From assembly GCA_035527835.1 (NCBI GenBank), contig DATKZS010000196.1:1058-65057 (forward strand): a stretch of DNA of 64,000 bases. The letters are read 5' to 3'. This DNA is from a bacterium (lineage in GTDB: Bacteria; RBG-13-61-14; DATKZS01). Both the position numbers and the translations under genes were made by a program. A model generated the notes under the pieces. That model was not told the DNA's origin, made no database searches, and worked only from the letters and a program-made list of their open reading frames with translations. Below are positions 1 through 64,000 of the stretch, one piece after another (position 1 is the stretch's first letter; each line of letters starts with the position of its first letter).

Positions 1-969
1 ATGCGGGCTCTTTATTTTGACGGGGCGCGGATCGGGCTCAAGGAGGTGGATGCGCCGCGGCCGGGGCCGGGAGAGGCCCTGGTCCGGGTGCGGGCCGCCG
101 GCATCTGCGGCACGGACCTGGAGATCGTGAAGGGCTACATGGGTTTTGTCGGCGTGCCCGGCCACGAGTTCGCGGGCGTGATCGTCGAGGCCCCGGACCG
201 GAGCTGGATCGGCCGCCGGGTCACCGGCGAGATCAACCTGGCCTGCGGCCATTGCCGCTTCTGCGGGCAGGGCCTCCCCCGCCATTGCCCGAATCGCGCC
301 GTGCTCGGCATCGTCAACAAGGACGGCGCGTTCGCACAGTACCTCACGCTCCCGGTCGCCAACCTCCACGCGGTCCCTGATGATCTGGACGACGAGACCG
401 CGGTATTCGTGGAGCCGGTGGCGGCGTGTTACGAGATATTGGAACAGGCCGGCCTGGCCGGGAAGCGCGTCGCGGTCCTGGGCGACGGCAAGCAGGGCAT
501 CCTGGCCGCGCGGGTCCTGGCCGCGGAGGGCGTAAAAGAGATCGCGCTCGCGGGCCGCCATCCGGAAAAGCTCGCGCGGGCGAAGGCGGACGGGATCACC
601 ACTTTCATGATCTCCGACCTGCTGGCCGCGGCCGCGGACCCCTTCAGCAAATTCGACGCCGTGGTGGAGGCCACGGGCCGGACGGACGGCTTCGCGGCCG
701 CCCTCGCCTGCGTCCGGCCGCGCGGCGTGATTATTCAGAAGTCCACGGTGGCGGGACCGGTCCCGGTTGACCTTTCCCGCGTGGTGGTGGACGAGGTCAC
801 GGTGATCGGCTCCCGCTGCGGCCCGTTTCCGCCGGCCATCCGCGCGCTGGCCGCCGGCAAGGTCAAGGTCAAGGATCTGATCAGCGGCCGCTACCCGCTC
901 GCGCGGGGCGAGCAAGCATTCGCGGCCGCGTCGGAGCCGGGGGCGATGAAGGTCGTGGTGAGTATGTAG
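1..969 (+). CDS. Zn-dependent alcohol dehydrogenase, MDR superfamily (threonine/sorbitol dehydrogenase-like)
   Basis: 322-aa ORF. Catalytic zinc ligand motifs CGTD and GHEFAG. Structural zinc cluster CGHCRFCGQGLPRHC. Rossmann motif VLGDGKQG. Confidence 0.85.
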   Translation: MRALYFDGARIGLKEVDAPRPGPGEALVRVRAAGICGTDLEIVKGYMGFVGVPGHEFAGVIVEAPDRSWIGRRVTGEINLACGHCRFCGQGLPRHCPNRAVLGIVNKDGAFAQYLTLPVANLHAVPDDLDDETAVFVEPVAACYEILEQAGLAGKRVAVLGDGKQGILAARVLAAEGVKEIALAGRHPEKLARAKADGITTFMISDLLAAAADPFSKFDAVVEATGRTDGFAAALACVRPRGVIIQKSTVAGPVPVDLSRVVVDEVTVIGSRCGPFPPAIRALAAGKVKVKDLISGRYPLARGEQAFAAASEPGAMKVVVSM

Positions 970-998
970 AGACGGTTTCAGGACCCTGATAAGAATTT

Positions 999-1070
999 TA
1001 ACAAGGATATTCAGGATGTTAAGGATAAAAAAAAGATGAAATAATCCTGGAAATCCTGAACATCCCTGTT
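999..1070. repeat. AGGAT-nonamer palindrome, copy 1 (upstream of the permease gene)
   Basis: AACAAGGATATTCAGGATGTTAAGGAT-A8-...ATCCTGGAAATCCTGAACATCCCTGTT, with flank AATTTCTTC. Confidence 0.75.
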
Positions 1071-1093
1071 AATAATTTCTTCAATTTATGTAA

Positions 1094-2035
1094 ATGGAAA
1101 ACGAGGAACATACATCTCGCGCACGCCTCCCCGCGAGTCCGGGACGGATGGTGGCGAGGAGGCTGGGCCGCAACTGGTGGGCCATGGCCGGCCTGATTAT
1201 TATCATCATCCTGTTGGGCCTTGCCGTGTTCGCGCCCTGGATCGCGCCCTACGGCTACGAAAAAATTGACTACCAGGCCAAGCTGGCCGGCCCCTCCTGG
1301 GCCCATTGGCTGGGCTGCGACTTCCTGGGCCGCGACCTCATGTCCCGCATGATTTACGGCGCGCGCGTCTCGCTGGCGGTGGCCGTGGTCTCGACGCTCA
1401 TCAGCCTGGGGCTGGGCACGGCCTACGGCTCGATCTCCGGCTACGCCGGCGGCCGCCTCGACAACGCCATGATGCGGGTGGTGGACGTGATCTATTCCTT
1501 CCCCGACCTCCTCCTCATCATCCTGGTCAACGCCAGCATCAACCGCGAGTGGCTCGACGGCCTGCTCGCCCGCCCGGGCCTCGGCCTGATCGCCCTCTTC
1601 GTCAACGCCGACAACCTGGCGCTGCTCATCGCCTTGTCGCTGGTGAGCTGGGTGTACGTGGCGCGGCTGATCCGGGGCGAGGTGCTCCGGCTCCGGGAGG
1701 AAACCTATATCGAGGCCGCAAGAGCGCTGGGCGTCGGACACACCGGGATCATCGTCCGCCACATCCTGCCCAACACCTGGGGACCGCTCATCGTCACCCT
1801 CACCTTCCGCATCCCGGCCGTGATCCTGGCCGAGAGCACCCTGTCCTTCATCGGGCTCGGCATCCAGCCGCCCAAGTCGTCGTGGGGCACACTCGCCGCC
1901 GACGGATGGACCTCAATGCAGTTCTACCCCCGACTCATCCTCGCCCCCAGCATCGCCATCTTCATCACCATGATCGCCTTCAACTTCCTGGGCGACGGAC
2001 TGCGCGACGCCCTCGCCCCCGAGCGCAAGGTTTGA
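1094..2035 (+). CDS. ABC transporter permease, DppC/OppC (peptide/nickel) family
   Basis: 313 aa. N-terminal TM after a short cytoplasmic leader. Conserved permease core with an EAA-like loop (EAARALGVG). ATG at 1094 follows an A/T-rich upstream palindrome. Confidence 0.8.
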   Translation: MENEEHTSRARLPASPGRMVARRLGRNWWAMAGLIIIIILLGLAVFAPWIAPYGYEKIDYQAKLAGPSWAHWLGCDFLGRDLMSRMIYGARVSLAVAVVSTLISLGLGTAYGSISGYAGGRLDNAMMRVVDVIYSFPDLLLIILVNASINREWLDGLLARPGLGLIALFVNADNLALLIALSLVSWVYVARLIRGEVLRLREETYIEAARALGVGHTGIIVRHILPNTWGPLIVTLTFRIPAVILAESTLSFIGLGIQPPKSSWGTLAADGWTSMQFYPRLILAPSIAIFITMIAFNFLGDGLRDALAPERKV

Positions 2036-2056
2036 CCCCGAGACAATGCTCTCCTG

Positions 2057-2390
2057 AATAAATGGACCGGAGAACCGCCAAGGCGCCAAGAACGCCAAGA
2101 GTTACGATTTTATTACAAGCCTAAGCCCGGCTTCGCGCCGCCGCCAAGCCCACTTCGCCGAAGTAGCTTCGGCTACGAAGGCTGAACCTGCCCGCCGTAT
2201 GACTTTGGCAGGCGGGAGCGCTATGTCGCGCCGGAGGCCGGGCAAAAGATTTTTTCTCGGCGCTCCAGTCGGCCGGTTCGCCAAGCAGGTCGGGGCCAAA
2301 GTTAAAAAGCTTTTTTAAGTCCCGGCGCAAAGAAACACCAAATTCTGCTGGGCGATCCTTGGCGGTCTTGGCGCCTTGGCGTTTTTCTTA
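2057..2390 (+). mobile_element. MITE-like element with terminal inverted repeats, copy 1 (upstream of the AraC-family gene)
   Basis: Left end GGACCGGAGAACCGCCAAGGCGCCAAGAACGCCAAG. Right end CCTTGGCGGTCTTGGCGCCTTGGCG (reverse complement). No ORF inside. Confidence 0.6.
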
Positions 2391-2685
2391 GTGTCTATTT
2401 CGGACAATAATGCCTCAAGATTAGAAATTTTAATCCGCGAAAAAAAATTGTATTTTCTTGTTGACTTTGCCCCCTATACAAGGCTAGTATATGGAAAGGG
2501 AAAAGGGAAAGGCCGCGGCCCATGGATGGCGAGGGTCTGGCGCCCGGAAGACGCGCCGGGCTCCCTGGCCATAAAATATCAACTCCGGGCGCCTATAACT
2601 GTCAGCCGCGGCCTTGCAAGAGAAGTGCAGAACGCCCCGCAGATCCAGGCCCGCCGGGCCGGCAAGTCGAGAGGGAGAAAGAACA

Positions 2686-3338
2686 TGGCCAACGTCATCA
2701 TTTATTTTCATGACCCGACGGAGGGGGCGGCGCTCCGCCGGCCGGTGGGAGACGGGGTCAATTTCACCATGGCCCGGGGCTGGGACGACTTGAGCGGAAG
2801 GCTCTCCGAGGGCCGGCCCTGCGACCTCATCATCCTGGAGGGAGCGCCCACCGGGCTCAAGCCCGATCTGGCCCGCCGTATCAAGAAGATCAAGGACATC
2901 CCGGTCTTATTCTTCGAGGAAAAAAAGCCCGAGGCGGGTCCCTCCGCCGGCGCCGAGTGCCCGCCCCAGAGCGAGGTCTGGAAGGAGGCCGCCGCCCTCG
3001 CCTGTTCCGCCGACCCCATGGAAAAGGCCCGCCAGTTCATGGACGACAACTTCCGCGAGCAGCTCACCCTGGACCAGATCGCCGCCGTCGCCGGAATCTC
3101 CGCCAGCTACTTCTGCCGCCGCTTCAAGGGCAGGCTCGGGGAGTCGCCCATCACCTATCTCCGCAACCTCCGCATCGCCCGCGCCTCCTACCTGCTCGAG
3201 CACACCAGCCTCCAGCTCGCCGAGATCACCCAGCAGAGCGGGTTCTTCTCCGTCTCCTACTTCTGCCGCGAGTTCAAAAAGGCCATCGGCATCTCCCCCA
3301 TCCAGCACCGGAGGGAGAGCGGGAGAAAGAAGGTTTAG
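2686..3338 (+). CDS. AraC-family transcriptional regulator with degenerate N-terminal receiver-like domain
   Basis: C-terminal tandem HTH typical of AraC (LTLDQIAAVAGISASYFCRRFK ... QQSGFFSVSYFCREFKK). ATG at 2686 is preceded by GAGGGAGAAAG. The track ORF starts further upstream at an alternative start. Confidence 0.8.
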
Positions 3339-3510
3339 AGGTTCGAGGACTTGTCCACGGCGATGGCTGATAAATTGAAACGGCAACGGGGTTTAGAAAT
3401 TACGGCGCGCAAAAACTTCGGCAATGCAATCCGTCAACCCTGAACATCCTTAAATTTAATCTCTTGGCCCCGATGAGCCTCGGGTCTTAAACCTCAAACC
3501 AGTGCTGTCC

Positions 3511-3735
3511 AAAATAAACGGACCGGAGAACCGCCAAGACGCCAAGGATTATTTTTAAACACGATTTTAAGAGGGCTGGGGTGCGAATATTTCTTGCTTG
3601 GCGCTCCCGTCGGCCGGTTCGCCAAGCCGGTTGGGGCCAACGCTGCGGAGCTGTTCTTTGCCGGGCCGCCAAGAAACATCATGATTTACTTGGCGATTCC
3701 TGGCGCTCTTGGCGTCTTGGCGGTTTTCTTACGGC
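3511..3735 (+). mobile_element. MITE-like element, copy 2 (downstream of the AraC-family gene; shorter)
   Basis: Left end GGACCGGAGAACCGCCAAGACGCCAAG. Right end CTTGGCGCTCTTGGCGTCTTGGCGG. Shares an internal segment GGCGCTCCMGTCGGCCGGTTCGCCAAGC with copy 1. Confidence 0.6.
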
Positions 3736-3787
3736 CTATTTTGGACAAGAGTGACCTCAAACCCCAAACCTCAAACCTCACTCATCC

Positions 3788-4603
3788 TCACCGGCGCCGC
3801 GCGCCAGGCTTGCGCCGCGGCCGGGGCGCCGCGGCCGGGCCGGTGTCCTCGCCCAGGCCCGAGACCACATAGGTCCCGGACCGGCCGTCGCGGTAGAGCA
3901 TGATCAGACCCTGGTTCTCCGCGTCCTCCAACAGGCCGTTGAACATGCGGTAGCCGTAGTTGCCCTCGTCAAAGCTCGGGTCCTTGCGCTTCATCGTGTC
4001 CTTCACCATCGAGGCGTAGATCACCGGCTTGTTCTCACGCATCAAGGCCGTCACCGAATCCAAGAGCAGCCCGAAGACCTCCTTCTTGCCCTCCGGCAGC
4101 TTGCCAGAGCCGGCGCCCTGGTCCTTCACCACCGTCTTCAGGTCCTCGTAGTAAATGAACTCGTCGCAGTTGTCGCGCAAAAGCTCGGAGGTCGAGCCGC
4201 GCATCCCGAGACCGATCACGTATTTCCCGTTCTCCTTGAGCTTGCTCATCAGCGGCGAGAAGTCCGAGTCGCCGGACACGATGACAAAGGTGTCAATGTG
4301 CGCCTTGGCATAGGCCAGGTCAATGGCGTCCACCACCAGCCGGATGTCCGCCGAGTTCTTGCCCGTGATGTCGCGCTTGGGGATCTCGATCAGTTCGATC
4401 GCGGCCTCGTGCAGCTTCTGCTTGTAATCCGAGTACCGCACCCAGTCCGCGTAAGCCCGTTTCACGATGATCTTGCCCTTCTCAACCAGCCGCGCCAGAA
4501 CCCGCGTGATGTCGAACCGCCCGCCGCCTTGCTTGAACCCCAGCGCCAGGTTCTCGAAATCTATGAACACCGCCAGCCTTCGCTCTTGTTCTACTATTTG
4601 CAT
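3788..4603 (-). CDS. NYN-domain (LabA-like) protein with C-terminal OST-HTH/LOTUS domain
   Basis: 271 aa. N-terminal NYN/PIN-like motifs (VFIDFENL, IVSGDSDF). C-terminal LOTUS-like segment (GYRMFNGLLEDAENQGLI). Confidence 0.75.
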   Translation of the reverse strand: MQIVEQERRLAVFIDFENLALGFKQGGGRFDITRVLARLVEKGKIIVKRAYADWVRYSDYKQKLHEAAIELIEIPKRDITGKNSADIRLVVDAIDLAYAKAHIDTFVIVSGDSDFSPLMSKLKENGKYVIGLGMRGSTSELLRDNCDEFIYYEDLKTVVKDQGAGSGKLPEGKKEVFGLLLDSVTALMRENKPVIYASMVKDTMKRKDPSFDEGNYGYRMFNGLLEDAENQGLIMLYRDGRSGTYVVSGLGEDTGPAAAPRPRRKPGARRR

Positions 4604-4635
4604 GAATTAGGCTCCTTATTCTCCTGATTACCATA

Positions 4636-4738
4636 ACCGCTTATGCGGGTTTTTGGTTTGTAGTTTGTGGTTTGCGGTTAATGCCCGACAAGCCGGACTT
4701 GAATCGGAAACCACAAACCAAAAACCACAAACTACAAA
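4636..4738. repeat. long hairpin built from octamer repeats (GGTTTGNG)n/(CNCAAACC)n; likely terminator of the HIT gene
   Basis: GGTTTTTGGTTTGTAGTTTGTGGTTTGCGG ... CCACAAACCAAAAACCACAAACTACAAAC, a roughly 30-bp near-perfect inverted repeat. Confidence 0.75.
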
Positions 4739-5083
4739 CTATCCCAACCCATGAAGCGGCCTGCCCCCGATCAGGTGCAAATGCAAATGAAACACCACCT
4801 GGCCCGCTTCCCGGTTCGTGTTGATCACGCAGCGGTAGCCGTCATCCGCGACCCCCAGTTCCCGGGCCAGCCTGGCCGCCGCCGCGAACAGGTCGCCCAT
4901 CAAGTTCTGGTTCGACTCATTAATGCCGTTCACCGACTCAACGTGCTCGCGCGGCACGATCAGCACGTGCACCGGAGCAATGGGGTGGACGTCCTTGAAG
5001 GCCACCAGGACCCCGTCCTCGTAAACCGTCTCCGAGGGTATGGTCCCGGCGATGATCTTGCAGAACAGGCAGTCGTCCGGCAT
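4739..5083 (-). CDS. HIT-family (histidine triad) protein
   Basis: Histidine triad HLHLHLIG and LFCKII motif. Internal ATG at 5083 is preceded by an AGGGGGG Shine-Dalgarno. The track ORF extends 11 codons upstream. Confidence 0.85.
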   Translation of the reverse strand: MPDDCLFCKIIAGTIPSETVYEDGVLVAFKDVHPIAPVHVLIVPREHVESVNGINESNQNLMGDLFAAAARLARELGVADDGYRCVINTNREAGQVVFHLHLHLIGGRPLHGLG

Positions 5084-5260
5084 CGTTGGTTCCCCCCTTT
5101 TCGGGCCTCGATTCACCGTTTATTCTGGGGCCAAGGCGCTCTATTGTCAAATCCGAAGAAATGCGGTATTAATGGACTATATGATGTCGGCGCGGTATAA
5201 TCCGGCCGGACCCGGATGGCCCGGCCCATCATCCAACAGCGATTGAGAAAGGAACCCTGA

Positions 5261-5806
5261 ATGCGCGTCAAAGGAACACTGGTCCTGGATTACGTCCGCA
5301 TAATCCGCGCGAACCGCGGCCAGGACTGGTCCAAGTATCTGACCCCCGAGGACTGGCAAATCATTGACAGCCAGGTGCTGTCCTCGCAATGGTACCCCTA
5401 TGACTCTTTCCGCCGCATCGCCTTTGCCGTCTTCAAGGTGATCGCCAAGGGCAACCTGAAAACCGCCGAGACCTTCGGCCGCTTCACCGTCAAGAACATG
5501 CTCGGAGTGTACAAGAACATCCTCGTGCCCGGCGACCCCGCCGCCAGCATGGACAAGCTGGCCCGCCTCCGCCGCACCTTTTTCGAAGGCGAAATGGACA
5601 CCAAGATACTCGAGCACGGCAAGGGATGGCTCCGCTACGAGATCATCGTGTTCGCCCAGGAGGAAGACAACGAGCGCATCGAAGCCTTCTGCCACCAGGC
5701 CGCCGGAAACCTCATCGAGATCACGGAACAGTCCGGAGGCAAAAACATCAAGGCCGACATCTCCCTCAAATCCACGGGCGGAGAGATCAAGGTGAGCTGG
5801 GAATAA
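5261..5806 (+). CDS. hypothetical protein (possibly DUF2378/TIGR02265-like)
   Basis: 181-aa ORF with good codon usage and a GAAAGGAACCCTGA-ATG context. Family assignment is from memory only. Confidence 0.55.
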   Translation: MRVKGTLVLDYVRIIRANRGQDWSKYLTPEDWQIIDSQVLSSQWYPYDSFRRIAFAVFKVIAKGNLKTAETFGRFTVKNMLGVYKNILVPGDPAASMDKLARLRRTFFEGEMDTKILEHGKGWLRYEIIVFAQEEDNERIEAFCHQAAGNLIEITEQSGGKNIKADISLKSTGGEIKVSWE

Positions 5807-5809
5807 ATA

Positions 5810-5912
5810 GTAAGGATGAGGGATGAAGGATGAAACAAGGATGCCCGGTGCTCAGGGGTTCATTCCCGAGCTTTCATCCTTCACCCTTCACACTTTCATA
5901 CTTTCAAACTCC
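5810..5912. repeat. heptamer-arm hairpin (AAGGATG)n, terminator-like, 3' of gene 5261-5806
   Basis: AAGGATGAGGGATGAAGGATGAAA ... TTTCATCCTTCACCCTTCACACTTTC. Confidence 0.6.
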
Positions 5913-5963
5913 CGGATGACTCCCGCCCTTGGCCCGCCCCGGGGCAGGCCGTATAATTGAAGA

Positions 5964-8246
5964 ATGCCCGACCTTGCTCCATCCGCGTCCTGCCTGCCCC
6001 AGGCCATGGCCCTGCTGGCCGCGGCCTGGGCCGCGGCAAGACTCCTCATCCTGCACGCTCCCGTGATCTTTTTCGCGCTGGCCGCCGGCCGGGCCCTGTA
6101 TCGCGGCGGCGAGCGGCTCCCGGTCTTGGTCTCGGCGATGGTGATCTATTTCCTCGCCCTCTGCCTACCGTTATGGGCGGGGCCCAGGCTGTCGTTCTGG
6201 TGGCTCGCGGCGTGGGCGGCGGCGTACGGAGTAATGGGAATCGCCATCAGGCTATGGGAGGCGCGCAAGGCGGATGCGCGGGCTGAAAACCCGGGCCGCT
6301 CCGGAATCGCGCCCGACCCGGCTACGCAGGGCGGCGTCATCACCATCGCGCTCCTTTTGACCGCCCTGCTCGCCACCGGGATTTTTGACCCGCGCTTCGA
6401 CCACGACCCCCTCACCTATCAGCTTTACTTCGCGGCCACGTGGCTCCATGACGGCCGCGTCTCCATCGTGCCCACTCCCTTCGGCGACCCGTCCCAGGCC
6501 TACGGCCCCGCCCTGGCCTCGATGTATTACCTCTGGCTCATGGCGCCCATCGGCAACGACATGCTGGCGCAAGCCGGGCAGTGGCCGTTTTTACTGCTCA
6601 CGGTCCTGGCCGCGTGCGGACTGGCCGATGAGCTCGGCGCCGGCGAGCGCCGCGCCTTTCTCGCCGGGCTCTTCATCTTCATGGCGCCGCTCACGGTTTA
6701 CGAGGGCCGGAGCGCGCTCTCCGACCTCGCAACGGCCGGCTTTTTCGCATCGTCCTTGTATTTCCTGGTCCGCGCCGGCCGCGTGCGCAAGCCCGTGGAC
6801 CTGGCGCTCGGGCTCCTGGCCGCGGGGCTGATGGCCGGCTGCAAGTTCACGGCCGCGCCCCTCCTCGTCCTCCTCCTGCCGCTCCTCGGTTTCGCGGGCT
6901 TGCGCGCTCGCGGCCGAGGGGCCTGGGCCGCGTGGCTTGCCGGTATCGCCGCCGCCATGGCCGGCGGCGGAATCTGGTGCGCCCGCAACTGGCTCATCGC
7001 CGGCAACCCCTTTTTCCCCATCAGCATCTCCGTCATGGGCCATGAAATTTTCCCCGGGCTTTACGGCCGCGAGCAGATGTTAAGCTGGGTGTTCCACCAA
7101 GAGGGAATGCGGGCCTGGCGGGACGTGATGAGCGCTAATTTCTCGCCGCTGCTGCTGGGCCTCGGCGCGCTGGCGCTCATTGGTCTCGTGGCGATGCGGG
7201 CCGGGATGGCGCGTCCCGCCATCATCTACATGGCGCTCCTGCCGCTCCTTATTGACCGCATGTACTGGGAGGTGATGCCCTTTCAGGTGGACCGCTTCTG
7301 GATCCCCGCCGTCCCGGTCCTGGCCGCGGCCCTGGCCGCCGCAAGCTCATGGCGCTGGCCCCTGGCCGTTGCCGCCCTGGCCCTGGCCTACGCCGGCCTG
7401 TTCATCTTCCCGGTTCCCGAGATTCCAGGCCCCGATACCCTGCTCTGGATCAAGATCGCCCTGCCCTTCTCAGCCGCCGCGGGCTTGGCCCTGGCCTTTG
7501 CTTACCGCCGGCTTTGCCAAGCGGCCTCGAAAAAAAGCCCGGCCACAACGCCATCCGCCTGGCCGCATCCGCCCGCGTTGTCCATTGTGGCCGCGGCATT
7601 TTTCTTTCTCATCACCGCGGCGGGCCTCCGCTCCTACGAGTACCGCCGCGCGGCCGCGCTCTCCGGCCTGAAGTCCGGCCCGGGCTGGCTCGCGCTGCCC
7701 TGCTCCGCCGGCGGCGCCACCGTGGCCTACACCGGCGCCAATATGCCCTACCCGCTCCTGGGACCCCGGCTCCAAAACCGCGTGGAGTACGTGTCGCCCT
7801 CCGGCCGCGTCATGCCCCTGGACCACGAGCTGTTCCGCGACATGGGCCGCCAGGCCCCGCGCTTCCAGACCCCGGAGCCCATGCTCTCCGGACTCTCCCT
7901 GGCTAAGGAGCAATGGGCGCACGGCGTGGCCGCCTCCGGCGCCGATTACCTGTTCGTGACGAGGCTCAGCCGCAACGCGCTGCTCAACACCGCCCACGAC
8001 CCGGACGGCTGGCCCCTCGAAGACTCCTGGGCCCGATCCGCGCCCCGCGCCTTCCCGCCAGTGTACCAGGACCGGTTCACCAGGATTTACCAGGTGGACC
8101 GATCCGCTCCACTCTCCCTTCCCGACAAGAAAACCGACCGCCCCGCCGACGCCATCGCCGCCTGTTCCTCAGCCGCCAACCCCGACTGCCCCCGATTCTT
8201 CCCCCTCGCCCCCATGGCCCTCCGCTCCATCCAAACCAGCCCATGA
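5964..8246 (+). CDS. polytopic membrane protein, GT-C-type glycosyltransferase-like (PMT/ArnT-like) with C-terminal soluble domain
   Basis: 760 aa. At least 10 predicted TM helices in the first 520 aa. Loop motif FDHDPLTYQLYF resembles the DE-Y loop of the GT39/GT83 families. Confidence 0.55.
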   Translation: MPDLAPSASCLPQAMALLAAAWAAARLLILHAPVIFFALAAGRALYRGGERLPVLVSAMVIYFLALCLPLWAGPRLSFWWLAAWAAAYGVMGIAIRLWEARKADARAENPGRSGIAPDPATQGGVITIALLLTALLATGIFDPRFDHDPLTYQLYFAATWLHDGRVSIVPTPFGDPSQAYGPALASMYYLWLMAPIGNDMLAQAGQWPFLLLTVLAACGLADELGAGERRAFLAGLFIFMAPLTVYEGRSALSDLATAGFFASSLYFLVRAGRVRKPVDLALGLLAAGLMAGCKFTAAPLLVLLLPLLGFAGLRARGRGAWAAWLAGIAAAMAGGGIWCARNWLIAGNPFFPISISVMGHEIFPGLYGREQMLSWVFHQEGMRAWRDVMSANFSPLLLGLGALALIGLVAMRAGMARPAIIYMALLPLLIDRMYWEVMPFQVDRFWIPAVPVLAAALAAASSWRWPLAVAALALAYAGLFIFPVPEIPGPDTLLWIKIALPFSAAAGLALAFAYRRLCQAASKKSPATTPSAWPHPPALSIVAAAFFFLITAAGLRSYEYRRAAALSGLKSGPGWLALPCSAGGATVAYTGANMPYPLLGPRLQNRVEYVSPSGRVMPLDHELFRDMGRQAPRFQTPEPMLSGLSLAKEQWAHGVAASGADYLFVTRLSRNALLNTAHDPDGWPLEDSWARSAPRAFPPVYQDRFTRIYQVDRSAPLSLPDKKTDRPADAIAACSSAANPDCPRFFPLAPMALRSIQTSP

Positions 8247-8456
8247 TGCCCCAACACCCGCAGATGCGGCCCAGGGGCTGCGGGCGCCCTTGCAGGTCTT
8301 CACCCCTACCAATTATTGCATACGCGGATCAGGGGGAGCGGGTGCCCTCACCCGCGCTCACCCGCGTCTCAAAATTTTTATCTTGACCTGGAACCCAACC
8401 GCCACTCCGTTGTCTATTAACTATCCCCGAAAGGAAGCCAAACCCTTTCATCAGCA

Positions 8457-8497
8457 CAACCGCCCCGGGTAACCCGCCTGGGGCGGTTGTGTTTTTA
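8457..8497 (+). terminator. rho-independent terminator after the GT-C gene (first of two tandem similar modules)
   Basis: CAACCGCCCCGGG...CCTGGGGCGGTTG stem followed by TGTTTTT. A second near-copy at 8588-8625 lacks a clean T-run. Confidence 0.6.
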
Positions 8498-8675
8498 TGA
8501 ATCTCATGCATTTTTCTGAAACCTTTGTTCAGAAAATGAATCTAAATAAGTGAATCCCCGAAAAGAAGCCAAACCTTTTCATCATGCAACCGCCCCCGGG
8601 AAGTTCCCAGGGGCGGTTGCATTTATAAGCATTTCAATAAGTTATAGCGACGATGGACCATTCAAGCAACCAAGA

Positions 8676-8790
8676 GCTCGCACAGAGACACTGAGGCACA
8701 GAGATTTATGGGGTTTCAATAAGACTGTTCCGGTCTTTTCATCAAAAAAACCAATTAAAACCTCTGTGTTCTCTGTGCCTCTGTGCGAGA
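8676..8790. repeat. CACAGAGA hairpin, copy 1 (upstream of the groESL promoter)
   Basis: CTCGCACAGAGACACTGAGGCACAGAGA ... TCTGTGTTCTCTGTGCCTCTGTGCGAG. Confidence 0.7.
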
Positions 8791-8847
8791 TCCCCCTCTC
8801 CTGATTCCATTCCGGGCATTTTTTGTAAAAATTTCGTGCTTCCCCGC

Positions 8848-8875
8848 TTGCTTTTTCCGCGGGAATGACTATAAT
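8848..8875 (+). promoter_or_regulatory. sigma70-type promoter of groESL (TTGCTT-N16-TATAAT)
   Basis: -35 at 8848-8853, -10 TATAAT at 8870-8875, located 9 nt upstream of CIRCE. Confidence 0.7.
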
Positions 8876-8884
8876 GACCACAGA

Positions 8885-8912
8885 TTAGCACTCTACTAGG
8901 GGAGAGTGCTAA
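8885..8912 (+). promoter_or_regulatory. CIRCE operator (HrcA binding site)
   Basis: TTAGCACTCT-N8-AGAGTGCTAA perfect inverted repeat matching the CIRCE consensus TTAGCACTC-N9-GAGTGCTAA, 53 nt upstream of groES. Confidence 0.9.
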
Positions 8913-8964
8913 TCCGTTCTTAGGACTATCAAACCGGAAAAATACGGGAGAAAGGAGTAAAGCT

Positions 8965-9291
8965 ATGAAAATCAAGCCGTTACAAGACCGCGTACTGGTG
9001 ACCAGGATCGAGAAGGAGGAAAAGACGGCCGGAGGGATCATCATCCCGGACACGGCCAAGGAAAAGCCCGCGGAGGGCAAGATCGTGGCGGTGGGCCCGG
9101 GCAAGACCACTGACGAGGGCAAGGTGATCAAGTTGGACGTCAAGGTCGGCGACCACGTGCTGTTCGCTAAATACGGCGGGACCGAGGTCAAGGTTGACGG
9201 GGTCGAGTACCTCCTGATGCGGGAGGAAGAGATCCTGGGCGTGATCGAGGGATCGGGCTCCCATAAAGATTCCAAGAAGAAAAAGAAGTAA
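8965..9291 (+). CDS. groES: co-chaperonin GroES (with Lys-rich C-terminal tail)
   Basis: [12 protein letters not shown]...[13 protein letters not shown]...KYGGTEV; canonical Cpn10. Shine-Dalgarno GGAG 8 nt upstream. Confidence 0.97.
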
Positions 9292-9299
9292 TTAAATAA

Positions 9300-10979
<1,680 letters not shown>

Positions 10980-11006
10980 TTACATCCGCGAAACCTCGCC
11001 AACCAA

Positions 11007-11035
11007 GGCGGGCCCTCGGGCCCGCCTTTTTTTTG
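11007..11035 (+). terminator. rho-independent terminator of groEL
   Basis: GGCGGGCCC-TCG-GGGCCCGCC stem-loop followed by T8. Confidence 0.85.
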
Positions 11036-11527
11036 CGCCGTGTCCACTGCCGTCAAATCCAGGCCACGGAGCCCGTTTCCCCAAAAATTTTTACCCTGTT
11101 TCGTCACGGTGTCCAACAAAATCCGCGGCTTGCCCGCCAGGGCCCCATTTTCTGTGGCCCAAGGGCTGGGACGCGGAGGCACTTTCGCGGCCCAATTCCC
11201 AGGCCCCTGTGGCCTGCGGTCCGGGCCGCAAAAACGCCTCCGTGTCCTAACCATCAGGCCACCCGCGTCCTATAATCCAGGCCACGAAATGACGCACCGA
11301 AACCGGCCCTTAAATTTACTTTTTTGACCCAACCATTCATTTTTCGTAGAGCCATTCTCACCTCGGAAAAATAGTAGCAAGTAGCCAGTAGCCGGTAGCC
11401 AGGGCTCAAACCCCAAACCTCAAACCCCAAACCTCCCTCATGCCCCCCTACTATTCGCAAACTGGTCGCACCGAAAAGGAAAAAAAGTAATGGTCCAAGG
11501 AAAGGGAGTAGCCAGCAGCCAGGGAGA

Positions 11528-11625
11528 AGATAAAAAAGGCTTGAGGTTTGAGGTGTGAGGTTTGAGATTGGAGGCTTAAGATCGGGATGTTAACCACAAA
11601 CCCCAAACCCCAAACCTCAAACCTT
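11528..11625. repeat. octamer-repeat hairpin
   Basis: GGCTTGAGGTTTGAGGTGTGAGGTTTGAG ... AACCACAAACCCCAAACCCCAAACCTCAAACC. Confidence 0.7.
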
Positions 11626-11713
11626 TCTTCCCTCCTTCGTGCCCTTGGTGTCTTCGTGGTTCAATTCTCTTTCCTCAAACCTCAAACCCCAAACCTCAAA
11701 CCTCATTTTCCCC

Positions 11714-11741
11714 TTGACATCGAACCATGAAGGGATATACT
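11714..11741 (+). promoter_or_regulatory. promoter module copy P1 (TTGACA-N16-TATACT)
   Basis: Module CCCTTGACATCGAACCATGAAGGGATATACTGGACCGAGAATCGCGGGAAGG... No obvious downstream gene. Confidence 0.45.
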
Positions 11742-11934
11742 GGACCGAGAATCGCGGGAAGGAGAAGGAAAGGCCGGATGGTGAGCGGAAGAAAATATGA
11801 ACCACAAAGGCACAAAGAACACAAAGAAAAAAACATTCTTCCCCCTTCGTGCCCTTTGTGCCTTGGTGGTTAAATTCTTTCTCTTCCCTGGCTACCGGCT
11901 ACTTGCTACTGGCTACTTTTTCCCCACTTTTTGC

Positions 11935-11962
11935 TTGACATGGAAGCAGGAAGGGATATTCT
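11935..11962 (+). promoter_or_regulatory. promoter module copy P2 (TTGACA-N16-TATTCT)
   Basis: Long form of the module, extending to about 12090 with the conserved tail AATGTTAAATGTTAAGACCTGA. Confidence 0.4.
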
Positions 11963-12279
11963 GGCAGAGAGATTACGGGAGGGGATGGACAGGAAAGGCA
12001 GGATGGGGAATGGGACCGGAAAGCGGCGGGCGCGGGGAAGAATGATGAGGCTAATGTTAAATGTTAAGACCTGACCCCAATCACTTCGTGGTTCAATTCT
12101 CTTTCCTCAAACCTCAAACCTCAAACCTTTCTTCCCCCCTTCGTGCCCTTGGTGTCTTCGTGGTTCAATTCTCTTTCAACAAACCCCCAACCTTTCCTCC
12201 CGGGATATTGATGTCCCCGATCCCGTCCAACCCTTGATACCACAGGGTATCATGGTTGCGGATCATGGGACCATCGTCT

Positions 12280-12951
12280 TTATCCGCCCATGGCCTTGAC
12301 CGCTTCCACGGACCATTGCAGAGCGCCATCAAAGGCCTCGCGGGTCAGGTCCGCGCGCGAGAGGCTAAGGACCAGGGAATGGCTGGGAAGATAAAACATT
12401 ACGGAGATGATGGCCTTCGAGAGCAAGGGCAGGCCCTCACGCACCACCGGCAAGGACAAGCTTGAGTAGTCCTCTGAAACAGGATGGACCGCAAAGATAT
12501 AATTCCCAGCCAGCTCCGTACCGGCCAGTCCGGGAATCTGGGCCAGGTCCTCCTCCGGATCAATCTCATCGTCCTCCCGGCGCCGCTCCAGCTCGATGAT
12601 TTCTTCCCCGTCCGGGTCCTTCACCTCTCCCACGGTCAGATACCAACGCTTGGCCTTTTTGGGCAGGTATTCCAGGACGACCTTGCTCATCCCCGCGCGG
12701 CCTTCCATCCGCCTCTCCTGCGTCCCCTCCACCGGTTTTAAATCATACGCCGCCACGAGCTCGGCCCACAATGGATCGCCGCTGAACAGAACCTGAATCT
12801 TCTCCCGGATACCCATTTGGTTTCGGCCCTCCTTGATTTTTCCTCGCCAGGAATGCAACAACATCCCCTGACCAATGGCGCGGACAATCTTGTCCGCTGA
12901 CAACCTATTGTACATCGCGACCAAAATAACGCCGCCTCGGTGAAACCGCAA
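12280..12951 (-). CDS. hypothetical protein (acidic, no recognisable domain)
   Basis: 223-aa ORF, the only minus-strand ORF in the island. Start is uncertain; internal Met candidates exist. Confidence 0.4.
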   Translation of the reverse strand: MRFHRGGVILVAMYNRLSADKIVRAIGQGMLLHSWRGKIKEGRNQMGIREKIQVLFSGDPLWAELVAAYDLKPVEGTQERRMEGRAGMSKVVLEYLPKKAKRWYLTVGEVKDPDGEEIIELERRREDDEIDPEEDLAQIPGLAGTELAGNYIFAVHPVSEDYSSLSLPVVREGLPLLSKAIISVMFYLPSHSLVLSLSRADLTREAFDGALQWSVEAVKAMGG

Positions 12952-13015
12952 GCTGGAACGCAGTATCCAAACCTCCCCCTCCCCAAGCTGCCGGCTGCTT
13001 TTTTTCTTTTTCCGC

Positions 13016-13043
13016 TTGACATGGAATCAGGACGGGATAGACT
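13016..13043 (+). promoter_or_regulatory. promoter module copy P3 (TTGACA-N16-TAGACT) driving the DUF4258/YgiT pair
   Basis: Same module as at 11714, 11935, 13805 and 14047. 15 nt upstream of ATG 13058. Confidence 0.6.
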
Positions 13044-13057
13044 GGCAGGGGATTACG

Positions 13058-13360
13058 ATGACGATCAAGGAGATTCAAGATAAGATCAAGGCCGGCAGCC
13101 ACCGCTATTCGGACCATGCGGTGAAAAGAATGATTAAAAGGTCAATTGAGGACCATGAGGTTGAGCAGGCTGTTTTAACGGGAGAGATCATAGAAGAGTA
13201 CCCCCGCGATAAGTATTCTCCCAGCTGCCTGGTTTTCGGAACCACGGACAAGGGGAGGCCCTTGCACGTCCAGGTTTCATTTCCGCCCCAAGTTGTTATA
13301 ATAACCGTATATGAGCCGGATCAAGATGAATGGACGGATTATCGGGTCAGGAGGAGGTGA
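13058..13360 (+). CDS. DUF4258-family putative toxin
   Basis: Roughly 100-aa protein with a (S)DHAVKRM motif typical of DUF4258. ATG at 13058. The track start at 13016 is a TTG lying inside the promoter -35. Confidence 0.7.
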   Translation: MTIKEIQDKIKAGSHRYSDHAVKRMIKRSIEDHEVEQAVLTGEIIEEYPRDKYSPSCLVFGTTDKGRPLHVQVSFPPQVVIITVYEPDQDEWTDYRVRRR

Positions 13361-13366
13361 AGCAAC

Positions 13367-13609
13367 ATGAAATGCGTATTCTGCGGCGGCCAAACCAAAA
13401 GCCAAAAAGTGACCTTTGTTGATGACGAGCAAGGCAAATACCTGGCGGTCGAGAACGTACCCGCCCAGGTCTGCACCAGGTGCGGAGAAAAAACCTATGA
13501 CCCCGAAACCACCAGGCTCCTCCTCGACTACGCCCGCAACCGCCGCCACCCCGCCAAAACCTTTAACATGCCCGTCTTCGACTTCGAAAAACCCGGCGAC
13601 AGGCCATGA
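13367..13609 (+). CDS. YgiT-type zinc-finger (MqsA-like) putative antitoxin
   Basis: MKCVFCGG...CTRCGE zinc ribbon of the TIGR03831/YgiT type. Sits 6 nt downstream of the DUF4258 gene. Confidence 0.7.
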   Translation: MKCVFCGGQTKSQKVTFVDDEQGKYLAVENVPAQVCTRCGEKTYDPETTRLLLDYARNRRHPAKTFNMPVFDFEKPGDRP

Positions 13610-13635
13610 GCGGGCCTTAAGGAGTAGCCGGCAGC

Positions 13636-13800
13636 CAGTAGCCAGGGAAAAGCTTAAGACTTGAGGCTTGGGGCTTGAGGCTTGAACCACAAACCCCAAA
13701 CCTCAAACCACAGACCTTCCTTTCTTCCCTTCGTGCCTTCGTGGTTCAATTCCCCCTCTTCAACCACAAACCCCAAACCTCAAACCACAAACCTCATTTT
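13636..13800. repeat. octamer-repeat tracts (CTTGAGG/AAACCACAAACC) in the island
   Basis: Visible period-8 tandem arrays. Short ORFs in the track translate them as KPQTSNL-type peptides. Confidence 0.7.
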
Positions 13801-13804
13801 ATGC

Positions 13805-13832
13805 TTGACATCGAACCAGGAAGGGATATACT
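13805..13832 (+). promoter_or_regulatory. promoter module copy P4 (TTGACA-N16-TATACT)
   Basis: Short form of the module, nearly identical to P1 over about 100 nt. Confidence 0.45.
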
Positions 13833-14046
13833 GGACCGAGAATCGCGGGAAGGGATGGACGGGAAAGACGGGATGGGGAGCGGAAGAAAATATGAACCAC
13901 CATGCCACCAAGATCACGAAGAACAATAAATCATCCTTCTTCCCTTCGTTCCCTTGGACTTCGACGAGCTCAGTCGAGTCGTGCCTTCGTGGTTCAATTC
14001 TCTTTCTTCCAACCCCAAACCTCAAACCACAAACCTCATTTTTCCC

Positions 14047-14074
14047 TTGACATTGAACCCGGAAGGGATATACT
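14047..14074 (+). promoter_or_regulatory. promoter module copy P5 (TTGACA-N16-TATACT) upstream of the AT-rich orphan gene
   Basis: Near-consensus hexamers, followed by a purine-rich leader and then gene 14295. Confidence 0.55.
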
Positions 14075-14294
14075 GGCGGAGAAATTACGGGAGGGAATGG
14101 ACGGGAAAGGCGGGATGGGGAACGGGACCGGAAAGGGGAGCGCGGGGAGAAGAATGAGAAGGATAATGTTAAATGTTAAGACCTGATCCCAATCCCATGC
14201 CAATCCCCATGCCAATCCCCACCACCAATCCCCACCAACAGCCCCTTGAGACCAGAAGCCGCTTTTTCCAAATATAATTAGAGAGGGTAGGAAA

Positions 14295-15497
14295 ATGATG
14301 GCAAAGACTTACTCACCTACAGACATTTTTTTTGATCCATTAGTTGATAGAGATTATTATTACACCATCCTTCCTCTTCTTCCGTTACTATATGATCATA
14401 TTTATATTTATTATCCGAGTGACAATTGGGCCAAGGTTACAAATTACCTTTCTCCGACGACACGTATTAGCTACATTCAAAATCTGAGACATTGGATTAG
14501 CAAAGGAGTAATTATACCAGTCTTAAAAGGTGAATATCCATTGAAAGATGACATAAGAAAAAAGAGATCTGAAATGGATGGGCCTTCCGAAGAGTTTAAA
14601 AATGTTCTGAAAAAATATAGAAAGGACTATCAAGAATCTTTAATAACTCTTGATGTACAATCAACGCTAAGAGGGTATGATGAAGCTAGAAAACTAATTC
14701 AGGAAATTGGGAACGAAGAACAAATCATTAATATGATTAAGCTAGACCTTAATGAAGCTATTCCCGACCTTTTTTATTATTATGCCGGCGGACCAAGAGC
14801 AACCAGTTCTAAATTGCTCCTAGAGATAATCAGTGCATATAAAAATGACGATTGGATTAGAAAAGATAACGAGCTTGGAGAATATTTGCTTCCAAGCACT
14901 GCTGCATACCAATATCATGCCATTACAGATCTTGGTGAAAAAAAGAGAATAGAAGATATATATCATAATACTATTATTGTAAGAGCAGTTGATATTCTTG
15001 ATGAGAAACGACTCAGACGAGATATTTGTGAATGGCCTGAAAAAGATAATATTGAAACATGGCGTGAGTTGGGTCTTCACAGAATATTGAGAGTGTTCTT
15101 ACACTCACAGGCAATTTCAAATAATCCAGATGTACAAGCAAATGAACTAGAATACACAAGCATAGAGCTTGGCAATAGATTAACTAAACTTCGATCACAA
15201 CTTCCAGGTGAATTGGCATCTCTTTTAGTTGACAAAGGATTGTTATCGCAAATTATTATTTGCCTTACTGCGTCACTAGGCATTGTAATTGGTGATGCAA
15301 CATCAACAATTATTGGAGGCTTGGTAACTCTCTGTGTGGGCAATATAGGAAGCAAAGCTATTTTATTCAGCCTAAAGAGGATAAAATGGGATAAATTCAT
15401 TGATGCTATTGAAGATGTTTTAGGCTCCAAGTCAAATAGAACGTTGGAGAGCATTGCACTTGCCTTTGGAGATGTTATAGTCTTAGGAAGAGAGTAG
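14295..15497 (+). CDS. AT-rich orphan protein of unknown family; soluble 300-aa N-terminal region plus two C-terminal TM helices
   Basis: 400-aa uninterrupted ORF whose DNA is strikingly AT-rich relative to everything around it. Shine-Dalgarno GAGGG is 9 nt upstream. C-terminal hydrophobic segments LLSQIIICLTASLGIVIG and IIGGLVTLCVGNIG. Confidence 0.7.
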   Translation: MMAKTYSPTDIFFDPLVDRDYYYTILPLLPLLYDHIYIYYPSDNWAKVTNYLSPTTRISYIQNLRHWISKGVIIPVLKGEYPLKDDIRKKRSEMDGPSEEFKNVLKKYRKDYQESLITLDVQSTLRGYDEARKLIQEIGNEEQIINMIKLDLNEAIPDLFYYYAGGPRATSSKLLLEIISAYKNDDWIRKDNELGEYLLPSTAAYQYHAITDLGEKKRIEDIYHNTIIVRAVDILDEKRLRRDICEWPEKDNIETWRELGLHRILRVFLHSQAISNNPDVQANELEYTSIELGNRLTKLRSQLPGELASLLVDKGLLSQIIICLTASLGIVIGDATSTIIGGLVTLCVGNIGSKAILFSLKRIKWDKFIDAIEDVLGSKSNRTLESIALAFGDVIVLGRE

Positions 15498-15618
15498 AAA
15501 GAAATTATTTATGTTCATCCGGTTAAAGAGTACTTTTGCTGATGAAGATGAAGCAGTCTCATCTTAAAATATTCATTATCACGATATCCATAAGCCTGTC
15601 TTTTCAGTGGGGATTGGG

Positions 15619-15712
15619 GTCATCTATAAAAGTCCCAGTCAAGACAAATCTCTCTTTTCCTGAAGACAAATTTTCTTCATCTGGGAAGGGCTCCCCCCTC
15701 GCCATCGCCGCT
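15619..15712 (+). repeat. X module of the composite 3' block (copy 1)
   Basis: TCATCTATAAAAGTCCCAGTCAAGACAAATCT...CTGGGAAGGGCTCCCCCCTCGCCATCGCCGCTG. Second copy at 17991-18085. Confidence 0.75.
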
Positions 15713-15820
15713 GTGCGGGATCGGGATCGGGGGTCAGGTCTCGACATTAGACATTTGTTTACGTATTCAGGGTATGTTTAATCAACCCTTACCGGGTTGG
15801 GCGGTGGTGATGGGATTGTG

Positions 15821-15880
15821 TCCCAGGGTAGGCCGAAGACGGCCAACCCTGGGCTATTTTATGTTTGCCCTTTCAGGGAG
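15821..15880 (+). repeat. REP-like element, copy 1 (partial: central and right hairpins only)
   Basis: TCCCAGGGTAGGCCGAAGACGGCCAACCCTGGGCTATTTTATGTTTGCCCTTTCAGGG. Confidence 0.75.
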
Positions 15881-15980
15881 TAACAATAATGCCGCGGCCA
15901 GGGGATGCGAATTGTGTGGGTGGGGGTCAGACCCTTGTTTGACTGTTTAACGGGGCGGAATTTTTCAGCCGTCTTTATCT

Positions 15981-16080
15981 CGCCCTTTCAGGGCTGAAAA
16001 GGATATTTGGGGCGGCGATATCCCAGGGTAGGCCGGGGACGGCCAACCCTGGGCTATTTTATGTTTGCCCTTTAAGGGCG
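15981..16080 (+). repeat. REP-like triple-hairpin element, copy 2 (full)
   Basis: CGCCCTTTCAGGGC ... CCCAGGGTAGGCC-loop-GGCCAACCCTGGG ... GCCCTTTMAGGGCG. Lies 3' of gene 14295-15497. Confidence 0.8.
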
Positions 16081-16139
16081 TAACAATAATGCCGCGGCCA
16101 GGGGATGCGAATCGGGAGAGGTTGTGGCGGGCATCAAAG

Positions 16140-16345
16140 AAAGGTTTGTGGTTTGAGGTTTGTGGTTTGTGGTTGAAGAAAGGAGATTGAACCACGAAGG
16201 CACGAAGGTAGGAAAAGAGGTTTGTGGTTTGAGGTTTGTGGTTTGTGGTTTAATAGCCAAACCTCAGACCTCAGACCTCAAGCCTCACACCTCAAACCTC
16301 AATCCTCGCGCCCGGACCTCAAACCCCAAACCTCACACCTCAAAC
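16140..16345. repeat. octamer-repeat tract pair (GGTTTGWGG arms then CCTCAAACC arms)
   Basis: Tandem 8-mers on one strand followed by their complement. Part of composite block I. Confidence 0.75.
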
Positions 16346-16440
16346 CTCATCTCCCTTGATTCATGATGCTTGATCGGGCATAGTTGGGCCATGTGGAGAA
16401 CAGGTTTGTGGTTTGGGGTTTGCGGTTTGTGGTTGAATAA

Positions 16441-17970
16441 ATGAAGATTCGGGATCAGGGCCGGGAATTGGAACGACAAACCACAAACGACAAACTTCGC
16501 GTTGGCCGGGGAGGTGCGGGGATGAAGGAACGGAGATTATGCGTTTTCATCAGCGGCGTGATTGTGGGAGCGGCTTTAGGCGTTGGGCTGGGGTGTCTTC
16601 GTCTGAAGAGCGTGGAGGCGGTGGTTCGGGAGCCGGAGGTCCCCGGGGAGTCACGGCTTGCCTATACCCCGCCTCCGGAGCCGAAGTTTTCCGCGGAGTT
16701 TGCGGCCAAGTACATGCCGGTGCTGCTGAGCATGATACAGCCTCAAATCGAAAAGGTGACGGATGATATTTACGTTGCCATGGGATACGCCATGGGCAAC
16801 GTGACCATGGTGATCACTGACGAGGGCCTGGTGATCATTGACACGACGGAGAGCGAGGACTCGGCGCGGAGGATCATGGCGGACTTCCGCAAGATCACGG
16901 AGAAGCCGGTGCGCTATATCATCTACACCCATTTTCATCCGGACCATAACCAGGGGACCCGGGCTTTTTATTCGGAGGGGGTCGAGATTATCGCGACCAG
17001 GGAATTTTTGAACTGGATCCACGGCGCCAATCCCGGACTGGGCGACCAACATTTTCGGCGCGTTCTGGACATACTGGGAGGGGCCGCGGAGCCGGAGTAT
17101 GCCTTCTCCATGCCTTTTTCCAGCCCCTACCTGAGCGCGGGAAAGGCGCCCGAGGCCATGATGCCGACCATTACCTTTGACGAGCAGTATTCTTTCAGCC
17201 TGGGCGGCAAGCGGTTCGATCTTTTCCACACGCGGGGGGAGACCGAAGACCATTTGGCGGTCTGGATGCCCGAGGAGCGGGCCTTGCACGTCGGAGACCT
17301 TTATTATCATTCCTTCCCCAACCTGGCGGGCATCATGCTGGAGGCCCGGCCGGTCCGCGGCTGGATGGCGTCGCTGTCGCGCTTCATCGCGCTTGGGCCG
17401 GAGTACCTCATCCTCGGCCACACCAAACCTCTTAAAGGCCAAAGCCATATCCAGGAGCACCTGGAGAACTATCTGGCCGCCATCCAGTACGTGCACGATG
17501 AGACTCTCCGATACATCAACAACGGCAAAAGCGTCGAAGAGGCGGTGGCCGGGATCAATCTTCCCGACAGCCTTGCCCGGCTGCCGTATCTGCAGGGGCT
17601 TTACGGCAGGGTGGACTGGTCGGTCCGGGACATCTACCACGCTTATGCCGGGTGGTACGACGGCTGGGGCGCCGGGCTCAATCCCCTGCCCGGGAAGTTC
17701 CGGGCCCGGGAGATCGTCGCGCTGGCCGGAGGAGCCGATAAAATCCTTTCCCGCGCCATCGCGCTCCAAAAGAACGGTGAATATCAGCTCTCCGCGGAAC
17801 TGTGCGACGTCGTCATCGCGGCCAACCCCCAAGACAAGCTGGCCCACACCGTCATGGCCTACGACATGCAATACCTCGCCTTCAGCTCCGACAACCTGCT
17901 CTGCATCGGCGCCTATCTGTCGGCGTACTCCATGCACATGAAGGCCGCAAAAACGGGCGCGGGAACGTGA
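16441..17970 (+). CDS. MBL-fold metallo-hydrolase, alkyl/aryl-sulfatase (SdsA1/BDS1)-like, N-terminal membrane anchor
   Basis: THFHPDH zinc motif, IIDT, and a downstream dimerisation-like region. The start may be the internal MKERRLCVF at 16522. Confidence 0.75.
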   Translation: MKIRDQGRELERQTTNDKLRVGRGGAGMKERRLCVFISGVIVGAALGVGLGCLRLKSVEAVVREPEVPGESRLAYTPPPEPKFSAEFAAKYMPVLLSMIQPQIEKVTDDIYVAMGYAMGNVTMVITDEGLVIIDTTESEDSARRIMADFRKITEKPVRYIIYTHFHPDHNQGTRAFYSEGVEIIATREFLNWIHGANPGLGDQHFRRVLDILGGAAEPEYAFSMPFSSPYLSAGKAPEAMMPTITFDEQYSFSLGGKRFDLFHTRGETEDHLAVWMPEERALHVGDLYYHSFPNLAGIMLEARPVRGWMASLSRFIALGPEYLILGHTKPLKGQSHIQEHLENYLAAIQYVHDETLRYINNGKSVEEAVAGINLPDSLARLPYLQGLYGRVDWSVRDIYHAYAGWYDGWGAGLNPLPGKFRAREIVALAGGADKILSRAIALQKNGEYQLSAELCDVVIAANPQDKLAHTVMAYDMQYLAFSSDNLLCIGAYLSAYSMHMKAAKTGAGT

Positions 17971-17990
17971 ATCAGGGATCGGGAATCGGG

Positions 17991-18085
17991 ATCATCTATA
18001 AAAGTCCCAGTCAAGACAAATCTTTCTTTTCCTGAAGACAAATTTTCTTCGTCTGGGAAGGGCTCCCCCCTCGCCATCGCCGCTG
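17991..18085 (+). repeat. X module of the composite 3' block (copy 2)
   Basis: About 95% identical to 15619-15712. Confidence 0.75.
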
Positions 18086-18230
18086 AAGCTTGGCGGCCCC
18101 GAGATTTCTTGCCTCGGCCGGTTCGCGCCGGGGATGGGGGATGGGGGTCAGACCCTTGTTTGACGGGGGATGGGGGTCAGACCCTTGTTTGACTGTTTAA
18201 CGGGGCGGAATTTTTCAGCCGTCTTTGTTT

Positions 18231-18330
18231 CGCCCTTTCAGGGCTGAAAAGGATATTGGGGGCGGCGATATCCCAGGGTAGGCCGCAGACGTCCAACCCT
18301 GGGCTATCTTATTTTTGCCCTTTCAGGGCG
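18231..18330 (+). repeat. REP-like triple-hairpin element, copy 3
   Basis: Near-identical to 15981-16080. Lies 3' of gene 16441-17970. Confidence 0.8.
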
Positions 18331-18546
18331 GAAGCAGGATAGCCCGCATAGCTTGCTATGGGGGTGGCCGGGGCCACGGGATGCGATTGCGGAGTCATTA
18401 TGGCGGGCATCAAAGAAAGGTTTGTGGTTTGAGGTTTGTGGTTTGTGGTTAAATACTCAAACTTCAGAGTGGGACAGCCCACATAGCGAGCTATGTGGGG
18501 TATCCGGTGGAGGGAATTTTTTTCGATGATGCGGCGGCGGTTCGGC

Positions 18547-18629
18547 CGTCCCGCCGGGACTTGATGGTTTTTTTCCGCCTGGTCCCCAGGAAAGAATTCC
18601 TGGGCTAATTTCAAGCCGTCCCGCCGGGA
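18547..18629. repeat. GTCCC-CGGGAC palindromic element, copy 1
   Basis: GTCCCGCCGGGAC ... CCCAGGAAAGAATTCCTGGG ... GTCCCGCCGGGAC. Confidence 0.7.
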
Positions 18630-18738
18630 CTAAAGGCCTCAAGACGGAAGGAGTAGCGGGTAGCGCGCAGCCAGGGAATACGAAGCTCCAAACCACAAAC
18701 CTCAAACCCCAAACCTCAAACCTCAACGCCTGCTGGTC

Positions 18739-18766
18739 TTGACAATGGAATTGATGCATCTATAAT
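18739..18766 (+). promoter_or_regulatory. consensus sigma70 promoter of the antitoxin-RelE operon (TTGACA-N16-TATAAT)
   Basis: Perfect -35 and -10 hexamers, 55 nt upstream of ATG 18821. Confidence 0.75.
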
Positions 18767-18820
18767 CGAATCAGGAGTGCGCTGGAAGGGCGCATCAAAT
18801 TCCGGAGGCGAGGAGATCAT

Positions 18821-19024
18821 ATGACCAATAGCGATGCCACGGCCGAGGTTTTTATCACGGCGCTGAAAGCCTTGCCCAAGACCGAGCGCGACGCGGTCCT
18901 GGTGCGCATCGCCCGGGACAAGGAATTCGCCCGCGACCTCCTCGACCTCGCCGTCATCTCCTCCCGCGGCCACGAACCCTCCCGTCCCTTCCGCGAATAC
19001 CTGGCGGCCAAAAGAAAAAAATGA
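18821..19024 (+). CDS. putative type II antitoxin (partner of RelE/ParE)
   Basis: 67 aa. Overlaps the downstream toxin by 4 nt (ATGA). Preceded by a consensus promoter and a GGAGG Shine-Dalgarno. Confidence 0.55.
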   Translation: MTNSDATAEVFITALKALPKTERDAVLVRIARDKEFARDLLDLAVISSRGHEPSRPFREYLAAKRKK

Positions 19025-19275
19025 ACGCCAAGCGCGCCTACGCCGTCAGCATCAAGCGCTCGGCGGAAAAGGAAATGGACCGCCTGCCCGCGGACATCTT
19101 CGACCGCATCGCCTCCGCAATCCTTGACCTCGAAACCAATCCCCGCCCTCCCGGATGTAAAAAGCTCCGGGGCATCGAAGAATACCGCCTCCGGGTCGGG
19201 CCGTATCGAGTCCTCTATACCATTGACGATCCCGGGAAAAAGGTATTCATCATATCGGTGGGCCATCGCCGGTAA
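19021..19275 (+). CDS. RelE/ParE-family toxin
   Basis: 84 aa. YRVLYTID...KVFIISVGHRR C-terminus characteristic of RelE/ParE. Confidence 0.8.
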   Translation: MNAKRAYAVSIKRSAEKEMDRLPADIFDRIASAILDLETNPRPPGCKKLRGIEEYRLRVGPYRVLYTIDDPGKKVFIISVGHRR

Positions 19276-19356
19276 GTTTACCGCGGCATTTGATGCGCGC
19301 TTTGTGGTTATGGGACCGGCTCCGGTAAAGTCGCTCCCTCAGGCTGGAGACGGGTC

Positions 19357-20817
19357 TTACTCGATGCTTGCGGCCATGACTCGATAGACGAGCGCGATGC
19401 GTCCGTCGCGGTTGAAGGCTCGGAGGAAGAGGTAGGTTAGCCTGAATTTGCCTTGTGGGGTCGTGACCACGGTGTCGCGGTTTTTTGCTGACTTCAGGAA
19501 TCCGAAGCGCTGCCAGTCCACCTGCGAGATGTTGAGCCACACGATCAAGCCCACGTCATGCGTGAGCACCTGCTCCAACACAAAACGGTCCGGGTCATCG
19601 CCTGGCTTGATTTCTCCCCAAGTGTAGGCCTCCCGGCCGGTGGTGTACTTGAAGATCAGCGGGTTCTGCCCCAGCACCGCTTCTTCGCCGGGAACTTGGC
19701 GCAGCGACTTCGCGGCCTCCAGGATCGGGTCCCCCGGCAGCGCGGCCAGTCCGTAAAGATAAAGGCCGCTGACCGCCAGCAGCGGGACCAGCACGCCCGC
19801 CGCCGCGGCCGTCTTCATCCGCGGCTCCCGCTCCGGCCGGCGCGACGCGTCCCATTTCACGAAGCGGTCCAGGCCCAGCGCCGCCGGCGCGAGCACCGCC
19901 GGCATCAGCGCCAGCAGGAACCGGTCCTGGTACCACCACCAGATGACGTGCAGGCCCGTGTAGAGCGCGGCGAACCCGGCGAGGTAAATGAGCCACTTAC
20001 GTTGGAGCCGGGCCAGGCCCAGGGCCGCGGCGGCCAGGGCCACCGGCCCGAAGTCCTTGACCAGGCCCAGGCCGATCTCGGCCAGGTGGAGATGTAACAC
20101 CACCAACTCCAGCCAATAGGAGGTCCTGCTCAGCGTTCCGTAGGTCAAAAGGTTCCGGATCAGCCACGGCGACGCCGCCAGCGCCGTTCCCGCGAGCCCC
20201 TTGATCACGGCGCGTCCGCTGCCGAGGTTGGCGATCACGAACACCAGGACCAGCAGGTAACCCTCGTACCTGGTGATCATGGCAAGCCCCAGCATGAGCC
20301 CCGCCGTAAAAAAGCGCTCCGTGCTCAGCAGCCAGTAAGACAGCAACAGCAGCAGCGTGAAGATGGGCATCACGTTCACGTCCCGGTACTGGTCCCAGCC
20401 CACCGCCATCAGCGCCAGCGCCGCCGCCGCCGTCAGCGCCGCCCAGCGCGAGGCCTGGAGGCGCCGCGCCAGCAGGAACAGGAGCGGAGGCAACATGGCC
20501 CCGCAGCCGACGCTGACCGCCTGCCCCCATTTCTCCACCCCGATCGCGCCGCCCGCCGCCAGGTTGAATAACGCCATCAGGAACGGATAAAACGGCAGGA
20601 ACTTGGCGTACGGCTCTCCCATAACCACGTACCCGCCGCGAAACAGGTTCTCGGCAAGCTCGATGTAAGTAAAACCGTCCGGCGTGACCACGCGGAAAAA
20701 CCAGGCGAGCGCGCCATAGCCCAGCAACCCCGCGCCCAGCAGGATCATCGCGATGCCGCGGTCAGAAGCGGCGTCCCGGCTGTCCGTGCAAATGTTCAGC
20801 AGCTCGTTCCCCCTCAA
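19357..20817 (-). CDS. GT39/GT83-like (PMT/ArnT family) membrane glycosyltransferase
   Basis: DGFTYIELAENL DE-motif in the first periplasmic loop. At least 10 TM helices. The start may be the internal MILLGAGLL. Confidence 0.7.
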   Translation of the reverse strand: MRGNELLNICTDSRDAASDRGIAMILLGAGLLGYGALAWFFRVVTPDGFTYIELAENLFRGGYVVMGEPYAKFLPFYPFLMALFNLAAGGAIGVEKWGQAVSVGCGAMLPPLLFLLARRLQASRWAALTAAAALALMAVGWDQYRDVNVMPIFTLLLLLSYWLLSTERFFTAGLMLGLAMITRYEGYLLVLVFVIANLGSGRAVIKGLAGTALAASPWLIRNLLTYGTLSRTSYWLELVVLHLHLAEIGLGLVKDFGPVALAAAALGLARLQRKWLIYLAGFAALYTGLHVIWWWYQDRFLLALMPAVLAPAALGLDRFVKWDASRRPEREPRMKTAAAAGVLVPLLAVSGLYLYGLAALPGDPILEAAKSLRQVPGEEAVLGQNPLIFKYTTGREAYTWGEIKPGDDPDRFVLEQVLTHDVGLIVWLNISQVDWQRFGFLKSAKNRDTVVTTPQGKFRLTYLFLRAFNRDGRIALVYRVMAASIE

Positions 20818-21467
20818 CTTTTCTGGAGTCCGGCGAGGTCCTTGTTGGCGCCGAGGATGACGAGGAGGTGGGAGGCCTTGATGCGGGTGTCGGGCTCGGG
20901 GATGAAGGTGATTTCCTCGGGGACCTTGTCGCGGATGGCGAGGATCTGGCAGTGGTAGCGCTTTCTGAATTCGAGTTCGAGCAGGGTCTTGCCGACCATT
21001 TCCTTGATGGGTATCATCTCGATGATTGAGAGGTCTGGTCCGAGGGGCAGGTAGTCGGCGATGTTGGCGCCGTGGAGGCTGGAGGCGATGCGGATGCCCA
21101 TGTCGCGCTCGGGGAAGACGATGCGCTGGACGCCGATGAGCTCGAGGATTTTGGCGTGGTCTTCGGAGAGGGCCTTGGCCACGATTTTCTTGACTCCGAG
21201 CTCGCGGAGGTGCATGGCGGCGAGGATGGATGATTCGAGCTTGTCGCCGAGCGACAGGACGACGGCGTCCATGCCGGTTAGGCCGAGCTGTTGGATGGCG
21301 CGGCGGTCGGTGGCGTCGGCGACCACGGCCTTGCTCACGTAGGCCTTGATCTTGTCCACCATGGTCTCGTCGTAATCAATGGCCAGGACGTCGCTTCCCA
21401 GCTCGGCGAGCTTGCGGGCCATGTAATAGCCGAAGCTGCTCATCCCGATTACCGCGATCTGCGCCAT
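20814..21467 (-). CDS. trkA: Trk/Ktr potassium-uptake NAD-binding subunit
   Basis: Rossmann motif IAVIGMSSFG, plus RCK_N and RCK_C domains. 217 aa. Confidence 0.9.
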   Translation of the reverse strand: MAQIAVIGMSSFGYYMARKLAELGSDVLAIDYDETMVDKIKAYVSKAVVADATDRRAIQQLGLTGMDAVVLSLGDKLESSILAAMHLRELGVKKIVAKALSEDHAKILELIGVQRIVFPERDMGIRIASSLHGANIADYLPLGPDLSIIEMIPIKEMVGKTLLELEFRKRYHCQILAIRDKVPEEITFIPEPDTRIKASHLLVILGANKDLAGLQKS

Positions 21468-21493
21468 TCTTCACCTCTCTATTAAAAGATTTT

Positions 21494-21580
21494 CAGACAG
21501 GATGAACAGGATCAACAGGATATTGGGAAGAGGCCATTTGCTTTTTTTCTCATCATCCTGTTAATCCTGTTAATCCTGTC
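21494..21580. repeat. AGGAT-nonamer palindrome, copy 2 (between trkH and trkA, upstream of the trkA start)
   Basis: GACAGGATGAACAGGATCAACAGGAT ... ATCCTGTTAATCCTGTTAATCCTGTC. Confidence 0.75.
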
Positions 21581-21617
21581 TAAAAAATTCTTCATGACTT
21601 CGGTCCGCCGCCCCACC

Positions 21618-23027
21618 CTACCCTATCATGATTTTCTCTTCCGGGAACTTGTAGGCCCGGCCGGCGCGGCGGCGCTCGAGCGCGAACACCAGGGTCAGGG
21701 GTCCGAGCCTGCCGATGAACATGAGGAGCGTGATGAGCAGGCGCCCGCCGTCGCTCAGGTCCGGCGTGATTCCGGTGGACAGGCCGACCGTGCCGAACGC
21801 CGAGACGCTCTCGAACAACAGCTCCATGAACAGGCGGCGGTCAAGGCCCAGCGCCGGGACCTCCACCTCCGCGATCAACAGGACCAGCACGATCAGCCCG
21901 ATCAGGAACAGGGACAGCAGCACCAGCGACAGCGAGTGATCAACGTCGCCGCGGCTCACCGACCGCCCGAACGCCGACGGCGCCGAGAAATTGCGCAGCC
22001 GCGACAGGACCACGATCAGGATCACGCCCGCGGTCGTGACCTTGACGCCGCCGGCCATGGAGCCCGGCGCCGCGCCGATGAACATGAGCACGATCAGCGC
22101 GAACAGCGAGGCGTCCGAGAGCTTCCCGATGTCAACGGTGTTGAACCCGGCGGTGCGGGCCGTGACCGACTGGAACAGGGAGCGGAGCGCGGCCTGGCCC
22201 CAGGGCATGCGCGCGAGCAGGTGGGGCCGCTCCAACCCGTAAAGCAACACCGCGCCGCCCACGATCAAGAGGAGCGTCATCGCCACCACGATCTTGGTAT
22301 GGAAGCTGATGCGGCGCTTGGCCGGGTCCGGGTCGCGCTTCAAGGTGTCCCACAAATCAACCAGCACGAAGAAGCCGATCCCGCCGAGCACGATCAGCGC
22401 CATGACCGTGAAGTTCACCGTCCCGTCGCCCGCGTACTTCATCAGGCTGTCCGCAAACGGCGAGAACCCGGCGTTGCAGAACGCCGACACCGAATGGAAC
22501 AAAGAGAGCCATAGCGCCCGCCCCCACGGATAGTCCCGCACCCACCGCGAAAACAACAGCACCAACCCCGCCCCCTCCGCGCAGAGCGTGAAGATCAGTG
22601 CCCGCGACAGCATCTCGGAGAGGCTGTAGCGCCGGAGCTTCAGAAACGACCCGCTGGCCGCGTCGCTCATCGAAAGCGGCGCCTTGCCCCGCATCATGAA
22701 CAGGATGAAGGTCCCGAACGTCATGATCCCGAACCCGCCGAACTGGATCATGCCAAGGATCGCGGCCTGGCCGAAGTCCGTGAACGCCGTGCCCGTGTCC
22801 ACCACCGTAAGCCCGGTCACGCACACCGCCGAAGTCGCCGTGAACAGAGCGTCAACAAAGCTCAAGGACTTGACGTGCGAGATCGGGAGCATCAGGACAA
22901 GGGCCCCAACCAGGATCACCGAGCCGAAGCTCAAGATGGCGAGCTGGCCCGCGTTCATCCGGCGCCAGACCTGGCTGAAAAATCGCCGCATGCAGGCAAT
23001 TGTAATGAGAGCGGGGAGGAGAGTCAA
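21618..23027 (-). CDS. trkH: Trk/Ktr potassium-uptake membrane subunit
   Basis: 469-aa polytopic protein with repeated pore-loop GxG segments typical of TrkH/KtrB. Start is uncertain because the 5' end abuts a GC-rich octamer repeat tract. Confidence 0.88.
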   Translation of the reverse strand: MTLLPALITIACMRRFFSQVWRRMNAGQLAILSFGSVILVGALVLMLPISHVKSLSFVDALFTATSAVCVTGLTVVDTGTAFTDFGQAAILGMIQFGGFGIMTFGTFILFMMRGKAPLSMSDAASGSFLKLRRYSLSEMLSRALIFTLCAEGAGLVLLFSRWVRDYPWGRALWLSLFHSVSAFCNAGFSPFADSLMKYAGDGTVNFTVMALIVLGGIGFFVLVDLWDTLKRDPDPAKRRISFHTKIVVAMTLLLIVGGAVLLYGLERPHLLARMPWGQAALRSLFQSVTARTAGFNTVDIGKLSDASLFALIVLMFIGAAPGSMAGGVKVTTAGVILIVVLSRLRNFSAPSAFGRSVSRGDVDHSLSLVLLSLFLIGLIVLVLLIAEVEVPALGLDRRLFMELLFESVSAFGTVGLSTGITPDLSDGGRLLITLLMFIGRLGPLTLVFALERRRAGRAYKFPEEKIMIG

Positions 23028-23029
23028 AA

Positions 23030-23160
23030 GGGGAGTGGGGCTTGAGGCCTGGGGCTTGGGGCTTGGGGCGTGAGGCCTGGGGCTTGGGGCGTGGGGCCTG
23101 GGGCTTGGGGCGTGAGGCCTGGGGCCTGGGGCTTGGGGCGTGAGGCGTGAGGCAAGAGCG
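23030..23160. repeat. GC-rich variant octamer tandem repeat (GGGGCKTG/AGGCCTGG)n, about 16 units
   Basis: Direct tandem array immediately upstream of the trkH 5' end. Confidence 0.8.
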
Positions 23161-23202
23161 CTTCATAGTTTACTGTTTCAATCTGATTGGCTCTTTTTCT
23201 AC

Positions 23203-23302
23203 AGCCCTGAAAGGGCAATAATAAGATAGCCCAGGGTTGGCCGTCCTCGGCCTACCCTGGGATATCGGCGTCCATAATATCCTTTTCAGCCCTGAAGGGG
23301 CG
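23203..23302 (-). repeat. REP-like triple-hairpin element, copy 4 (reverse orientation, 3' of the FmdE gene)
   Basis: Reverse complement matches the 15981-16080 copy over about 100 nt. Confidence 0.8.
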
Positions 23303-23431
23303 TAATAAAAACGGGCAATGGCATCTGAGATCAAACAAGGGAAGGCTTATTAATTCCGAAAAACTATAATGTTGCAGGCACGCGGCCCAGGTTTTCAACC
23401 TGTGCCCTCCCCAAACCTCAAACCCCAAACC

Positions 23432-24022
23432 TCAAACCTTTTCCGCGCACGGAATGCAGAGCACCTTGCCTTTCACTTTCCTCGTCCGCGTGTCCATCAC
23501 CGGCTCGCCGCAGGAGGCGCAGATCAGGCTCTGGTGGATCTCGGCCTCGGCGGGGAGCGTGATCCTCACGTTCTTGATGTTGAAGAGGTCATCGTCCTTG
23601 GCGGTGAGGAGCATTTTCACGCGGTCCTCGCGGCTGGGCGCGGGCCTGGCGAACACGTCCGGCCGGAGCGCCACCCGCACCGCTTTTCCGCCGGGCCTTT
23701 TCGCGAACGTGAACACCTGCTTGCCGTAGTCGCGGAAAAACAGGTTGCCCTTGCCGAAGGTCGCGCCCGTCAAGAACTGCACCGCGTCCACGGCACAGGA
23801 GTTGTTCTCCACGATGGCAATCAGCTCCTCGTCGCCCGACCGCCTCCCCCGGAGCCTCTTCATCCCCGCCTTCGCCGCCCGATAGCCGATCAGGAGCCCG
23901 GGGCAGAGGTGGCCGTGGAAGGAAACAACACCACTCAACTCTCTATTTAATTTCAACTCCTTTTTGCGGCTGTTTCTTGTCGTCATTAGGATCATACCTC
24001 CATTCTGCATGCTGGATTCCAC
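23432..24022 (-). CDS. FmdE/FwdE-family protein with C-terminal zinc ribbon
   Basis: FHGHLCPGLLIGYRA motif of PF02663. C-terminal CxxC...CxxC. Confidence 0.75.
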   Translation of the reverse strand: MESSMQNGGMILMTTRNSRKKELKLNRELSGVVSFHGHLCPGLLIGYRAAKAGMKRLRGRRSGDEELIAIVENNSCAVDAVQFLTGATFGKGNLFFRDYGKQVFTFAKRPGGKAVRVALRPDVFARPAPSREDRVKMLLTAKDDDLFNIKNVRITLPAEAEIHQSLICASCGEPVMDTRTRKVKGKVLCIPCAEKV

Positions 24023-24116
24023 CCTTCTGAACCTATGGCCAGCTATTATTCAGCCGACCCCTGGTGGTAATCTCTTTTAATGATGACGAATCCAGCATTA
24101 TGTTTCATTGGCGGAC

Positions 24117-25865
24117 CTATTCCGATTGTTCCGGCCTCGGTATGATTTTAAATCCATCAAGCGTCATCCAGGTTTTCCGTTCCGCTTCCCGGTAGATGCT
24201 TTCCGCATCCTGATGGATGAAATCCTCCCGGAAAGGCCAGGATTGAACCTCCGCAGTGCCATCTTCGATGACGTACGAAAAAATGATGGACTTGCCATCG
24301 GAAGAAAAAAACGCCCTGGTTAATTGATAATGACGTTCGACCGGGCCGGCCCAGATATTATCCCAGAAAAAGCTCATGAGCGGCGACCAATCGCTGGTTT
24401 GCCAAAGATGAGCCACATCCTTCTGGAGAAGAAAATACTTGCCGTTAGGACTAAATGAAATGTCGTAGCCGGGCGTGTCTCCTATATTAATACTTAATTC
24501 GAGCTCTTTTGACTCGGTATTCCAGACCCGGAGCGCCGCCTGGTGGCAACCGCTATTATTAGGATCATATTCATCGCATCCCGAGGCCACAATGAATTTT
24601 CCATCGGGAGTAAATTGGAATGGGCCGACATAGCCTGCGAAGGATCTGATATTCCCGATGGTGCTCCCGTCCTGAGCCGAAAAAATGTCAATGGTGCCAT
24701 CATGTCCACTGGCAATATACCTTCCCTCCGGGGAGAAGACCACTCTGTTCGCCGTATAACGGAATCCCTGATTATTGAATTGTCTTAGTCTCTGGCCGGT
24801 TTCCACATTCCAAAGCTGGAAGAAATCACCTCCACAACTGAGGGCACGACTCCCGGTTGGAGAAAATATCAGCCTATAGATTTTCGCGCCCTTTCCGTCA
24901 CCGTTAAAGGTTTTAAGGACTTTGCCGGAATTCATGTCCCATAGTTTCAACCTAGTCTTGGTGCAATTCTCATTTTTATCCTGGCCATTGCATTCCGCGG
25001 AAATGCCGATTTTTCCGTCAGGCGAAATGGCGGCCGAGGTAATGGACCCGTCGCTGAATTCGATCGTCCGTTCTTTTTTAAATGAATCCAGGTTCCAGAC
25101 CGTTATTTCTTCAGGCCGCAAGGAAACGCCTCGTTTGCCGTCGGAGGAGAAAACAAAGCCAGGATAAATTATTCCCCTGTCTTCCTTGGGCGCGATCGTG
25201 ATCGTCTTATCCTTTTCGCCCAGCTTGCGGACATAGATGGTCCAATACTGGCTGCTACTGAAGAACTTGCCGTCGAGAGAAATATTCGAGACATGGGCAT
25301 CAACTCCCTCTTCTAAAAAGACTTGATCTCCTTTATTGAACAGATAGTTATCATCCTGCAGATAATACAGGTAGGTCTTTGCCTCTTGCCGGCCCAGGAT
25401 GAGGGATTGGGCAAAGTAGAGTCTGGAAGCGCCCAGATAATCAAATGACGAGGCGCTTCTTGCCATTGCCAACGCAAGCCTGCCCAGTTGCAGGTAGGCC
25501 TCGGCCTGCTGCTCTTTGGGCTTTCGCGCGATCTGCTCGGCCAGATCAAGCCGCGCCAGGGCTTCATCCCTTTCTCTTTCGGCCTTTCCTTTTTCTCCCT
25601 GGGCTTCTCTGGCCGCATCAAATTTTTCCGCCGCCCGCTGGTTGGCGTAGGCAATTTCAAACCGTTGGTGAGAAATTATCTTCCTTGACTCTTCCACTTG
25701 GCTGCATGCGAAACATATTTCGCTATGCCTCATCATGCTGAGCCGCAGAAAAAGGAAAATAGAAAGTGCGAGGACCAGCACGAGAGCCAGGATGAAGGCC
25801 CGACTCCATCTGACTCTCGGCGGCTTTTTTCGATTCTCCGATCCTGGGTTCCGGCTTGCAGTCAT
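24117..25865 (-). CDS. membrane-anchored WD40/beta-propeller repeat protein
   Basis: N-terminal TM segment (AFILALVLVLALSIFLF). Coiled and TPR-like linker. Multiple WD-like repeats (SPDGK, SPTGSR, SPEGRYIASGHDG, TPDGKF, SPNGKY). Confidence 0.75.
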   Translation of the reverse strand: MTASRNPGSENRKKPPRVRWSRAFILALVLVLALSIFLFLRLSMMRHSEICFACSQVEESRKIISHQRFEIAYANQRAAEKFDAAREAQGEKGKAERERDEALARLDLAEQIARKPKEQQAEAYLQLGRLALAMARSASSFDYLGASRLYFAQSLILGRQEAKTYLYYLQDDNYLFNKGDQVFLEEGVDAHVSNISLDGKFFSSSQYWTIYVRKLGEKDKTITIAPKEDRGIIYPGFVFSSDGKRGVSLRPEEITVWNLDSFKKERTIEFSDGSITSAAISPDGKIGISAECNGQDKNENCTKTRLKLWDMNSGKVLKTFNGDGKGAKIYRLIFSPTGSRALSCGGDFFQLWNVETGQRLRQFNNQGFRYTANRVVFSPEGRYIASGHDGTIDIFSAQDGSTIGNIRSFAGYVGPFQFTPDGKFIVASGCDEYDPNNSGCHQAALRVWNTESKELELSINIGDTPGYDISFSPNGKYFLLQKDVAHLWQTSDWSPLMSFFWDNIWAGPVERHYQLTRAFFSSDGKSIIFSYVIEDGTAEVQSWPFREDFIHQDAESIYREAERKTWMTLDGFKIIPRPEQSE

Positions 25866-25959
25866 GGTTAATCAGCCTTTCATGGCGCCTTCAGCGCTCA
25901 AAGAGCCGAGTGGAACCGCGTTCTTATCCAGCACGGGTCGCGCGGCGGAGCGGAATGGG

Positions 25960-26328
25960 TCAGAGCTTTGCAGCCAAATTCCTTTCTCGGTGCCTTGTCT
26001 CTTCAACCACCACGATGGTCCCCTTCTCCAGGGCGGACGTGGAATCCTTCAGGACTTTGCGGAGTCGCTCGATCACGTGTTCACTCCTGCAGTCATGAAG
26101 CCTGAAAATGACGACACTCACGAGACGACCACCAGAGAGGGAGATTATCTCCCCGAAATCGAGGTCAAAGGTCAGCAGGACCCTTTTTTCGGAAAAGGCC
26201 TTCTCGAATATGGCGCCGTTGGGGAGACGCTGCAGGTTTTCATCCCGGAGGTGGACAGCGTCGTGCCCTTCGGCGCGGAGATACTGCATCACGCGTTGTG
26301 ACACGCCCATGTCGGCAAGGAATCGCAT
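25960..26328 (-). CDS. DUF5615-family PIN-like putative toxin
   Basis: MRFLADMGVS...LLTFDLDFGE pattern. Lies immediately downstream of a DUF433 gene. Confidence 0.7.
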   Translation of the reverse strand: MRFLADMGVSQRVMQYLRAEGHDAVHLRDENLQRLPNGAIFEKAFSEKRVLLTFDLDFGEIISLSGGRLVSVVIFRLHDCRSEHVIERLRKVLKDSTSALEKGTIVVVEETRHRERNLAAKL

Positions 26329-26334
26329 CCGTCC

Positions 26335-26556
26335 CTACCCGGAATGAACTTCTTCCTGAGCGAGCCAGGCCGCGTATTCCAGGGACTGCTGGATGTCCTC
26401 CGGCTCCAAGTCGGGATAGTCGTCAAGGATCTCCCGTGGCGTTGCGCCGTGGGCGATCTGGCCCACGATCACTGAGACCGGGATCCTCATGCCCCGGATG
26501 CAGGCCCGGCCGCCCATGATCCCGGTATCAAAGGTTATGCGCTCGAATGTCTCCAT
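26335..26556 (-). CDS. DUF433-family putative antitoxin
   Basis: GGRACIRGMRIPV signature of DUF433. 73 aa. Confidence 0.75.
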   Translation of the reverse strand: METFERITFDTGIMGGRACIRGMRIPVSVIVGQIAHGATPREILDDYPDLEPEDIQQSLEYAAWLAQEEVHSG

Positions 26557-26664
26557 GACTTTTGCCTCCTCTGGTTATGTTAGCATATGAGAGCACCAAT
26601 CTATAAATAGAGCTAACTCCGTCCCTTCTTAACCTCAAACCCCAAACCTCAAACCACAAACCTC

Positions 26665-27849
26665 TCAATCATACCCGATGGACTTCATCCCGTTCGAGAG
26701 CACGTCCCTTGAGATGATGAGGCGCTGGATTTCGGAGGTTCCTTCATAGATGCGCATGGCCCGGACCTCGCGGTAGACGGCCTCGATGGGTCCTTCCTTC
26801 ATGTAGCCCATGCCGCCGAAGAGCTGAACCGCGCGGTCGGCGATGCGGCCGACGGCCTCGGTGCAGAAGAGCTTGACCATGCTGGCGCGGGCGCGGTCGC
26901 GGTCGCCCTGGTCCAGGCGCCAGGCGGAGTCGTAGACCATGGTCTTCATGGCGTAGAGCTCGGTGATCATGTCGGCCAACATCCACTGGATGGCCTGGAA
27001 CTCGGCGATGGGCTTGCCGAACTGGACGCGGACCTGGGCGTGCCCGCGGCAGAGCTCGATCAGCCGCCGCGAGATGCCGATGGAGCGCGCGCCCTGCGAC
27101 AGCCTCCCCTCTTCCAGCACCCGCATCGCGATTTCGAAGCCCTGGCCCTCCCGGCCCAAGAGGTTCGCGGCCGGGACCTCGCAGTCCTCGAAAATCAGCT
27201 CGCACTGCTTGCAGATGTCCGTGCCCATCGAGTCCTGGAGCTTCCCGATCGTGAAGCCCGGCGTGCCCTTCTCCACCACGAACGCGCTCATGCCCTTCCT
27301 GCCCTTTGACTTGTCCGTCACCGCCACCACCGTGTGCACGTCCGAGATGTCGGCCTTGGTGATGAAATGCTTCATGCCGTTGAGCACGTACTGGTCGCCC
27401 TTCTTGTCGGCCTTGGTGAGGATGGAGGACGCGTCGGAGCCGGCGTTGGGCTCGGTGAGCGCGAAGCACGAGAGCAGCTCGCCCGTTGCCATGCGCGGCA
27501 GGAACTTCTGTTTCTGCTCCTCGCTCCCGTAGTACACGAGGCCGAGCGAGCCGATGCCGATGTTGCCGCTGATTAAAAAGCAATAGGCCAGGTTGGCGCG
27601 CGCCAGCTCCTCCTGGATCAGCATGCACTCCACCGTGGACATGCCCATGCCGCCGTACTCCTGCGGCACCGTGATCCCGAACAGCCCCATCTCCTTCATC
27701 TGCGCCGCGATCTTGTCCGGAATCTTCTTCTCATGCTCCACCTGCTCATTGATCGGGATCAACTCCTTGTCCACGAACCGACGGATGTTGTCCCGCAATA
27801 CCCGGTACTCCTCGGGAAACTCGAAATCCATGTCACTCCTCCTTGATAA
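26665..27849 (-). CDS. acyl-CoA dehydrogenase
   Basis: 394-aa protein starting at MDFEFPEEY. ACAD N-terminal, middle and C-terminal domain motifs (CFALTEPNAGSD, YEGTSEIQRLII). Confidence 0.92.
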   Translation of the reverse strand, partial: LSRRSDMDFEFPEEYRVLRDNIRRFVDKELIPINEQVEHEKKIPDKIAAQMKEMGLFGITVPQEYGGMGMSTVECMLIQEELARANLAYCFLISGNIGIGSLGLVYYGSEEQKQKFLPRMATGELLSCFALTEPNAGSDASSILTKADKKGDQYVLNGMKHFITKADISDVHTVVAVTDKSKGRKGMSAFVVEKGTPGFTIGKLQDSMGTDICKQCELIFEDCEVPAANLLGREGQGFEIAMRVLEEGRLSQGARSIGISRRLIELCRGHAQVRVQFGKPIAEFQAIQWMLADMITELYAMKTMVYDSAWRLDQGDRDRARASMVKLFCTEAVGRIADRAVQLFGGMGYMKEGPIEAVYREVRAMRIYEGTSEIQRLIISRDVLSNGMKSIGYD

Positions 27850-28093
27850 TGGTGTTACACCTCGATCACCCGGCCACCGGCCGGAGGCCGCCTCCCACAT
27901 TCCCCGCGGCCAGATGTAACATATCAGGGCGGGGCGGGGATAATCAAGAAGGGAGCAGGCAAGGCGGGTTGCGCAGTGCAGCCCCGGGAGGGGCGGGCGA
28001 AAGTAGCCCAGCAATTCATTGCTGGGTGGGCCGGCAGCACCGATGCCCCGAGTCCCGGAGGGACGACCGAGTCTTGCTCAACTCATGATCGTC

Positions 28094-28177
28094 CGTCCCT
28101 ACGGGACTTGGCGGTTTTTTCCCGCCCAGTTCCCAGGAATAAATTCCCGGACTACTCTCGAAATGTCCCTCCGGGAC
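28094..28177. repeat. GTCCC-CGGGAC palindromic element, copy 2
   Basis: GTCCCTACGGGAC ... CCCAGGAATAAATTCCCGG ... GTCCCTCCGGGAC. Confidence 0.7.
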
Positions 28178-28270
28178 TACAATACTTCAAGGCCAGAAAG
28201 TTCTGAAATTCAGTAACACTTGAATCATGGCGATGGTTAATCATTGAAGAGATCAAACGACGGATTCCGC

Positions 28271-28510
28271 TCAGCCCGTCAGCTTTATTTTTTCCGACTG
28301 GCCGGAGACCTGGTTGACGAATTCGAGCAGGCCGGAGGGGGAGGAGGCGAGCTGGTCGTTGGCGTTGAGGAATTCGATGCCGTAGACGGAGCCGTCGGGC
28401 GCGATGTCAACGTTGAGCTCATCGCTGATATGGAGAGTTGTGACCTCCGCGCCGTTCTCGCGGAGCCGGAGATAAGCAATGTTGTATTTGGGATCATAAG
28501 TCAGCTTCAT
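28271..28510 (-). CDS. DUF2283-family protein (solitary)
   Basis: MKLTYDPKYNIAYLRL...IEFLNAN typical of DUF2283. No DUF4258 partner is adjacent. Confidence 0.6.
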   Translation of the reverse strand: MKLTYDPKYNIAYLRLRENGAEVTTLHISDELNVDIAPDGSVYGIEFLNANDQLASSPSGLLEFVNQVSGQSEKIKLTG

Positions 28511-28758
28511 GGGCGTCCCTCCCGGCCATGCGCGTTATCGCCTGAGGGTGAATCCGAACGTTCATCGTAATGTTCATTCTAACTTATCATGCCGGTGATT
28601 TTCAATCTTACATCGAAGTTAACGATTCAGCCGCCTCGATAAAGGAGAGATCAATGAAAGCGGCGTCATGCCGCCGCACTCCAGGGTTATTTTTGAACCT
28701 CCTCCCGGGATGGTGTATGTTGAAGGGTACTTTATTTTTTCCGGGAGGTATTTTCAAG

Positions 28759-29829
28759 ATGGCCCTCAAGATCGCGGTCAAGAAAACCGACCAGCCCGGC
28801 GCGCTGCCGCCGGACGATGCGCTCGGGTTCGGCAAGATTTTCACCGACCACATGTTCATCATGGATTACACCAAGGGCAAGGGCTGGCACGACGCGCGGA
28901 TCGTTCCTTACGGCCCGTTCGTGCTGGACCCGGCCACCATCATGCTCCATTACGGCCAGGCCACGTTCGAGGGGCTCAAGGCCTTCCACGCCGGCGACCG
29001 CATCCAGCTCTTCCGGCCGCAGGCCAACATCCTGCGCATGAACAAGTCCAACGCGCGCGTGTGCATCCCGCCGCTGGATCCTGACGACCACCTCCAGGCC
29101 ATCACCGCGCTGGTCGGACTGGAGAGCCGCTGGGTGCCCAGGAACGAAGGCACCGCGCTCTACATCCGGCCGACCGTGATCGCGACCGAGCCGTTCATCG
29201 GGGTGCACGTGTCGGACCGCTACATTTTCTTCATCATCCTGTCGCCGGTGGGGGCGTACTACAAGGAGGGGTTCAGCCCGGTGAAGATCCTGGTGGAGGA
29301 CGAGTACATCCGGGCGGCGGCGGGCGGTCTCGGCGAGGCCAAGACGCCGGCGAATTACGCGGCCAGCCTGCTGGCGGCGGAGAAGGCGCAGAAAAAGGGG
29401 TTCACCCAGGTGCTGTGGCTCGACGGGGTCGAGCGCAAGTGGATCGAGGAAGTGGGCACCATGAACATCTTCTTCCTGATCGGCGACGAGCTGGTCACGG
29501 CGCCGCTCGCCGGGACCATCCTCCCCGGCGTGACCCGCGACAGCGTGCTCAAGCTCACGCGCGAATGGGGCCTGAAGGTTTCCGAGCGCAGGCTCTCGAT
29601 TGGCGAGGTGATGAAGGCCGCGCAAGACGGGTCGCTCCAGGAGTGCTTCGGCACGGGCACGGCCGCGATCATCTCCCCGGTCGGCTCGCTCACTTACAAG
29701 GACCAGACGGTTTCGGTGACCGGCGGCAAGGTCGGGCCCTTGGCGCAAAAACTCTACGACACCATCACCGGCATCCAGTACGGCAAGCTCAAGGACCCGT
29801 ACGGGTGGACCGTGGTGGTGGAGACGTGA
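28759..29829 (+). CDS. ilvE: branched-chain amino acid aminotransferase
   Basis: Class IV aminotransferase motifs (FEGLKAF, EVGTMNIFF, GTILPGVTR). ATG at 28759 with a GGGAGG Shine-Dalgarno. Confidence 0.92.
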   Translation: MALKIAVKKTDQPGALPPDDALGFGKIFTDHMFIMDYTKGKGWHDARIVPYGPFVLDPATIMLHYGQATFEGLKAFHAGDRIQLFRPQANILRMNKSNARVCIPPLDPDDHLQAITALVGLESRWVPRNEGTALYIRPTVIATEPFIGVHVSDRYIFFIILSPVGAYYKEGFSPVKILVEDEYIRAAAGGLGEAKTPANYAASLLAAEKAQKKGFTQVLWLDGVERKWIEEVGTMNIFFLIGDELVTAPLAGTILPGVTRDSVLKLTREWGLKVSERRLSIGEVMKAAQDGSLQECFGTGTAAIISPVGSLTYKDQTVSVTGGKVGPLAQKLYDTITGIQYGKLKDPYGWTVVVET

Positions 29830-29881
29830 AGAGAGTAGCAAGTAGCCGGTAGCCAGTAGCAAGGGGAAGACGGCGTGCAGA

Positions 29882-29912
29882 GGGACGGCGGAAGGGGCCG
29901 TCCCTTTTTATT
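29882..29912 (+). terminator. rho-independent terminator after ilvE
   Basis: GGGACGGC-GGAAGG-GGCCGTCCC followed by TTTTTATTT. Confidence 0.6.
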
Positions 29913-29997
29913 TGCGCGCAAGAAAACTTATGATGTTGATGGGCGTTATTGGAGCTTGAAGCAAGGTGACCGCAATCAAGGGACGGGAGGGAAGGCC

Positions 29998-32271
29998 ATG
30001 AAAAACGCGGGCTGGAAGATATGGGCGGCGGCGGTGCTGCTGGGGCTGGCGGCGTGCACGAGCGGGGCGGGGGGAGGCAATAAGCCGATCTCGCTCCTGC
30101 CGGCGTTTTCGGGCGAGGACCTGGCGGCGAAGCTGGGGAGCTATTACGCGCCGGTGCGGTCCGACGTGCAGCCGAGCGTGCCCGCATATAACCTTCCCCT
30201 CGCGCCCGCGGACATTCAGAACCTCGACGACGTGCTCGCCAAGATCGGCCTCGCCGTCCCCGCCCGCGACAAGCTGCTTCAGAACGGCTTTGCCACCGTC
30301 TCCTTCGGCAGCCTGGACGACATCGTCGCGGCCTACGACCGGATCAAGGAGCTGGAGATGCCGGTGTTCGTCACCACCGACTCCGTGCTCCACTTGTACC
30401 ACATCCAGTTCGACGAGACGCTGCGGGTGATCGAGGAGAAGGAATTTTATCCGGACCTCACGGCCCTGACCCGCGTGTTCCGGGCCGAGATGGAAAAGCG
30501 GTATGGAGCGAGCAAGGGCCTGGAGAAGACGGCGTACAAGAAGGGCCTCGCCTATTTCGCGGTGGCGGAGAAGCTGCTCGACCCCGAGGCCCGGGTCCCG
30601 GCGTCAGTGCAAGATTGGGTGGACACCGAGCTCGGCTACATCGAAAAGCACGGGGGCTTCGAGGACAGCCCGATCTTCACCTACCGGGAGGACTACTCGC
30701 AGTACGTCCCGCGCGGGCATTATACGAGGAGCGAGGAGCTGAAAAGGTACTTCAAGGCCATGATGTGGTACGGCCGGCTGACCATGCTGATCAAGGGCAG
30801 CGACGAGAGCGGGCCGGACGCGCATTTTGACGCGCTGGTCTCGAAGGAAGAGGCGCAGGCGCAGACCATGCTGGGCGCGGCCATCGCCTCTCTGTTCGGC
30901 GAGCTTCAGGTGGGCGACCGGAGCGCGGCCCAGGTGTGGGAGCGCATCTACGCGGTGACGGCTTACTACGTGGGCCTGGCCGACGACCTCACCCCGCAGG
31001 ACTACGTCAAGGCGCTCGGCGAGGTGTTCGGCGACAAGTTCGAGCCGGGCGCGTTGGCCGACCCCGCCGTCTTCGGGAAGTTCCAGGACCGGATCGCGCG
31101 CCTGAAGCCGCCGGCCATTTACAGCGGCACCGGCGAGTCCGGGGTCAACATGGACCTGCAGCCGGACCGCGCGCTCTCGCCCGAGCAGCTCGACCGCATC
31201 CTCGGCAAGACCATGGGCTTCCGCATGATGGGCCAGCGCTACATTCCCGATTCCTACATCCTGGGCCAGTTGGTGGCGCCGGTGGTGGGCAGCGGACTGG
31301 GCGCGCCGGCCTTTACCACGGTCATGATCCCCGACTTCGGCCCCATCCGCGGCTTTCCCCGCGGGCTCGACGTCATGGCCGTGCTCGGCTCCGACCGTGC
31401 GCTCGCGGTCATGGACTCGCTTGGCGACACCAACTACGCCAAGTACCAGGACCAGATGAAGAAGCTCCGCGACGAGTTCGGAAAGATCTCCGTCTCCGAC
31501 TGGAACCGCAACCTTTATTGGTCCTGGCTTTACGCGCTGAAGGGATTGACCGAGCCGACCCGCGGCCCGGGCTGGCCCACCTTCATGACCACCGATACCT
31601 GGGCCGACAAGCAGCTCAACGCCGCGCTCGGCTCCTGGTCCAGCCTCCGCCACGACACCATCCTCTACGCCAAGCAGAGCTACACCCCCACCATCACCGC
31701 CGAGTCGGCCCCTCCGCCGCGGCCTAGCCCCAAGCCGGTGGTCGGCTACGTCGAGCCGGCGCCCGAGTTCTACGCGCGGCTGGTCGCGCTCACCCGCATG
31801 AGCGAGAAGGGACTCAAGGAGATGAAGGTGCTCGATGACGAATCGCTGGGCCGGCTCCAGTCGCTGGGGGCGATCCTGGCGCGGCTGCAGGCGCTTTCGG
31901 AAAAGGAGCTGAAGAACGAGGAGCTGACGGAAGAGGACTACGCATTCATCCGGAATTTCGGCGAGCGCCTGTCGGCGGTGGTGAGCGGCGCTTCCGAGGC
32001 GGGCCAGAAAACGACGCTGATCGCGGACGTGCACACGGACCAGAACACCGGCCAGGTGCTGGAGGAAGGCACGGGGTATCTCAGGCTGATGCTGGTGGCC
32101 TACAAGCTGCCGCAGGGCCACGTCCTGGTCGGCGCCGGGCCCGTCTTCTCCTACTACGAGTTCAAGCACCCCATGTCCGACCGCCTCACCGACGAGAAAT
32201 GGCGGACCATGCTGCAGGGCCGGGACCAGCCCAGGCTGCCGGAATGGACGGGAAGCTTCGCGGCGGAGTGA
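29998..32271 (+). CDS. secreted lipoprotein of unknown function (possibly DUF3160-like)
   Basis: Lipoprotein signal MKNAGWKIWAAAVLLGLAAC. 757-aa mature protein. GGGAGGG Shine-Dalgarno. Family name is from memory only. Confidence 0.65.
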   Translation: MKNAGWKIWAAAVLLGLAACTSGAGGGNKPISLLPAFSGEDLAAKLGSYYAPVRSDVQPSVPAYNLPLAPADIQNLDDVLAKIGLAVPARDKLLQNGFATVSFGSLDDIVAAYDRIKELEMPVFVTTDSVLHLYHIQFDETLRVIEEKEFYPDLTALTRVFRAEMEKRYGASKGLEKTAYKKGLAYFAVAEKLLDPEARVPASVQDWVDTELGYIEKHGGFEDSPIFTYREDYSQYVPRGHYTRSEELKRYFKAMMWYGRLTMLIKGSDESGPDAHFDALVSKEEAQAQTMLGAAIASLFGELQVGDRSAAQVWERIYAVTAYYVGLADDLTPQDYVKALGEVFGDKFEPGALADPAVFGKFQDRIARLKPPAIYSGTGESGVNMDLQPDRALSPEQLDRILGKTMGFRMMGQRYIPDSYILGQLVAPVVGSGLGAPAFTTVMIPDFGPIRGFPRGLDVMAVLGSDRALAVMDSLGDTNYAKYQDQMKKLRDEFGKISVSDWNRNLYWSWLYALKGLTEPTRGPGWPTFMTTDTWADKQLNAALGSWSSLRHDTILYAKQSYTPTITAESAPPPRPSPKPVVGYVEPAPEFYARLVALTRMSEKGLKEMKVLDDESLGRLQSLGAILARLQALSEKELKNEELTEEDYAFIRNFGERLSAVVSGASEAGQKTTLIADVHTDQNTGQVLEEGTGYLRLMLVAYKLPQGHVLVGAGPVFSYYEFKHPMSDRLTDEKWRTMLQGRDQPRLPEWTGSFAAE

Positions 32272-32376
32272 GGCGAAGATAGAATCAAGAATCAAGAATA
32301 CAGAATCGAGAAGATAGGAGTCAGTCGTCCGCGGTGTTCCGGGTGCGCTGTTTTAAGCTGGCCGTCTCTTTTTCGG

Positions 32377-32477
32377 GCGCCCTGAAAGGGCAATAATAAG
32401 ATAGCCCGGGGTTGGCCGTCTTCGGCCTACCCTGGGTTATCGGCGACAATAATATCCTTTTCAGCCCTGAAGGGGCG
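32377..32477 (-). repeat. REP-like triple-hairpin element, copy 5 (reverse orientation, 3' of the OYE gene)
   Basis: Reverse complement matches the other copies. Confidence 0.8.
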
Positions 32478-32528
32478 TAATCAAAGCGGGCAATGGTATC
32501 TGAGATGCGACATGATCAGGCTTAATAA

Positions 32529-33641
32529 TTATGAAGACCTATCTTTCTTGTGCCGCTCCCGGTACTCGACCATGCACTCGACGCCGTTTCCGTACTTGAC
32601 CGTGCCGAAGCACTTGCTGCACGAGATGCACCGGGCCTTGGCCGGGTCGCCCTGCTTCCAGCGCTTGACCAGTCCCGGCTCGCGGATGAATGGCCGGGAC
32701 ATGGAAACGAAGTCAACCGCGCCCGACCCGAGCGCGCGGTTGATGACCGCGGGGCTCCGCCACCCGCCCACGCTGATCACCGGGCACTTGACTTGGGCCT
32801 TCACCATCTTGGCCAGCTCCAGGAGATACGCCTCGTCCTTCTCCTCCCGGATGCCCGTGCGCGACGGGTTAAGCTTGCCCGACGCCCGCATCCCGCCGCT
32901 CACCTCGATCGCGTCAATGCCCGCCTCCGCCAGCGCCCGCGCCACCGGCAGCGCCTCCGTCGGCGTCACCGAGCCTTCCACGAAATCGTCGAGGCTCAGC
33001 TTGATGAATACCGCGAGCCGGCCCGCGTTTTTCCGCACCGCCTGGTACACCTCCATCACGAACCGTTGCGGGTCGCCGTACTCGTCGTCGCGGATATTGA
33101 AGCGCGGGCTCATGAACTGGTCAAGAAGGTAGCCGTGCGCGCCGTGGATCTGCACGGCGTCGAACCCGGCCGCCGCCGCGCGCGCCGCCCCCTCGCCGAA
33201 CACTCCGGCCAGCTCCCTGACCTCGCCGGTGGACAGCGCGCGGGGGGTGATGTTCGAGGACGGATGCAGCACCGCGGACGGGCCCACCGGCTCCACCCCG
33301 CCCAGGTCCTCCGCCGTGGCCTGCGCGCCCACGTGCGCGAGCTGAGCGCTGATCCGGCCGCCGGCCTTATGCACCGCGTCCGCGAGGCGCTGGAAGCCCT
33401 CCGTCTGATCGTCGGAATAAATCCCGGCCATGCCGCGGAGTGCCTTGCTCCCGGCCGCCACCGCGGTGATGCCCAGGACGATCAGCCCGATCCCGCCCCC
33501 GGCCAGCCGGACCATGTACTCGATGTGCTTGTCCGTCACCCGGCCCTGCTCATCGGCCAGGGCCTCCCAGGTGGCGGAGCGGATGATCCGGTTCGGGAGC
33601 TCGAGGCCGCCGATCCTGCCGGGAGTGAACATGTCAACCAT
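32529..33641 (-). CDS. NADH:flavin oxidoreductase (Old Yellow Enzyme family) with C-terminal Cys cluster
   Basis: OYE TIM-barrel motifs (RIIRSATWE, HGAHGYLLDQF). C-terminal CISCSKC...C. ATG MVDMF start. The track start is a TTG inside the upstream palindrome. Confidence 0.85.
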   Translation of the reverse strand: MVDMFTPGRIGGLELPNRIIRSATWEALADEQGRVTDKHIEYMVRLAGGGIGLIVLGITAVAAGSKALRGMAGIYSDDQTEGFQRLADAVHKAGGRISAQLAHVGAQATAEDLGGVEPVGPSAVLHPSSNITPRALSTGEVRELAGVFGEGAARAAAAGFDAVQIHGAHGYLLDQFMSPRFNIRDDEYGDPQRFVMEVYQAVRKNAGRLAVFIKLSLDDFVEGSVTPTEALPVARALAEAGIDAIEVSGGMRASGKLNPSRTGIREEKDEAYLLELAKMVKAQVKCPVISVGGWRSPAVINRALGSGAVDFVSMSRPFIREPGLVKRWKQGDPAKARCISCSKCFGTVKYGNGVECMVEYRERHKKDRSS

Positions 33642-33669
33642 GATAACCACCTTGGAAGAAGAAATAGCT

Positions 33670-33739
33670 AACAAGGATGTTAAGGATCTTCAGGATAAAG
33701 ACGAGAACAATTATCCTTAATATCCTTAACATCCTTGTT
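33670..33739. repeat. AGGAT-nonamer palindrome, copy 3 (immediately upstream of the OYE gene start)
   Basis: AACAAGGATGTTAAGGATCTTCAGGAT ... ATCCTTAATATCCTTAACATCCTTGTT. Confidence 0.75.
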
Positions 33740-33778
33740 ATTAAATTCTTGTCGGAGTTATGAAACCGGAGCTTCTTT

Positions 33779-34159
33779 TCAGCTCCCCAGCTTGTCCTGG
33801 GCCACGTCCTTGACCCGGCTCACCATCTCGTCGAAGTTGTTGGACTTGATGATAAAGGCCTCGGCCCCGAACTCGAAGCACAGGTCCATGAGCGCGGCGT
33901 CTTTCTTGCCCGAGTGGATCACGATCACGATGCTCTTGGTCACCGGGCTTTTCTTGAGGGTCCGGCAGATCTCGATGCCGTCGAGTCCCGGCATCATGAT
34001 GTCGAGCAGGATGATCTGCGGCTTTTCCTCCAGGACCCGCTTGTAGACCTCCAAAGAGGTGTCCACGGTGGTGACCTCGAAGCCGGCCTCCTGGAGCGCG
34101 TCCTTGGTCATGGCCAGGAGCAGCCTGTTATCGTCAGCGACCAGAATTTTCACGGGCAT
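33779..34159 (-). CDS. single-domain response regulator (CheY-like receiver)
   Basis: KILVADD ... ILLDIMMPGLDG ... receiver signature. Confidence 0.9.
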   Translation of the reverse strand: MPVKILVADDNRLLLAMTKDALQEAGFEVTTVDTSLEVYKRVLEEKPQIILLDIMMPGLDGIEICRTLKKSPVTKSIVIVIHSGKKDAALMDLCFEFGAEAFIIKSNNFDEMVSRVKDVAQDKLGS

Positions 34160-34192
34160 TATATTTTCCCTTTATCTTGTGCCGGGCGGGCC

Positions 34193-34717
34193 TCAGGTTC
34201 TCCGGGGCCGCCGCAGCGCGATGGACAGCGCCGTGGTCAGCTTCTTCACGTCCTGGTTGGTCTTGCGCAGCCGCTCGGCGATGATCTTGGCGATGTTGAG
34301 CAGGATGCGGTGCGCGCTCTTCAAGTCCTCCTCGGAAAAGCTCTGGAAATCCCCGCTGGTGATGGAAAGCAGCTTGCCTTCACTCAGCGCCACGATGGTG
34401 GCCGAGCGCTTGTCCGACTTGAAGATGAACGCCATCTCTCCGAACATGGCCCCGGACCCGAGCTTCACCAGCACCTTGTCCATGGCCGAGGCCTCTTCCT
34501 CCCACAGCCGCGGGCCCAGGGTGATGGACATCGTGATCTCGACCTGGCCCTGCTCGATGATATAGACGCAGTCGCCCTCGTCGCCTTCCTTGATTATCAC
34601 ATCACCGGCCTTCATTTCAACCGGGCGGCAAATCTTCGACAGCAGGGCGAGGCCCTCCTCGGACACTCCCGAGAAGGCCGCCACCTTTTTCAGGAACTCG
34701 ACCGTGGCGTCGCTCAT
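34193..34717 (-). CDS. cyclic-nucleotide-binding domain protein
   Basis: cNMP-binding fold with FGEMA and RSATIVA motifs. Confidence 0.85.
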   Translation of the reverse strand: MSDATVEFLKKVAAFSGVSEEGLALLSKICRPVEMKAGDVIIKEGDEGDCVYIIEQGQVEITMSITLGPRLWEEEASAMDKVLVKLGSGAMFGEMAFIFKSDKRSATIVALSEGKLLSITSGDFQSFSEEDLKSAHRILLNIAKIIAERLRKTNQDVKKLTTALSIALRRPRRT

Positions 34718-34718
34718 G

Positions 34719-35990
34719 TCAGGCCCCCGCGCCGGGCGTCTTGTCGCCCTGGTCCGCGATCAGCAGGGCGAGGTCGTTCTTCTGCACCTTGTAACTATCG
34801 GGAGGGTTGATGCGCAGCTTCATGGCGCTGCCCTTGGTGAAATAGTCCTCCTCCATCCCCTCGAACTGCCGCTTGATGAAAAGGTCTATGGCCGACATGT
34901 CCTCCGACAAGATGTCGTCCAGCGACATCCCCCGCTCCTCCTCGCTCACCACCCCGATCACCAGCGCGCCCCGCTTCTCCCGGAAATGCCGGGAGAGCGC
35001 CGCGAAGTCCTGCTCCACCAGCGAGAGCGGGATCTTGGCCTGCTGGATCAGCGAGCCCCGCCACGGGTATAAGAGCTCCTCCACCGCCAGGGTCACCCCC
35101 GGCGCCGTGATGGCGTTCGCCAGCAGGTAATCGTCGTGGCCGCCGATCACCACCACCTGGTCCACCTGCGCCCGCTTCAGGTGCGAGACGTTCTGCTCCT
35201 CCACCAGCTCCGCGCAGACCTTCACCGCGTGGTTCATGGACTTCACCGCCAGCGCGCACAACACCGTGCGCTCGTCCGCCTTGGCGTAACCCTCCCCGAT
35301 CGAGCCGTCCGCCAGGATGGCCACGCTCCGCGCGAAACCGACGTTCGCCCGCTGCAGCACGCTCTCGTGCACGAAATCGCCCCGCACGAACCGCAGGCCC
35401 TGCCGCTTGAACTGGAACAGGAGCTCGCTGATCTCCGCCTCGGCAAGGTTGTTCACCAGCGCCACCTGGGCCCCGTCGCGCGTGTCACGGTAGATGATGT
35501 CCAGAAGCGACTTGCCACGCGCGTTCCACCCGCAAATCACGATGTGGTTGCGCCACGTCACCTTCTCCATGCCCTTGCCCTCCAATAGCCGCTTCTCCAC
35601 GAACCACGATACAATCGTCGCCGTCAGCACCGACGTCAGGATCATGCTGGAGAGGATCACCAGGACGGTGAGCCCCCGACCCCACGCCGTGTGCGGGGTG
35701 ATGTCCCCGTAACCCGTGGTCGTTCCTGAAATGAACATCCAGTAGATGGCCTTCCCGAAACTGGTGATCCACTTGCCCGGGTCCCGCGGGTGCAGACTGA
35801 GCGCCGCCCTCTTCTCGATGAAAAATACCGCGAGCCCCAGCGCGAACGCGATCAAGCCCACCAGCACCATCAGCCGCACCGAGGGCTCGTGCAATATCCG
35901 GTCCTTTAAATCCCGGAACGACTCGCGCGCCCCGATCGCCTGCTCGCGCGCCCAGCCCCGGAGCTCCCGATTCTCCGTAACTTTGCTCAT
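34719..35990 (-). CDS. potassium channel with RCK/TrkA-N domains
   Basis: Selectivity filter TTGYGD. Two TM helices flanking the pore. RCK Rossmann motif HIVICGWNARG. ATG at 35990 (MSKVTENR). Confidence 0.85.
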   Translation of the reverse strand: MSKVTENRELRGWAREQAIGARESFRDLKDRILHEPSVRLMVLVGLIAFALGLAVFFIEKRAALSLHPRDPGKWITSFGKAIYWMFISGTTTGYGDITPHTAWGRGLTVLVILSSMILTSVLTATIVSWFVEKRLLEGKGMEKVTWRNHIVICGWNARGKSLLDIIYRDTRDGAQVALVNNLAEAEISELLFQFKRQGLRFVRGDFVHESVLQRANVGFARSVAILADGSIGEGYAKADERTVLCALAVKSMNHAVKVCAELVEEQNVSHLKRAQVDQVVVIGGHDDYLLANAITAPGVTLAVEELLYPWRGSLIQQAKIPLSLVEQDFAALSRHFREKRGALVIGVVSEEERGMSLDDILSEDMSAIDLFIKRQFEGMEEDYFTKGSAMKLRINPPDSYKVQKNDLALLIADQGDKTPGAGA

Positions 35991-36069
35991 TAAATGATGG
36001 CTCGTCCGACCAATTACGGTATCATGACGGCGGCGCACATTCAAGATGGTTCGCGCGCGCGAGAACGGA

Positions 36070-36170
36070 TAATATGGGCGCGGATCGCGTAGAGCGTAGA
36101 GCGCGGGGCGAATGGCGTAAATCAAATCAGCGCCAAAGTAACGGTCTTTAACGCCCTGCGCCCTTCGCTC
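36070..36170. repeat. heptamer-arm hairpin (GCGTAGA)n in the divergent promoter region between the K+ channel and GNAT genes
   Basis: GCGTAGAGCGTAGAGCG ... CGCTCTACGCTCTACGCTTTACGC. Confidence 0.65.
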
Positions 36171-36248
36171 TACGCTCTACGCTTTACGCTCTGCTCTTGA
36201 CCCGCCGCCCCCGCGTCTATATCCTGAATTCAGGCTTGGGGTGAACGG

Positions 36249-36833
36249 ATGTTATTGCCGGAAAAGCAAATGCCGCTGGAATTTGACGCGGCCGGGGAAT
36301 TTTCCCGGGCCCTGGTGCAAACCAAGGACGGCCGCGAGTTCGTGGTCCGGCCCTGCCGCCCCGCTGACCGGCCGCTCCTGGAGCGGATGTTCCGGTCGTG
36401 CTCCAAGGAAACCCTCTACACCCGTTTTCTGTCCCCCGGGCTCGGCGTGCCCCTGCGCTACCTCGACCGCCTCATGCGCCACAACCCGCCGTCCGTCATC
36501 TCGCTCATGGCCGAGTGCGGCGAAGACGGCGAGCCACGGGCCGTCGCTCTCATGAACTTCGTCGAGACCGGGCCGGAAAACCACGGCGAGATCGCGATCG
36601 TGGTCCAGGACGAATTCCAGAACAACGGCCTGGGCTCAGTTATGCTCCAGCTCCTCTATGAGCTGGCCCGCAAAAAAGGCGTCAAAAAATTCGTCGCCGA
36701 CATTGACGCCAGCAACCGCCGCGTCTTCCACCTCATTAAGAGGAGCGCCATGCCCTGCACCATCAGCATCTTCCAGGGCGTGGCCCACGCCGAGCTGGAC
36801 ATGACGGCGGCGCCGTCCGGGCGCTCATCGTAG
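36249..36833 (+). CDS. GNAT-family N-acetyltransferase
   Basis: Acetyl-CoA binding motif QNNGLGSVMLQ and the general GNAT fold pattern. Confidence 0.8.
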   Translation: MLLPEKQMPLEFDAAGEFSRALVQTKDGREFVVRPCRPADRPLLERMFRSCSKETLYTRFLSPGLGVPLRYLDRLMRHNPPSVISLMAECGEDGEPRAVALMNFVETGPENHGEIAIVVQDEFQNNGLGSVMLQLLYELARKKGVKKFVADIDASNRRVFHLIKRSAMPCTISIFQGVAHAELDMTAAPSGRSS

Positions 36834-36959
36834 CGCCGGCATCCTGCCGGCCGCCTGCTAATCGTAGCGGCGGGCCTGAAGCCCCTCCCCGTTTTCCCTT
36901 TGCATCCTTGCAAGGCCCGCTCCCGCTCCTTATAATAAGCGGGAAGAGACCGAAGCCTG

Positions 36960-37313
36960 ATGATGAAAACAAGGCAATACCTTCGCGTGCCCATCCCGAC
37001 GCCGGTGCGGATCAAGGTGACGGAACGGGATGAGGAGTTCCGGCTGGCCAGCATCGAGGACATCAGTTGGGGCGGCGCCTTCGTGATCATGAAGACGCCG
37101 GCGCCCAAGGGCTCGCGTATCATCCTGCAATTCCTCTTTTCCGACGAGAGCGTGATCCTGGAGCTGTGGGGGACCGTGGTCCGGGTGCGGCCGGCCACTG
37201 ACGGGGCCCTCGCCGGCGTCGGCGTCGAGTTCGATTCCCTGGACTACGACGCGCAGAGCCTGATCCAGCGCCTGGTGGATGAAGAGATCCGCGCGGTCGT
37301 CCTGAACGTGTGA
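36960..37313 (+). CDS. PilZ-domain protein
   Basis: RxxxR (RVPIPTPVR) and D-x-S-x-GG (IEDISWGGAF) c-di-GMP-binding motifs. Confidence 0.8.
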   Translation: MMKTRQYLRVPIPTPVRIKVTERDEEFRLASIEDISWGGAFVIMKTPAPKGSRIILQFLFSDESVILELWGTVVRVRPATDGALAGVGVEFDSLDYDAQSLIQRLVDEEIRAVVLNV

Positions 37314-37342
37314 TCCATGACCGCTTGCTTCACGCTGGCCCG

Positions 37343-39940
37343 ATGAAGAAAAAACCCAAGCTGGTGGAGGTCGCAGTGGACGCCCGCCTCAACGCGCCCC
37401 TCACTTACGCCCTGCCCGGGACCATGGACCCCGCGGACCTGGCCGGAAGGCGCGTGATCGTGCCCCTCGGAAAAAGAAAGGTCACCGGGTACGTCATCGG
37501 CTTCCCCGAATCCGCGCCCGTGGCCCCGGCCGCCCTCAAAGAAGTGCTCTCCGTCCTCGACCCCGAGCCGCTGTTCGACCCGGCCATGCTCAAGCTCTTC
37601 CGCTTCGCCGCCCGCTATTATTTCCGGCCGCTCGGCGAGGTCATCAAGGCCGCATTGCCCGCCGGCATCAACACCGCCTCCCGCCGCGTCGTCACCATGA
37701 CCGGCGCCGGCGCCGCGCTGCTGACCACCGCCGACGCGGACGCAACCGATGACGGGGACGAGGAGCCCAAGCTGACTTCGGAAGAGCTTGCGCTGCTGGA
37801 GTCCATCTTCCGCGACGGCCCGATCGAGGCGGACAAGCTGATTGGGGGCGCGGCTGCCCTCAGCCGCGCCTGCTACCGCCGCCTGCTCGACCTCGGCCTC
37901 ATCAGCGAGGACCAGGCCCTGGCGCGCGCCCGCGTCAGCGAGAAAACCGAGACCGCGCTGGTCCTCGACCGCGCGCCCAACGATGACGACCTGGCGGCGC
38001 TGTCCCGCCGCGCCCCCGCCCAGGCCCGCCTGCTCCGCGAGCTCGCGCAAAAGGGATGCGTGACGCTCAAGGACCTGCGCGAGCGCTACCCTGACCCCGC
38101 CCGCATCGGCCGCGCCCTGGCCGGGGCCGGGCTCGCCAAGATGGTCAAGCTCCGCGCCTGCCGCGACCCGTTCTCCCTGGTCCTGCCCCTGGCCCCGCCG
38201 CCCGAGACCCTCATGCCCGAGCAGGAAGAAGCGGTCGCGGCGGTCAGCGCCGCCCTGGCCGCGCGCGAGTTCCGCGTCTTCATGCTGCAGGGCGTCACCG
38301 GCTCGGGCAAGACCGAGGTCTACCTCCGGTCCATCGCCCGGGCCGCCGAGCTGGGCCGCGGGGCCATCATGCTCGTGCCCGAGATCGCGCTCACGCCCCA
38401 GCTCATCTCGCGCTTCCGCCAGAAATTTCCGGCCGAGACCACCGCCGTGCTCCACAGCGCGCTCACGCCGGGCGAGCGCCACGACGAATGGTGGCGCATC
38501 AGGCGGGGCCAGGCATCCATCGTGATCGGCGCCCGCTCCGCGCTCTTCGCTCCGGTCAAGGACCTCGGCGTGATCGTGGTGGACGAGGAGCAGGACCCGG
38601 CCTACAAGCAGGACCGCGGCTTCATGTACAACGCCCGCGACCTGGCCGTCATGCGCGGCAAGGAGGAGCGCGCGGCCGTGGTGCTCGGATCGGCCACCCC
38701 TTCCATGGAAAGCGCCCACCGCGGACGGGCGCAAGGCGGCTATACGGTCCTCCACCTGCCCCGCCGGGTGGACGGATGCTTCATGCCCGGCGTGGAACTC
38801 GTGGACCTGCGCGCGCTCAAGAACGCACCATCGGCCGCCTCCATTACTGAGCTCAAGGTCAGAGACCGCGACCGCCTGGCCGCCGCCGAGCTCCTGTCAC
38901 CGCCCCTGCGCGACGCCATCGGCCAGGTCCTCAGCCGCGGCGAGCAGGCCGTGCTGTTCCTGAACCGGCGCGGCATCGCGTCGTTCCTCGTCTGCTTCGA
39001 CTGCGGCCGCCGCTTCGTCTGCCCCAACTGCGCCGTGAGCCTCACCCGCCACGGCGCGCCCACCGCCGGCAAGGTGGACCACTTCTACGGCGAGCCGGGA
39101 AACGGATACCTCCTCTGCCATTACTGCGGCTATCACGAGCCCGTGCCCCGCGTCTGTCCCCAGTGCCGCGGCGTGCGCGTCTTCCCCTTCGGAGTGGGCA
39201 CCGAGCAGATGGAGGCCGTGACCGCCGAGGCCTTCCCGTCCGCCCGCGTCATGCGCATGGACTCCGACGTGATGACCGGACGCGAGTCCTACTTCCGCCT
39301 GCTCGACCGCGTGTTCCGCCGCGAAGTGGACATCGTGGTCGGCACCCAGATGGTGGCCAAGGGACACGACCTGCCCGGCGTCACCCTGGTCGGCGTGCTG
39401 CTCGCCGACGTGTCGCTCAACGTCCCCGACTTCCGCGCCGGCGAGCGCACCTTCCAGATGCTCACCCAGGTCGCCGGCCGCGCCGGACGCGGCGCCGCGC
39501 CCGGACGCGTCATCATCCAGACCTTCCAGCCCGACCACTACGCCATCCGCCTGGCCGTGCACAACGACTTCGAAACGTTTTACGAGGAGGAGCTCAAGAT
39601 GAGGGAGGCGCTGTGGTACCCGCCGTTCGCGCGGCTGGCCAACCTCCGCATCTCCGGGCTCCAGGACGAGGCCGTGAAAAAGGCCGCGACGCTCGCCGGG
39701 TCCGCGGCCCGCGGAAGAGCCCGGTCAAAAATCTTCCGCGACCGCGTGCGCATCCTGGGCCCGGCCCGCGCGCCCATCGCCCGCATCAAGGGCAAAAGCC
39801 GCTGGATGATGATGATCAAAGCCGACACGCCCCAGATCATGTCCGCCTTCTGCGAGACGCTCTCCGCCTCGCTCCGCGACAAGTCCGTCCCCGCCTCCGT
39901 GCGCGTCGAAATTGACCGCGACCCGGTCTTTCTGCTGTAA
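37343..39940 (+). CDS. priA: primosomal protein N' (replication restart helicase PriA)
   Basis: Walker A GVTGSGKT, DEAH-like VVDEEQD. Cys-rich zinc-binding region (CFDCGRRFVCPNC...CHYCGY...CPQCRG). C-terminal winged-helix region. Confidence 0.93.
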   Translation: MKKKPKLVEVAVDARLNAPLTYALPGTMDPADLAGRRVIVPLGKRKVTGYVIGFPESAPVAPAALKEVLSVLDPEPLFDPAMLKLFRFAARYYFRPLGEVIKAALPAGINTASRRVVTMTGAGAALLTTADADATDDGDEEPKLTSEELALLESIFRDGPIEADKLIGGAAALSRACYRRLLDLGLISEDQALARARVSEKTETALVLDRAPNDDDLAALSRRAPAQARLLRELAQKGCVTLKDLRERYPDPARIGRALAGAGLAKMVKLRACRDPFSLVLPLAPPPETLMPEQEEAVAAVSAALAAREFRVFMLQGVTGSGKTEVYLRSIARAAELGRGAIMLVPEIALTPQLISRFRQKFPAETTAVLHSALTPGERHDEWWRIRRGQASIVIGARSALFAPVKDLGVIVVDEEQDPAYKQDRGFMYNARDLAVMRGKEERAAVVLGSATPSMESAHRGRAQGGYTVLHLPRRVDGCFMPGVELVDLRALKNAPSAASITELKVRDRDRLAAAELLSPPLRDAIGQVLSRGEQAVLFLNRRGIASFLVCFDCGRRFVCPNCAVSLTRHGAPTAGKVDHFYGEPGNGYLLCHYCGYHEPVPRVCPQCRGVRVFPFGVGTEQMEAVTAEAFPSARVMRMDSDVMTGRESYFRLLDRVFRREVDIVVGTQMVAKGHDLPGVTLVGVLLADVSLNVPDFRAGERTFQMLTQVAGRAGRGAAPGRVIIQTFQPDHYAIRLAVHNDFETFYEEELKMREALWYPPFARLANLRISGLQDEAVKKAATLAGSAARGRARSKIFRDRVRILGPARAPIARIKGKSRWMMMIKADTPQIMSAFCETLSASLRDKSVPASVRVEIDRDPVFLL

Positions 39941-39997
39941 TACGCCGCGCATCATCGGCGCCTACCCTGTTCCCGCGATCATGTTATAAAATAATGG

Positions 39998-41260
39998 GTG
40001 ATGAAGACCGGCGGAAAAAGCCTGTGGCTGCACGTCTGGCACGCGTCCATGCTGATCGCCGCCATCGCCATCATCGCGCGCTACGACGTGATCGAGGCCG
40101 GGAGCTCGGTCCGGCGCCAGCCGACCCTCCCCGAGCTGCAGGCCGTCCTCACCGGAGGCGTCAACGCCGCGCGCGAAGACCGGCCCATCCCGCACTACCA
40201 GGGCGCGGTGGAGAGCGGCAACGCCGCCACTCCGGCGGCGGCCGTGTCCACCACGGCGCTTCCGCCCGCGGTCAAGGGCTACGTGGACGAGATCAACGCG
40301 CTGGTGGCGGTGGACAACACCGGGACCATCCGCGGCGTCAAGATCATCGCCGACCGCGAGACGCCGGAGTACATGCGGCGCGTGCTCGACGCCGGGTTCC
40401 TTGGCCGCTTCATCGGCAAGAGCGTGGCCGGAGGGCAAGGCACCGGCAAGATTGACGCCGTGACCGGCGCCACCATCACCGCCGCCGCCATCCGCGACGA
40501 CGTGTCCGCCGCCGCCGCCATCGCCGCCACCCGGCTCTATGGCCTCTCCGCGCCCGCGCCCGTCATGCTTTCATGGGCCACGGCATTTACCAGCCCGGCG
40601 ATCATCCTGTGCCTTTGCGCGCTGGCCCTCGCGCTCTGGGCCCGCTTCGGCAAGTGGCCCAGGCGTGGGAGGCGGGAGGCGGCGTGGATTGTCTCCATCA
40701 TCGTGATCGGCGTTTACGCCATGACGCCCTACACCCTCGTCCATACCTGCCAGCTGCTGAAGCTCAATTTCCCGGGGCCGGCCAACGCTTTACTCCTGGT
40801 CCTCGCCTCCTACGTCCTCGTCACCACCCTGCTCGCGGGCCCGCTCTGGTGCGCGTACTCCTGCCCCTTCGGAGCGCTCGAGGAATTATTGGCCAAGCTC
40901 CCGGTCAAGCGCTGGAAGGTGAGCCCGCGCGTCATGACGTGGGCGCGGGAGATGAGATACCTCACGCTGTTCACGGCCATCGCGGGAGTGTTCGGTCTCG
41001 GCGTCCACGCCTTTGCCGACGTCGAGCCGTTCGGGCATCTCTTCGGCCGCTCGCATAATCCCGCGGCCTGGGCCTTTATCGCGGCGGCGCTCTTCGGCGC
41101 GGTGTTCGTGAAGCGGTTCTGGTGCCGCTTCTTCTGCCCGACCGGCGCGTGCCTCATCATCCTCTCGTCCCATCGGCGCCTGCTCCGGTCGGTGGGTCGC
41201 GGCGTTGACGACGCGGGCATTGACCGCCCGGACGAGGAAAGGCGGGAGCAAGGAGAATAA
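39998..41260 (+). CDS. FMN-binding-domain membrane protein of the NosR/NapH/MauN polyferredoxin type
   Basis: Periplasmic FMN_bind motif DAVTGATIT (flavinylation threonine). Polytopic C-terminal half with CxxxCP and CxxCxxGxC motifs. Confidence 0.6.
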   Translation: MMKTGGKSLWLHVWHASMLIAAIAIIARYDVIEAGSSVRRQPTLPELQAVLTGGVNAAREDRPIPHYQGAVESGNAATPAAAVSTTALPPAVKGYVDEINALVAVDNTGTIRGVKIIADRETPEYMRRVLDAGFLGRFIGKSVAGGQGTGKIDAVTGATITAAAIRDDVSAAAAIAATRLYGLSAPAPVMLSWATAFTSPAIILCLCALALALWARFGKWPRRGRREAAWIVSIIVIGVYAMTPYTLVHTCQLLKLNFPGPANALLLVLASYVLVTTLLAGPLWCAYSCPFGALEELLAKLPVKRWKVSPRVMTWAREMRYLTLFTAIAGVFGLGVHAFADVEPFGHLFGRSHNPAAWAFIAAALFGAVFVKRFWCRFFCPTGACLIILSSHRRLLRSVGRGVDDAGIDRPDEERREQGE

Positions 41261-41941
41261 ATGGAGACTGACCTGCTGGCGGGATTGGAGAGGCCTTGTT
41301 GCGTGATGACGATTTTCCCGCACCCGGACGACGAGAGCTTTGCCGCGGGCGGGGTCATGGCGCTTTATTTCCGCGACCCGGGGGTGCGGACGGTGTCGCT
41401 GTGCCTGACCAAGGGCGGCAAGAGCGAGGCCATGAAGAAGGCGGGGCTGCCGCAGGAGCGGGAGACGGTGATCCGCGAACATGAGTATATGGCGGCCACG
41501 GCGGTCCTGGGCATTGGCCGGCCCATGATCTGGGACTACGGCGACCAGGAGCTCGCGAACGCTCCCGCCGGCGAGGTCAAGGGCCGGATCGTGGAGGCGA
41601 TGAAGGAGAACGCGGCGGACGTGGTCATCACCTACGGACCGGAAGGCATCACCGGGCACGTGGACCACCTGTTCTGCTCGCGCGTGGTTGAAGAGGCGTC
41701 CCGGGAGGCTCGGGTGAAGAGGCTTTTCATGGTGAGCGCTCCCGAGCGGATGGCGCGCCTCATGATCGGGCAGAGGGTTTTACCCCCGACTCATGCCGTT
41801 GACGTGCGGCGGGTCTACCCGGTCAAGATGCTGGCGCTCAAGGCGCACGCCAGCCAGATGCTGGTCTCGCGCCAGCCCATGCTGTGGGTGGGAGTGGTGA
41901 TGCGGATGTACGGGAAAGAGTATTTTCACCGGGCGATCTAA
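41261..41941 (+). CDS. PIG-L/LmbE-family N-deacetylase
   Basis: IFPHPDDES motif at the N-terminus and an HxDH motif. Start overlaps the upstream stop (TAAATG). Confidence 0.85.
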   Translation: METDLLAGLERPCCVMTIFPHPDDESFAAGGVMALYFRDPGVRTVSLCLTKGGKSEAMKKAGLPQERETVIREHEYMAATAVLGIGRPMIWDYGDQELANAPAGEVKGRIVEAMKENAADVVITYGPEGITGHVDHLFCSRVVEEASREARVKRLFMVSAPERMARLMIGQRVLPPTHAVDVRRVYPVKMLALKAHASQMLVSRQPMLWVGVVMRMYGKEYFHRAI

Positions 41942-41984
41942 GATAAGTATTTAGTATCTAGTATATAGTATTTAGCGGGGCGAG

Positions 41985-42752
41985 TCACAGCCGCTCAAAA
42001 CTTTTCGCTTCCACCCATCCGCTGAAGCCGCCGGGAGCTGATACGTTGCACCAGCCGCGGTCGCACTGAGCGACGGTGACGTCAATGCCCGAGACCAGGT
42101 CGAAGAGCGCGGCGTTCTCGTCTCCCGGGCCCGAGTGCGCCGTTACCTTTTCCGCGACGATCACGCCGCGCGGCGTGAACACGTCGCGCTTGATCCGGGT
42201 GGCGGCGAACGGCAGGGTGATGACCAGGGCGGCGGCCGCTATATAAAGCGCGAGGCGTGACGCCTCCCGCGCCCTTCCTCTGGCGACGATCATGGCGATG
42301 GCGGCGAGGGCCAGGGCCCAGTAGGCGGCGAGCGCGGCGGCGGTCCATTCGCTCGCGCTGAGATATTCCACGGCCGCGTTGAAGGCGCGGGTGAACGGGC
42401 CTTGCGGCAGCTCGGGCAGGCGCGCGGTGATCATTGCCCGCGCGTAGGCCAGGTTGAACCTGAGGTCGGGGTCGCGGGGCTCGAGCCGCTGGGCGCGCAA
42501 ATAATCTCCCACCGCGCGTCCCAGCTCGCCGCTCTTGAGCTCGGCGTTGCCCAGGTTGAAATAGAGGTCCGCGTTGCCCGCCCCGGCCTCCAGCGCCTTC
42601 CCGTACGCTTCCCGCGCCTCCGCGAACCTGCCCTGCTGATACAGGGCGTTGCCCTGGTTGTACAGGGCCGCGGCCGAGGTGCCGGCGTGCAGAGCCGCAG
42701 GCGCGAGAGTGAGCGCGGCGAGCAGAGCGATGATGGCGCGGGCCTTGCTCAC
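41985..42752 (-). CDS. batE: TPR plus SH3b-domain protein, BatE-like
   Basis: TPR repeats followed by a C-terminal SH3b-like segment (GWCNVSAPGGFSGWV). Likely GTG start at 42752 overlapping the batD stop (GTGA) with a GGAGAA Shine-Dalgarno. The track ORF extends further. Confidence 0.65.
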   Translation of the reverse strand: MSKARAIIALLAALTLAPAALHAGTSAAALYNQGNALYQQGRFAEAREAYGKALEAGAGNADLYFNLGNAELKSGELGRAVGDYLRAQRLEPRDPDLRFNLAYARAMITARLPELPQGPFTRAFNAAVEYLSASEWTAAALAAYWALALAAIAMIVARGRAREASRLALYIAAAALVITLPFAATRIKRDVFTPRGVIVAEKVTAHSGPGDENAALFDLVSGIDVTVAQCDRGWCNVSAPGGFSGWVEAKSFERL

Positions 42753-44539
42753 TTGCCGTTCTCCTTTTCCAGCCTCAGGATCAGGGCCTGGGCCCGGTCC
42801 AGGAGCTTGGCCGCGCCTTCCGCGCCCAGCGTGCCGGGCATGAACCGGGCGCGGTCGCATTCGGAGAGCACCGCTTCCGCCTCCTTGGCCACCTCCTCGC
42901 TTATGCCGGCGCGGTCGAGGCTCACGGCGGCGTCGGCGGTGGTCATGCCGGAGTCGGGCAGGTTGAGCCGGTCCGCGATGTAGCCGGCGAGCGCGCGGTG
43001 AATGAGCGCGTAGGCCGGGGCCGGGTCATTGGCCCTGGCCGCGGCCCGGGCCTCCTTGACCGCCTTCCTGCTTCTTTTCATGGCCCGGCTCTTGCGGGCA
43101 AAGGCCACGTCGCGGAGCAGCTTGTCGCTCCTTCTCCTGAGCCCGAAGGCGAGGGCCACGGCGGCGAGCGGCGCGAGCTGGGCCGCGGCGAAGAGGGGCG
43201 AGCTCATGATCCAGAGGCGCTGCTCGTTGAGGTCAGCGCGGTCGGGCTTGATGTAGCGCAGGTCCTTGCCCACGGTCCGGATCACGGCGGGCTCCTGGCC
43301 GGCCTCGCTCTGGGCCGCGGGCGCGGCGGCGCCGGTGACGGAGAGCTTGATGCGCGCGCTTTGCGTGGTCCGATACCTCCCGGTCTCGGGGTCGAAGTAG
43401 GAGAAGGCAAAGGGCGGGAGCTCGTAAGTCCCGGGCTGGTGCGGCACGATGATCATCTTGAAGTGGCGCACCCCGAGGGCCATGCCTTTTTCCTGGGTGG
43501 TCTGTTTTTCCACGGCCTCGGTATAGAGGTCGAAGTCGGAGGAGAGGGCGGCTTCAGGCTTGGGCAGATAGTCCGGGTGCGCGGTGCCCTCGACGGTCAT
43601 GGTGAACTTGAACTGCTCGTTGGCCTTGACGGAGCCGGCGTTGCGGTCGAGGCTGATCTTGAACTGGCCCACGGCCCCGCTGAAGTCCGCGGGCCTGCCC
43701 TGCTCCGGCAGCGGCTTCACCTTCACGGCCACCGGCGCTGACGCCACGGTTCGCTGGTCCAGGGCCACCTGGCCGAAGAAATCGCGCTCGCCGGTGGGCA
43801 CTCCGTAGGTGATGACCAGCGGATCAATCACGGCGTTGCCGGCCTTGATCGGGAACAGCGCCATTCCCTTCAAGTAAGCCACCTGCCAATTAACGCCGGC
43901 AAAATTTTTGGTGACGGGGTCCAGTTGCGATACGGTGCCCAGGTCCTCGGACACGAATTCGCCCGCCGTGGGCACCTGGGCCAGGCCGGCATTGCGGAAG
44001 GGCCTGCGGTAATAGATGTACCAGGAGGCCACGATCTGCTCGCCCACGTAGGCCTCGCTCTTGTCGAGCTTGAGCTCGAGGTAAGGGTCGGCCGGGGGCT
44101 GCCAGGCCGTTCCGCCCGGCTCCACGCCCGGGCCCGACGGCTCCATGACCTGGACGGTGATCGCGTCGCTTTGCACCAGCGCCCCGCCCACGCGGTAGCG
44201 GATGGGAGGGATGGTGACGGTCCCGGCCTGCTTGGCCTGGAAATAGAGCTTCATGCCGAGCGACCCGGAGCGCGTGATGGAGCCGTTGATGATCTGCATG
44301 CTGGTCTGCGCAAACGGGCCCTGGCTGTTCACGAGCCAGAGGTAGGGCATAAGGTCCGGCGCCGGGAACGGCCCGTTGTTCTCGACGTTTGGTCCCTGCA
44401 GGTTCACGGACAGGACCATCTGCTCGCCCACGAACAGGCGCGAGCGGTCAACGCTGGCCGTGAGCGTGGGCGAGCGTGGCTGCGCCAGCACCACGGCCGG
44501 CGCCAGCAGCGCGAGCAGGAAAACCGCGGCCTTCCTCAC
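42749..44539 (-). CDS. batD: BatD-like oxygen-tolerance protein
   Basis: Signal peptide. Roughly 400-aa periplasmic region with a repeated beta-rich domain. TM helix. Cytoplasmic tail. Operon position after the TPR gene. Confidence 0.7.
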   Translation of the reverse strand: MRKAAVFLLALLAPAVVLAQPRSPTLTASVDRSRLFVGEQMVLSVNLQGPNVENNGPFPAPDLMPYLWLVNSQGPFAQTSMQIINGSITRSGSLGMKLYFQAKQAGTVTIPPIRYRVGGALVQSDAITVQVMEPSGPGVEPGGTAWQPPADPYLELKLDKSEAYVGEQIVASWYIYYRRPFRNAGLAQVPTAGEFVSEDLGTVSQLDPVTKNFAGVNWQVAYLKGMALFPIKAGNAVIDPLVITYGVPTGERDFFGQVALDQRTVASAPVAVKVKPLPEQGRPADFSGAVGQFKISLDRNAGSVKANEQFKFTMTVEGTAHPDYLPKPEAALSSDFDLYTEAVEKQTTQEKGMALGVRHFKMIIVPHQPGTYELPPFAFSYFDPETGRYRTTQSARIKLSVTGAAAPAAQSEAGQEPAVIRTVGKDLRYIKPDRADLNEQRLWIMSSPLFAAAQLAPLAAVALAFGLRRRSDKLLRDVAFARKSRAMKRSRKAVKEARAAARANDPAPAYALIHRALAGYIADRLNLPDSGMTTADAAVSLDRAGISEEVAKEAEAVLSECDRARFMPGTLGAEGAAKLLDRAQALILRLEKENGK

Positions 44540-45285
44540 CAGTCCTTCTCCTTGCCCCGCTGCTGGGGCTGATATGACTCCATGAATTTCTTCATGTCCT
44601 CTTCTTCGCTCTGCTGCACGGCCTGCAACAGCCGCTTGGCTTCTTCCTCGCTGATCTTGCCCTGTTCCCGGGCCGAGCCCGCGGGCTTGGCCTCCTCATC
44701 CGGCTTCTGCTGCTGCTCCGCGGTCGAGCCGGCGGCGGGCTCAGGTTCTTGATTGGGTTCCGGCTTCTTCTCCTGGCCCTGCTGGTTTTGCTGATTCTGC
44801 TGCCCTTGCTGGTTCTGGGGCTTAGGCTGTTGCTGTTGTTTCTTCAGCTTGATGTTGCGGCGCACCACCTCGATGTTGAACTTGGCGTCCTGGTCATCGG
44901 GATTGATTTGCAGGGCGTTCTGGTAGTTCTCCACGGCCTTTTCCAGCGTCTCGATCTTCTGCTCCTTCATGCCCTGCTTGAAGTAGACGTTGCCCAGGTT
45001 GTAATAGGCCTGCTCGCGCACTTCCGGGTCGGCGGCGGCCAGGGCCTGATCATACTCCTTTTGGGCCTCGTCGTAATTGCCTTCCTTGTAAAAGGTGTCG
45101 CCGATGTTGAAATGGAGGCGATAGCTCTCAGAGCTTTTTTCGTCGCTCATGTCCTTGGCCCGCATGTAGCCGGCGCGGGCGAGGTCGTACTTTCCCTGGT
45201 TGAAGAGGTCAGTGCCCTGGGAGGCGGCGCGGCCCATGCGGTAGTAGTCCACGAAGTCCTGCTCGGCGCGGGCGGGAAAGGACAT
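44536..45285 (-). CDS. batC: TPR-repeat protein, BatC-like, with Q/N-rich tail
   Basis: TPR repeats (YNLGNVYFKQG etc.). Start is uncertain: the 345-aa track ORF reaches 45573 (ATGA overlap with batB), but its first 100 codons are encoded by a palindromic repeat element. Confidence 0.65.
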   Translation of the reverse strand: MSFPARAEQDFVDYYRMGRAASQGTDLFNQGKYDLARAGYMRAKDMSDEKSSESYRLHFNIGDTFYKEGNYDEAQKEYDQALAAADPEVREQAYYNLGNVYFKQGMKEQKIETLEKAVENYQNALQINPDDQDAKFNIEVVRRNIKLKKQQQQPKPQNQQGQQNQQNQQGQEKKPEPNQEPEPAAGSTAEQQQKPDEEAKPAGSAREQGKISEEEAKRLLQAVQQSEEEDMKKFMESYQPQQRGKEKDW

Positions 45286-45441
45286 CAGCAACAGGACCGC
45301 AAGACCGGTGAATAATATTACTGCCGAGAGCGATGAATGACCGTGGCAGGTGGAGCCCGACACTCCTGTCGGGCGGTGTCTGCTTGGTTGAGATGGTCCG
45401 GGGACAGGAGTGTCCCCGCCACCACTGTGGCAATCTCGGCC

Positions 45442-45524
45442 GTCCCTGCCGGGACTTAAGGGTTTCTTATGTCCACATTCCCAGGAATAAATTCCCGGGC
45501 TATTCTCGGCTGTCCCTCCGGGAC
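45442..45524. repeat. GTCCC-CGGGAC palindromic element, copy 3 (between batB and batC)
   Basis: GTCCCTGCCGGGAC ... CCCAGGAATAAATTCCCGGG ... GTCCCTCCGGGAC. Confidence 0.7.
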
Positions 45525-45569
45525 AAAAAATGTCCGAACCCCGGGTTAATTTATTTCCGTTGCATACCC

Positions 45570-46598
45570 TCATTTGTTTTTTCGCCTCCTCCCGTCAGGT
45601 ATCACGGCTTCGAGCATGAGGCAGGCGATGGCGATGGCGACGAACCACTGGAAGCGGTCCTCGTAGTGGACCTGGTACTGCTCCTCGAAGGTCTTCTTCT
45701 CCATGCCCGCGATGCCGGCGTAGATGTCCGCGAGCTCGGTCCCGGAGGCGCGGTTGTCGAGGCGGCGGTACTTGCCGTCGCCGGCCAGCGCGATCTTGCG
45801 GAGCGTGTTCTCGTCGAGCTTCGTGATCACCACCTTGCCCTGGCGGTCGGTCTTGTCCACCGTGCCGTTCGGCGTTTCCAGCGGTATGGGCGCGCCCTCG
45901 GTCCGGCCCACGCCGACCGTATAAATCACCGCGCCGTCCTGGTGCAGGTCCCCGGCGACCTTGACCGGGTCCTTGCCCTCCCGGCCTTGCTCCAGGTTCT
46001 CGCCGTCGGTGATCAGGATGATGACCTTGTGCTTGTTGGTGCTCCGGTCGAAGTTCTTGGCGGCCTCTTCGAGCGCGTCGGGGATGTCGGTTCCGGGCTC
46101 GGGCACGGACTTCTCGTCAATGATGTCGAGGAACATGCGGGCGGCGTCGTAGTCGAGGGTGAGGGGGCACATGGTGAAGGCGGCGCCGGAAAACACGACG
46201 ATCCCGATGCGGTCACCCTTCATCAGCTCGACGAGCTTTTGGATGGCGTTCTTGGCCTTGGCCAATCTGGCGGGGGCCACGTCCTGGGCCAGCATGGAGG
46301 CCGAGGTGTCGAGCACCACCACCACGTCCACGCCCTTGCGCTCGATCTTCTCGCGCGTGGCTCCCCATTGCGGCGCGGCCAAGGCCAGAACGATGAAGCA
46401 CACCGCGACGAGGACCAGCAGCGCCTTGGCCGCGCGGCCGCGCATGGACACGGCCATGCCCGCGCGCATGAGCAGCTCCGGGTTGCCGAAGCGCCCGAGC
46501 GCGCGCCGTCCCATCCGCATGGCGGCCAGAAAAAATATCGCGAGCGCGGGCGCGAGCAGGAGCAGGTAGAGCCGCTCCGGATGCGCGAAGTTAATCAT
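45570..46598 (-). CDS. batB: von Willebrand factor A domain protein, BatB-like
   Basis: vWA MIDAS motif VVVLDTSASM and an N-terminal TM segment. Confidence 0.8.
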   Translation of the reverse strand: MINFAHPERLYLLLLAPALAIFFLAAMRMGRRALGRFGNPELLMRAGMAVSMRGRAAKALLVLVAVCFIVLALAAPQWGATREKIERKGVDVVVVLDTSASMLAQDVAPARLAKAKNAIQKLVELMKGDRIGIVVFSGAAFTMCPLTLDYDAARMFLDIIDEKSVPEPGTDIPDALEEAAKNFDRSTNKHKVIILITDGENLEQGREGKDPVKVAGDLHQDGAVIYTVGVGRTEGAPIPLETPNGTVDKTDRQGKVVITKLDENTLRKIALAGDGKYRRLDNRASGTELADIYAGIAGMEKKTFEEQYQVHYEDRFQWFVAIAIACLMLEAVIPDGRRRKNK

Positions 46599-46605
46599 GC
46601 GGTCC

Positions 46606-47604
46606 TCACGGCAGGCTCCGGAACACGGTCCGGCCGATGGCCAGCTCCGCGATCAATAAGAGCAGCGCGGCCGCGGCCCACGGGCCGAAGGCCTCCGAAT
46701 AGCGGTAAAACTCCTTCACCTTGACCTCGGTCTTTTCGAGCTTGTCAATGTCGTCGAAGATCTGCTTAAACGCCTGCTCGTCGGTGGCGCGATAATACTT
46801 GCCTCCGGTCACGCGGGCGATCTCCTTCATCTGGCTCTCGTCCACCGTGGCCATCGCCGGCACGAAGCTCATTCCGAAAATGCTCTGCACCTTGCGCATT
46901 ATGCCGGTGGGCACGATGCCGATGGTATAGACCTTCACCTTCATGGCCTCGGCGATTCCGGCCGCGGTCATGGGATCAATGCCCTGGTTGTTCTGGCCGT
47001 CGGTGACCAGGATCACCACCTTGGACTTGGCCTTCGAGTCCTTGAGCCGGCTGACGGCGGTGGCCAGGGCAGTGCCGATGGCGGTGCCGTCGAACTCCTG
47101 GCGCGTGAACTGCGCGCGGCCGATGATCTGCTTCAAGATCGTATAGTCCACGGTGAGCGGGCACTGGGTGAAGGCGATGCGCGAGAAGACCACCAGCCCA
47201 ATGCGGTCGTTCTGCAATCCCTTTTCCCGCTCCTCCACGAAGCGCCGCGCCACGGCCTTGGCCGCGCCCAACCGGTTCGGCTCCATGTCCTTGGCCTGCA
47301 TCGAAGTGGAAACGTCGAGCACGATCATGATGTCAATGCCCTTGGACAGAATCTCCTGCTCCCGGTTGCCGTACTGCGGGCGGCTGAGCGCGAAGACCAG
47401 GGTGGCGATGGTCAGCGCCCGGAGCGCGATCACGGAGTGCCGGAGGCGCGCGCGGTTGGAGGCCGGGACTTCCTTGAAGGCGGACAGGTCGGAGAACACG
47501 ATGCGCGGCCGGCCCCATCCCTCGACCCAGCGGTGGAGGAGCACCACGAGCGGCGCCAGAACCAGCGCCGCGAGCAGCCACGGGTCCTGGAAGCGGAACA
47601 TCAC
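46606..47604 (-). CDS. batA: von Willebrand factor A domain protein, BatA-like
   Basis: vWA MIDAS motif IMIVLDVSTSM and N-terminal TM helices. Confidence 0.8.
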   Translation of the reverse strand: MMFRFQDPWLLAALVLAPLVVLLHRWVEGWGRPRIVFSDLSAFKEVPASNRARLRHSVIALRALTIATLVFALSRPQYGNREQEILSKGIDIMIVLDVSTSMQAKDMEPNRLGAAKAVARRFVEEREKGLQNDRIGLVVFSRIAFTQCPLTVDYTILKQIIGRAQFTRQEFDGTAIGTALATAVSRLKDSKAKSKVVILVTDGQNNQGIDPMTAAGIAEAMKVKVYTIGIVPTGIMRKVQSIFGMSFVPAMATVDESQMKEIARVTGGKYYRATDEQAFKQIFDDIDKLEKTEVKVKEFYRYSEAFGPWAAAALLLLIAELAIGRTVFRSLP

Positions 47605-48725
47605 GCCGCCTCCTTCTGTTCCACGGCCGGCGGCTTTTCCATGGTGTTTTGCACGATCTCGCGGCAGCGGGCGATGGCCGTGCTCCGCTCTTCGGGGCGG
47701 GGCGCGTAACGCGCGAACTTCACGCGGTCGGCCTCCTCCAGGAAGCGCCTGGTCTTGTCATAGTCGCCGTGCTCGATGTCCCTGTCCTTGAGCCGCCCGG
47801 CGATTTCGGAGGTCGTGTATTCGAGCGCGTACATCAGGAAGCGCAGGGCCAGGTACTTGCGCATGATGCGGCTAAGCCGCGTGTAATACTGTTCGTACTC
47901 GCTCGCGGAGAGCATCGCTTGTTCCAGCGCGTCCAGCTCCTCGAACGCGAGCTCGTGCGCGGGCCGAAGCGGCAGCGGCGCCTCCTCCTCCCGCCGGCGC
48001 CGCCGGAGGGCGATGAAGACGGCGATGGCCGCGGCCAGTAAAAAGGCCGGGATGAGCAGCCAGGGCAGGTATTTTTTCACCGGGAGCTCGATGGCCACCG
48101 GCGGCTTCACGTCGCGGATGGTCAGGTCCTCCGGGTTGGTCACCGGCGCGACCCGGACCCGGGCCGACTCCGCCCTGAGGTCGTGCTCCTGGCCCGCGGG
48201 ATCAATCACGATCACCGGCAGCGGCGGGATGACCAGGTCGCCGGTGTCATAGGCCGTGATGGTGAAGTGCAACTCCTGGCCCTTGCCGGCCGGAGTGAGG
48301 GGCGCGCCCGTGACTTTTTCGAGCCACGCCCGGACGCGGTCCATGGCGGTCGTTTCTTTTTTTTCCAGCTCGGGGAAGCTGTAGTCGCGGATCAGGAACT
48401 CGCCGAGCTGGGCCCCGGGCGGCGGCATCATGATCCTGGAGCCGGGCGGGGCCTGGATGACCAAAGAATAATGGACCAGGTCGCCTACCCTTATGACCGC
48501 CTTGTCCAGGCTGGTGATGATCTTGATGGGGCCGGAGGCCGCGAGCGCGCCGGGGATGCGGGAGGGGAGCTGGGGCTGCGGCGAGAGCTGGAGCGGCGGC
48601 AGGGACGGCGCGGGCCGGGCCGTGGCGCCGGTAGCGGGGGCGGGCTGGGCCGCGGCCAGGGACGGGCCCAGCAGGCAGAGCGCGGCAATCAGCGCCGCGA
48701 TCTTATTTTGATGGCGTGTCAGCAT
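47601..48725 (-). CDS. Bat-operon membrane protein with DUF4381-like cytoplasmic tail
   Basis: Signal or TM segment, periplasmic domain, one TM, and a C-terminal tail with RVKFARYAP motif. Start taken as MLTRHQNK at 48725. Confidence 0.5.
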   Translation of the reverse strand: MLTRHQNKIAALIAALCLLGPSLAAAQPAPATGATARPAPSLPPLQLSPQPQLPSRIPGALAASGPIKIITSLDKAVIRVGDLVHYSLVIQAPPGSRIMMPPPGAQLGEFLIRDYSFPELEKKETTAMDRVRAWLEKVTGAPLTPAGKGQELHFTITAYDTGDLVIPPLPVIVIDPAGQEHDLRAESARVRVAPVTNPEDLTIRDVKPPVAIELPVKKYLPWLLIPAFLLAAAIAVFIALRRRRREEEAPLPLRPAHELAFEELDALEQAMLSASEYEQYYTRLSRIMRKYLALRFLMYALEYTTSEIAGRLKDRDIEHGDYDKTRRFLEEADRVKFARYAPRPEERSTAIARCREIVQNTMEKPPAVEQKEAA

Positions 48726-49545
48726 CGTTGATCGGGAACACCCGTGTTTCATGGGTTTTGGAAAGCTCTTCCCAGAGCTTGCGCATTGCGTCCTCACTGC
48801 GGAGGTCCGTGCCCTCCCGCCTCAGATATTCGGCGGCCATCACCTCGCGCTCTGCCTGTTCCATTGCGGGCTTGAGCGCCGGCGTGGCGTCGTAGCGCTT
48901 TTTAACGGCCTCTTCGGAAAGCATCAGCGTGAGCACATAGTGCTGCACGAGCTGGTTCTTGGTCTTGGCGTCCTTGATCCCGTCGTCGCCCAGGCGCGGG
49001 CCCAGGTGGTTCATGACCTCGTCCCAGGTCACGCTCCTGCCGTCCACCACCGCCACTACCGGACTGGTGTCGCCGGTCTGTACGGCAGGCGCCGCGCTTC
49101 CGTCGCCGGTGAGCTGGCGGAGCAGCGCCTGGGCCTGTTTCCTGTCGCCGAGCTTTTCCATGCAGGCCACAGTCCCCTTACCGGCGTCGTTCGACCAAGG
49201 CGCGTCGGGCCGGAGCGCGGTGGCCATGGTGTAATAGGCGGCGGCATGGGAGCAATCGCCCAGCTTCTCGTCGGCCATCTTTCCCATCTTGAAGAGGAGG
49301 TCGGCCTCGTCGCTCCTTGATTGAAAGACTACTTGCCGATAGCGGTCCAGTTCATCGAGCGCCGGTCCATATAGGCCCCTTGCTTCCAGCGCCGATGCCA
49401 GGTCGCGAAGACGATCACTGTCAGTATAACTATGGATGTCAGTTCTAATTCCGAAATAATATGTGGCAAATATTCCGAACGTGAAAACCAAAATAAAAGG
49501 ATAGAACAAATAAAAGAGCATGAATTTGACGTCTCTCTTCATCAC
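48703..49545 (-). CDS. membrane-anchored hypothetical protein (TPR-like / SurA-N-like regions)
   Basis: N-terminal TM (FMLFYLFYPFILVFTFGIFATYYF). Sits in the operon between DUF58 and the DUF4381-like gene. ATGA overlap with the DUF58 stop. Confidence 0.5.
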   Translation of the reverse strand: MMKRDVKFMLFYLFYPFILVFTFGIFATYYFGIRTDIHSYTDSDRLRDLASALEARGLYGPALDELDRYRQVVFQSRSDEADLLFKMGKMADEKLGDCSHAAAYYTMATALRPDAPWSNDAGKGTVACMEKLGDRKQAQALLRQLTGDGSAAPAVQTGDTSPVVAVVDGRSVTWDEVMNHLGPRLGDDGIKDAKTKNQLVQHYVLTLMLSEEAVKKRYDATPALKPAMEQAEREVMAAEYLRREGTDLRSEDAMRKLWEELSKTHETRVFPINDADTPSK

Positions 49546-50474
49546 CTCGCCCTCCTCGCCCTGGCCTTGAAGAATTTGATCAGGGAGCGGTCGTAGGGCT
49601 CACCGGCCGAGACCGGGATGTTGTCGAGGTCCCTGGAGAGGAAGACGTGGTCGCGCCTGGCGTCGGCCTCGCGGGTGATGGCGGCGAAGAGCTCGCGGGT
49701 ATGCTGGTCATAGGTGTCCACCACGATGCGCTCTCCGGTCTCGGCGTCTTCGAGCTCGATGAGTCCGACTGGTTCGAGCTGTTTTTCGCGGGGGTCGGAC
49801 AGGGGCACGGCGATGAGGTCGTGGCGCTTGCCGGCGATGCTGATGGCCTTGTCGTATCCGGTGGCCATGAAGTCGGAGATGAGGAAGACGACGGCCTTTC
49901 TTTTGTGGACTCGGGAGAGGTATTCGAGGGCGGCGGCGATGTCGGTGTGCTTCCCTTGGGGCTTGAAGAAGAGGACCTCGCGGATGATGCGGAGCACGTG
50001 GGTGCGTCCCTTCTTGGGCGGGATCGAGCGCTCGACCTGGTCGGTGAAGATGATGAGCCCGACGCGGTCGTTGTTGCGGACGGCGGAAAAGGCGAGCAGG
50101 GCGCAGAGCTCGGCGGCGAGCTCGGCCTTCTGCTTGTCGCGGGTCCCGAAGTAGAGCGACGAGCTGGCGTCCACCATCAGGATCACGGTGAGCTCGCGCT
50201 CCTCGTGGAAGACCTTGACGTAGGGGTGGCCGGCGCGGGCGGTGACGTTCCAGTCAATGATGCGCACGTCGTCGCCGGGCGTGTACTCCCGGACCTCGGA
50301 AAACTCCATGCCGCGGCCCTTGAACACGCTGTGGTACTGGCCCGCCATGACCTCGTTGACCACGCGCCGCGTGGTGATCTCGATGCGCCGGACCTTTTTC
50401 AGGAGCTCGCGCACCGACTCGGCGCCGTTCTTATCAGCGGCGGCGCGAGGCGGGTTATGGGTTGAAGTGGTCAT
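49542..50474 (-). CDS. DUF58 (vWA-like) protein
   Basis: EFSEVREYTPGDDVRIIDWNVTAR signature of DUF58. Follows moxR. Confidence 0.85.
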   Translation of the reverse strand: MTTSTHNPPRAAADKNGAESVRELLKKVRRIEITTRRVVNEVMAGQYHSVFKGRGMEFSEVREYTPGDDVRIIDWNVTARAGHPYVKVFHEERELTVILMVDASSSLYFGTRDKQKAELAAELCALLAFSAVRNNDRVGLIIFTDQVERSIPPKKGRTHVLRIIREVLFFKPQGKHTDIAAALEYLSRVHKRKAVVFLISDFMATGYDKAISIAGKRHDLIAVPLSDPREKQLEPVGLIELEDAETGERIVVDTYDQHTRELFAAITREADARRDHVFLSRDLDNIPVSAGEPYDRSLIKFFKARARRAR

Positions 50475-50489
50475 ATCAAGCTCATTGTT

Positions 50490-50570
50490 TCACGCCAAGG
50501 CGCAAAGGCGCGAAGGGAAAATAATTTGAATAAAACTTTGCGTTCTTTGCGCCTTTGCGTGAAAAATTCT
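50490..50570. repeat. hairpin related to the MITE ends (GCGCAAAGGCGCAAAG ... CTTTGCGCCTTTGCG)
   Basis: Between moxR and DUF58. A near-identical hairpin sits at 58025-58135. Confidence 0.6.
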
Positions 50571-51560
50571 TCACGGAATCTCCACGTGGTCGAAGATCTC
50601 GCGCACGATGGTCTCGCTGGTCACTTCCTCGGCCTCGGCCTCGTAGGTCACGATGACGCGGTGGCGGAGCACGTCGGGTCCGATGGCCTTCACGTCCTCC
50701 GGGGTCACGTAGCCCCGGTGGCGGATGAAGGCGTGGGCCTTGGCGGCCAGGTTCAAGTAGATGCTGGCGCGCGGGCTGGCCCCGTAGGCGATGAGCCCCT
50801 GCAGGTCCTTCATGCCGTAGCTTGACGGCTCGCGGGTCGCGAACACCACGTCCACGATGTACTGCTTGATCTTGGGGTCCATGTAGATCATGCGCACGGC
50901 GTCGCGGGCCGCGGCGACGTCGGCCGGGCCGATGACCGCCTCCGGCTGCGGCGTTTCCTGGCCGGTCATGCGCTCCATGATGTCGAGCTCCTCCGCCTTG
51001 TCCGGGTAGCCCACCACCACCTTGAGCATGAAGCGGTCCACCTGCGCCTCCGGCAGCGGGTACGTGCCCTCCTGCTCGATCGGGTTCTGGGTGGCCATCA
51101 CCAGAAACGGCGGCGTCAGCGGATACGTGGTGTCGCCGATGGTCACCTGCCGCTCCTGCATGGCTTCGAGCAGCGCGCTCTGCACCTTGGCCGGCGCGCG
51201 GTTCACTTCGTCGGCCAGGATCAGGTTGGCGAACACCGGGCCTTTTTTCGGGGTGAAGGTGGAGGTGCGCGGGTCGTAAATCTGGGTCCCGATGATGTCG
51301 GCGGGCAAGAGGTCCGGGGTGAACTGGATGCGCTGGAACTTGGTGCGGACGATCCGGGCCAGCGTGCGGATGGTCATGGTCTTGGCCAGGCCGGGCACGC
51401 CCTCCAACAGCACGTGCCCGTCGGCCAGGAGCGCGATCAGGAGCCGCTCCAGCATGTTGCGCTGGCCCACGATCACCTTGCCCGCCTCCTTGAGCACCGC
51501 GTCCACGAACTTGCTCTGCTCGGAAACCTTGGCGTGAATCGCCTGCATGTCGAGTTCCAT
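50571..51560 (-). CDS. moxR: MoxR-family AAA+ ATPase
   Basis: Walker A LEGVPGLAKT, Walker B ILADEVNRA. 329 aa. Confidence 0.93.
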   Translation of the reverse strand: MELDMQAIHAKVSEQSKFVDAVLKEAGKVIVGQRNMLERLLIALLADGHVLLEGVPGLAKTMTIRTLARIVRTKFQRIQFTPDLLPADIIGTQIYDPRTSTFTPKKGPVFANLILADEVNRAPAKVQSALLEAMQERQVTIGDTTYPLTPPFLVMATQNPIEQEGTYPLPEAQVDRFMLKVVVGYPDKAEELDIMERMTGQETPQPEAVIGPADVAAARDAVRMIYMDPKIKQYIVDVVFATREPSSYGMKDLQGLIAYGASPRASIYLNLAAKAHAFIRHRGYVTPEDVKAIGPDVLRHRVIVTYEAEAEEVTSETIVREIFDHVEIP

Positions 51561-51651
51561 TGGCCCGCCCCCTTTGAGAAAGAGTATTTAGTATCTAGCA
51601 TTTAGTATTTAGCGCATTAACGTTCAAGAATGACCGCATCGGTGTTCATCC

Positions 51652-52719
51652 TTATGATCCGTGTTCATCTGTGTTTGATTCCCCCACGCCTGTGCCCATG
51701 CTCTCGCCCTCCGCGACGAGTCCCTTGAGCGTCTCCATGGCCTGGTCCAGCTCGGCGCCGCGCGGCTCACGTCCCGCGAACTTGACCTCGTCGGCCAGCT
51801 TCTCCAGCGCGATGATTTTCGAGCGCCACTCCCCGCCGAGCTTGCCGGCCACCGCCGCCGCCAAAGCATCACGGCTCTGCGAGCGCGCCTTGATCTCAAG
51901 CACGTCCTCGCAATAGTGCTTCATCTCGGCCGTGAGCGCCTTCAAGAACGCGCCCACGTCTCCGGCCATGCGCAGCCGGTCGGCCTCCTTGAGCCGCTCG
52001 CGCGCGATCTCGTGGCGCGTGCGCTCCGGCTCCACCGATTTCTCTTCGATCCTCCGCGCCTTGATCCAGAGCCAGCCCAGGCCCGCAACGCAGGCCAGGG
52101 CCGCGAGGCCGAGCCCGATCTTGACCGCCGGATTGGCCGTGAGCTTGGCCGCGGTGAGCCGCTCCGGGGTCACGGTCACGGGTATTACTTGGGTCTTGAG
52201 CTCGGCCTGGTCCCGGGAGCCGATGTAAAAATACTTGATGGCCACCGGCTTGATCTCTGAGGCCCCGGCCTTGTCGGCGTGGAACTCATAGGTGTACTCG
52301 CGCGAGACCTTGACTTTATCGCCCGAGAGCGTGGTCTCGGAATGGAAGCTGTTGGCGAAGAGGGTGAGGCCGTCGGCGGACGGCGGCTCGGGGAACTCGA
52401 AGTCCAGCGGCAGGGCCGGCTGCGAGGCCGGCTCCTCCCAGGTGAGCGTCACGATCAGGTCCACCGTCTGGTCCTGGGCCACGCTGGGCTGGTCCACCCT
52501 GGCGGAGATGGTGACCGATGGGAGCGGCCGGTACGGTGCGGCGGGGGCCGCGGTGTCTCCGGCCGCCGGGGCCGTTGCCGGGCCGGGCGCGGCCGGAGGC
52601 GCGGGCCGGTTCTGCTGGAGCGGCGGGGGCGGCAGCTCGGGAAAATCCGCGGCCGGCGCGAGAGAGGCCGCGAGCAGCGCGCACGCCGCGGTCAGAACCT
52701 TGAGCCTTAGGCCTGCCAT
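51652..52719 (-). CDS. secreted/membrane protein, paralog of the 47601-48725 gene (BatD-N-like periplasmic domain plus DUF4381-like tail)
   Basis: Signal peptide, Pro/Ala-rich linker, beta-rich domain, one TM (IGLGLAALACVAGLGWLWI), and a tail with VKFAGREP motif. Confidence 0.5.
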   Translation of the reverse strand: MAGLRLKVLTAACALLAASLAPAADFPELPPPPLQQNRPAPPAAPGPATAPAAGDTAAPAAPYRPLPSVTISARVDQPSVAQDQTVDLIVTLTWEEPASQPALPLDFEFPEPPSADGLTLFANSFHSETTLSGDKVKVSREYTYEFHADKAGASEIKPVAIKYFYIGSRDQAELKTQVIPVTVTPERLTAAKLTANPAVKIGLGLAALACVAGLGWLWIKARRIEEKSVEPERTRHEIARERLKEADRLRMAGDVGAFLKALTAEMKHYCEDVLEIKARSQSRDALAAAVAGKLGGEWRSKIIALEKLADEVKFAGREPRGAELDQAMETLKGLVAEGESMGTGVGESNTDEHGS

Positions 52720-52861
52720 GTTTCAACCACCGATGGGAATTTTATCAGGGCGTTCATGGTTTCCTTATTACATCTTGGCCCGCTTACCAGCCCTCCCTGA
52801 ACGAAGAGATGGCGCGGGCCATCACCGGCCTTTTAAGGCTGGTAAAAATTTCTATTAGAAC

Positions 52862-53003
52862 CGGTTTCATAACCAGGACAACCACCTAAGATGAAAAGAT
52901 TATTAACAAGGATATTCAGGATTACCAGGATGGCTTCTGGTTTTTTTGATCCTGAACATCCTGAATATCCTTGTTTAAAAATTCTTGGGGAGGTTATGAA
53001 ACC
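52862..53003. repeat. AGGAT-nonamer palindrome, copy 4 (extended, about 140 bp; upstream of the Bat operon)
   Basis: CCGGTTTCATAACC...AACAAGGATATTCAGGATTACCAGGAT...ATCCTGAACATCCTGAATATCCTTGTT...GGTTATGAAACCG. Confidence 0.75.
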
Positions 53004-53243
53004 GCCTCTAAGATACTAAAGTCGGGCGGGCGGACTGTCAAGGCTCATGATGCCCGATTCCGGCCCCAAGGCGTAAGCCTCGCTTGCTAATTCCGGGGTT
53101 ATGACAACCGGGCCGGGCCTTTGGTTTCATGAGGATGAAGGTAAAATTATTGACCGGAGCGGGGAGCGTTGGTAGTATGTGGTGGATTTTTCGGAGCCGG
53201 CCAGGAGGGCCGTGATGACGGAACCGGGGATGGAGAAAAATAA

Positions 53244-54362
53244 GTGAGCGGCGCGGACAAGAATTCGGAGCAGGCCGGGGGGAAGGGCTCGCCCCGTCCC
53301 GGGGGCCGCTACCGGGAGGCGTTGTTGCCGGTGGCGATCCTGATCGGGATGGCGGCGGTTTTGACGGCGGGTTGGGACCGGTTCGTGCCGGCGGACGAGC
53401 GGATCCTGGGGATCTTTTTCAAGCCGGAGAACCTGGGCAACATCCTCAGGCAGAACGCGCATTACGGCATCCTGGCGGTGGGCATGACGTTCGTGATCAT
53501 CTCGGCGGGGATTGACCTGTCGGTGGGCTCGCTCTTGGCTTTCAGCTCGGTGGTGATGGCCTCGATGATAGACCGGCATCCGGGCGGCGGCGCGGGTCTC
53601 GCGCTGCTGGCTCTCGGCGCCGGGATCATGGCGGGCACGGGGCTCGGGCTCGCCAACGGTTTTTTCATCACTTACAGCAAGGCGCTTCCGGGGTTTTTGT
53701 GGCGGCGGGCGGCGGCCAGGGTGAAGAAAGCGCGGGCGCCGCGGCTGGCGATGGTTCAGATCCAGCCGTTCATCGTGACGCTGGCGATGATGAGCATCGC
53801 GCGGGGGTTCGCGTTTTTATGGACGGGCGGGCGGGGCATAGACATTTACGGGGACCAGCCGGCGGCGTTCGCGGCGCTGGGCCAGGACCTTGACCTGTGG
53901 GTGGTGAAGGTCCCGTGGCCGGGCGTGATCTTTTTGCTGGTCGTGTTCGCGTCGCACGTGGTGCTCTCGCGCACCCGCTTCGGGCGGTTCACCTACGCCA
54001 TCGGGTCGAACGAGCCGGCGGCGGCGCTCTCGGGCATCCCGGTGGCGCGGGTCAAGGTCATGGTTTACGCCATCTCCGGCGCGCTGTGCGGTCTCGCCGC
54101 CGCCATTTACACCTCGGTGCAGAACGCGGGCCGGCCCGACGACGGCATCGGCTTCGAGCTCGACGCCATCGCCGCCGCCGTGATCGGCGGGACCTCCCTG
54201 GCCGGGGGCAGGGGCAGCGTGGGCGGGACCCTGATCGGAGCGCTCATCATCGGCGTGCTCAACAACGTGCTCGGGCTGCGCGGCATTGACCCCAACCTGC
54301 AGCGCGTGTTGAAGGGCGCCATCATCATCGCCGCCGTGCTCCTGCAAAAGGACCGGGACTGA
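53244..54362 (+). CDS. sugar ABC transporter permease (RbsC/AraH family)
   Basis: Conserved permease core. Carries a roughly 25-aa Arg/Ala-rich insertion (ALPGFLWRRAAARVKKARAPRLAMVQ) in a cytoplasmic loop. GTG start. Confidence 0.8.
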   Translation: MSGADKNSEQAGGKGSPRPGGRYREALLPVAILIGMAAVLTAGWDRFVPADERILGIFFKPENLGNILRQNAHYGILAVGMTFVIISAGIDLSVGSLLAFSSVVMASMIDRHPGGGAGLALLALGAGIMAGTGLGLANGFFITYSKALPGFLWRRAAARVKKARAPRLAMVQIQPFIVTLAMMSIARGFAFLWTGGRGIDIYGDQPAAFAALGQDLDLWVVKVPWPGVIFLLVVFASHVVLSRTRFGRFTYAIGSNEPAAALSGIPVARVKVMVYAISGALCGLAAAIYTSVQNAGRPDDGIGFELDAIAAAVIGGTSLAGGRGSVGGTLIGALIIGVLNNVLGLRGIDPNLQRVLKGAIIIAAVLLQKDRD

Positions 54363-54364
54363 AG

Positions 54365-55093
54365 ATGTGGACCGGCAAGCTCCTCGGCCGCAGCGCCGGG
54401 TTCACGATCAAGAACGCCTGGCCCCTGCTCGCCGCCCTCGCCATCTTCGCCCCCGTGGATTACGCGCTCAACCATTTCCACCATTTCCTGTTCGAGAACC
54501 TGAAGGTTTTTTCCGGAGAGCTTTTCTTCGCGCCGCCGCTTTCCGTGCTGCTCATCAACCTGGTGTACGCGCTGTACCAGGCCCTGCTCTACGCCCTGAT
54601 CTGGTCGCGGCTCCACGCCACGCCGCTCACCTATAAAGCCTTCCGCGACTGGCTCGCGCTCTCGTTCTGGAATTTCTACCTCTACTTCCTGATCTATTAT
54701 CTGATCATGGTCGTCGGCGCCGGACTGCTCATGATCCCGGTCCTGATCTTCTACCTCGTCTTCCCCTACCTCGACCTCGCCATCCTCTTCGACCAGAAGC
54801 CGCTCGGCGCGGCCATCCGCAAGAACCTCGCGCTCATCGCGCTCATGCCCGTCCCCGTCATCACCTTGAGCCTGATCCGCTTCGTGCTCGCCGGCTTCAT
54901 CCCCCTGATCCTGTTCGCGGCCGGCAACAGCGATGCCTATCAGGACGCCTACACCTTTTTGCTTCCGCTCCTGTCGCTGCCGGTGGACGTGTCGGTGGTG
55001 GTCCTCTATTCCTACCTCACCCGCCACAAGATCCCCCGCTTTTACGGGGGACTCGATTTTGACGACGCCGCGCCCCATGGCGACTGGTTCTGA
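54365..55093 (+). CDS. hypothetical polytopic membrane protein
   Basis: 242 aa with 6-7 predicted TM helices. Starts 3 nt after the permease stop. Confidence 0.5.
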   Translation: MWTGKLLGRSAGFTIKNAWPLLAALAIFAPVDYALNHFHHFLFENLKVFSGELFFAPPLSVLLINLVYALYQALLYALIWSRLHATPLTYKAFRDWLALSFWNFYLYFLIYYLIMVVGAGLLMIPVLIFYLVFPYLDLAILFDQKPLGAAIRKNLALIALMPVPVITLSLIRFVLAGFIPLILFAAGNSDAYQDAYTFLLPLLSLPVDVSVVVLYSYLTRHKIPRFYGGLDFDDAAPHGDWF

Positions 55094-55182
55094 GCCGGCC
55101 GTCTTTTTGTTGACCTGCTCGGCGCCGGGTCATAGAATATGACCATTGGAGGGTGAGTTCTCGCCCTCGACGAGAATAATTT

Positions 55183-55258
55183 CACACCGAGACACAGAGA
55201 ACACGGAGAGAAAAACAAAACTCCATTCTTTCTCTGTGATCTCCGTGCCTCCGTGCGA
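55183..55258. repeat. CACAGAGA hairpin, copy 2 (upstream of the ABC substrate-binding protein gene)
   Basis: TCACACCGAGACACAGAGAACACGGAGAGA ... TCTCTGTGATCTCCGTGCCTCCGTGCGA. Confidence 0.7.
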
Positions 55259-55279
55259 AATAAAAGGGAGGGATGGGAA

Positions 55280-56269
55280 ATGAAACATACAGCCGTTGCG
55301 ACGATAGTTTTCTGCGCCGCGCTGGTGCTGGGCTGCCAGGACCGGTCGTCCGGCCCGTCGCCGGAGGGCGGCGCCAAGGCCCCGGAGGCGGCGGCGCCGG
55401 TCAGCGGCGCGAAGGCGCCGGGCCGGCCGTATATCATCGGTTTTTCGCAGTGCACGTTCGAGGACCCGTGGCGCATCAACATGAACCAGCAGATGGAAGA
55501 GGCGGCCCGGGAGCACCCGGAGATCAAGCTGGTGATCGCGAACGGCGAGAACCGCAACGACAAGCAAATAGCGGACGTGGACAACTTCATGGTGAGGGGC
55601 GTTGACGCTCTGATCATCAGCCCCCGGGAGGCGGCTCCGCTCACGGCGGTGGTGGCCAAGGCCCATGACCGGGGCATCCCGGTGATCGTGCTGGACCGGC
55701 GGGTGATCGGCGACAAGTACACCTGCTTCATCGGCGCCTCCAACCTGGCCATCGGCAGGGCCGCGGGCGAGTACCTGGCCCAAAAGCTCGGCGGCTCGGG
55801 CAAGATCGTCGAGATCGAGGGCATCCTGGGCGCGACGGCGACGCAGGAGCGCCACGACGGCTTCCGCGAGGTCATGGCCAAGAACCCGGGCCTCGAGATC
55901 ATTTACGACCAGCCCGGCGACTACAAGCGCTCGCCGGCCAAGCAGATCATGGACAACGCGCTGCAGGCCTTCCCCCAGATTGACGCGGTGTACGCCCACA
56001 ACGACGAGATGGCCATCGGCGCGTTCCTGGCGGCCAAGGCCGTGGGCCGGGAAAAGGACATGGTGATCGTGGGCATTGACGGCCAGGGCGAGGCCGTCAA
56101 GATGATCCGCGCCGGCGACCTCTCCGCGACCTTCGTCTATCAGAACGGATCCAAAGAGGCCATCGAGACCGCGCTCAAAATCCTGAGCGGCGAACAGGCG
56201 CCAAAGGAGATCGCGCTGGAAGCCATCCGCATCACCCGGGACGAACACCCGGAGTACCAGGGGTTCTGA
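55280..56269 (+). CDS. sugar ABC transporter substrate-binding lipoprotein (periplasmic binding protein, RbsB-like)
   Basis: Lipoprotein signal MKHTAVATIVFCAALVLGC. PBP type I fold motifs. AAGGGAGGGATGG Shine-Dalgarno. Confidence 0.85.
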   Translation: MKHTAVATIVFCAALVLGCQDRSSGPSPEGGAKAPEAAAPVSGAKAPGRPYIIGFSQCTFEDPWRINMNQQMEEAAREHPEIKLVIANGENRNDKQIADVDNFMVRGVDALIISPREAAPLTAVVAKAHDRGIPVIVLDRRVIGDKYTCFIGASNLAIGRAAGEYLAQKLGGSGKIVEIEGILGATATQERHDGFREVMAKNPGLEIIYDQPGDYKRSPAKQIMDNALQAFPQIDAVYAHNDEMAIGAFLAAKAVGREKDMVIVGIDGQGEAVKMIRAGDLSATFVYQNGSKEAIETALKILSGEQAPKEIALEAIRITRDEHPEYQGF

Positions 56270-56326
56270 GCTCACGGCTTGAAAAAACCGGGACCGCCGA
56301 TACAATCTTAAGTAAAGGCTGCCGCG

Positions 56327-56647
56327 ATGGACCAAGAAACAAAGACCATTCTCTCCGAGTTCCGGCGCGGCCTGGAAGCGCTTTATGGCTCCAGGCTGAA
56401 ACACCTGGTGCTGTTCGGCTCACGGGCGCGGGGGGATGCGGACCGGGAGTCGGACATTGACGTGTTGGTGGTGCTGGGGGGATCGGTGGACGCTGGACGG
56501 GAGATTTCCCGCTGCGGGCAGTTGATGGCTGACGCGTCTCTGGCCCATACCGTGGTCATTTCATGCGTCTTCATGGAGGAGGACAGGTTTCTTCATCGCC
56601 AGGGACCGTTGCTTAGAAACGTGCGCCGAGAGGGGATCGAGATATGA
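56327..56647 (+). CDS. nucleotidyltransferase-domain antitoxin (MNT/MntA-like)
   Basis: GSRARGDADRESDIDVLVV minimal nucleotidyltransferase motif. Confidence 0.8.
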   Translation: MDQETKTILSEFRRGLEALYGSRLKHLVLFGSRARGDADRESDIDVLVVLGGSVDAGREISRCGQLMADASLAHTVVISCVFMEEDRFLHRQGPLLRNVRREGIEI

Positions 56648-57039
56648 GTCCTGACGAAAAAGAGCTGCTCTATAAAGCCGGTGAGAGTCTGAAAGCGGCC
56701 CGAATGATGCTGGAGGGAGGGTTCCCCGGATTCGCGGCATCACGGGCCTACTATACAATGTTCTACGTTGCCCAGGCGTTTCTGGAGCGTGAAGAGATGG
56801 CCTTCTCCAAGCATTCCGCGGTCATCTCCTTTTTCGGCAAGACTTTCAGCGGCACCGGCCGGGTCCCCTCTGAATTCCATCGCTACCTTTTGGAGGCTCA
56901 AGCAGCGCGCCTTGATGGCGACTACACGGCGCCGGAAAAGGTAAGCCGGGAACAGGCCGCGCTGCATATTGAACACGCGCAGAAGTTCCTGGACCTGGGT
57001 GAGAAAATGCTCGGACCCAAGGATGAATCAAAGGGATGA
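56644..57039 (+). CDS. HEPN-domain toxin (HepT-like)
   Basis: HEPN R-x4-6-H-like region in the C-terminal half. ATGA overlap with the MNT gene. Confidence 0.75.
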   Translation: MSPDEKELLYKAGESLKAARMMLEGGFPGFAASRAYYTMFYVAQAFLEREEMAFSKHSAVISFFGKTFSGTGRVPSEFHRYLLEAQAARLDGDYTAPEKVSREQAALHIEHAQKFLDLGEKMLGPKDESKG

Positions 57040-58013
57040 AAAAGTCCCGCCTCACCCTCTTTTCCTCCGCCGTGTTCATCGCCGCCGCCGTCATCGTGTT
57101 TTCCGTGTTCTCGCTGTTTGCGGACCGGCCCGCTCCCGGCCCGGCCGACACTCCCGGCTTTTACCGCGCGGCCGCGATTCCGGGCGTGGCCCATGAGCAC
57201 GTTCCGGGCATGACCGGCCATTTGAACGGGGTCGCGGCGCGGATCAATGAGCAGGGCTGGCGCGGAGGCGGGATCGAGATGCCCAAGCCCGCCGGCAATG
57301 TCCGGATCGTGGTCACGGGCGATTCCGTGGTCTTCGGCCAGGGGGTGGAGGAAAACTCGACGCTCGCCGTCCAGCTCGAAAAAAAGATCGAGGCTTTAGC
57401 CCCGGCGAAAAAATGGGAGACGATCAACGCCGGCGTGCGCGGTTATAATATAAAGGACTACGCGCTGATCTTTAAGCCCCGCGTCCTGGCCCTCGATCCG
57501 GACCTCGTGGTCCTGGTCATTACCGAGATCAACGATCCGGAGCGGGTCCCGTTCATTCCCCATTCCCCGAAAATGGACCGCTGGAAAAGGGCATGGTGGA
57601 CCAGGCTGCCCTTTATCAGGCCCCTGCTGGCGCTGCCGGTGGCCGAGGAGATGGGCCGCCTGCTCACGGCCCACGTGCGCGGGCTCTATGACCCGGCGGG
57701 CCCGGAATGGCCGGCGTTCCTGAAAGAATTGACCGACATTGTCAACGCGAGCCGGGAGGCCCACGTCGCCATCATCGTCGTGACCTTTCCCTACCTGGAT
57801 GACGCCGACGTGTTCCACGACGAGAGAGCGCGCCTGCAGCGGGCGCTCACGGAGCTCGGGGTCCCATGGATTGACCCGCGGCCGGAATTGGCACGCCACG
57901 CCTCATCCGCGCTGGTGGTGAGCAGGAACGATTTTCATCCTAACGCCCTGGCGCTGGGCATCACCGCCGGGCTGCTGGCGGGAACGGTGGTACGCGAATT
58001 TATTCAGCAGTGA
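57036..58013 (+). CDS. SGNH/GDSL-family hydrolase, signal-anchored
   Basis: GDS block IVVTGDSVVFGQG. N-terminal TM. ATGA overlap with the HEPN stop. Confidence 0.7.
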   Translation: MKKSRLTLFSSAVFIAAAVIVFSVFSLFADRPAPGPADTPGFYRAAAIPGVAHEHVPGMTGHLNGVAARINEQGWRGGGIEMPKPAGNVRIVVTGDSVVFGQGVEENSTLAVQLEKKIEALAPAKKWETINAGVRGYNIKDYALIFKPRVLALDPDLVVLVITEINDPERVPFIPHSPKMDRWKRAWWTRLPFIRPLLALPVAEEMGRLLTAHVRGLYDPAGPEWPAFLKELTDIVNASREAHVAIIVVTFPYLDDADVFHDERARLQRALTELGVPWIDPRPELARHASSALVVSRNDFHPNALALGITAGLLAGTVVREFIQQ

Positions 58014-58024
58014 CGATGCAAGGG

Positions 58025-58135
58025 ATTTTAAGCGCAAAGGCGCAAAGAACGCCAAGAATCAGCAGGAAAAAATCCGGTGCATCCTGTAAATTCCGCTCTT
58101 CCTTTGCATTCTTTGCGCCTTTGCGCTTAAAAAAG
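58025..58135. repeat. hairpin related to the MITE ends, second copy
   Basis: GCGCAAAGGCGCAAAGAACGCCAAG ... CTTTGCATTCTTTGCGCCTTTGCGC. Confidence 0.6.
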
Positions 58136-58182
58136 AAGCTCAACTCAAGGACCAGCCATCATTCCCTTCACCACGGCCCTGC

Positions 58183-59402
58183 TCACTCATAGCGCAGGGC
58201 CTCGATGGGATCGAGCTTGGCCGCGCGCCAGGCCGGGTAGAACCCGAAGAAGATTCCGACCATTCCCGAGAAGATAAGCGCGAGCAGGATGTAGGCCGGG
58301 CTCACCAGCACCGGCCAGCCGGCGGTGCTCGACAAGATTTTGGCCGCCCCGATGCCGAGCAGGATGCCGATGATCCCGCCGATCCCGGACAGCACCATGG
58401 CCTCGACCAGGAACTGCATCAGGATGTCCCGCCGCCTGGCCCCCACCGCCATGCGCAGCCCGATCTCGCGCGTGCGCTCGGTCACGGAGACCAGCATGAT
58501 GTTCATGATTCCGATGCCGCCCACCATCAGGGAGATGGAGGCGATGACCGTGAGCAACAGTGTCATTACCCGGGACACCTGGGTGATGGTGGAGGTGACC
58601 TCGGTCATGTCCATGATGGAGAAGTCGTCTTCGGCGCCCGGGGCCAGGTGGTGCCGCTGCCGGAGCAGCGCGGTGATGTCGTCGGTGGCCTGGTCCAGGA
58701 CCTTCATCGAGCTGAGCTTGACCATGATCTGGTCAACGTCGTTGAACTGCGAGTTCTGCAGCACGTGCCGGCAGGTGGTCCACGGGATCACGATGGTGTC
58801 GTCCTGGTCCATTCCAAACGCCGCGGTCCCCTTCGGAGCAAACACCCCGATCACCCGGAAAGGCATGTTGCCGATCCGGATGGTCTCGCCGATCGGGTCC
58901 TCGTCGTTGAAAAGCTGCTTGACCACCGTCATCCCCAGCACCGCCACCCGCGAGCTGATCGTAACCTCGGAATCCATGAAAAAACGGCCCGCCAGCAAAC
59001 TCCAACTGCGAATTTCCGGATACGACGGAGCAACGCCCTGAATCTGCGTCGCCCAGTTCATGTCCTGGTAAATAACCTGCCGGCCCGTGCGCTCCAGCGG
59101 CGTCACCGCCGCGACGTAAGGGCTTTCCTTGAAGATCGCCTCCGCATCCTCCGCCGTCAGCGTCCGCGAGCTGCCCGCGCCGCCGTGCATGCCCCGCATC
59201 ATCGAGCTGCCGGGAAAGATGATCATCAGGTTGTTGCCCAGGCTCTTGATCTGGTCCTGGATCATGACCGTGGCGCCCTGGCCCACCGCCATCATCGCGA
59301 TCACCGCCGCGATGCCCACGATGATCCCCAAGGTCGTCAACAGCGAGCGCACCTTGTTGCGCACCAGCGCCCGCATCGCCACCCGGAGCGTCGCCCACAC
59401 GT

Positions 59403-59406
<4 letters not shown>
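58183..59406 (-). CDS. ABC transporter permease, FtsX/MacB-type
   Basis: N-terminal TM, large periplasmic domain, and C-terminal FtsX 3-TM bundle. Confidence 0.88.
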
Positions 59407-60074
<668 letters not shown>

Positions 60075-60075
60075 G

Positions 60076-61308
60076 TCAGTGCGCCACCCTGCGCACGTTG
60101 CGCGACGGCATCTGCGGCATGAACGGGTTCACCTGCTGGTTGCCCTCCCCCGCCTCCACCATCCCGACCACCACCTGCTGACCCGCGGTGAGGCCGGGAC
60201 CCGACACCTCGGTAAACGAGCCGTCGCTGATGCCCGTCGTCACCCTGACCTCGGAAAGGCCCTTGTCCGCAAGCACATAAATCTTGTGCCCGTGCTCCAC
60301 GGAACGGCCTTGCTCGCCCGCGCCCGCCCAGGGCACGCCCGCGGCCTCTCCCTGCGCCGCGGGGCGGAAACGCAGCGCCGCGTTCGGGACCTTGAGCACG
60401 TCCTCGTGCCGCGCCACCTCGACCGAGACGTTGGCCGTCATCCCCGGCAAGAGCTTGCGCTCCGGGTTCTCGGCCGTGATGATCACCGTATAGGTCACCA
60501 CGTTCTGCACCGTGGTCGCGTTGATCCGCACCTGCGTCACCTCGCCGTGGAAGGTCTGGTCGGGGAAGGCGTCCACCGTGAACGACACCGGCTGGCCATC
60601 GGCCGCCTTCCCGATGTCGGCCTCCGGGATCGCCGCCTCCACCTGGACATGGCTCAAGTCCGTGGCGATCACGAAGATGGTCGCCGCGGCCAGGCTCGCC
60701 ACCACGGTCTGGCCCTCGCTCACGTTGCGCGCCACCACCACTCCGTTGACCGGCGACTTGATCACCGTGTAGCTCAGGTCCGCCTGCGAAAGACGCAACT
60801 GCGCCTGGGCCTGGTCCACCGCCGCCCGTGACTGCTTGAGCTGCGCCACCAGCACGTCGCGGCTGGCCACGTCCGCGTCCAGCTCCGAGAGCGAGATCAG
60901 GTTCCGGGGCAGGAGCTGGCGGTCGCGCGCAAGCTCCTTCTCCGCCTTCCAGAGCTGCGCCTTGACCTGCTGGACGTCGGCCCTGCTCCGTACCACGTTG
61001 GCCTGGTCCTGGGCCACCCGGGCCTCGTAAACCGTGGGGTCTATCTGCGCCACCGTCTGGCCTTCCCGGACCTCCGAGTTGAAATCAACGTAGAGCTTGC
61101 TGATCCGGCCCGTCACCTGCGTGCCCACCTCGACCTGCTTGATGGGCTGGACCGTGCCGGTGGCCTTGACCGTCTGCACCACCAGGCCCTTCCCCACCGC
61201 CGCCACGTTGTAGCCAAGACCGCCGTTCCCGTCGCGCCACAGCCGCCACGCCCCCAGCGAACCCACCGCCACCACCGCCACCGCGGCATAAACCCAACGC
61301 CGTTTCAT
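60076..61308 (-). CDS. efflux periplasmic adaptor (HlyD/MacA family)
   Basis: Signal-anchor, coiled-coil hairpin, and beta-barrel/lipoyl regions. Confidence 0.88.
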   Translation of the reverse strand: MKRRWVYAAVAVVAVGSLGAWRLWRDGNGGLGYNVAAVGKGLVVQTVKATGTVQPIKQVEVGTQVTGRISKLYVDFNSEVREGQTVAQIDPTVYEARVAQDQANVVRSRADVQQVKAQLWKAEKELARDRQLLPRNLISLSELDADVASRDVLVAQLKQSRAAVDQAQAQLRLSQADLSYTVIKSPVNGVVVARNVSEGQTVVASLAAATIFVIATDLSHVQVEAAIPEADIGKAADGQPVSFTVDAFPDQTFHGEVTQVRINATTVQNVVTYTVIITAENPERKLLPGMTANVSVEVARHEDVLKVPNAALRFRPAAQGEAAGVPWAGAGEQGRSVEHGHKIYVLADKGLSEVRVTTGISDGSFTEVSGPGLTAGQQVVVGMVEAGEGNQQVNPFMPQMPSRNVRRVAH

Positions 61309-62777
61309 GGCTCATTTCCCCCGGTAATATGCTGAATCTGCGCCACCGCGGCCAGGTAATCGAACCGCGCCTGCACCTCTTGCGCCCGCGCGTTGCTGAG
61401 GCTCGTCTCCGCGTCCGTCAAATCCACGGCCGACGCCCGGCCGATCCTGTAAAGCTCGGTCACCAGCTCCAGGTTGTCCTGGGCCTGGCCCACCACCTGC
61501 TCCGTGAGCTCCATCCGCCTCTTCGCGTCCTCCAACTGCGCCTGGGCCTGCTTGAGCTGCACGAAGATCTGCTGCTCCAGCTCCGACTTCCGAGCCCGGG
61601 CCGACCGCAGCGCCGCCGCCGCCTGGTCCACCGAGTTCACCTTCCGAAACCCGCTGAACAGGTCCAGCGAGATGAGCGGGCCCACCGCCCAATTCCACGT
61701 CAGCGGAAAATCGCTCCCGTTCCAGGTATAGCCCGCGCCCAGCGTCAGCTTCGGCGCCAGGTCCGCGATCGAGTAATCAACCCCCGCCGACGCCGCCCTC
61801 TCCTGCTCCATGAGCGCCAGCAGGCTCGGGTTGTGCGACCGCGCCTCATCCATCAGCGCGTCAAACGCCACGCTGTACTCCGTCACCGCCGGCTCCGTCA
61901 CTATAAATCCCGGGTCTTCGGCCAGCCCCATCGCCTGCGCCAGCGCCGCGCGCGAGGTCTTCACCGCGTTCTCCGCGCTGATCACGTTGAGCCGCGCGTT
62001 GCCCAGGTCCACCTCCGCCTTGGTCAGGTCGTACCGGATCCGCCGCCCCACCTCCACCAGGGCCCGGGTCTGCTCCAGGTGCGCCTCGAACTCTTTCTCC
62101 GTGTCCCGCGCCACCACCAAGAGCGCCTGCGCCTTCGATAAATCGTAATACGCCTGCCGCACCAGAAACGTGACGTCGTTCGCCGCGGACCGCAAATTCT
62201 GTTCCGCCGCCAGCTTGTTCGCGCCCGCCTGCCGCACCAGCGCCGACGTCCGCCCGAAGTCCAACAGCAACTGGTCCAGGTTCACCCCCGCGCTGTACGA
62301 ATCTTCCGAGTCGTTGCTCGGAGAAGGCGCGCCCGGCGCCGAAGAGTTCTGCGTGGTCCGCTCGTACTGGGCCTGCGACCTTACCGTCGGCAGATACCCC
62401 GACACCGCGTCCTGAGCCCGGCTCCGGGCAATCGCCAGGTTCTCCTGGGCCACCACCATTTGCGGATGATATTGAAGCGCGAGCTCCACCGCCCGCTCGG
62501 CCGTGAGCTCCGTGCCCGCCGAAAGCCCGGCCTCCGCCGCCGTAACCGTCCGCTCGCCCGCCGGCGCCCGGCTCGCGTCCTGCGCCAGACGGGCGTTCTT
62601 GATCTGCGTACAGCCTCCGCCCGCCGCCAGCACCAGCGCCAGGATGACGCGCAACCCGGCCGCCCGCCCGGACCTTTCTTTCCTCGCCTTCATTGCTTCT
62701 CTCCTCGCACTGCCGTCCCTGCCACTATCCGCATGAGGGTTCTTTCCTATACTTTTGAGAAACATGGTTTTCTTCAC
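61305..62777 (-). CDS. TolC-family outer-membrane efflux protein
   Basis: Lipoprotein-type signal (LAAGGGC). Tandem coiled/beta repeats typical of OEP. Start is uncertain. Confidence 0.8.
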   Translation of the reverse strand: MKKTMFLKSIGKNPHADSGRDGSARREAMKARKERSGRAAGLRVILALVLAAGGGCTQIKNARLAQDASRAPAGERTVTAAEAGLSAGTELTAERAVELALQYHPQMVVAQENLAIARSRAQDAVSGYLPTVRSQAQYERTTQNSSAPGAPSPSNDSEDSYSAGVNLDQLLLDFGRTSALVRQAGANKLAAEQNLRSAANDVTFLVRQAYYDLSKAQALLVVARDTEKEFEAHLEQTRALVEVGRRIRYDLTKAEVDLGNARLNVISAENAVKTSRAALAQAMGLAEDPGFIVTEPAVTEYSVAFDALMDEARSHNPSLLALMEQERAASAGVDYSIADLAPKLTLGAGYTWNGSDFPLTWNWAVGPLISLDLFSGFRKVNSVDQAAAALRSARARKSELEQQIFVQLKQAQAQLEDAKRRMELTEQVVGQAQDNLELVTELYRIGRASAVDLTDAETSLSNARAQEVQARFDYLAAVAQIQHITGGNEP

Positions 62778-62845
62778 TCCCCTTTTCTTCTAATGAAACA
62801 ATATTTCTTCCTCAGCGTTCTCCGCGTCTCTGCGGTTTTATAAAA

Positions 62846-63457
62846 CTATTTGCTACCAACAGCCACGCCGTGCAGAAAAAAGTCCGCGTGCAGCGCGGCC
62901 TCTTCCTCGATCGGAGTGTTCTCGTCTCTCATCATCCGCTCCATCACCAGCGCCACGCTCGACATCACGAACATGGCCGCCGCCTTCTCCGGCGGCAGGG
63001 GGCGGAACATGACCTGCTTTACGCCCTCATCGTAAACACGACTGATCTTAAGTATAAGCACTTGTTGCCGGTCACGCCCTTTGGGGTGCATCCGCGGGCC
63101 GGAAAGTTCCGGGTCCAGAAGCACCCGGAAGAACGCCCGGTTCTCGTCAAAATATTTCAGCACGCACAGGACCACGTCCCTGAGCCGCTGGTCCGGGGCC
63201 GCCCCCGAACCCAGAATCTTGTCTATCTCCTTGTCCAGCGGGTCAAGGCTGCTCCTGACCGCGTAACGCAAAAGATCGTCCTTGTCCTTGAAATAGTTGT
63301 AGAGCGTGCCCTTCGCCATCCCCGCCGCCTGCGTCACCCGCTCCATGGTCAGCTTCCGCCAACCCTCCTCCACCAATATCTGTATCACCGCCCGATGCAG
63401 CGACTCCTTCATCATCGCGTGCCACATCTCTTTTCTTTCTTCCTGCGGATTCACCAT
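62846..63457 (-). CDS. TetR/AcrR-family transcriptional regulator
   Basis: HTH LTMERVTQAAGMAKGTLYNYF. Divergent from nothing obvious; sits upstream of the efflux operon. Confidence 0.85.
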   Translation of the reverse strand: MVNPQEERKEMWHAMMKESLHRAVIQILVEEGWRKLTMERVTQAAGMAKGTLYNYFKDKDDLLRYAVRSSLDPLDKEIDKILGSGAAPDQRLRDVVLCVLKYFDENRAFFRVLLDPELSGPRMHPKGRDRQQVLILKISRVYDEGVKQVMFRPLPPEKAAAMFVMSSVALVMERMMRDENTPIEEEAALHADFFLHGVAVGSK

Positions 63458-63783
63458 GTGATCCCCTTGAATGACCATTCGGTCATAAATTGACCATTTA
63501 TTCATTATACGAACATAATAGTCATTTTATTTACTCTTTAGTCATTTGTCAAGCCGAAAAGTTCACCGAATTTTACAATAAGCAGGGAGGTTCTCAGAAA
63601 AAAGGATCGAGGATCGAGGAGCGAGGATCGAGGGGGTCCGCAAAATATCCTCGATTCTCGCTTCTCGCTCCTCGCTTCTTTTCATAATTTCCGGGCGCCG
63701 CCTCGCGACATGAGCGACTGCGCCCGAGAGTGGATCATTCTCGAGTCCGCGAGCAGGTGCTCTTAAGCCGGAAGAACCAATTT

Positions 63784-64000
63784 TATTTCGGCTCGCGGAA
63801 GGAGCCGTTGGCCATGGGGATGGCGAGGAGGGACTCGATTTTTTCGAGGACGGCGTCGCGCTCGTCTCCCCGCATCTGTTCGCGGACTCGGGCGGCGAGG
63901 ATGTCGAGGACCTGGGCGAAGGTCGCGGGTCCCTTGTTATTGAGGTCCGGGGGGATGTGGGGCTTGAGGTCGGTGGTGACGTCGGAGAGGGGGAAGGCGG
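63784..64000 (-). CDS. 3' end of an unidentified gene running off the window
   Basis: Open frame on the minus strand with a TAA stop at 63784-63786. Codon usage matches the genome. Confidence 0.3.

Follow-up and report, generated by a model that had tools for sequence, protein, structure and literature searches.

Inverted arrays of phased AGGAT units at four sites in a bacterial genome: probable copies of a small dispersed foldback repeat

Bacterial MITEs, such as Correia/NEMIS, ERIC, RUP, Nezha, and others, are small AT-rich palindromic intergenic insertions with terminal inverted repeats and no ORF. They can serve as sources of promoters or ribosome-binding sites, or fold into hairpins in the mRNA, and they are often nested in one another. 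They are confined to a genus or family, and the classical ones are flanked by a target-site duplication and can be traced to a parent IS. The small dispersed repeats (SDR) of Nostoc, reportedly described by Elhai et al. in Genome Res in 2008, are said to be very small hairpin-forming mobile repeats of 21-27 nt, present in one cyanobacterial subgroup only and found within each other as well as inside heptamer arrays and mini-transposons. In the Foldback (FB) transposons of Drosophila, the long inverted termini consist of short units in tandem, and the region between them is small or lacking. REP and REPIN sequences are mobilised by RAYT (Y1 HUH) transposases (Bertels & Rainey 2011, PMC3116915; Di Nocera et al. 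2013, PMC3733652). REPINs are extragenic, non-coding, and multi-copy, with two inverted arms and a short spacer that give one long hairpin; they are mobilised in trans, leave no target-site duplication, are tolerated within operons, and are lineage-specific, co-evolving with one RAYT gene. Heptamer direct repeats of the sequence TAACTGA are found in Beggiatoaceae, cyanobacteria, and Bacteroidetes (MacGregor 2015, PMC4679880). The 7-nt direct repeats follow one another without gaps, and most arrays stop shortly before a start codon, in the forward direction; a single inverted set is reported (PMC4679880).

The ACAGGAT element described here has features in common with each of these systems. It is extragenic, non-coding, and multi-copy like a REPIN, with the same two-armed hairpin layout, the same lack of a target-site duplication, and the same tolerance within operons; for the ACAGGAT element, mobilisation in trans is what we infer. 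However, REP arms are short imperfect palindromes with a GTAG/CGTC head, whereas the arms of the ACAGGAT element are tandem ACAGGATNN heptads at a 9-nt phase, with no self-complementarity and no GTAG/CGTC tag, and the motif recurs across phyla and domains. It shares its small size, AT-rich palindromic form, and intergenic position with MITEs, but MITE inverted repeats are unique sequences rather than phased heptad arrays, neither a target-site duplication nor a parent IS was found for the ACAGGAT element, and its spread is far wider than a genus or family. With TAACTGA repeats and the cyanobacterial STRR heptamer arrays it shares a short tandem unit, an intergenic position, a patchy occurrence across distant phyla suggesting horizontal spread, and, for TAACTGA, a proposed role as protein-binding sites; it differs in its 9-nt phase, its obligate inverted arms of about three units, and its lack of start-codon bias. 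SDRs are likewise hairpin-forming and very small, but have other sequences and no phased heptads. The architecture of FB termini is similar, but FB elements are eukaryotic and kilobase-sized with different units, so that the likeness is an architectural analogy only.

The window, a stretch of 64,000 nucleotides of bacterial DNA, contains four palindromes with three NNNNAGGAT nonamers per arm, each at the place given in the original prediction. They are as follows.

Copy 1, local subfamily, 973-1097, no strand assigned: arms of three nonamers at 1004-1026 and 1044-1066, loop 1027-1043; flanks AAGAATTTTAAC and GTTAATAATTTCTT; degenerate outer inverted repeat CGGTTTCA (973-980) and TTATGTAAATGG (1086-1097); flanked by a Zn-alcohol dehydrogenase gene, whose stop codon is at 969, and an OppC-like permease gene, whose start codon is at 1094.
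Copy 2, canonical cross-phylum type, 21477-21598, no strand assigned: arms 21481-21529 and 21547-21595, with three-unit matches at 21499-21521 and 21555-21577; layout TTTTCAGAC(AGGATnnAC)2AGGAT, 33-nt loop, ATCCT(GTnnATCCT)2GTCTAAAAAATTCTTCAT; the whole spacer from trkH (stop 21618) to trkA (start 21467), minus strand, with the Shine-Dalgarno sequence GAGAGGTGA kept outside the copy.
Copy 3, local subfamily, 33643-33769, no strand assigned: arms 33674-33696 and 33713-33735; right outer inverted repeat GGAGTTATGAAACCGG (33754-33769), left outer part truncated or overlapped by the OYE gene start; between a response-regulator receiver gene (stop 33779) and the OYE gene (start 33641), both minus strand.
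AAGGTGG in the outer part of copy 3, 33647-33653, minus strand: 5 nt upstream of the called OYE ATG (33641-33639).
Copy 4, most complete member of the local subfamily, 52861-53004, no strand assigned: arms 52909-52931 and 52949-52971; outer inverted repeat CCGGTTTCATAACC (52861-52874) and GGTTATGAAACCG (52992-53004); in the spacer separating two divergent genes, BatD-like (start 52719, minus) and ABC permease (start 53244, plus).

The pattern AGGATN4AGGATN4AGGAT, with at most one mismatch, matched exactly these eight arms in the window and nothing else, compared with 0.00 matches in dinucleotide-preserving shuffles. Flanks similar to AAGAATTT and AAATTCTT accompany all eight arms, and the copies are AT islands, with a GC content of 0.31-0.38 against about 0.62 for the whole window; both features had been correctly noted before. 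Copy 2 is of the canonical type, with the unit ACAGGATNN. Copies 1, 3, and 4, whose units are (A/G)TT(C/A)AGGAT, belong to a subfamily private to this genome, and they have in common an extra outer inverted repeat, CGGTTTCATAAC. A long hairpin is predicted for all four copies, with z-scores of -4.3 to -8.1.

The palindromic GGAG(G)TTATGAAACCG, reported earlier for copies 3 and 4, is located at 33754-33769 and 52987-53004, with its reverse complement at 52861-52874 and a degenerate version at 973-980 and 1086-1097 in copy 1. It had been said to mimic a Shine-Dalgarno sequence followed by ATG; it is instead the terminal inverted repeat of the local subfamily, and its ATGs open frames of 7 and 17 codons. 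AAGGTGG of copy 3, however, whose homologue in copy 4 is AGGTGG of the left outer part, does sit 5 nt before the start of the called OYE product (370 aa, beginning at ATG 33641-33639). It is probably the OYE Shine-Dalgarno sequence, donated by the element.

A database scan yielded more than 116 further stretches in at least 13 bacterial phyla and in methane-oxidising Methanoperedens archaea. Cultured carriers include Gemmata algarum, Thiobaca trueperi, Desulfamplus magnetovallimortis, and Spirosoma soli, and the archaeal contigs carry mtrH (E = 3e-135), ABCE1, and cdc48 next to the copies. We found no published description of an ACAGGAT element. The elements are 51-153 bp long in total (median 75). 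Their common design is the heptad ACAGGAT plus two free bases (NN), mostly three units per arm (3+3), with a flank TTWRAC. Since AGGAT itself was part of the search pattern, its conservation across phyla is partly a matter of ascertainment; the AC before it (A 77-80%, C 83-93%), the flank, and the 3+3 arrangement were not imposed by the search. In viral contigs, the 9-nt phase gave 14 stretches, against 0 at period 10 and 2 at period 8, and the AGGAT arm came first in 14 and second in 0. The loops are unconserved and vary from 4 to 40 nt, so that the central A-run, earlier listed as part of the element, is not one of its features. Inner NN pairs are complementary at chance (42% and 33% against 31% expected) and outer NN pairs only partly so. 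Therefore, it appears that the heptads are recognised rather than a perfect stem, and from their sequence the phased heptads look like multimeric, oriented protein recognition sites.

These features can also be read as host cis-regulatory sites, in the form of site arrays to which a transcription factor or a nucleoid protein binds, or of a curved, UP-like part of the promoter of the downstream gene, as originally proposed. The heptads are indeed phased and oriented as protein-binding sites are, TTGACA occurs at the boundary of some copies (TTTGACAGGAT), and all four window copies are literally 0-170 bp upstream of a start codon. However, copies 1-3 also come soon after a same-strand gene, only 34-43 nt past its stop codon, and copy 4 is in a divergent spacer. 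Across about 100 genomes, 98 members were classed by spacer using crude gene calls (greedy longest ORFs); co-directional, convergent, and divergent spacers numbered 57, 20, and 21, which matches the background of the same loci (chi-square p 0.78-0.87). About 20% of the members have no downstream start codon because they are in convergent spacers. Family elements are intergenic, apparent cases inside ORFs being artefacts, and stops (median distance 43 nt) are nearer than starts (74 nt). A promoter scan gave no consistent -35/-10 signal with the four copies; the gene on the right of copy 4 has a promoter-like site, which is outside the element. The element occurs beside unrelated genes in both domains, and the relatives described below have trkA 9-25 nt after trkH without it. 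To our knowledge, sigma-70 UP elements do not exist in archaea; therefore, the UP-element reading is unsupported for a family that is also archaeal. As a 9-bp period does not keep step with the 10.5-bp turn of the helix, bends of single units would not be expected to sum to planar curvature. Overall, we consider a cis-regulatory origin improbable; resemblance to protein sites is the part of the proposal that stands. A sigma-70 UP element or promoter module in the strict sense was rejected, since the element has no fixed place upstream of -35/-10, is convergent in 20% of cases, and has archaeal members.

The predicted stability of the hairpins raises the possibility of an RNA-level element similar to the REP of E. 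coli, in which a transcribed hairpin under selection as an RNA stem stabilises the mRNA that precedes it, flags a site of processing, or modulates how the following gene is translated. Three of the four window copies are within same-strand gene pairs, and the proximity of family members to stop codons fits this reading. Selection on an RNA stem is, however, not what the substitutions suggest: G:U pairs are not in excess over A:C on the sense strand (81 vs 72, p = 0.52), complementarity is not maintained at variable stem positions, and the Methanoperedens copies retain identical 2x2 mismatches in all assemblies. Moreover, a stem needs neither fixed polarity nor identical heptads within an arm, and divergent spacers are as frequent as the background predicts. 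With Rfam covariance models at gathering score, there were 0 matches at any copy, and near copy 2 only sub-threshold miRNA-precursor-like noise. Therefore, this reading seems unlikely, if somewhat less so than the cis-regulatory one. An intrinsic terminator (a GC-rich stem followed by a U-tract) was also rejected, since the element stems are AT-rich, with a T-run before and an A-run after. A terminator scan returned nothing matching the element hairpin; copies 1-3 had no internal match, and the loop region of copy 4 had one 7-pair stem (52924-52941).

That copy 2 is an insertion can be concluded from its orthologous site. Between trkH and trkA there are 150 nt in the window and 9-25 nt, free of the element, in eleven relatives (TrkA 45-76% identical), so that the site is filled in the former and empty in the latter; at the loci of the 80 relatives examined, there were no arrays of three or more units. 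It is for copy 2 only that insertion is proven by empty sites. Among strains of the window organism there was no insertion polymorphism, with the element present in four of four trkA contigs and three of three response-regulator contigs. In eight assemblies, Methanoperedens copies at unrelated loci have a common loop (ACGATTT...) and NN pattern, and the likeness ends at TTTnGAC / GTCnAAA. Therefore, whole units have been copied.

The copying of whole units bears on a further alternative, namely that the palindromes are by-products of repeat generation, in which slippage, a templated polymerase, or a reverse transcriptase produces a purine-rich tandem array locally, and snap-back synthesis then adds the inverted arm. 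Such a process would be in line with the purine-rich arm coming first in two families (14:0 and 22:2), with the diverse period-7 arrays that are frequent in element genomes (71 vs 5.7 per Mb), and with the lack of a target-site duplication. However, common loops and NN patterns at unrelated loci are not what local generation would give, arm length is kept near three units where slippage would give a spread, and the NN differ between the arms of one element, which is unexpected of fresh snap-back copies. We regard this origin as improbable, to about the same degree as the cis-regulatory one.

Integron attC-like folded recombination sites were weighed as well. Integrons occur in bacteria and archaea, and the elements are imperfect palindromes of attC-like size, some of them bounded by ...AAC / GTT.... 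On the other hand, they are single elements between housekeeping genes (trkH-trkA and others) rather than co-oriented cassette arrays, GAC/GTC is found at the boundary as often as AAC/GTT (site type RYYYAAC...GTTRRRY), and no recombinase recurs nearby. We know of no attC sites with conserved internal tandem heptads. The genomic context essentially excludes this reading, which we hold to be very improbable indeed.

The most satisfactory explanation, in which we have somewhat more than even confidence, is that all four palindromes arose by insertion of a dispersed foldback repeat that is small (about 50-150 bp), non-coding, non-autonomous, and mobile in the broad MITE/REPIN sense, and whose heptads are sites of a trans-acting protein. 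The repeat is real, its architecture is constrained, copy 2 was inserted, and the family is intergenic without bias for spacer type and present in both domains. Each end carries about three ACAGGAT heptads at a 9-nt phase, always facing the centre; these may serve as oriented recognition sites for a putative mobilising protein, a transposase or nuclease, whose horizontal spread would have taken in many bacterial phyla as well as the Methanoperedens archaea. With only 4-40 nt separating the arms, the reaction probably proceeds through a folded-back hairpin or cruciform, not through looped duplex DNA. The window copies would then be passengers rather than dedicated promoter parts, and their effects on neighbouring genes incidental, such as a stable hairpin that may be added to the trkH-trkA and response regulator-OYE read-through transcripts, or the Shine-Dalgarno sequence that copy 3 appears to provide.

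The mobilising system was sought in the surroundings of the elements. Abutting direct repeats of at least 2 bp numbered 18, against about 13 expected from shuffled flank pairs, with element boundaries that are fuzzy; no target-site duplication thus stands out above chance, a poor match to MITEs of the classical DDE type. In about 0.9 Mb of element-bearing loci, no autonomous element delimited by arms of this sort was found, and neither there nor in the window were there arm pairs enclosing a gene or a recurrent transposase. No protein family recurred among 893 neighbouring ORFs, no mobilising protein emerged from these searches, and the element neighbours examined had no RAYT (Y1 transposase) gene.

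A sister family with the unit CACGAAG+NN has matching geometry and polarity (22 vs 2). It is possible, and we put this forward tentatively, that the ACAGGAT and CACGAAG-type elements belong to an undescribed superfamily of 'phased-heptad foldback elements' with a common design (seven conserved and two free bases, about three units per arm, purine-rich arm first), moved without target-site duplication by an enzyme system travelling horizontally in Bacteria and Archaea, or written by a templated polymerase or reverse transcriptase. If such an enzyme system does move them, it would represent a new kind of hairpin-based transposition.

Two weak matches are also present in the window.

Possible solo-arm remnant of the local subfamily, ACCCTGAACATCCTTAAATTTAATCTCTT, 3439-3465, minus strand: nhmmer E = 0.22.
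Degenerate AGGAT half-element, ATCCGGTGCATCCTGTAAATTCCG, 58064-58095, no strand assigned: nhmmer E = 2.5.

The half-element sits within a nonamer palindrome of the CGCAAAG type (58026-58132), in its loop.

The four AGGAT palindromes of the window (copies 1-4) share one architecture. The pattern AGGATN4AGGATN4AGGAT, with one mismatch at most, matched exactly eight arms in the window, and 100 dinucleotide-preserving shuffles gave 0.00 matches to this three-unit arm; the three-unit array of the nonamer can be written as (ACAGGATNN)3.

Copy 1: arms 1004-1026 and 1044-1066 (pattern matches); flanking genes, Zn-alcohol dehydrogenase (stop at 969) and OppC-like permease (start at 1094).
Copy 2: arms 21499-21521 and 21555-21577 (pattern matches); flanking genes, trkH (stop at 21618) and trkA (start at 21467), minus strand.
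Copy 3: arms 33674-33696 and 33713-33735 (pattern matches); flanking genes, response-regulator receiver (stop at 33779) and OYE (start at 33641).
Copy 4: arms 52909-52931 and 52949-52971 (pattern matches); divergent spacer, with a BatD-like gene (minus strand, start at 52719) on one side and an ABC permease gene (plus strand, start at 53244) on the other.

As originally predicted, three AGGAT-ending nonamers per arm, with ATCCT nonamers opposite, were read in all four regions, and the copies are AT islands, with a GC content of 0.31-0.38 vs. about 0.62 for the window. The outer flank is AAGAATTT-like in eight of eight arms. A further outer inverted repeat, CGGTTTCATAAC...GTTATGAAACCG, is found in copies 3 and 4 and in a degenerate form in copy 1; the sequence proposed to mimic a Shine-Dalgarno sequence plus ATG is indeed present, and it is this outer repeat. 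The outer repeat is private to the window genome (0 of 200 other loci carry it), and copies 1, 3, and 4 are a local variant, while copy 2 is the canonical cross-phylum type. Long hairpins are predicted for the window copies, with z-scores from -4.3 to -8.1, and a profile of the arm detected two weak remnants in the window (3439-3465 and 58073-58091).

Copy 2 is an insertion, and the only one proven by empty sites. The trkH stop lies 9-25 nt from the trkA start in eleven relatives (L121-L126 and L128-L132), with TrkA proteins 45-76% identical to that of the window, and their spacers hold no trace of the element; arrays of at least three units occur in 0 of 80 relatives' loci. Judged against the closest empty sites, the inserted segment spans approximately 21477-21598, with the AAGAATTTT flanks included and the Shine-Dalgarno sequence GAGAGGTGA left outside. 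Therefore, the element is dispensable for trkA expression in those relatives. On metagenome contigs with the exact TrkA protein, the trkH-element-trkA arrangement is unchanged, and no strain polymorphism was seen for copies 2 and 3: every contig with the exact proteins has the element. Insertion into an operon spacer is also indicated by an adjacent gene pair in a Desulfobacterales MAG (L048:5334-5655), where the 320-nt spacer has two AGGAT elements; the same conserved pair in a Pyrinomonadaceae MAG (L056:1786-1866) has a 79-nt spacer and no element. A filled and empty pair from Methanoperedens (L010 and L054) was considered for defining the ends and was too divergent, at about 70% identity. 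Downstream of trkA, a 486-aa ORF (19357-20817, minus strand) has a start that overlaps the trkA stop (ATGA-type overlap, 20814-20817); it matches nothing in Pfam or NCBIfam and is kept in this place on all contigs of the window organism.

One genome per species was scanned with a pattern of 25 specified bases in 9-nt phase, in which one arm has three AGGAT units, the opposite arm has two ATCCT units, and the gap is 10-40 nt. More than 116 stretches were found among the matches listed; a rough estimate based on the size of the collection and the specificity of the pattern puts the number of chance matches far below one. The hosts belong to Acidobacteriota (Pyrinomonadaceae, Blastocatellia, and Chloracidobacterium), Planctomycetota (Gemmata algarum, Pirellulales, and Brocadiaceae), Verrucomicrobiota, Lentisphaerae, Chlamydiota, Chloroflexota, Desulfobacterota (Desulfamplus magnetovallimortis), Gamma- and Betaproteobacteria (Thiobaca trueperi, Thiosymbion, Thiotrichaceae, and Nitrosomonas), Gemmatimonadota, Armatimonadota, Bacteroidota (Spirosoma), Nitrospirota, Sumerlaeota, and Desantisbacteria, as well as to the archaeal Methanoperedens/Methanosarcinales, with eight assemblies among the matches listed. 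The archaeal contigs are genuine, since mtrH (E = 3e-135), ABCE1/RLI, and cdc48 adjoin the elements. A BLAST search with the consensus element gave no match in 5,426 E. coli genomes or 50,697 cultured-phage records; matches occurred only on plasmids of Spirosoma oryzicola and Thiodictyon syntrophicum, at unannotated sites. In Desulfamplus (L021, L026, L051, L103, and L104), the AGGAT palindrome is the core of an asymmetric repeat of about 170 bp, laid out as …TTATTGCATTTGTCTGAATC-core-GATTCAGACAGTGTTGACAAGGCTC…ATAGGTGTCG…, with a TTGACA motif in the right part. The flanks of the window elements resemble those of Pyrinomonadaceae. Together with two Acido-Lenti-1 RNA matches in the window, this hints that the window organism, from an uncultured lineage, is a member of Acidobacteriota; by the RNA matches alone, Lentisphaerae would fit as well.

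AGGAT is imposed by the scan pattern itself, and its conservation is in part a product of the search; the two positions before each AGGAT lie outside the pattern and, in 242 arms, are A in 77-80% and C in 83-93%. Thus, the unit is ACAGGAT plus two free bases (NN). The same arms have the flank consensus TT(A/T)(G/A)AC, the third unit is usually present (3+3 in 67 of 123 elements), and the loops, of 4-40 nt, are unconserved across the family. In a collection of viral contigs, the 9-nt phase was found in 14 stretches, the 10-nt phase in none, and the 8-nt phase in two, and reversed polarity, with the ATCCT arrays first, in 0 vs. 14 stretches. The sole reversed case seen, in a Chlamydiae MAG (L120:16-98), has ATCCT followed by AGGAT with irregular 8-9 nt spacing. 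As a control, the pentamer AGGTA is compromised, since AGGTACCT is self-complementary and also turns up in coding repeats. Complementarity between the two arms is weak at the free NN positions: outer pairs are Watson-Crick in 62%/45% vs. 31%/28% expected, and inner pairs in 42%/33% vs. 31% expected. Identical 2x2 mismatches are retained across all assemblies of the Methanoperedens copies. Taken together, phase, polarity, and NN data indicate that an oriented heptad at fixed phase is conserved, not a perfect stem; polarity and phase would not matter to hairpin stability alone.

The original prediction treated the palindromes as promoter or UP-element-like components, or as multimeric protein-binding sites, enriched upstream of genes. 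All four copies do lie upstream of a start codon, but three of the four lie equally just downstream of a stop codon. In a survey of about 100 genomes with crude gene calls (greedy ORFs), 103 of 112 elements were intergenic; the nine within ORFs are artefacts: in two, which are mid-ORF, the element precedes the beginning of the real domains, and the others lie at the very edges of miscalled ORFs. Two copies on the PGAP-annotated Thiodictyon syntrophicum plasmid are likewise intergenic and unannotated. Spacers with elements were co-directional, convergent, and divergent in 57, 20, and 21 cases, and element-free spacers of the same loci showed matching proportions (p = 0.87 by count, p = 0.78 by length), so that the family, with 20 of 98 spacers convergent, follows the background distribution. 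The median distance is 43 nt where a stop codon faces the element and 74 nt where a start codon does. Scans for sigma-70-like promoters and intrinsic terminators at the four copies found none consistently associated, and the promoter-like site for the ABC permease gene (53150-53178) is outside copy 4. The empty sites, the background distribution, the lack of promoter signals, and the archaeal members argue against a promoter or UP element; the part of the prediction concerning multimeric binding sites survives as probable recognition sites. When stems in co-directional pairs are read on the sense strand, mismatches of the G:U type are as common as those of the A:C type (81 vs. 72, p = 0.52), and therefore there is no sign of selection on sense RNA. 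The best-supported reading is that the window copies are passengers. They would give the trkH-trkA and response regulator-OYE transcripts strong hairpins, and AAGGTGG (33647-33653, minus strand), derived from copy 3 and 5 nt before the gene-caller OYE start codon, is plausibly a ribosome-binding site donated to OYE.

Within a genome, the loop and NN pattern are common to copies at unrelated loci, and similarity between dispersed copies stops sharply at TTTnGAC/GTCnAAA. No target-site duplication above chance was found, and no long autonomous element bounded by arms in about 0.9 Mb of element-bearing loci; unpaired arms considered as ends of a long element proved to have degenerate partners, to be half-elements, or, in one case (L120), to form a reversed pair. 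All-against-all BLASTP of 893 ORFs near elements revealed no recurrent mobility-type protein family, the only recurring groups being response regulators/ABC ATPases, HSP20, and FG-GAP proteins. No Rfam family matched the element, either at gathering scores across the whole window or with permissive settings in the region around copy 2. Four other readings were set aside: CsrA sites, as the stem sequesters the GGA motifs and the family also occurs in archaea; DnaA boxes, which have ATCC alone in common; IS630/mariner ends with TA duplication, as TA is present in only a minority of copies; and attC sites, for which the genomic context is wrong, there being no cassette arrays as in integrons. Nostoc SDRs are a near known class of small repeats. 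The element differs from REP/REPIN-RAYT in having no GTAG-headed REP unit and from bacterial MITEs in having no target-site duplication above chance and, in the loci covered, no parent IS; since there is no duplication, it resembles HUH/REPIN-type mobility more than the DDE/MITE type. Drosophila Foldback elements are alike in architecture only. The TAACTGA/STRR heptamer repeats, another near class (PMC4679880), have period 7, in contrast to period 9 and no start-codon bias here.

The best-supported interpretation is that the element is a non-autonomous foldback mobile repeat, whose oriented heptads would serve as recognition sites for a putative trans-acting protein. A fold-back intermediate appears more probable than synapsis of looped duplex DNA because the arms are only 4-40 nt apart. 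No description of the element was found in the literature, including searches with exact repeat strings. It belongs with the intergenic palindromic mobile repeats and is unusual in its cross-domain, grammar-like conservation. Small intergenic palindromes are usually lineage-specific and junk-like, and their parent, such as an IS or a RAYT gene, is known or can be guessed. Here, one strict grammar (heptad, 9-nt phase, about three units per arm, and fixed polarity) extends from Acidobacteria, Planctomycetes, and Chloroflexi to Methanoperedens archaea, which implies a conserved recognising machine, not yet named, and flow of its gene across domains. Since cultured strains (Gemmata algarum, Spirosoma, Thiobaca trueperi, and Desulfamplus magnetovallimortis) carry the element, the binder of ACAGGAT x3 is directly testable. 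The elements enlarge intergenic spacers, divide operons with strong hairpins, can supply ribosome-binding sites, and lead to false ORFs when metagenomes are annotated.

A sister family has the grammar AACCACGAAGnnCACGAAGnnCACGAAG-loop-complement (22 stretches vs. 2 reversed in viral contigs), with arms that begin AACC, about three CRCNRAG+NN units per arm (CACGAAG, CACAAAG, CACAGAG, CGCAAAG, and CGCCAAG), and the purine-rich arm first. It occurs in other phyla and viral contigs (L025, L099, L101, L107, and L225-L246), and in the first four of these loci the ACAGGAT core is nested inside the sister palindrome, as is often the case in other phyla. The window also has dense intergenic heptamer arrays and palindromes of GGTTTGA/GGTTTGT with the complement CCTCAAA/CCCCAAA, and of GTAGCCA and CGTAGAG, which are similar to cyanobacterial STRR and, in sequence, to telomere repeats.

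Sister family: 3517-3540/3697-3728, 8676-8700/8763-8786, 11800-11871, 58026-58132.
Heptamer arrays and palindromes: 3485-3500, 3757-3782, 4649-4732, 11405-11708, 16142-16420; 11380-11403, 11508-11522, 11890-11915; 36080-36189.

Period-7 arrays number 71 per Mb in AGGAT-element loci vs. 5.7 per Mb in control loci. GGTTTGA arrays lie on both sides of a low-GC island (12000-16400, GC 0.41 vs. 0.62), which is possibly foreign or mobile DNA; none of its ORFs, among them one for a 400-aa protein (14295-15497), matches Pfam or NCBIfam, and no transposase was found there. Two direct copies of about 80 bp (8420-8500 and 8545-8625), with a hairpin CAACCGCCCC...GGGGCGGTTG and common flanks (…GAAAGGAAGCCAAACCCTTTCATCA…), are another local repeat family. 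Rfam matches to Acido-Lenti-1 RNA lie at 45480-45525 (plus strand, 41.5 bits) and 27980-28026 (minus strand, 41.3 bits), with a gathering score of 37.

Follow-up and report, generated by a model that had tools for sequence, protein, structure and literature searches.

A segment at positions 11036-19356 of a 64,000-nt stretch of genomic DNA (hereafter, the window) follows directly on groEL and was described in an initial annotation as a hot spot for acquired DNA. Is it one, and if so of which kind? Every feature listed inside the segment by that annotation is present. The host is an uncultivated soil bacterium, placed by its GroEL as kin of 'Deltaproteobacteria bacterium RBG_13_61_14'.

Genes of the segment and its flanks

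The left flank consists of groES (8965-9291) and groEL (9318-10979), two plus-strand ORFs annotated as Cpn10 and Cpn60 on an identical contig. They form a conserved anchor (GroEL is 80-95% identical in relatives) and are followed on the same strand by the groEL intrinsic terminator (11005-11035), a 10-bp stem with 8 GC pairs and then a T-run. The presence of a groESL promoter and a CIRCE element shows that the organism uses sigma-70-type promoters. The coding share of the segment is 50%, versus at least 86% elsewhere, and all of its seven genes have a GC3 (0.26-0.79) below that of nearly all backbone genes (0.80-0.95), in agreement with the variable GC originally reported. For u178, the MBL gene and TA pair 2, described below, the deviation is mild (GC3 0.74-0.79), and these could be old residents.

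The sole minus-strand gene of the segment, u178, had been drawn as an ORF at 12280-12951. The gene exists, with a shorter extent, 12280-12816 (178 aa): all nine homologues found among 1.8 billion representatives begin at the equivalent of M46. Its AlphaFold2 model has a pLDDT of 86.6. This rare family has a predicted fold resembling type III secretion chaperones, YbjN and TtfA, and the gene has a GC3 of 0.74. A 640-nt stretch containing it (12276-12915) is copied with sharp borders and 88% nucleotide identity in the unrelated context of contigs L098/L099, where the L098 copy adjoins a fragment resembling the 3' half of a tRNA.

The remaining genes lie on the plus strand. A DUF4258 gene (13058-13360; Pfam DUF4258, 9.3e-25; GC3 0.59) and a YgiT-type zinc-finger gene (13367-13609; TIGR03831, 9.4e-13; GC3 0.72) make up TA pair 1, as initially annotated. 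The zinc-finger protein reaches 21 bits against TIGR03830, under its 61.8-bit cut-off, and corresponds to the N-terminal domain of MqsA only, without the HTH domain. TA pair 2 (18739-19275) likewise bears out its earlier description as an antitoxin/RelE pair behind a consensus promoter: a TTGACA-16-TATAAT promoter (18739-18766) matching the sigma-70 consensus at 12 of 12 positions, its spacer holding the palindrome GATGCATC, precedes an ORF (18821-19024) for a 67-aa putative antitoxin outside all known families and a gene for a RelE/ParE toxin (19021-19275; Pfam ParE_toxin, 8.8e-12; PHROG RelE-like, 1.7e-17; PDB RelE, 6e-5), the two genes overlapping by 4 nt in ATGA. Both pairs resemble type II systems of the MqsRA and RelBE/ParDE types in comprising two small, co-oriented, adjacent or overlapping genes with a toxin-family domain (DUF4258 or RelE/ParE) and their own promoter, which in TA pair 2 includes a palindrome. 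Pair 1 departs from these systems in that the toxin-like gene precedes its partner, which has only the zinc-finger half of MqsA and no HTH. On these sequence features we regard the two pairs as putative toxin-antitoxin-like modules.

Between the pairs lie an AT-rich orphan and an MBL-fold gene, both confirmed as initially described. The orphan (14295-15497; 400 aa; GC 35%, GC3 0.26) has a hydrophobic C-terminal region, matches no family in Pfam, NCBIfam, PADLOC or PHROGs, and has only three homologues in 5.8 billion proteins (38-45% identity, in unrelated contexts); its AlphaFold2 model is unusable (pLDDT 43). The alkyl/aryl-sulfatase-like gene (16522-17970; 482-aa gene call; GC3 0.78) carries Pfam MBL and Alkyl_sulf_dimr domains and encodes an N-terminal hydrophobic anchor; its ORF opens at 16441, with 16522 the likely start. 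It matches PDB 4pdx and 2cfu over roughly residues 90-514 of chains 640-658 residues long, making it an SdsA1-like MBL-fold protein without the C-terminal SCP2-like domain found in SdsA1/YjcS.

To the right, the segment abuts a minus-strand gene for a 486-aa multi-pass membrane protein (19357-20817). Its previous label, GT39, has no HMM support: searches with the protein against Pfam, NCBIfam and PDB sequences gave no match, the best being GT87 at E=0.22. The gene has native composition (GC3 0.87) and is poorly conserved, with only two homologues (66% and 54% identity). In L100, the closest relative (about 85% nucleotide identity), nucleotide collinearity stops at the TrkA stop codon (20807), and the GT-like gene therefore itself lies in divergent territory, constituting a weak right-hand anchor.

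Repeat mosaics and a portable promoter module

The non-coding DNA of the segment is a mosaic of repeats, 69% of it recurring elsewhere. The first mosaic, Y1 (11036-12279), agrees with the 1.2 kb reported to hold many repeats and no credible ORF: 72% recurs elsewhere, and its ORFs cross repeat units and have no family match. It contains an (AGTAGCC)n array (11373-11402; inverted copy at 11888-11917), a (CAAACCY)n/(GGTTTGR)n heptamer-array hairpin (11520-11641), three copies of a 'CTTCGTGCC...GTGGTTCAATTCTCTTTC' module (11631-11676, 12063-12108, 12135-12180), a 9-mer-array hairpin (11797-11880) and two promoter modules with no gene downstream of either (11713-11743, 11934-11964). Mosaic Y2 (13610-14294) is a 75% copy of Y1 (11592-12082 matches 13685-14194 over 529 nt), with heptamer arrays, a 9-mer hairpin, promoter modules at 13804-13834 and 14046-14076, and a (CCAATCCCCATG)n array (14189-14237).

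The X mosaics are built in a similar manner. X1 (15498-16521) comprises a 105-nt unit (15609-15713), Acido-Lenti-1-like double hairpins (15821-15912, 15969-16112), heptamer-array hairpins including (CAAACCT)13 (16143-16349) and a further heptamer array (16403-16434). X2 (17971-18735) is an 84-95% copy, with 15609-15713 matching 17981-18085, its own 105-nt unit, at 95% and 15918-16177 matching 18168-18453 at 84%; it also holds a 29-nt tandem (18136-18193), an Acido-Lenti-1-like element (18219-18362), a (GGTTTGT)n array (18419-18450), a near-threshold Acido-Lenti-1 match (18585-18631), an AGTAGC-type array (18648-18678) and a (CAAACCT)n array (18689-18726). As direct repeats, Y1/Y2 bracket u178 and TA pair 1, and X1/X2 bracket the MBL gene.

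The segment had been called saturated with repeats, and they do exceed chance, with hairpin z-scores of -2.6 to -6.4; their density per kb of non-coding DNA is about 2.8 times higher here. They are not a trait of the segment itself, however, and belong instead to genome-wide and lineage-wide intergenic modules, among them hairpins of heptamer arrays, hairpins like Acido-Lenti-1 and a portable sigma-70 promoter module, whose copies are also found at other places in the window, in L094-L097 and in the relatives L090 and L100. Two Acido-Lenti-1-like copies are missing from the collinear L100. Terminator-like sites are not enriched (9 found versus 12.4 expected), and the hairpin arrays cannot be called terminators.

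In the promoter module, a T-run is combined with a near-consensus sigma-70 promoter and a purine-rich leader that is unstructured. The 31-nt promoter pattern occurs five times in the window, always on the plus strand, against 0.00 expected, and promoter-like sites number 15 against 5.8 +/- 2.9. Metagenome contigs from JGI, most of them belonging to the same sampling series, hold four more copies. The copy at 13015-13045 (TTGACA-16-TAGACT) lies 13 nt upstream of the DUF4258 start codon, that at 14046-14076 lies 220 nt upstream of the orphan, and another aims into the 3' end of u178. Downstream of five gene-proximal copies GC3 is 0.59, 0.26, 0.17, 0.49 and 0.89, such that a low-GC gene follows in four of the five cases, two of the five being in the segment. 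The modules before TA pair 1 and the orphan are predicted promoters that probably drive the transcription of both.

REP/BIME elements and promoter-carrying MITEs such as the Neisseria Correia elements are also extragenic mosaics. The repeats described here share with them a few short palindromic or tandem units whose order and orientation vary, insertions that are polymorphic between relatives and one module with an outward-facing promoter; they differ in that the units are unrelated in sequence and are mostly tandem heptamers or 9-mers in inverted arrays. Neither terminal inverted repeats nor target-site duplications could be delineated, and we know of no RAYT or transposase for these modules. 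Like the cyanobacterial STRR and Beggiatoaceae TAACTGA heptamers (PMC4679880), the arrays have 2-13 copies, are exclusively intergenic, often lie just upstream of genes and are common to related genomes; unlike them, the heptamers are CAAACCY/GGTTTGR, AGTAGCC and TGGGGCY, commonly arranged as inverted pairs forming long hairpins (z-scores down to -6.4). The Acido-Lenti-1 RNA motif (RF01687; Weinberg et al., 2010; PMC2864571) likewise has two hairpins joined by GCUAnnUUnnn, and in the window two copies pass its gathering score and one falls just below. The copies in the segment are nevertheless a long-stem variant within a 111-190-nt interspersed repeat (19-27 bits), in a host that is neither an acidobacterium nor a lentisphaera, its GroEL being near that of RBG_13_61_14.

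Variability downstream of groEL

Comparison with relatives revealed that the gene order of the segment is shared by none of six, and that none of its seven genes occupies this position in any relative. No genome or contig was found that carries both anchors around an empty or differently filled site, and groEL adjoins the GT-like gene in no relative compared, so that the adjacency expected from the initial annotation for an empty site was not encountered. In L089 (GroEL 87% identical) four other genes separate groEL from a shared FmdE/acyl-CoA dehydrogenase/aminotransferase block, and in L090 (84%) an unrelated DUF4258+DUF2283 pair follows groEL directly. The strains L092 and L093 of a sister lineage, with identical GroEL protein and 98% nucleotide identity, differ by an indel (399 bp versus 2550 bp encoding an Eco57I-like methyltransferase) that begins 42 nt past groEL, and their homology breaks inside the hairpin equivalent to the groEL terminator. 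Different TA or restriction cassettes stand directly 3' of this terminator in three lineages.

L100 and L101 are collinear with the window from 34718 to 20807 and then diverge; at another point of this block, L100 has a HicAB cassette with 118 nt from the 3' end of the adjoining core gene duplicated at its flank. In relatives with 80-87% GroEL identity the upstream side of groESL is rearranged too, and part of the variability is general synteny loss.

Origin of the segment

With mobility machinery absent and the post-groEL site variable between lineages as well as between L092 and L093, we consider it likely, on a lineage-level basis, that an integrase-free hot spot starts at the groEL terminator and that 11036-19356 is its accessory filling. 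The acquired-DNA reading stands as regards atypical GC3 and a site variable in the lineage, and is not matched by mobility genes, att sites or an empty site. Small independent units (u178, the DUF4258/zinc-finger pair, the orphan, the truncated alkylsulfatase-like gene and the RelE/ParE pair) would have piled up one by one after groEL, most likely arriving by recombination and not through a dedicated integrase. The space between them would be filled by the genome's own non-autonomous repeats, namely inverted heptamer arrays forming long hairpins, 9-mer-array hairpins, Acido-Lenti-1-like double hairpins and the promoter module, the last probably supplying transcription to TA pair 1 and the orphan. 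The TA modules would probably stabilise the segment, and Y1/Y2 and X1/X2 may act as substrates for cassette duplication or deletion. There is precedent for hot spots that lack an integrase and are maintained through recombination at the core genes flanking them (Oliveira et al., 2017; PMC5635113). They share with this locus a core-bounded interval, accessory genes differing between genomes, the lack of recognisable mobile-element genes, atypical composition and plausible turnover by recombination (compare the L100 HicAB cassette with its 118-nt duplicate). Their definition needs a one-species pangenome, whereas lineage-level comparisons and one sister-lineage strain pair were used here, and it does not include repeat DNA, which makes up half of this interval. 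The segment would be a fairly ordinary hot spot for acquired DNA, its main notable trait being a repeated ready-made promoter before foreign genes.

Alternatively, the locus might be a native, long-resident zone of low constraint, populated by selfish repeats and resident TA genes without ongoing gene flux. We judge this unlikely: the repeats are genome-wide, the MBL gene, TA pair 2 and u178 are near native composition, and several assemblies from the same sampling series are 100% identical with no variant detected, but GC3 values of 0.26 (orphan) and 0.59 (DUF4258) cannot be native, u178 is found elsewhere as a discrete unit, no relative has any of the seven genes here, and the homologous site varies between near-identical sister-lineage strains.

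Slightly less probable still is a decayed site-specific integrative element (phage satellite, PICI or genomic island) for which the groEL 3' end served as attB and whose integrase has since been lost. TA pairs are common cargo of such elements, and the tRNA-like fragment beside the L098 u178 copy suggests past travel on one. Staphylococcal PICIs integrate at the groEL 3' end, with an integrase, att repeats overlapping the final 18 bp of groEL, and modules for regulation, replication and packaging (PMC8125051). The segment shares with them its position directly after groEL and cargo inserted without disrupting the gene, and has none of these components: integrase, excisionase, replication and packaging genes are absent, no repeat of at least 12 nt of the groEL 3' end or terminator occurs anywhere in 11061-23500, and the cargo looks like several unrelated units of differing composition, not one element. 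Integrase or transposase domains are lacking within about 10 kb on either side, searches for tRNA genes and phage similarity yielded no match, and plasmid similarity no meaningful one. Neither PADLOC matches nor defence systems were detected in the segment. Classical island, integron, prophage and defence island were rejected on these absences together with that of attC sites.

It is very improbable that the segment is an integron-like array (CALIN) of same-strand cassettes captured by a distant integron integrase. Chromosomal integrons typically hold TA cassettes and orphans, and the co-oriented, single-gene or TA-sized cassettes with structured repeats between them recall such arrays; yet neither IntI nor any tyrosine recombinase is encoded in the 35 kb of annotated sequence surrounding the locus, a crude scan for R''/R' pairs returned no attC-like sites, the heptamer GGTTTGR is at odds with GTTRRRY, the cassettes come with promoters of their own where integron cassettes are usually promoterless, and the spacers are 240-1300-nt mosaics as opposed to 60-140-nt attC sites. 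Least credible of all is a metagenomic mis-assembly joining unrelated fragments across shared repeats: repeats of up to 166 nt at 93% identity fill the segment, breaks occur at 12993 and 12996 in two further assemblies, another contig stops inside u178 at 12696, and that of the nearest GroEL relative (95%) ends at the groEL stop codon, but L001, an independent 24-kb ENA assembly, matches at 100% identity along 20,979 nt that include the entire segment and both flanks, the same proteins occur on contigs of 80,418 and 82,010 nt, and the repeat copies are diverged (75-95%) and hence resolvable by k=141 assemblers.

Gene content and base composition of the segment

The groEL gene ends at position 10979 and is followed by a strong terminator (11005-11035), beyond which a segment of seven genes and abundant non-coding DNA extends to position 19356. 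As proposed in the initial annotation, the first stretch of this segment (11036-12279) contains no credible gene by ORF and family search. The only minus-strand ORF, originally delimited as 12280-12951, is a real gene of shorter extent (12280-12816), predicted to encode a 178 aa protein (hereafter referred to as u178): all nine homologues detected among 1.8 billion representatives begin at M46 of the longer ORF. The AF2 model of u178 is confident (pLDDT 86.6). Its C-terminal Gly-Gly was considered as a ubiquitin-like signature, a reading dropped because the dipeptide is not conserved in distant homologues and the fold is chaperone/YbjN-like. A further copy of u178 occurs elsewhere in a different context, as a 640-nt unit with sharp borders and 88% nucleotide identity. 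In one contig bearing this copy (L098, 1-1110; also L099), the copy is flanked on either side by a ~22-nt motif (GAGAGATGGGGCAATGTCTGC) and adjoins an apparent tRNA 3' half (T-arm, acceptor and CCA), a resemblance seen by eye only and for which ARAGORN calls no tRNA.

Two putative toxin-antitoxin (TA) pairs reported in this segment were recovered. The first comprises a DUF4258 gene (13058-13360) in tight association with a gene encoding a YgiT zinc-finger protein (13367-13609), identified with Pfam and NCBIfam, respectively. The latter protein matches the zinc-finger domain alone (TIGR03831, 48 bits), with no counterpart of the HTH region of MqsA; TIGR03830, the model of full-length MqsA, reaches 21 bits against a cut-off of 61.8 bits, and the Pfam MqsA_antitoxin profile aligns below its cut-off over positions 1-57 of 131. 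The N-terminal zinc finger plus C-terminal HTH organization of the MqsA family is therefore not found in this protein. The second pair consists of a 67-aa ORF overlapping a RelE/ParE toxin gene, preceded by a promoter matching the consensus at 12 of 12 positions. The toxin scores 45.9 bits with ParE_toxin (cut-off 23 bits) and matches RelE structures (6e-5), and the locus has the sequence layout of a type II module, with a small upstream partner, an ATGA overlap and its own promoter; no family match was found for the 67-aa partner. Toxin and antitoxin functions are predicted from sequence for both pairs.

The AT-rich orphan gene (14295-15497) has the low GC content attributed to it (35%, vs. 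62% for the window; GC3 0.26) and belongs to no family in Pfam, NCBIfam, PADLOC or PHROGs. Only three homologues were identified (38-45% identity), in unrelated contigs and contexts, and the AF2 model derived from the resulting 4-sequence alignment has a pLDDT of 43; the 48-aa "members" of the orphan cluster are unrelated and reflect a clustering artefact. The MBL-fold gene was described as alkylsulfatase-like, and its product does match the catalytic and dimerisation domains of SdsA1/YjcS, but alignments to 4pdx and 2cfu end at chain residue ~494-514 of 640-658, so that the third, C-terminal SCP2-like domain is missing. The assignment of the gene flanking the segment (19357-20817) to GT39 found no support: it has no Pfam match at E<0.01, and hence none to the PMT/PMT_2 families expected of GT39, no NCBIfam match and no PDB sequence match, with GT87 as its best hit (E=0.22). 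The other membrane protein (5964-8246) matches PMT_2 at only 20 bits (cut-off 26.1 bits).

The foreign appearance of the segment is borne out by its composition. All seven genes have GC3 values of 0.26-0.79, vs. 0.80-0.95 in almost every one of the ~25 backbone genes scored, and the segment thus displays the base composition, atypical for the host, that is expected of a genomic island. Low-GC3 exceptions in the backbone are g44536 (0.75), a WD40 gene at 24117-25865 (0.56) and a wrong-strand ORF at 23369-23950 (0.58). Coding density is 50% in the segment and no less than 86% across the remainder of the window. The WD40/PD40 beta-propeller gene (minus strand) lies between FmdE and acyl-CoA dehydrogenase and marks a second variable spot (23951-26664), at which the related contig L100 carries a HicAB-type pair instead (L100 7080-7960), flanked by a 118-nt, 95% identical duplicate of the dehydrogenase 3' end (L100 7701-7818, equivalent to window 26782-26665). 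The FmdE-like gene itself is encoded on the minus strand (23432-24022); the plus-strand ORF at 23369-23950 is a high-GC antisense ORF, conserved as a shadow, which generates a misleading tblastn match and has a low GC3.

The groEL 3' flank in related genomes

None of the GTDB representative genomes encodes a GroEL more than 75% identical to that of the window, making synteny by that route uninformative, and relatives were instead gathered by protein-cluster look-ups. A search of 5.8 billion proteins yielded GroEL relatives at 95, 87, 84, 84 and 80% identity, the last of them from "Deltaproteobacteria bacterium RBG_13_61_14". The host thus belongs to an uncultivated lineage that has been little sampled, and its GC content is ~62%.

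The contents of the groEL 3' flank differ among these relatives. In L089 (GroEL 87%), groESL is followed by four unrelated genes and then by FmdE, acyl-CoA dehydrogenase (77%) and aminotransferase IV (76%), a block matching the window at 23.4-29.8 kb; groESL and this block are therefore old neighbours with different intervening content. A DUF4258 and DUF2283 pair lies directly after the groEL terminator in L090 (GroEL 84%; 11688-12279), and its DUF4258 has no BLASTP similarity to that of the window, pointing to a separate acquisition of this type of module at this position. Contig L091 carries yet other genes there. L092 and L093, two strains from the RBG_13_61_14 lineage, have identical GroEL proteins and 98% nucleotide identity, and their homology breaks 42 nt past the groEL stop codon, inside the terminator, to resume at the next conserved gene; the intervening interval spans 399 bp with a 105-aa ORF in L092 (11686-12086), vs. 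2550 bp with a 234-aa ORF and an Eco57I-like N6-methyltransferase in L093 (11686-14237). On the opposite side of the segment, L100 (TrkA at least 90% identical, ~85% nucleotide identity) is collinear with window positions 34718-20807, and its homology ends exactly at the TrkA stop codon. Its companion contigs, L101 and L087, harbor two GT-like paralogues and unrelated convergent genes, with no groEL and no gene of the segment. Synteny through the flanking GT-like gene was set aside, as it has only two homologues and its surroundings in L087/L101 are different and include an additional paralogue. The seven genes of the segment are all absent from L089-L093, L100 and L101, and the accessory genes show a patchy distribution, with the orphan and u178 both found in other contexts. 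Relatives at these distances are, however, also rearranged upstream of groESL; no same-species contig was found with the site empty or differently filled, and no second genome of the species was found to cover both flanks.

It is likely, in our judgment, that the segment fills an integrase-free hot spot starting at the groEL terminator and was assembled piecemeal and later colonised by repeats, in line with the initial description of this locus as an accessory island; hot spots of the integrase-free kind have been described previously (Oliveira et al., PMC5635113). Small acquired units, presumably gained by recombination, would have been added one after another behind the groEL terminator, after which the genome's non-autonomous mosaic repeats would have colonised and partly duplicated the segment. 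The promoter-bearing module described below would probably drive the first TA pair and the orphan, and the TA pairs would probably stabilise the region. The groESL 3' flank appears to undergo recurrent insertion and replacement in this scarcely studied, uncultivated lineage close to RBG_13_61_14.

Four other explanations were weighed against this piecemeal filling. The segment could be a long-resident native region, which we consider unlikely; its base composition and the content of the same site in the relatives count against this possibility. A decayed integrative element targeting groEL, which appears distinctly unlikely, has a precedent in the staphylococcal PICIs inserted at groEL (PMC8125051), and the location of the segment parallels the groEL attB of these satellites, but here no integrase accompanies it. 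No integrase or transposase was detected in any ORF of the segment (Pfam, NCBIfam, PHROGs), no recombinase is annotated within ~10 kb on each side, and the groEL 3' end (10900-11060) has no repeat of 12 nt or longer in 11061-23500 that could constitute a flanking att duplicate. The 64 kb contain no tRNA or tmRNA, phage-type genes in the segment are limited to RelE-like and function-unknown PHROG matches, and no phage similarity was observed, the only plasmid match being to a heptamer array. Defence-island prediction, which the initial annotation had recommended, gave no PADLOC-DB match for any of the seven proteins at E<0.01, TA modules being all that the segment contains in this respect. An integron-like array is very improbable: no IntI with attI and Pc was found in the segment or its annotated flanks, a crude pattern-and-pairing scan returned zero attC-like sites, and the spacers between genes are mosaics of 240-1300 nt, vs. 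57-141 nt for attC sites. Mis-assembly is hardly credible as the source of the segment, GroEL and the entire locus being present at 100% identity, with no mismatch over 20,979 nt, in ENA assembly ERZ27256828 (contig L001), and the locus being carried by shorter ENA and JGI contigs as well. Contigs L002 and L003, from two other assemblies, end at 12993 and 12996, immediately ahead of the T-run and promoter that precede the first TA pair, and the contig with the 95% identical GroEL breaks off at the stop codon of groEL; these ends reflect either a repeat-broken assembly or a branching graph.

Repeats of the segment and of the genome

An accessory segment with TA modules is in itself routine, and the genes of this locus had already been named by the NCBI pipeline (HUT55481-HUT55489, titled "MAG TPA ... 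[bacterium]"). The segment also reveals, however, a rich and lineage-wide set of intergenic repeats. Its repeat saturation, recognized from the outset, is substantial: of its 4.2 kb of non-coding DNA, 69% has a match in another location, be it elsewhere in the segment, in the window, or in a few contigs from the same metagenomes or relatives, while its coding sequences, u178 excepted, have no matches elsewhere. The repeats draw on a small vocabulary that comprises heptamer tandems (CAAACCY/GGTTTGR and AGTAGCC), often in inverted arrays forming long hairpins (z -2.6 to -5.6); 9-mer-array hairpins with arms made of NNCACAAAG arrays (z -6.4); a pyrimidine-rich unit (CTTCGTGCC...GGTTCAATTCTCTTTC); double hairpins organised like the Acido-Lenti-1 RNA motif; and the promoter module. 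Two pairs of non-coding mosaics are arranged in direct orientation: Y1 (11036-12279) and Y2 (13610-14294), 75% identical over 529 nt, lie on either side of u178 and the first TA pair, and X1 (15498-16521) and X2 (17971-18735), at 84-95%, on either side of the MBL gene. A 36-nt inverted pair (11369-11404 and 11886-11921), 92% complementary, encloses 550 nt.

Heptamer arrays number 18 in the segment and 12 in intergenic spacers elsewhere in the window (~4.3 vs. ~1.6 per non-coding kb), and are not peculiar to the segment; heptamers of the same type are also present in relatives L090 and L100. Copies of the repeats occur in the window, in four metagenome contigs (L094-L097) and in L090, a dispersal characteristic of MITEs and mosaic repeats. 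The (CAAACCT)13 array at 16258-16349 is the sole part of the segment with similarity to plasmids (~95 kb E. coli plasmids, 82% identity), almost certainly a low-complexity coincidence. A distinct heptamer family is represented by a (TGGGGCY) array of ~17 repeats between TrkH and FmdE (23030-23153). Several further roles for the repeats were discarded. The hairpin arrays were not retained as terminators, canonical terminator-like sites not being enriched, and Rfam matches to plant and animal miRNA families lie far below thresholds and merely reflect hairpins. Small ORFs within the repeats (MNHKGTK... and MDxKGxMGNGTGK...) were rejected as coding because both reading frame and length vary from copy to copy. 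At 718 nt, the intergenic region ahead of groES (8247-8964) is unusually long, and it contains a 9-mer-array hairpin (8671-8795), a ~65-nt hairpin repeat present twice (8425-8492 and 8557-8621) and a CIRCE operator (8886-8913) with a 10-nt, rather than 9-nt, spacer.

Two matches to the Acido-Lenti-1 family RF01687 exceed its Rfam gathering threshold of 37 bits, both of them outside the segment (45480-45525, plus strand, 41.5 bits; 27980-28026, minus strand, 41.3 bits), and a near match lies within it (18585-18631, plus strand, 35.5 bits). A long-stem variant of this motif, around which a 111-190-nt interspersed repeat is built, is found on the plus strand inside the segment (15821-15912, 15969-16112 and 18219-18362), with RF01687 scores of 26.8 and 19.3 bits, and on the minus strand outside it (23204-23314 and 32378-32486). 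The genome with these matches is not that of an acidobacterium or of a lentisphaera. L100, although otherwise collinear, lacks the copies at 23.2 kb and 32.4 kb, and its spacers at these sites measure 85 nt (400 nt and 272 nt in the window), indicating insertion polymorphism and, hence, modules that are gained and lost over the time in which species diverge. No consistent ends or target duplications were seen at these two polymorphic insertions. The behavior of this element as an insertion-polymorphic repeat bears on the real nature of that orphan "sRNA" motif.

A recurrent promoter module upstream of foreign genes

The more unusual element of the segment is a recurrent promoter-bearing mosaic located before foreign genes. 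Five copies of the pattern CTTGACATNGAANCNNGANGGGATANNCTGG are present in the window, always on the plus strand and inside the segment, where chance would give none, and each copy consists of TTGACA, a 16-nt spacer and TATACT, TATTCT or TAGACT, within a module that also includes a T-run and a purine-rich leader. One copy lies 13 nt upstream of the DUF4258 gene and another 220 nt upstream of the orphan; of the three remaining, two have only a 9-mer hairpin downstream and one is aimed at the 3' end of u178. Promoters of this sigma-70 type are in use in the organism, as seen at groESL, where a CIRCE operator follows a TATAAT box.

A single scan of JGI metagenomes identified four more copies, three of them in contigs of the sampling series of the window (Ga03073xx). 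These outside copies share the first 30-110 nt of the purine-rich leader and the same upstream grammar of heptamer arrays, AGTAGC-type array and T-run, which is thereby common to all nine known copies. Downstream of them lie a 27%-GC gene (GC3 0.17), an FRG-domain gene (GC3 0.49), a native-looking zinc alcohol dehydrogenase (GC3 0.89) and, in the fourth case, the contig end. Four of the five gene-proximal copies thus precede compositionally foreign genes, with GC3 values of 0.17-0.59 vs. 0.8-0.95 for the genes of the genome. A near-consensus promoter module is hence repeated and found preferentially before such genes, and, if functional, it would offer acquired genes a simple route to gain expression.

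Three AT-rich genes at three loci are enclosed by the same upstream and downstream module families. A more speculative reading, which we regard as unlikely, is that the module, together with the heptamer and AGTAGC arrays preceding it, constitutes a dedicated and possibly mobile "expression adaptor" beyond selfish repeat DNA, which could co-travel with foreign AT-rich promoterless genes or be recruited before them. If so, it would amount to an integrase-independent cassette system letting a 62-65%-GC genome express xenogenes.

The leader of the module shows no conserved secondary structure (three invariant pairs and no covariation with RNAalifold) and no Rfam family match, and its small ORFs are not conserved in frame. 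In the segment (11965-12085 and 14077-14197) and in L094, L095 and L097, it is a purine tract devoid of structure, in which GGA triplets occur ~nine times per 100 nt, a density that would fall within the range of CsrA/RsmA-binding sRNAs. In the same community, the repeat families found upstream and downstream in the segment also bracket very AT-rich genes at L094 6331-9520 and L097 11600-13430, which encode a 27%-GC, 286-aa membrane protein and an FRG-domain protein, and a PD-(D/E)XK "GxxExxY" gene is located just upstream of the AT-rich gene in L094.

Follow-up and report, generated by a model that had tools for sequence, protein, structure and literature searches.

Five promoter-like sequences lie within 2.4 kb downstream of groEL in the window (the whole 64-kb stretch of DNA analysed here), raising the question of what they drive and how one sequence came to occupy so many neighbouring sites. 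The initial annotation had proposed a conserved module, borne five times on the plus strand with a near-consensus −35/−10 pair in each copy. Both points were confirmed: a degenerate 31-nt pattern covering the −35 element, spacer and −10 element, CTTGACAT-N-GAA..GGGATA..CTGG (TTGACA-N16-TATACT), matched the window at five sites, all on the plus strand (the cores of P1 to P5 in Table 1), against 0.00 matches expected in shuffled sequence, and a consensus scan placed the −35 hexamers at the starts listed there. An unfiltered nhmmer profile run, made to pick up more diverged copies, added none to these five in the window.

Table 1. Coordinates of the promoter copies, predicted transcripts, genes and composite blocks (window positions).
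Feature	Position	Strand	Details
Composite block copy 1	11500..12082	+	AGTAGCC array, heptamer hairpin, hairpin 3′ arm, CAAACCY array, P1, hairpin, P2, tail
P1 promoter core, short form	11713..11743	+	−35 TTGACA 11714-11719, −10 TATACT 11736-11741; predicted start near 11748
P1 predicted transcript	11748..11885	+	~45-nt purine-rich leader, then long hairpin repeat GAACCACAAAGGCAC...GTGCCTTGGTGGTT, ~11793-11877
P2 promoter core, long form	11934..11964	+	−35 11935-11940, −10 TATTCT 11957-11962; GGCTACY heptamers and T-rich block upstream
P2 predicted leader	11969..12078	+	Begins GAGATTACGGGAGGGGATGGAC, then G/A-rich, tail AATGTTAAATGTTAAGACCTGACCCC at 12053-12078
178-aa gene	12280..12816	−	No Pfam/PADLOC match; convergent with P2, divergent from P3
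P3 promoter core	13015..13045	+	−35 13016-13021, −10 TAGACT 13038-13043; predicted start near 13050
DUF4258 toxin-like gene	13058-13360	+	Pfam PF14076, 6e-25
MqsA/YgiT-like antitoxin gene	13367-13609	+	PF15731, 3e-5, under its cut-off
Composite block copy 2	13623..14194	+	Colinear with copy 1; holds P4 and P5
P4 promoter core, short form	13804..13834	+	−35 13805-13810, −10 TATACT 13827-13832
P4 predicted transcript	13839..14005	+	Purine-rich leader (G-tract motif 13847-13878), then degenerate hairpin repeat
P5 promoter core, long form	14046..14076	+	−35 14047-14052, −10 TATACT 14069-14074
P5 predicted leader	14081..14294	+	Purine-rich, tail 14165-14190, CCAATCCCC repeats, AT-rich ribosome-binding region of orphan gene
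400-aa orphan gene	14295..15497	+	35% GC versus 62% for window; no Pfam/PADLOC match

Each copy pairs a −35 hexamer near TTGACA with a −10 hexamer near TATAAT (A2 and T6) at a spacing of 16 nt, within the 16–18 nt taken as the sigma-70 range. The hexamers match 11 of 12 consensus positions in P1, P4 and P5 (−10 TATACT) and 10 of 12 in P2 (TATTCT) and P3 (TAGACT); the upstream flank is A/T-rich, and the module carries a short conserved 5′ leader, GATTACGGGAGGG.ATGGA. The anatomy of a strong sigma-70 promoter is thereby supported, with activity and start sites predicted from the consensus. The part common to all copies is ~75 nt (a 31-base near-perfect promoter plus ~40 bases of leader) rather than the 100–170 bp first proposed, and P3 has in common only the promoter and ~8–15 nt beyond it. 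A 52-nt string originally quoted for the module fits P1 and P4, but not P2, P5 and P3, whose +1 region is instead CTGGCRGAGAGATTACGGGAGGG. The long forms P2 and P5 do terminate, as described, in a conserved sequence (AATGTTAAATGTTAAGACCTGA, at 12053-12074 and 14165-14186), and the short forms P1 and P4 continue into a long hairpin repeat. Three to five tandem heptamers (CAAACCY or GGCTACY) directly precede the module, and CCCCAAT-type repeats follow the long form.

The five sites stand, but they do not record five independent events. P1 plus P2 and P4 plus P5 are parts of two copies of one composite block of ~575 bp (75–86% identity; 82% over 279 nt and 86% over 161 nt in the block alignments), so that the count comes down to a two-module block that was duplicated, and P3. 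The two blocks flank the 178-aa gene and the P3/DUF4258/MqsA-like operon. The surrounding island is a polymorphic mosaic of at least six repeat families, among them heptamer arrays (19 arrays of four or more units in the window), long hairpin repeats and purine-rich stretches. The hairpin repeat is also found by itself, following the stop codons of ordinary genes. Assemblies of the same population differ by a 77-bp indel that lies between two heptamer arrays immediately before P4; rearrangement of the island is thus ongoing, the only polymorphism seen being this indel beside P4 and not one of the module itself.

Beyond the window, four more copies were retrieved, with a pattern fixing the hexamers, from related metagenome contigs (L001–L004) of the same or closely related organisms; all are intergenic. 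A profile search over all sequence examined (window and related contigs) gave only these nine copies, each at E ≤ 1e-15. The check for further copies upstream of genes proposed at the outset had a positive outcome: three of the four face the start of an unrelated gene, namely a 27%-GC gene (L001), an FRG-domain defence candidate (L004, FRG/PDC-S15) and a Zn-dependent dehydrogenase (L003). Together with the toxin-antitoxin operon and the orphan gene of the window, five of the nine copies point at the beginning of a gene in their own orientation; of the other four, two point at another copy and one at a convergent gene, and the last reaches the contig end. The downstream genes are non-paralogous and belong to different Pfam families or none (DUF4258, the orphan, an FRG-domain protein, a Zn-dehydrogenase and a 286-aa low-GC protein), and three of the five are of low GC (27–46% versus 57–63% in the background). 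The same module is thus reused before unrelated genes.

The gene assignments made earlier for the window copies were supported by position. P3 abuts the DUF4258/MqsA-like operon that it was suggested to drive; ahead of the orphan gene (35% GC) no good promoter candidate other than P5 was seen, and no terminator-like site separates the two; and P1, P2 and P4 are without a gene to drive, P2 having no co-oriented gene downstream and pointing at the 3′ end of the 178-aa gene. That P3 is the native promoter of its operon was not supported: in the closest DUF4258 operon elsewhere, at 79% amino-acid identity, the upstream region is unrelated, homology beginning at the ATG. From the predicted start, the P3 leader would reach the ATG at 13058 after only ~8 nt and contain no ribosome-binding site; this counts against its use, as such a leader would be inefficient in many bacteria.

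On balance we favour, with a little better than even confidence, the reading that the module is a strong sigma-70-type promoter copied to intergenic sites in one uncultivated lineage by repeat recombination, where it drives downstream genes. The dense lineage-specific repeats around it would have served the duplication and recombination that copied it, and each landed copy would supply transcription to whatever lies downstream: P3 to the DUF4258/MqsA-like operon, P5 to the low-GC orphan gene, and the copies on related contigs to the 27%-GC gene, the FRG-domain candidate and the dehydrogenase. P1 and P4 would be the upstream members of tandem promoter pairs, reading into the hairpin, and P2 a copy with no gene to serve. 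We infer the route of recombination, like promoter activity and the start sites, from sequence.

Would the copies be used at all? Promoter-like sequence could simply have been amplified along with the heptamer arrays and hairpins as inert repeat DNA, the copies being too young to decay and mostly unused. The origin of the window's copies in one duplicated block plus one extra, the polymorphic mosaic around them and the three of five without a gene are all in keeping with this, as is the comparison of P2 with P5, in which the core (87%) diverges as fast as its surroundings (86% over the whole 161-nt long form). Across subfamilies, however, the 31-nt core is far better conserved (mean pairwise identity 88.7%) than its flanks (66.7% over the 12 nt before it, 52% over the 31 nt after it), each of the five gene-proximal copies is directed at a gene start, and a promoter matching 11 of 12 consensus positions very likely binds RNA polymerase, used or not. 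None of the seven variable core sites falls in the −35 hexamer or at positions 1, 2, 5 and 6 of the −10 hexamer (P = 0.044; five non-independent copies), a weak statistical hint of selection on the hexamers; the metagenome copies, found by a pattern that fixes the hexamers, are unusable for judging this conservation. Overall we consider inert amplification rather unlikely. The favoured reading has a further weakness in that the strong conservation of the spacer, of the first ~35 transcribed nt and of a 45-nt 3′ block of the long form exceeds a bare promoter's needs.

As to how the module spread, the initial annotation had called it a mobile cassette, and the marks of one were absent: terminal inverted repeats, a target duplication and a fixed 3′ boundary are all lacking, as is any transposase or integrase nearby. 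Among the nine copies, the downstream junction takes six different forms and the upstream side two; no terminal inverted repeats pass a repeat finder; the flanks differ, with no direct repeat that would mark a target-site duplication; and neither integrase nor transposase was called among the genes of the 21-kb locus. These observations, with the 77-bp indel between arrays, argue for spread by recombination rather than by transposition, and a dedicated transposition mechanism is not indicated. Searches farther afield were negative: 185,579 species-representative genomes held no match to the 31-nt pattern, viral contigs none to the pattern or to the tail, and blastn of the block against plasmids and phages gave nothing.

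The nearest case for transposition is a Correia-like miniature element (MITE), the long form with an outward or internal promoter being moved in trans by a transposase encoded elsewhere. Three long forms of constant length have conserved ends around a variable middle; the left end, CTTGACATTGAAC, bears a weak likeness to the reverse-complemented tail, CTTAACATTTAAC; and beyond the orphan gene, which is so bracketed, lies an inverted tail-like copy (15730-15755, matching at 22 of 26 positions). Yet the best end-to-end inverted alignments of the long forms span only 8–13 nt, at p = 0.04 for P5 and 0.09 for L001 but at chance for P2 (p = 0.6), the conserved sequence runs past both putative ends, and the tail is missing in six of nine copies, which end at different points. 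With a target duplication, a local transposase and any match in the plasmid, phage and viral collections absent as well, this origin is very unlikely. An integron was rejected: no recombinase domain occurs among the called genes of the 21-kb locus or the scanned ORFs, and the repeats lack RYYYAAC...GTTRRRY (attC) cores.

Alternatively, the transcript itself might be the product. The modules would then be small-RNA genes, whose purine-rich, GGA-dense RNA could titrate an RNA-binding protein (CsrB/RsmZ-like) or pair with the pyrimidine-rich heptamer repeats in neighbouring transcripts, the hairpin forming the 3′ end in short forms. This idea, already raised by the initial annotation, would suit the three copies without a gene, the composition of the first 110 transcribed nt (64–75% purine, 5–11 GGA motifs), the promoter-leader-hairpin anatomy of P1 and P4, and the three long forms, nearly equal in length at 141, 141 and 142 nt, in which a variable middle lies between conserved blocks at the 5′ and 3′ ends. 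Nevertheless, it gained no support from Rfam, stability or covariation, the last of which, with three to five sequences, has little power. Rfam 15 at gathering score reported only Acido-Lenti-1 (two unrelated motifs), elsewhere in the window, and a permissive run (E ≤ 10) over 11300-14350 only sub-threshold generic hairpin-type matches, none on the leader. The predicted P1 transcript is stable (minimum free energy −55.4 kcal mol−1, z = −5.3), entirely owing to the hairpin; with the hairpin repeat excluded, the leaders are no more stable than shuffles (z from −1.8 to +0.9). In the proposed check for a conserved fold, the long forms gave a covariation term of +0.23 kcal mol−1 and double changes in 2 of 25 pairs, at the low power of three sequences. 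Moreover, the hairpin repeat, found alone after stop codons as described above, is not specific to promoter-leader-hairpin units, and in P3 and L003 the module is fused directly to coding genes. No csrA was found in the sequence examined, which is uninformative for the CsrA sponge idea. A small-RNA role is thus judged unlikely. A G-quadruplex leader was rejected separately, canonical motifs being limited to P4 and P5 (absent from P1, P2, L001 and L004) and so not a feature of the family.

The leader could also encode a small protein or leader peptide that, by being translated, controls the downstream gene, given an ORF opening ATGGAC that runs for 29 aa, intact, in P2 and P5 (MDGKGGMGNGTGKGSAGRRMRRIMLNVKT), with GGGAGGG ahead, and the same ATG in frame with the dehydrogenase in L003. 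Frame and substitution pattern speak strongly against it. P2 and P5 differ by eight amino-acid-changing substitutions and one silent; a 1-nt length difference shifts the frame in L001 to an unrelated C-terminus; L002 has a stop after nine codons and P1 lacks the ATG; the GGAGG motif ends just 2 nt ahead of the ATG; and a peptide profile run against 5.8 billion protein clusters recovered only the window's own locus. The small-ORF reading was rejected on these grounds, and we regard it as extremely improbable.

Among the closest known systems are putative mobile promoters (PMPs). To have called the module unusual was an overstatement, since the literature already holds thousands of PMP families, and also repeats that carry promoters, Correia elements for one (PMC3575422, PMC2649163); it is clearly a further example of known promoter reuse and not a new kind of element. 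PMPs, as defined by Matus-Garcia, Nijveen and van Passel (2012; summarized in PMC3575422), were sought in one complete genome at a time, with ≥80% identity required across ≥50 nt between positions −150 and −50. As there described, similar non-coding, promoter-bearing sequence stands upstream of non-homologous genes, usually without a recognizable mobile element or known movement, as here. Identity exceeds that threshold for P5 versus L004 (86%) and P2 versus L001 (82%), and P5 versus P2 reaches 84% over 74 nt; the gene-proximal pair of the window, P3 and P5, does so only over the 31-nt core (84–87%, versus 62% over 74 nt). PMPs so defined share a genome; L001–L004 may or may not stem from the genome of the window. 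L004 has a JGI sample in common with L009, which carries the window locus, and also that locus's repeat families. The present copies differ further in being embedded in an unusually dense mosaic of heptamers and hairpins.

Other repeats share single traits with the locus. Bacterial interspersed mosaic elements, REP and REPIN sequences are numerous, lineage-specific intergenic mosaics built from a few short palindromic and spacer motifs in variable combinations, REP/REPIN units being short palindromes linked to a RAYT transposase; they are not known to bear a complete consensus promoter. The island is likewise a mosaic of few intergenic motif types, but no RAYT-like gene was seen and its blocks are 7-nt tandem arrays and ~90-nt hairpins (REPINs are mentioned in PMC3575422 and PMC8049555). 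Correia elements of Neisseria are intergenic repeats of ~100–150 bp whose sigma-70 promoters alter adjacent gene expression and which are transcribed into leaders open to processing (PMC2649163). They are transposon-like, with terminal inverted repeats around a conserved core, unlike the present module, which has neither these nor a target duplication, has a variable 3′ end and shows no sequence similarity to them. Tandem heptanucleotides such as those adjoining the module and its long form occur as cyanobacterial STRR and Beggiatoaceae TAACTGA repeats (PMC4679880) and as G-rich heptamers in Xanthomonas and Nostoc (PMC4692102), in other phyla, with other units and with none described there as the flank of a reused promoter. 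Integron arrays resemble the locus in that a single chromosomal hot spot holds small accessory genes (here the toxin-antitoxin pair and the orphan) with imperfect palindromic repeats between them, but here integrase, attI and attC-type sites are absent and each unit has its own promoter, not one shared Pc.

A broader reading, which we rate as quite unlikely, is an integron-like outcome with no integrase, in which the module belongs to a homology-based gene-capture system and the intergenic kit serves as shared landing-pad homology. That kit may comprise the heptamer-array hairpins, the portable consensus promoter with its purine-rich leader, and a 26-nt tail that may flank cargo in inverted copies; promoterless defence candidates, toxin-antitoxin pairs and low-GC orphans may be inserted, expressed and exchanged at hot spots, for example downstream of groESL. 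The two ~575-bp blocks around the toxin-antitoxin segment, the inverted tail pair around the orphan and the absence of the island from relatives fit this without demanding it. GroEL was matched at 75% identity at best among representative genomes and at 95% (on a short contig), 87% and 84% among the best matches in the protein collection, an 80% match being Deltaproteobacteria bacterium RBG_13_61_14; in the relatives with 84–87% identical GroEL, island, heptamer arrays and module are all absent. Module and island thus appear to be lineage-specific and recent.

If active, the module would be one strong promoter recycled, with no recognizable mobile element, to express newly acquired genes of foreign composition (toxin-antitoxin and defence candidates among them), and a clean, testable case of a poorly understood promoter reuse. 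Its 31-nt core could be used as a marker for accessory-gene hot spots in genomes of the lineage, and is a candidate strong promoter for genetic tools. Canonical sigma-70 promoters appear to be in use in the same organism, as groES is preceded by TTGCTT-N16-TATAAT and then a CIRCE-like inverted repeat; the ParE operon is preceded by a perfect TTGACA-N16-TATAAT.

Five sites in the 64-kb window, all on the plus strand, matched a degenerate 31-nt pattern covering both promoter hexamers (−35 and −10) and their spacer (CTTGACATNGAANCNGGANGGGATANNCTGG; at most three mismatches), and the pattern had no match in 100 dinucleotide-preserving shuffles of the window. A consensus scan bore out the five near-consensus −35/−10 pairs (P1 to P5) of the initial annotation, with hexamer starts at exactly the coordinates it had listed and 16 nt between TTGACA and the −10 hexamer at every copy; the hexamers match the sigma-70 consensus at 10–11 of 12 positions. 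No sixth copy was found in the window by an nhmmer profile of all known copies run with filters off, and because this profile added nothing, not even two other promoter-like sites preceded by heptamer arrays (16358 and 18739), the module family is discrete. The region carrying P1 and P2 is colinear with that carrying P4 and P5, the two being copies of a ~575-bp composite block in direct orientation (identity 82% over 279 nt and 86% over 161 nt, with one internal heptamer segment replaced) that are separated by a 1.5-kb segment. P3, located in that segment, shares 58–63% identity with the remaining window copies over 74 nt and 84–87% over the core. It is a separate, more diverged family member, and the five copies do not represent five independent events.

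Multiple alignments delimit a unit of ~75 nt (−48 to +27) common to the copies: an A/T-rich flank, the 31-nt promoter core with the conserved spacer sequence GGAAGGGA, and a ~35-nt leader. The flank consists either of CAAACCY heptamers followed by CATTTT or of GGCTACY heptamers followed by a T-rich block. The leader is GAGATTACGGGAGGG.ATGGAC.GGAAAGG in P2, P5 and the copies on the metagenome contigs L001, L002 and L004, and CCGAGAATCGCGGGAAGG in P1 and P4; beyond it, at least six different continuations are found. In the long form (P2, P5 and L001; 141, 141 and 142 nt, respectively, from CTTGACA to GACCTGA), a variable, G/A-rich middle precedes a conserved 45-nt end (AAGAATGA...ATAATGTTAAATGTTAAGACCTGAYCCCAAT). 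In the short form (P1 and P4), the leader is joined to a ~90-nt hairpin repeat (GAACCACNAAGGCAC...GTGCCTTNGTGGTTC), which also occurs alone, directly past the stop codons of ordinary genes. At P3 the DUF4258 start codon lies 14 nt past the −10 hexamer, while the copies on L002, L003 and L004, respectively, continue into AGAAGCC heptamers, into a dehydrogenase gene and into another repeat followed by an FRG-domain gene.

Coordinates of the module copies, associated genes and neighbouring repeats (window positions unless a contig is named)
Feature	Position	Strand	Details
P1	11714 (pattern match 11713)	+	−10 hexamer TATACT
P2	11935 (11934)	+	−10 hexamer TATTCT
P3	13016 (13015)	+	−10 hexamer TAGACT
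P4	13805 (13804)	+	−10 hexamer TATACT
P5	14047 (14046)	+	−10 hexamer TATACT
Composite blocks	11500-12082; 13623-14194		with P1+P2; with P4+P5
178-aa gene	between blocks	−	function unassigned
P3 and DUF4258/MqsA-like operon	between blocks		
Gene after L001 module			286 aa, 27% GC
Gene after L003 module			Zn-dehydrogenase, 68% GC
Gene after L004 module			FRG-domain protein, matches PADLOC candidate system PDC-S15, 46% GC
groES promoter and CIRCE-like repeat	8848-8912		
Perfect promoter	18739-18766		upstream of second toxin–antitoxin (TA) pair
Second TA pair	18822-19275		
77-bp indel	13718-13794 (equivalently 13686-13762); L005 656-692; L092 670-706		assemblies of same population
Inverted copy of the 77 bp	16142-16218		
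G-quadruplex motifs	13847-13878; 14089-14126	+	P4 and P5 leaders
Acido-Lenti-1 matches	45480-45525; 27980-28026	+; −	41.5; 41.3 bits
Repeat-rich island	11000-16500		
Site lacking the island	L093 11647-11796; L094 11599-11719		
Heptamer arrays (examples)	3754, 11405, 11541, 11673, 11888, 16142-16402, 18418, 18696, 23412, 26631		
Long-form tail; inverted copy	14165-14190; 15730-15755	+; −	
~94-nt direct repeat	about 15620-15713; 17992-18085		
92-nt repeats	15821; 16021		
GGGGTCAGACCCTTGTTTGAC repeats	about 15925, 18139, 18166		
Conserved non-coding block	11436-11495; L003 about 10270-10330	L003: −	
groEL terminator	11005-11028		plus T-run
GTGTCC-motif stretch	11040-11300		TATAAT at about 11271

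Beyond the window, the module pattern was matched on four metagenome contigs (L001–L004), with no match in 185,579 species (one genome each) or in viral contigs; in the metagenome search the hexamers were fixed and exact matches required, and this census is therefore a lower bound, unusable for judging hexamer conservation. The searched collection evidently lacks some contigs, since the window's own copies were not returned. Three of the four (L001, L003 and L004) bear names of the series Ga03073xx, which also yielded the window locus (L008 and L009). The source samples comprise JGI 3300031539 and 3300031566, ENA ERZ27256827 and ERZ27256828, and SRR8554511. The heptamer arrays and hairpin repeats of the window are present on L001–L004 as well, and its repeat families are missing from 80 loci of other phyla fetched through GroEL.

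The resolved copies on L001, L003 and L004 are all intergenic, each directed at the 5′ end of the gene that follows. With P3 (TA operon) and P5 (35%-GC orphan gene) counted as well, all five gene-proximal copies are co-oriented with genes unrelated to one another; P2 is the sole copy aimed at a gene's 3′ end. The core of the initial reading was upheld, in that a reused promoter, facing the starts of unrelated genes, is the best explanation, which we hold with somewhat better than even confidence. In the protein collection, the DUF4258 operon most similar to this one (L091; 79% amino-acid identity) is preceded by unrelated sequence, with a TTGACA-N17-TAGGGT of its own ~110 nt upstream, and homology between that operon and the window begins at the DUF4258 ATG; therefore, the module was joined to the window's operon in the present lineage. 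Arrival of the module together with the TA genes is ruled out by this unrelated sequence.

Sequences upstream of two other operons evidently point to the use of sigma-70-type promoters in this organism: groES follows TTGCTT-N16-TATAAT and a CIRCE-like inverted repeat (TTAGCACTCT-N8-AGAGTGCTAA; this would imply HrcA-type heat-shock control), and a perfect TTGACA-N16-TATAAT precedes the second TA pair (a 67-aa antitoxin plus a ParE-family toxin). The latter promoter stands directly after a CAAACCY array, a module-like architecture with a different spacer that goes undetected by the module profile.

Among the five window copies, mean identity is 88.7% in the 31-nt core, 66.7% in the 12 nt upstream and 52% in the 31 nt downstream. 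All seven variable core positions fall outside the −35 hexamer and −10 positions 1, 2, 5 and 6 (P value=0.044, a weak test given the few, non-independent copies). The test is weakened further by the P2/P5 pair, in which conservation of the core does not exceed that of the remainder of the long form. The reading of the module as inert repeat DNA is nonetheless unlikely. Transcription is predicted to start near 11748, 11969, 13050, 13839 and 14081 (P1 to P5, respectively), and no terminator-like site was found from P5 to the orphan gene (14295-15497). The predicted leader of P3, at ~8 nt and without a ribosome-binding site, is a caveat on that copy, though plausibly workable in bacteria that translate short-leadered messages. 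The sequence evidence is consistent with the module being a promoter.

The leaders are 64–75% purine with 5–11 GGA motifs per 110 nt, and the long forms keep a 45-nt block at their 3′ end, features that would fit small-RNA genes. However, no Rfam family was matched, leader stability was not above that of shuffles (z from −1.8 to +0.9, except the hairpin repeat of P1 at −5.3) and the covariation term of the consensus fold was +0.23 kcal/mol (three long-form sequences only), leaving small-RNA genes quite improbable beside a reused promoter. Elsewhere in the window, two Rfam Acido-Lenti-1 matches exceed the gathering score of 37 bits. A 29-codon ORF that starts from the conserved ATGGAC in both P2 and P5 was rejected as a small coding gene: P2 and P5 differ by eight amino-acid-changing substitutions versus one silent, L001 is frame-shifted, L002 has a stop after nine codons, P1 is without the ATG, and in a search of 5.8 billion protein clusters the peptide profile returned no locus besides that of the window. 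Canonical G-quadruplex motifs occur among the leaders only in P4 and P5. These are two of the six plus-strand motifs of the window, are carried by the non-template strand shortly past the predicted start sites and are not kept in other copies.

As to how the module spreads, no inverted repeat was detected between the long-form ends by a repeat finder, and aligning the two ends with each other (CTTGACATTGAAC with the reverse-complemented tail, CTTAACATTTAAC) gave at best p=0.6, 0.04 and 0.09 for the three long forms. No direct repeat flanks the long forms, the 3′ boundary varies from copy to copy, neither transposase nor integrase is present among the genes called in the 21-kb locus, and no similarity to plasmids or phages was found. 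Nothing was found that defines a transposable element; a MITE is highly improbable, and with terminal inverted repeats, flanking duplication, a fixed 3′ boundary and recombinase genes all missing, ‘mobile cassette' in the initial annotation was an overstatement.

Two assemblies of the locus (L005, ENA ERZ27256827; L092, JGI 3300031539) are without exactly 77 bp present in the window and in a third assembly (L006). These 77 bp comprise a single heptamer array and the 3′ arm of a hairpin; they lie shortly upstream of P4, with a 37-nt direct heptamer array on either side. This polymorphic segment has an inverted copy (90% complementary), and the pair encloses 2.35 kb with P4, P5, the orphan gene and additional repeats. 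The DNA around the module is a recombining mosaic, in which the module probably spreads via duplication and homologous or microhomology-mediated recombination among repeats. The idea that promoter, heptamer hairpins and an invertible 26-nt tail jointly serve as a homology-based kit for capturing and expressing foreign genes is a very doubtful extension.

Functionally, the module corresponds to what Matus-Garcia, Nijveen and van Passel described as putative mobile promoters, near-identical upstream sequences before unrelated genes that mostly have no recognisable vehicle; with >4,000 such families described (PMC3575422), calling it ‘unusual' went too far. Several pairs (P5/L004, 86%; P2/L001, 82%) exceed the 80%/50-nt criterion used for those families, although the paired copies may not reside in the same genome. 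In its mode of action the module also resembles the promoter-carrying Correia elements of Neisseria, which are defined by terminal inverted repeats and defined ends (PMC2649163), but lies outside that family because both are missing. It represents a further case of known promoter reuse, in a poorly sampled lineage, and would be of moderate relevance to promoter reuse, repeat-rich accessory islands and acquired-gene expression. The heptamer arrays recall heptanucleotide repeats without assigned function, the cyanobacterial STRR and the TAACTGA of Beggiatoaceae (PMC4679880), yet the repeat units differ. The host groups with deltaproteobacteria-like GroEL sequences, though its arrays resemble cyanobacterial STRR repeats.

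A 5.5-kb repeat-rich island lies between groEL and a metallo-beta-lactamase/alkyl-sulfatase gene. It is missing in the nearest relatives found (L093 and L094; GroEL 87% and 84% identical), where the next gene starts 120–150 nt past groEL (one with partly conserved synteny upstream), and no heptamer arrays, hairpins or modules were found in 21 kb from each; thus the island and its repeat kit are recent and lineage-specific. Tandem heptanucleotide arrays of at least four units (CAAACCY and its complement, AGTAGCC and others) occupy 19 intergenic sites of the window, often in inverted pairs forming hairpins.

The long-form tail AATGTTAAATGTTAAGACCTGAYCCC has a diverged inverted copy (22 of 26 matches; ~0.005 expected by chance in the window for up to four mismatches over 22 nt, by our own estimate) just past the 35%-GC orphan gene, which is thus bracketed by a 26-nt inverted pair; no such partner turned up for the tails of P2 and L001. 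One copy of the ~94-nt direct repeat (TCATCTATAAAAGTCCCAGTCAAGACAAATCT...CTCGCCATCGCCGCTG) immediately follows the orphan gene and another the metallo-beta-lactamase gene, so that the two flank the latter gene, and two further repeat families (92 nt and GGGGTCAGACCCTTGTTTGAC) lie nearby. A conserved non-coding block (CATGCYCCCCTAYTA...TGGTCGCACC..AGGAAAAAAAGTAATG), positioned between heptamer arrays upstream of P1, recurs on L003, where it occupies the corresponding position ahead of the module copy. The groEL terminator stands just before a stretch of repeated GTGTCC...CAGGCCAC motifs that includes a TATAAT.
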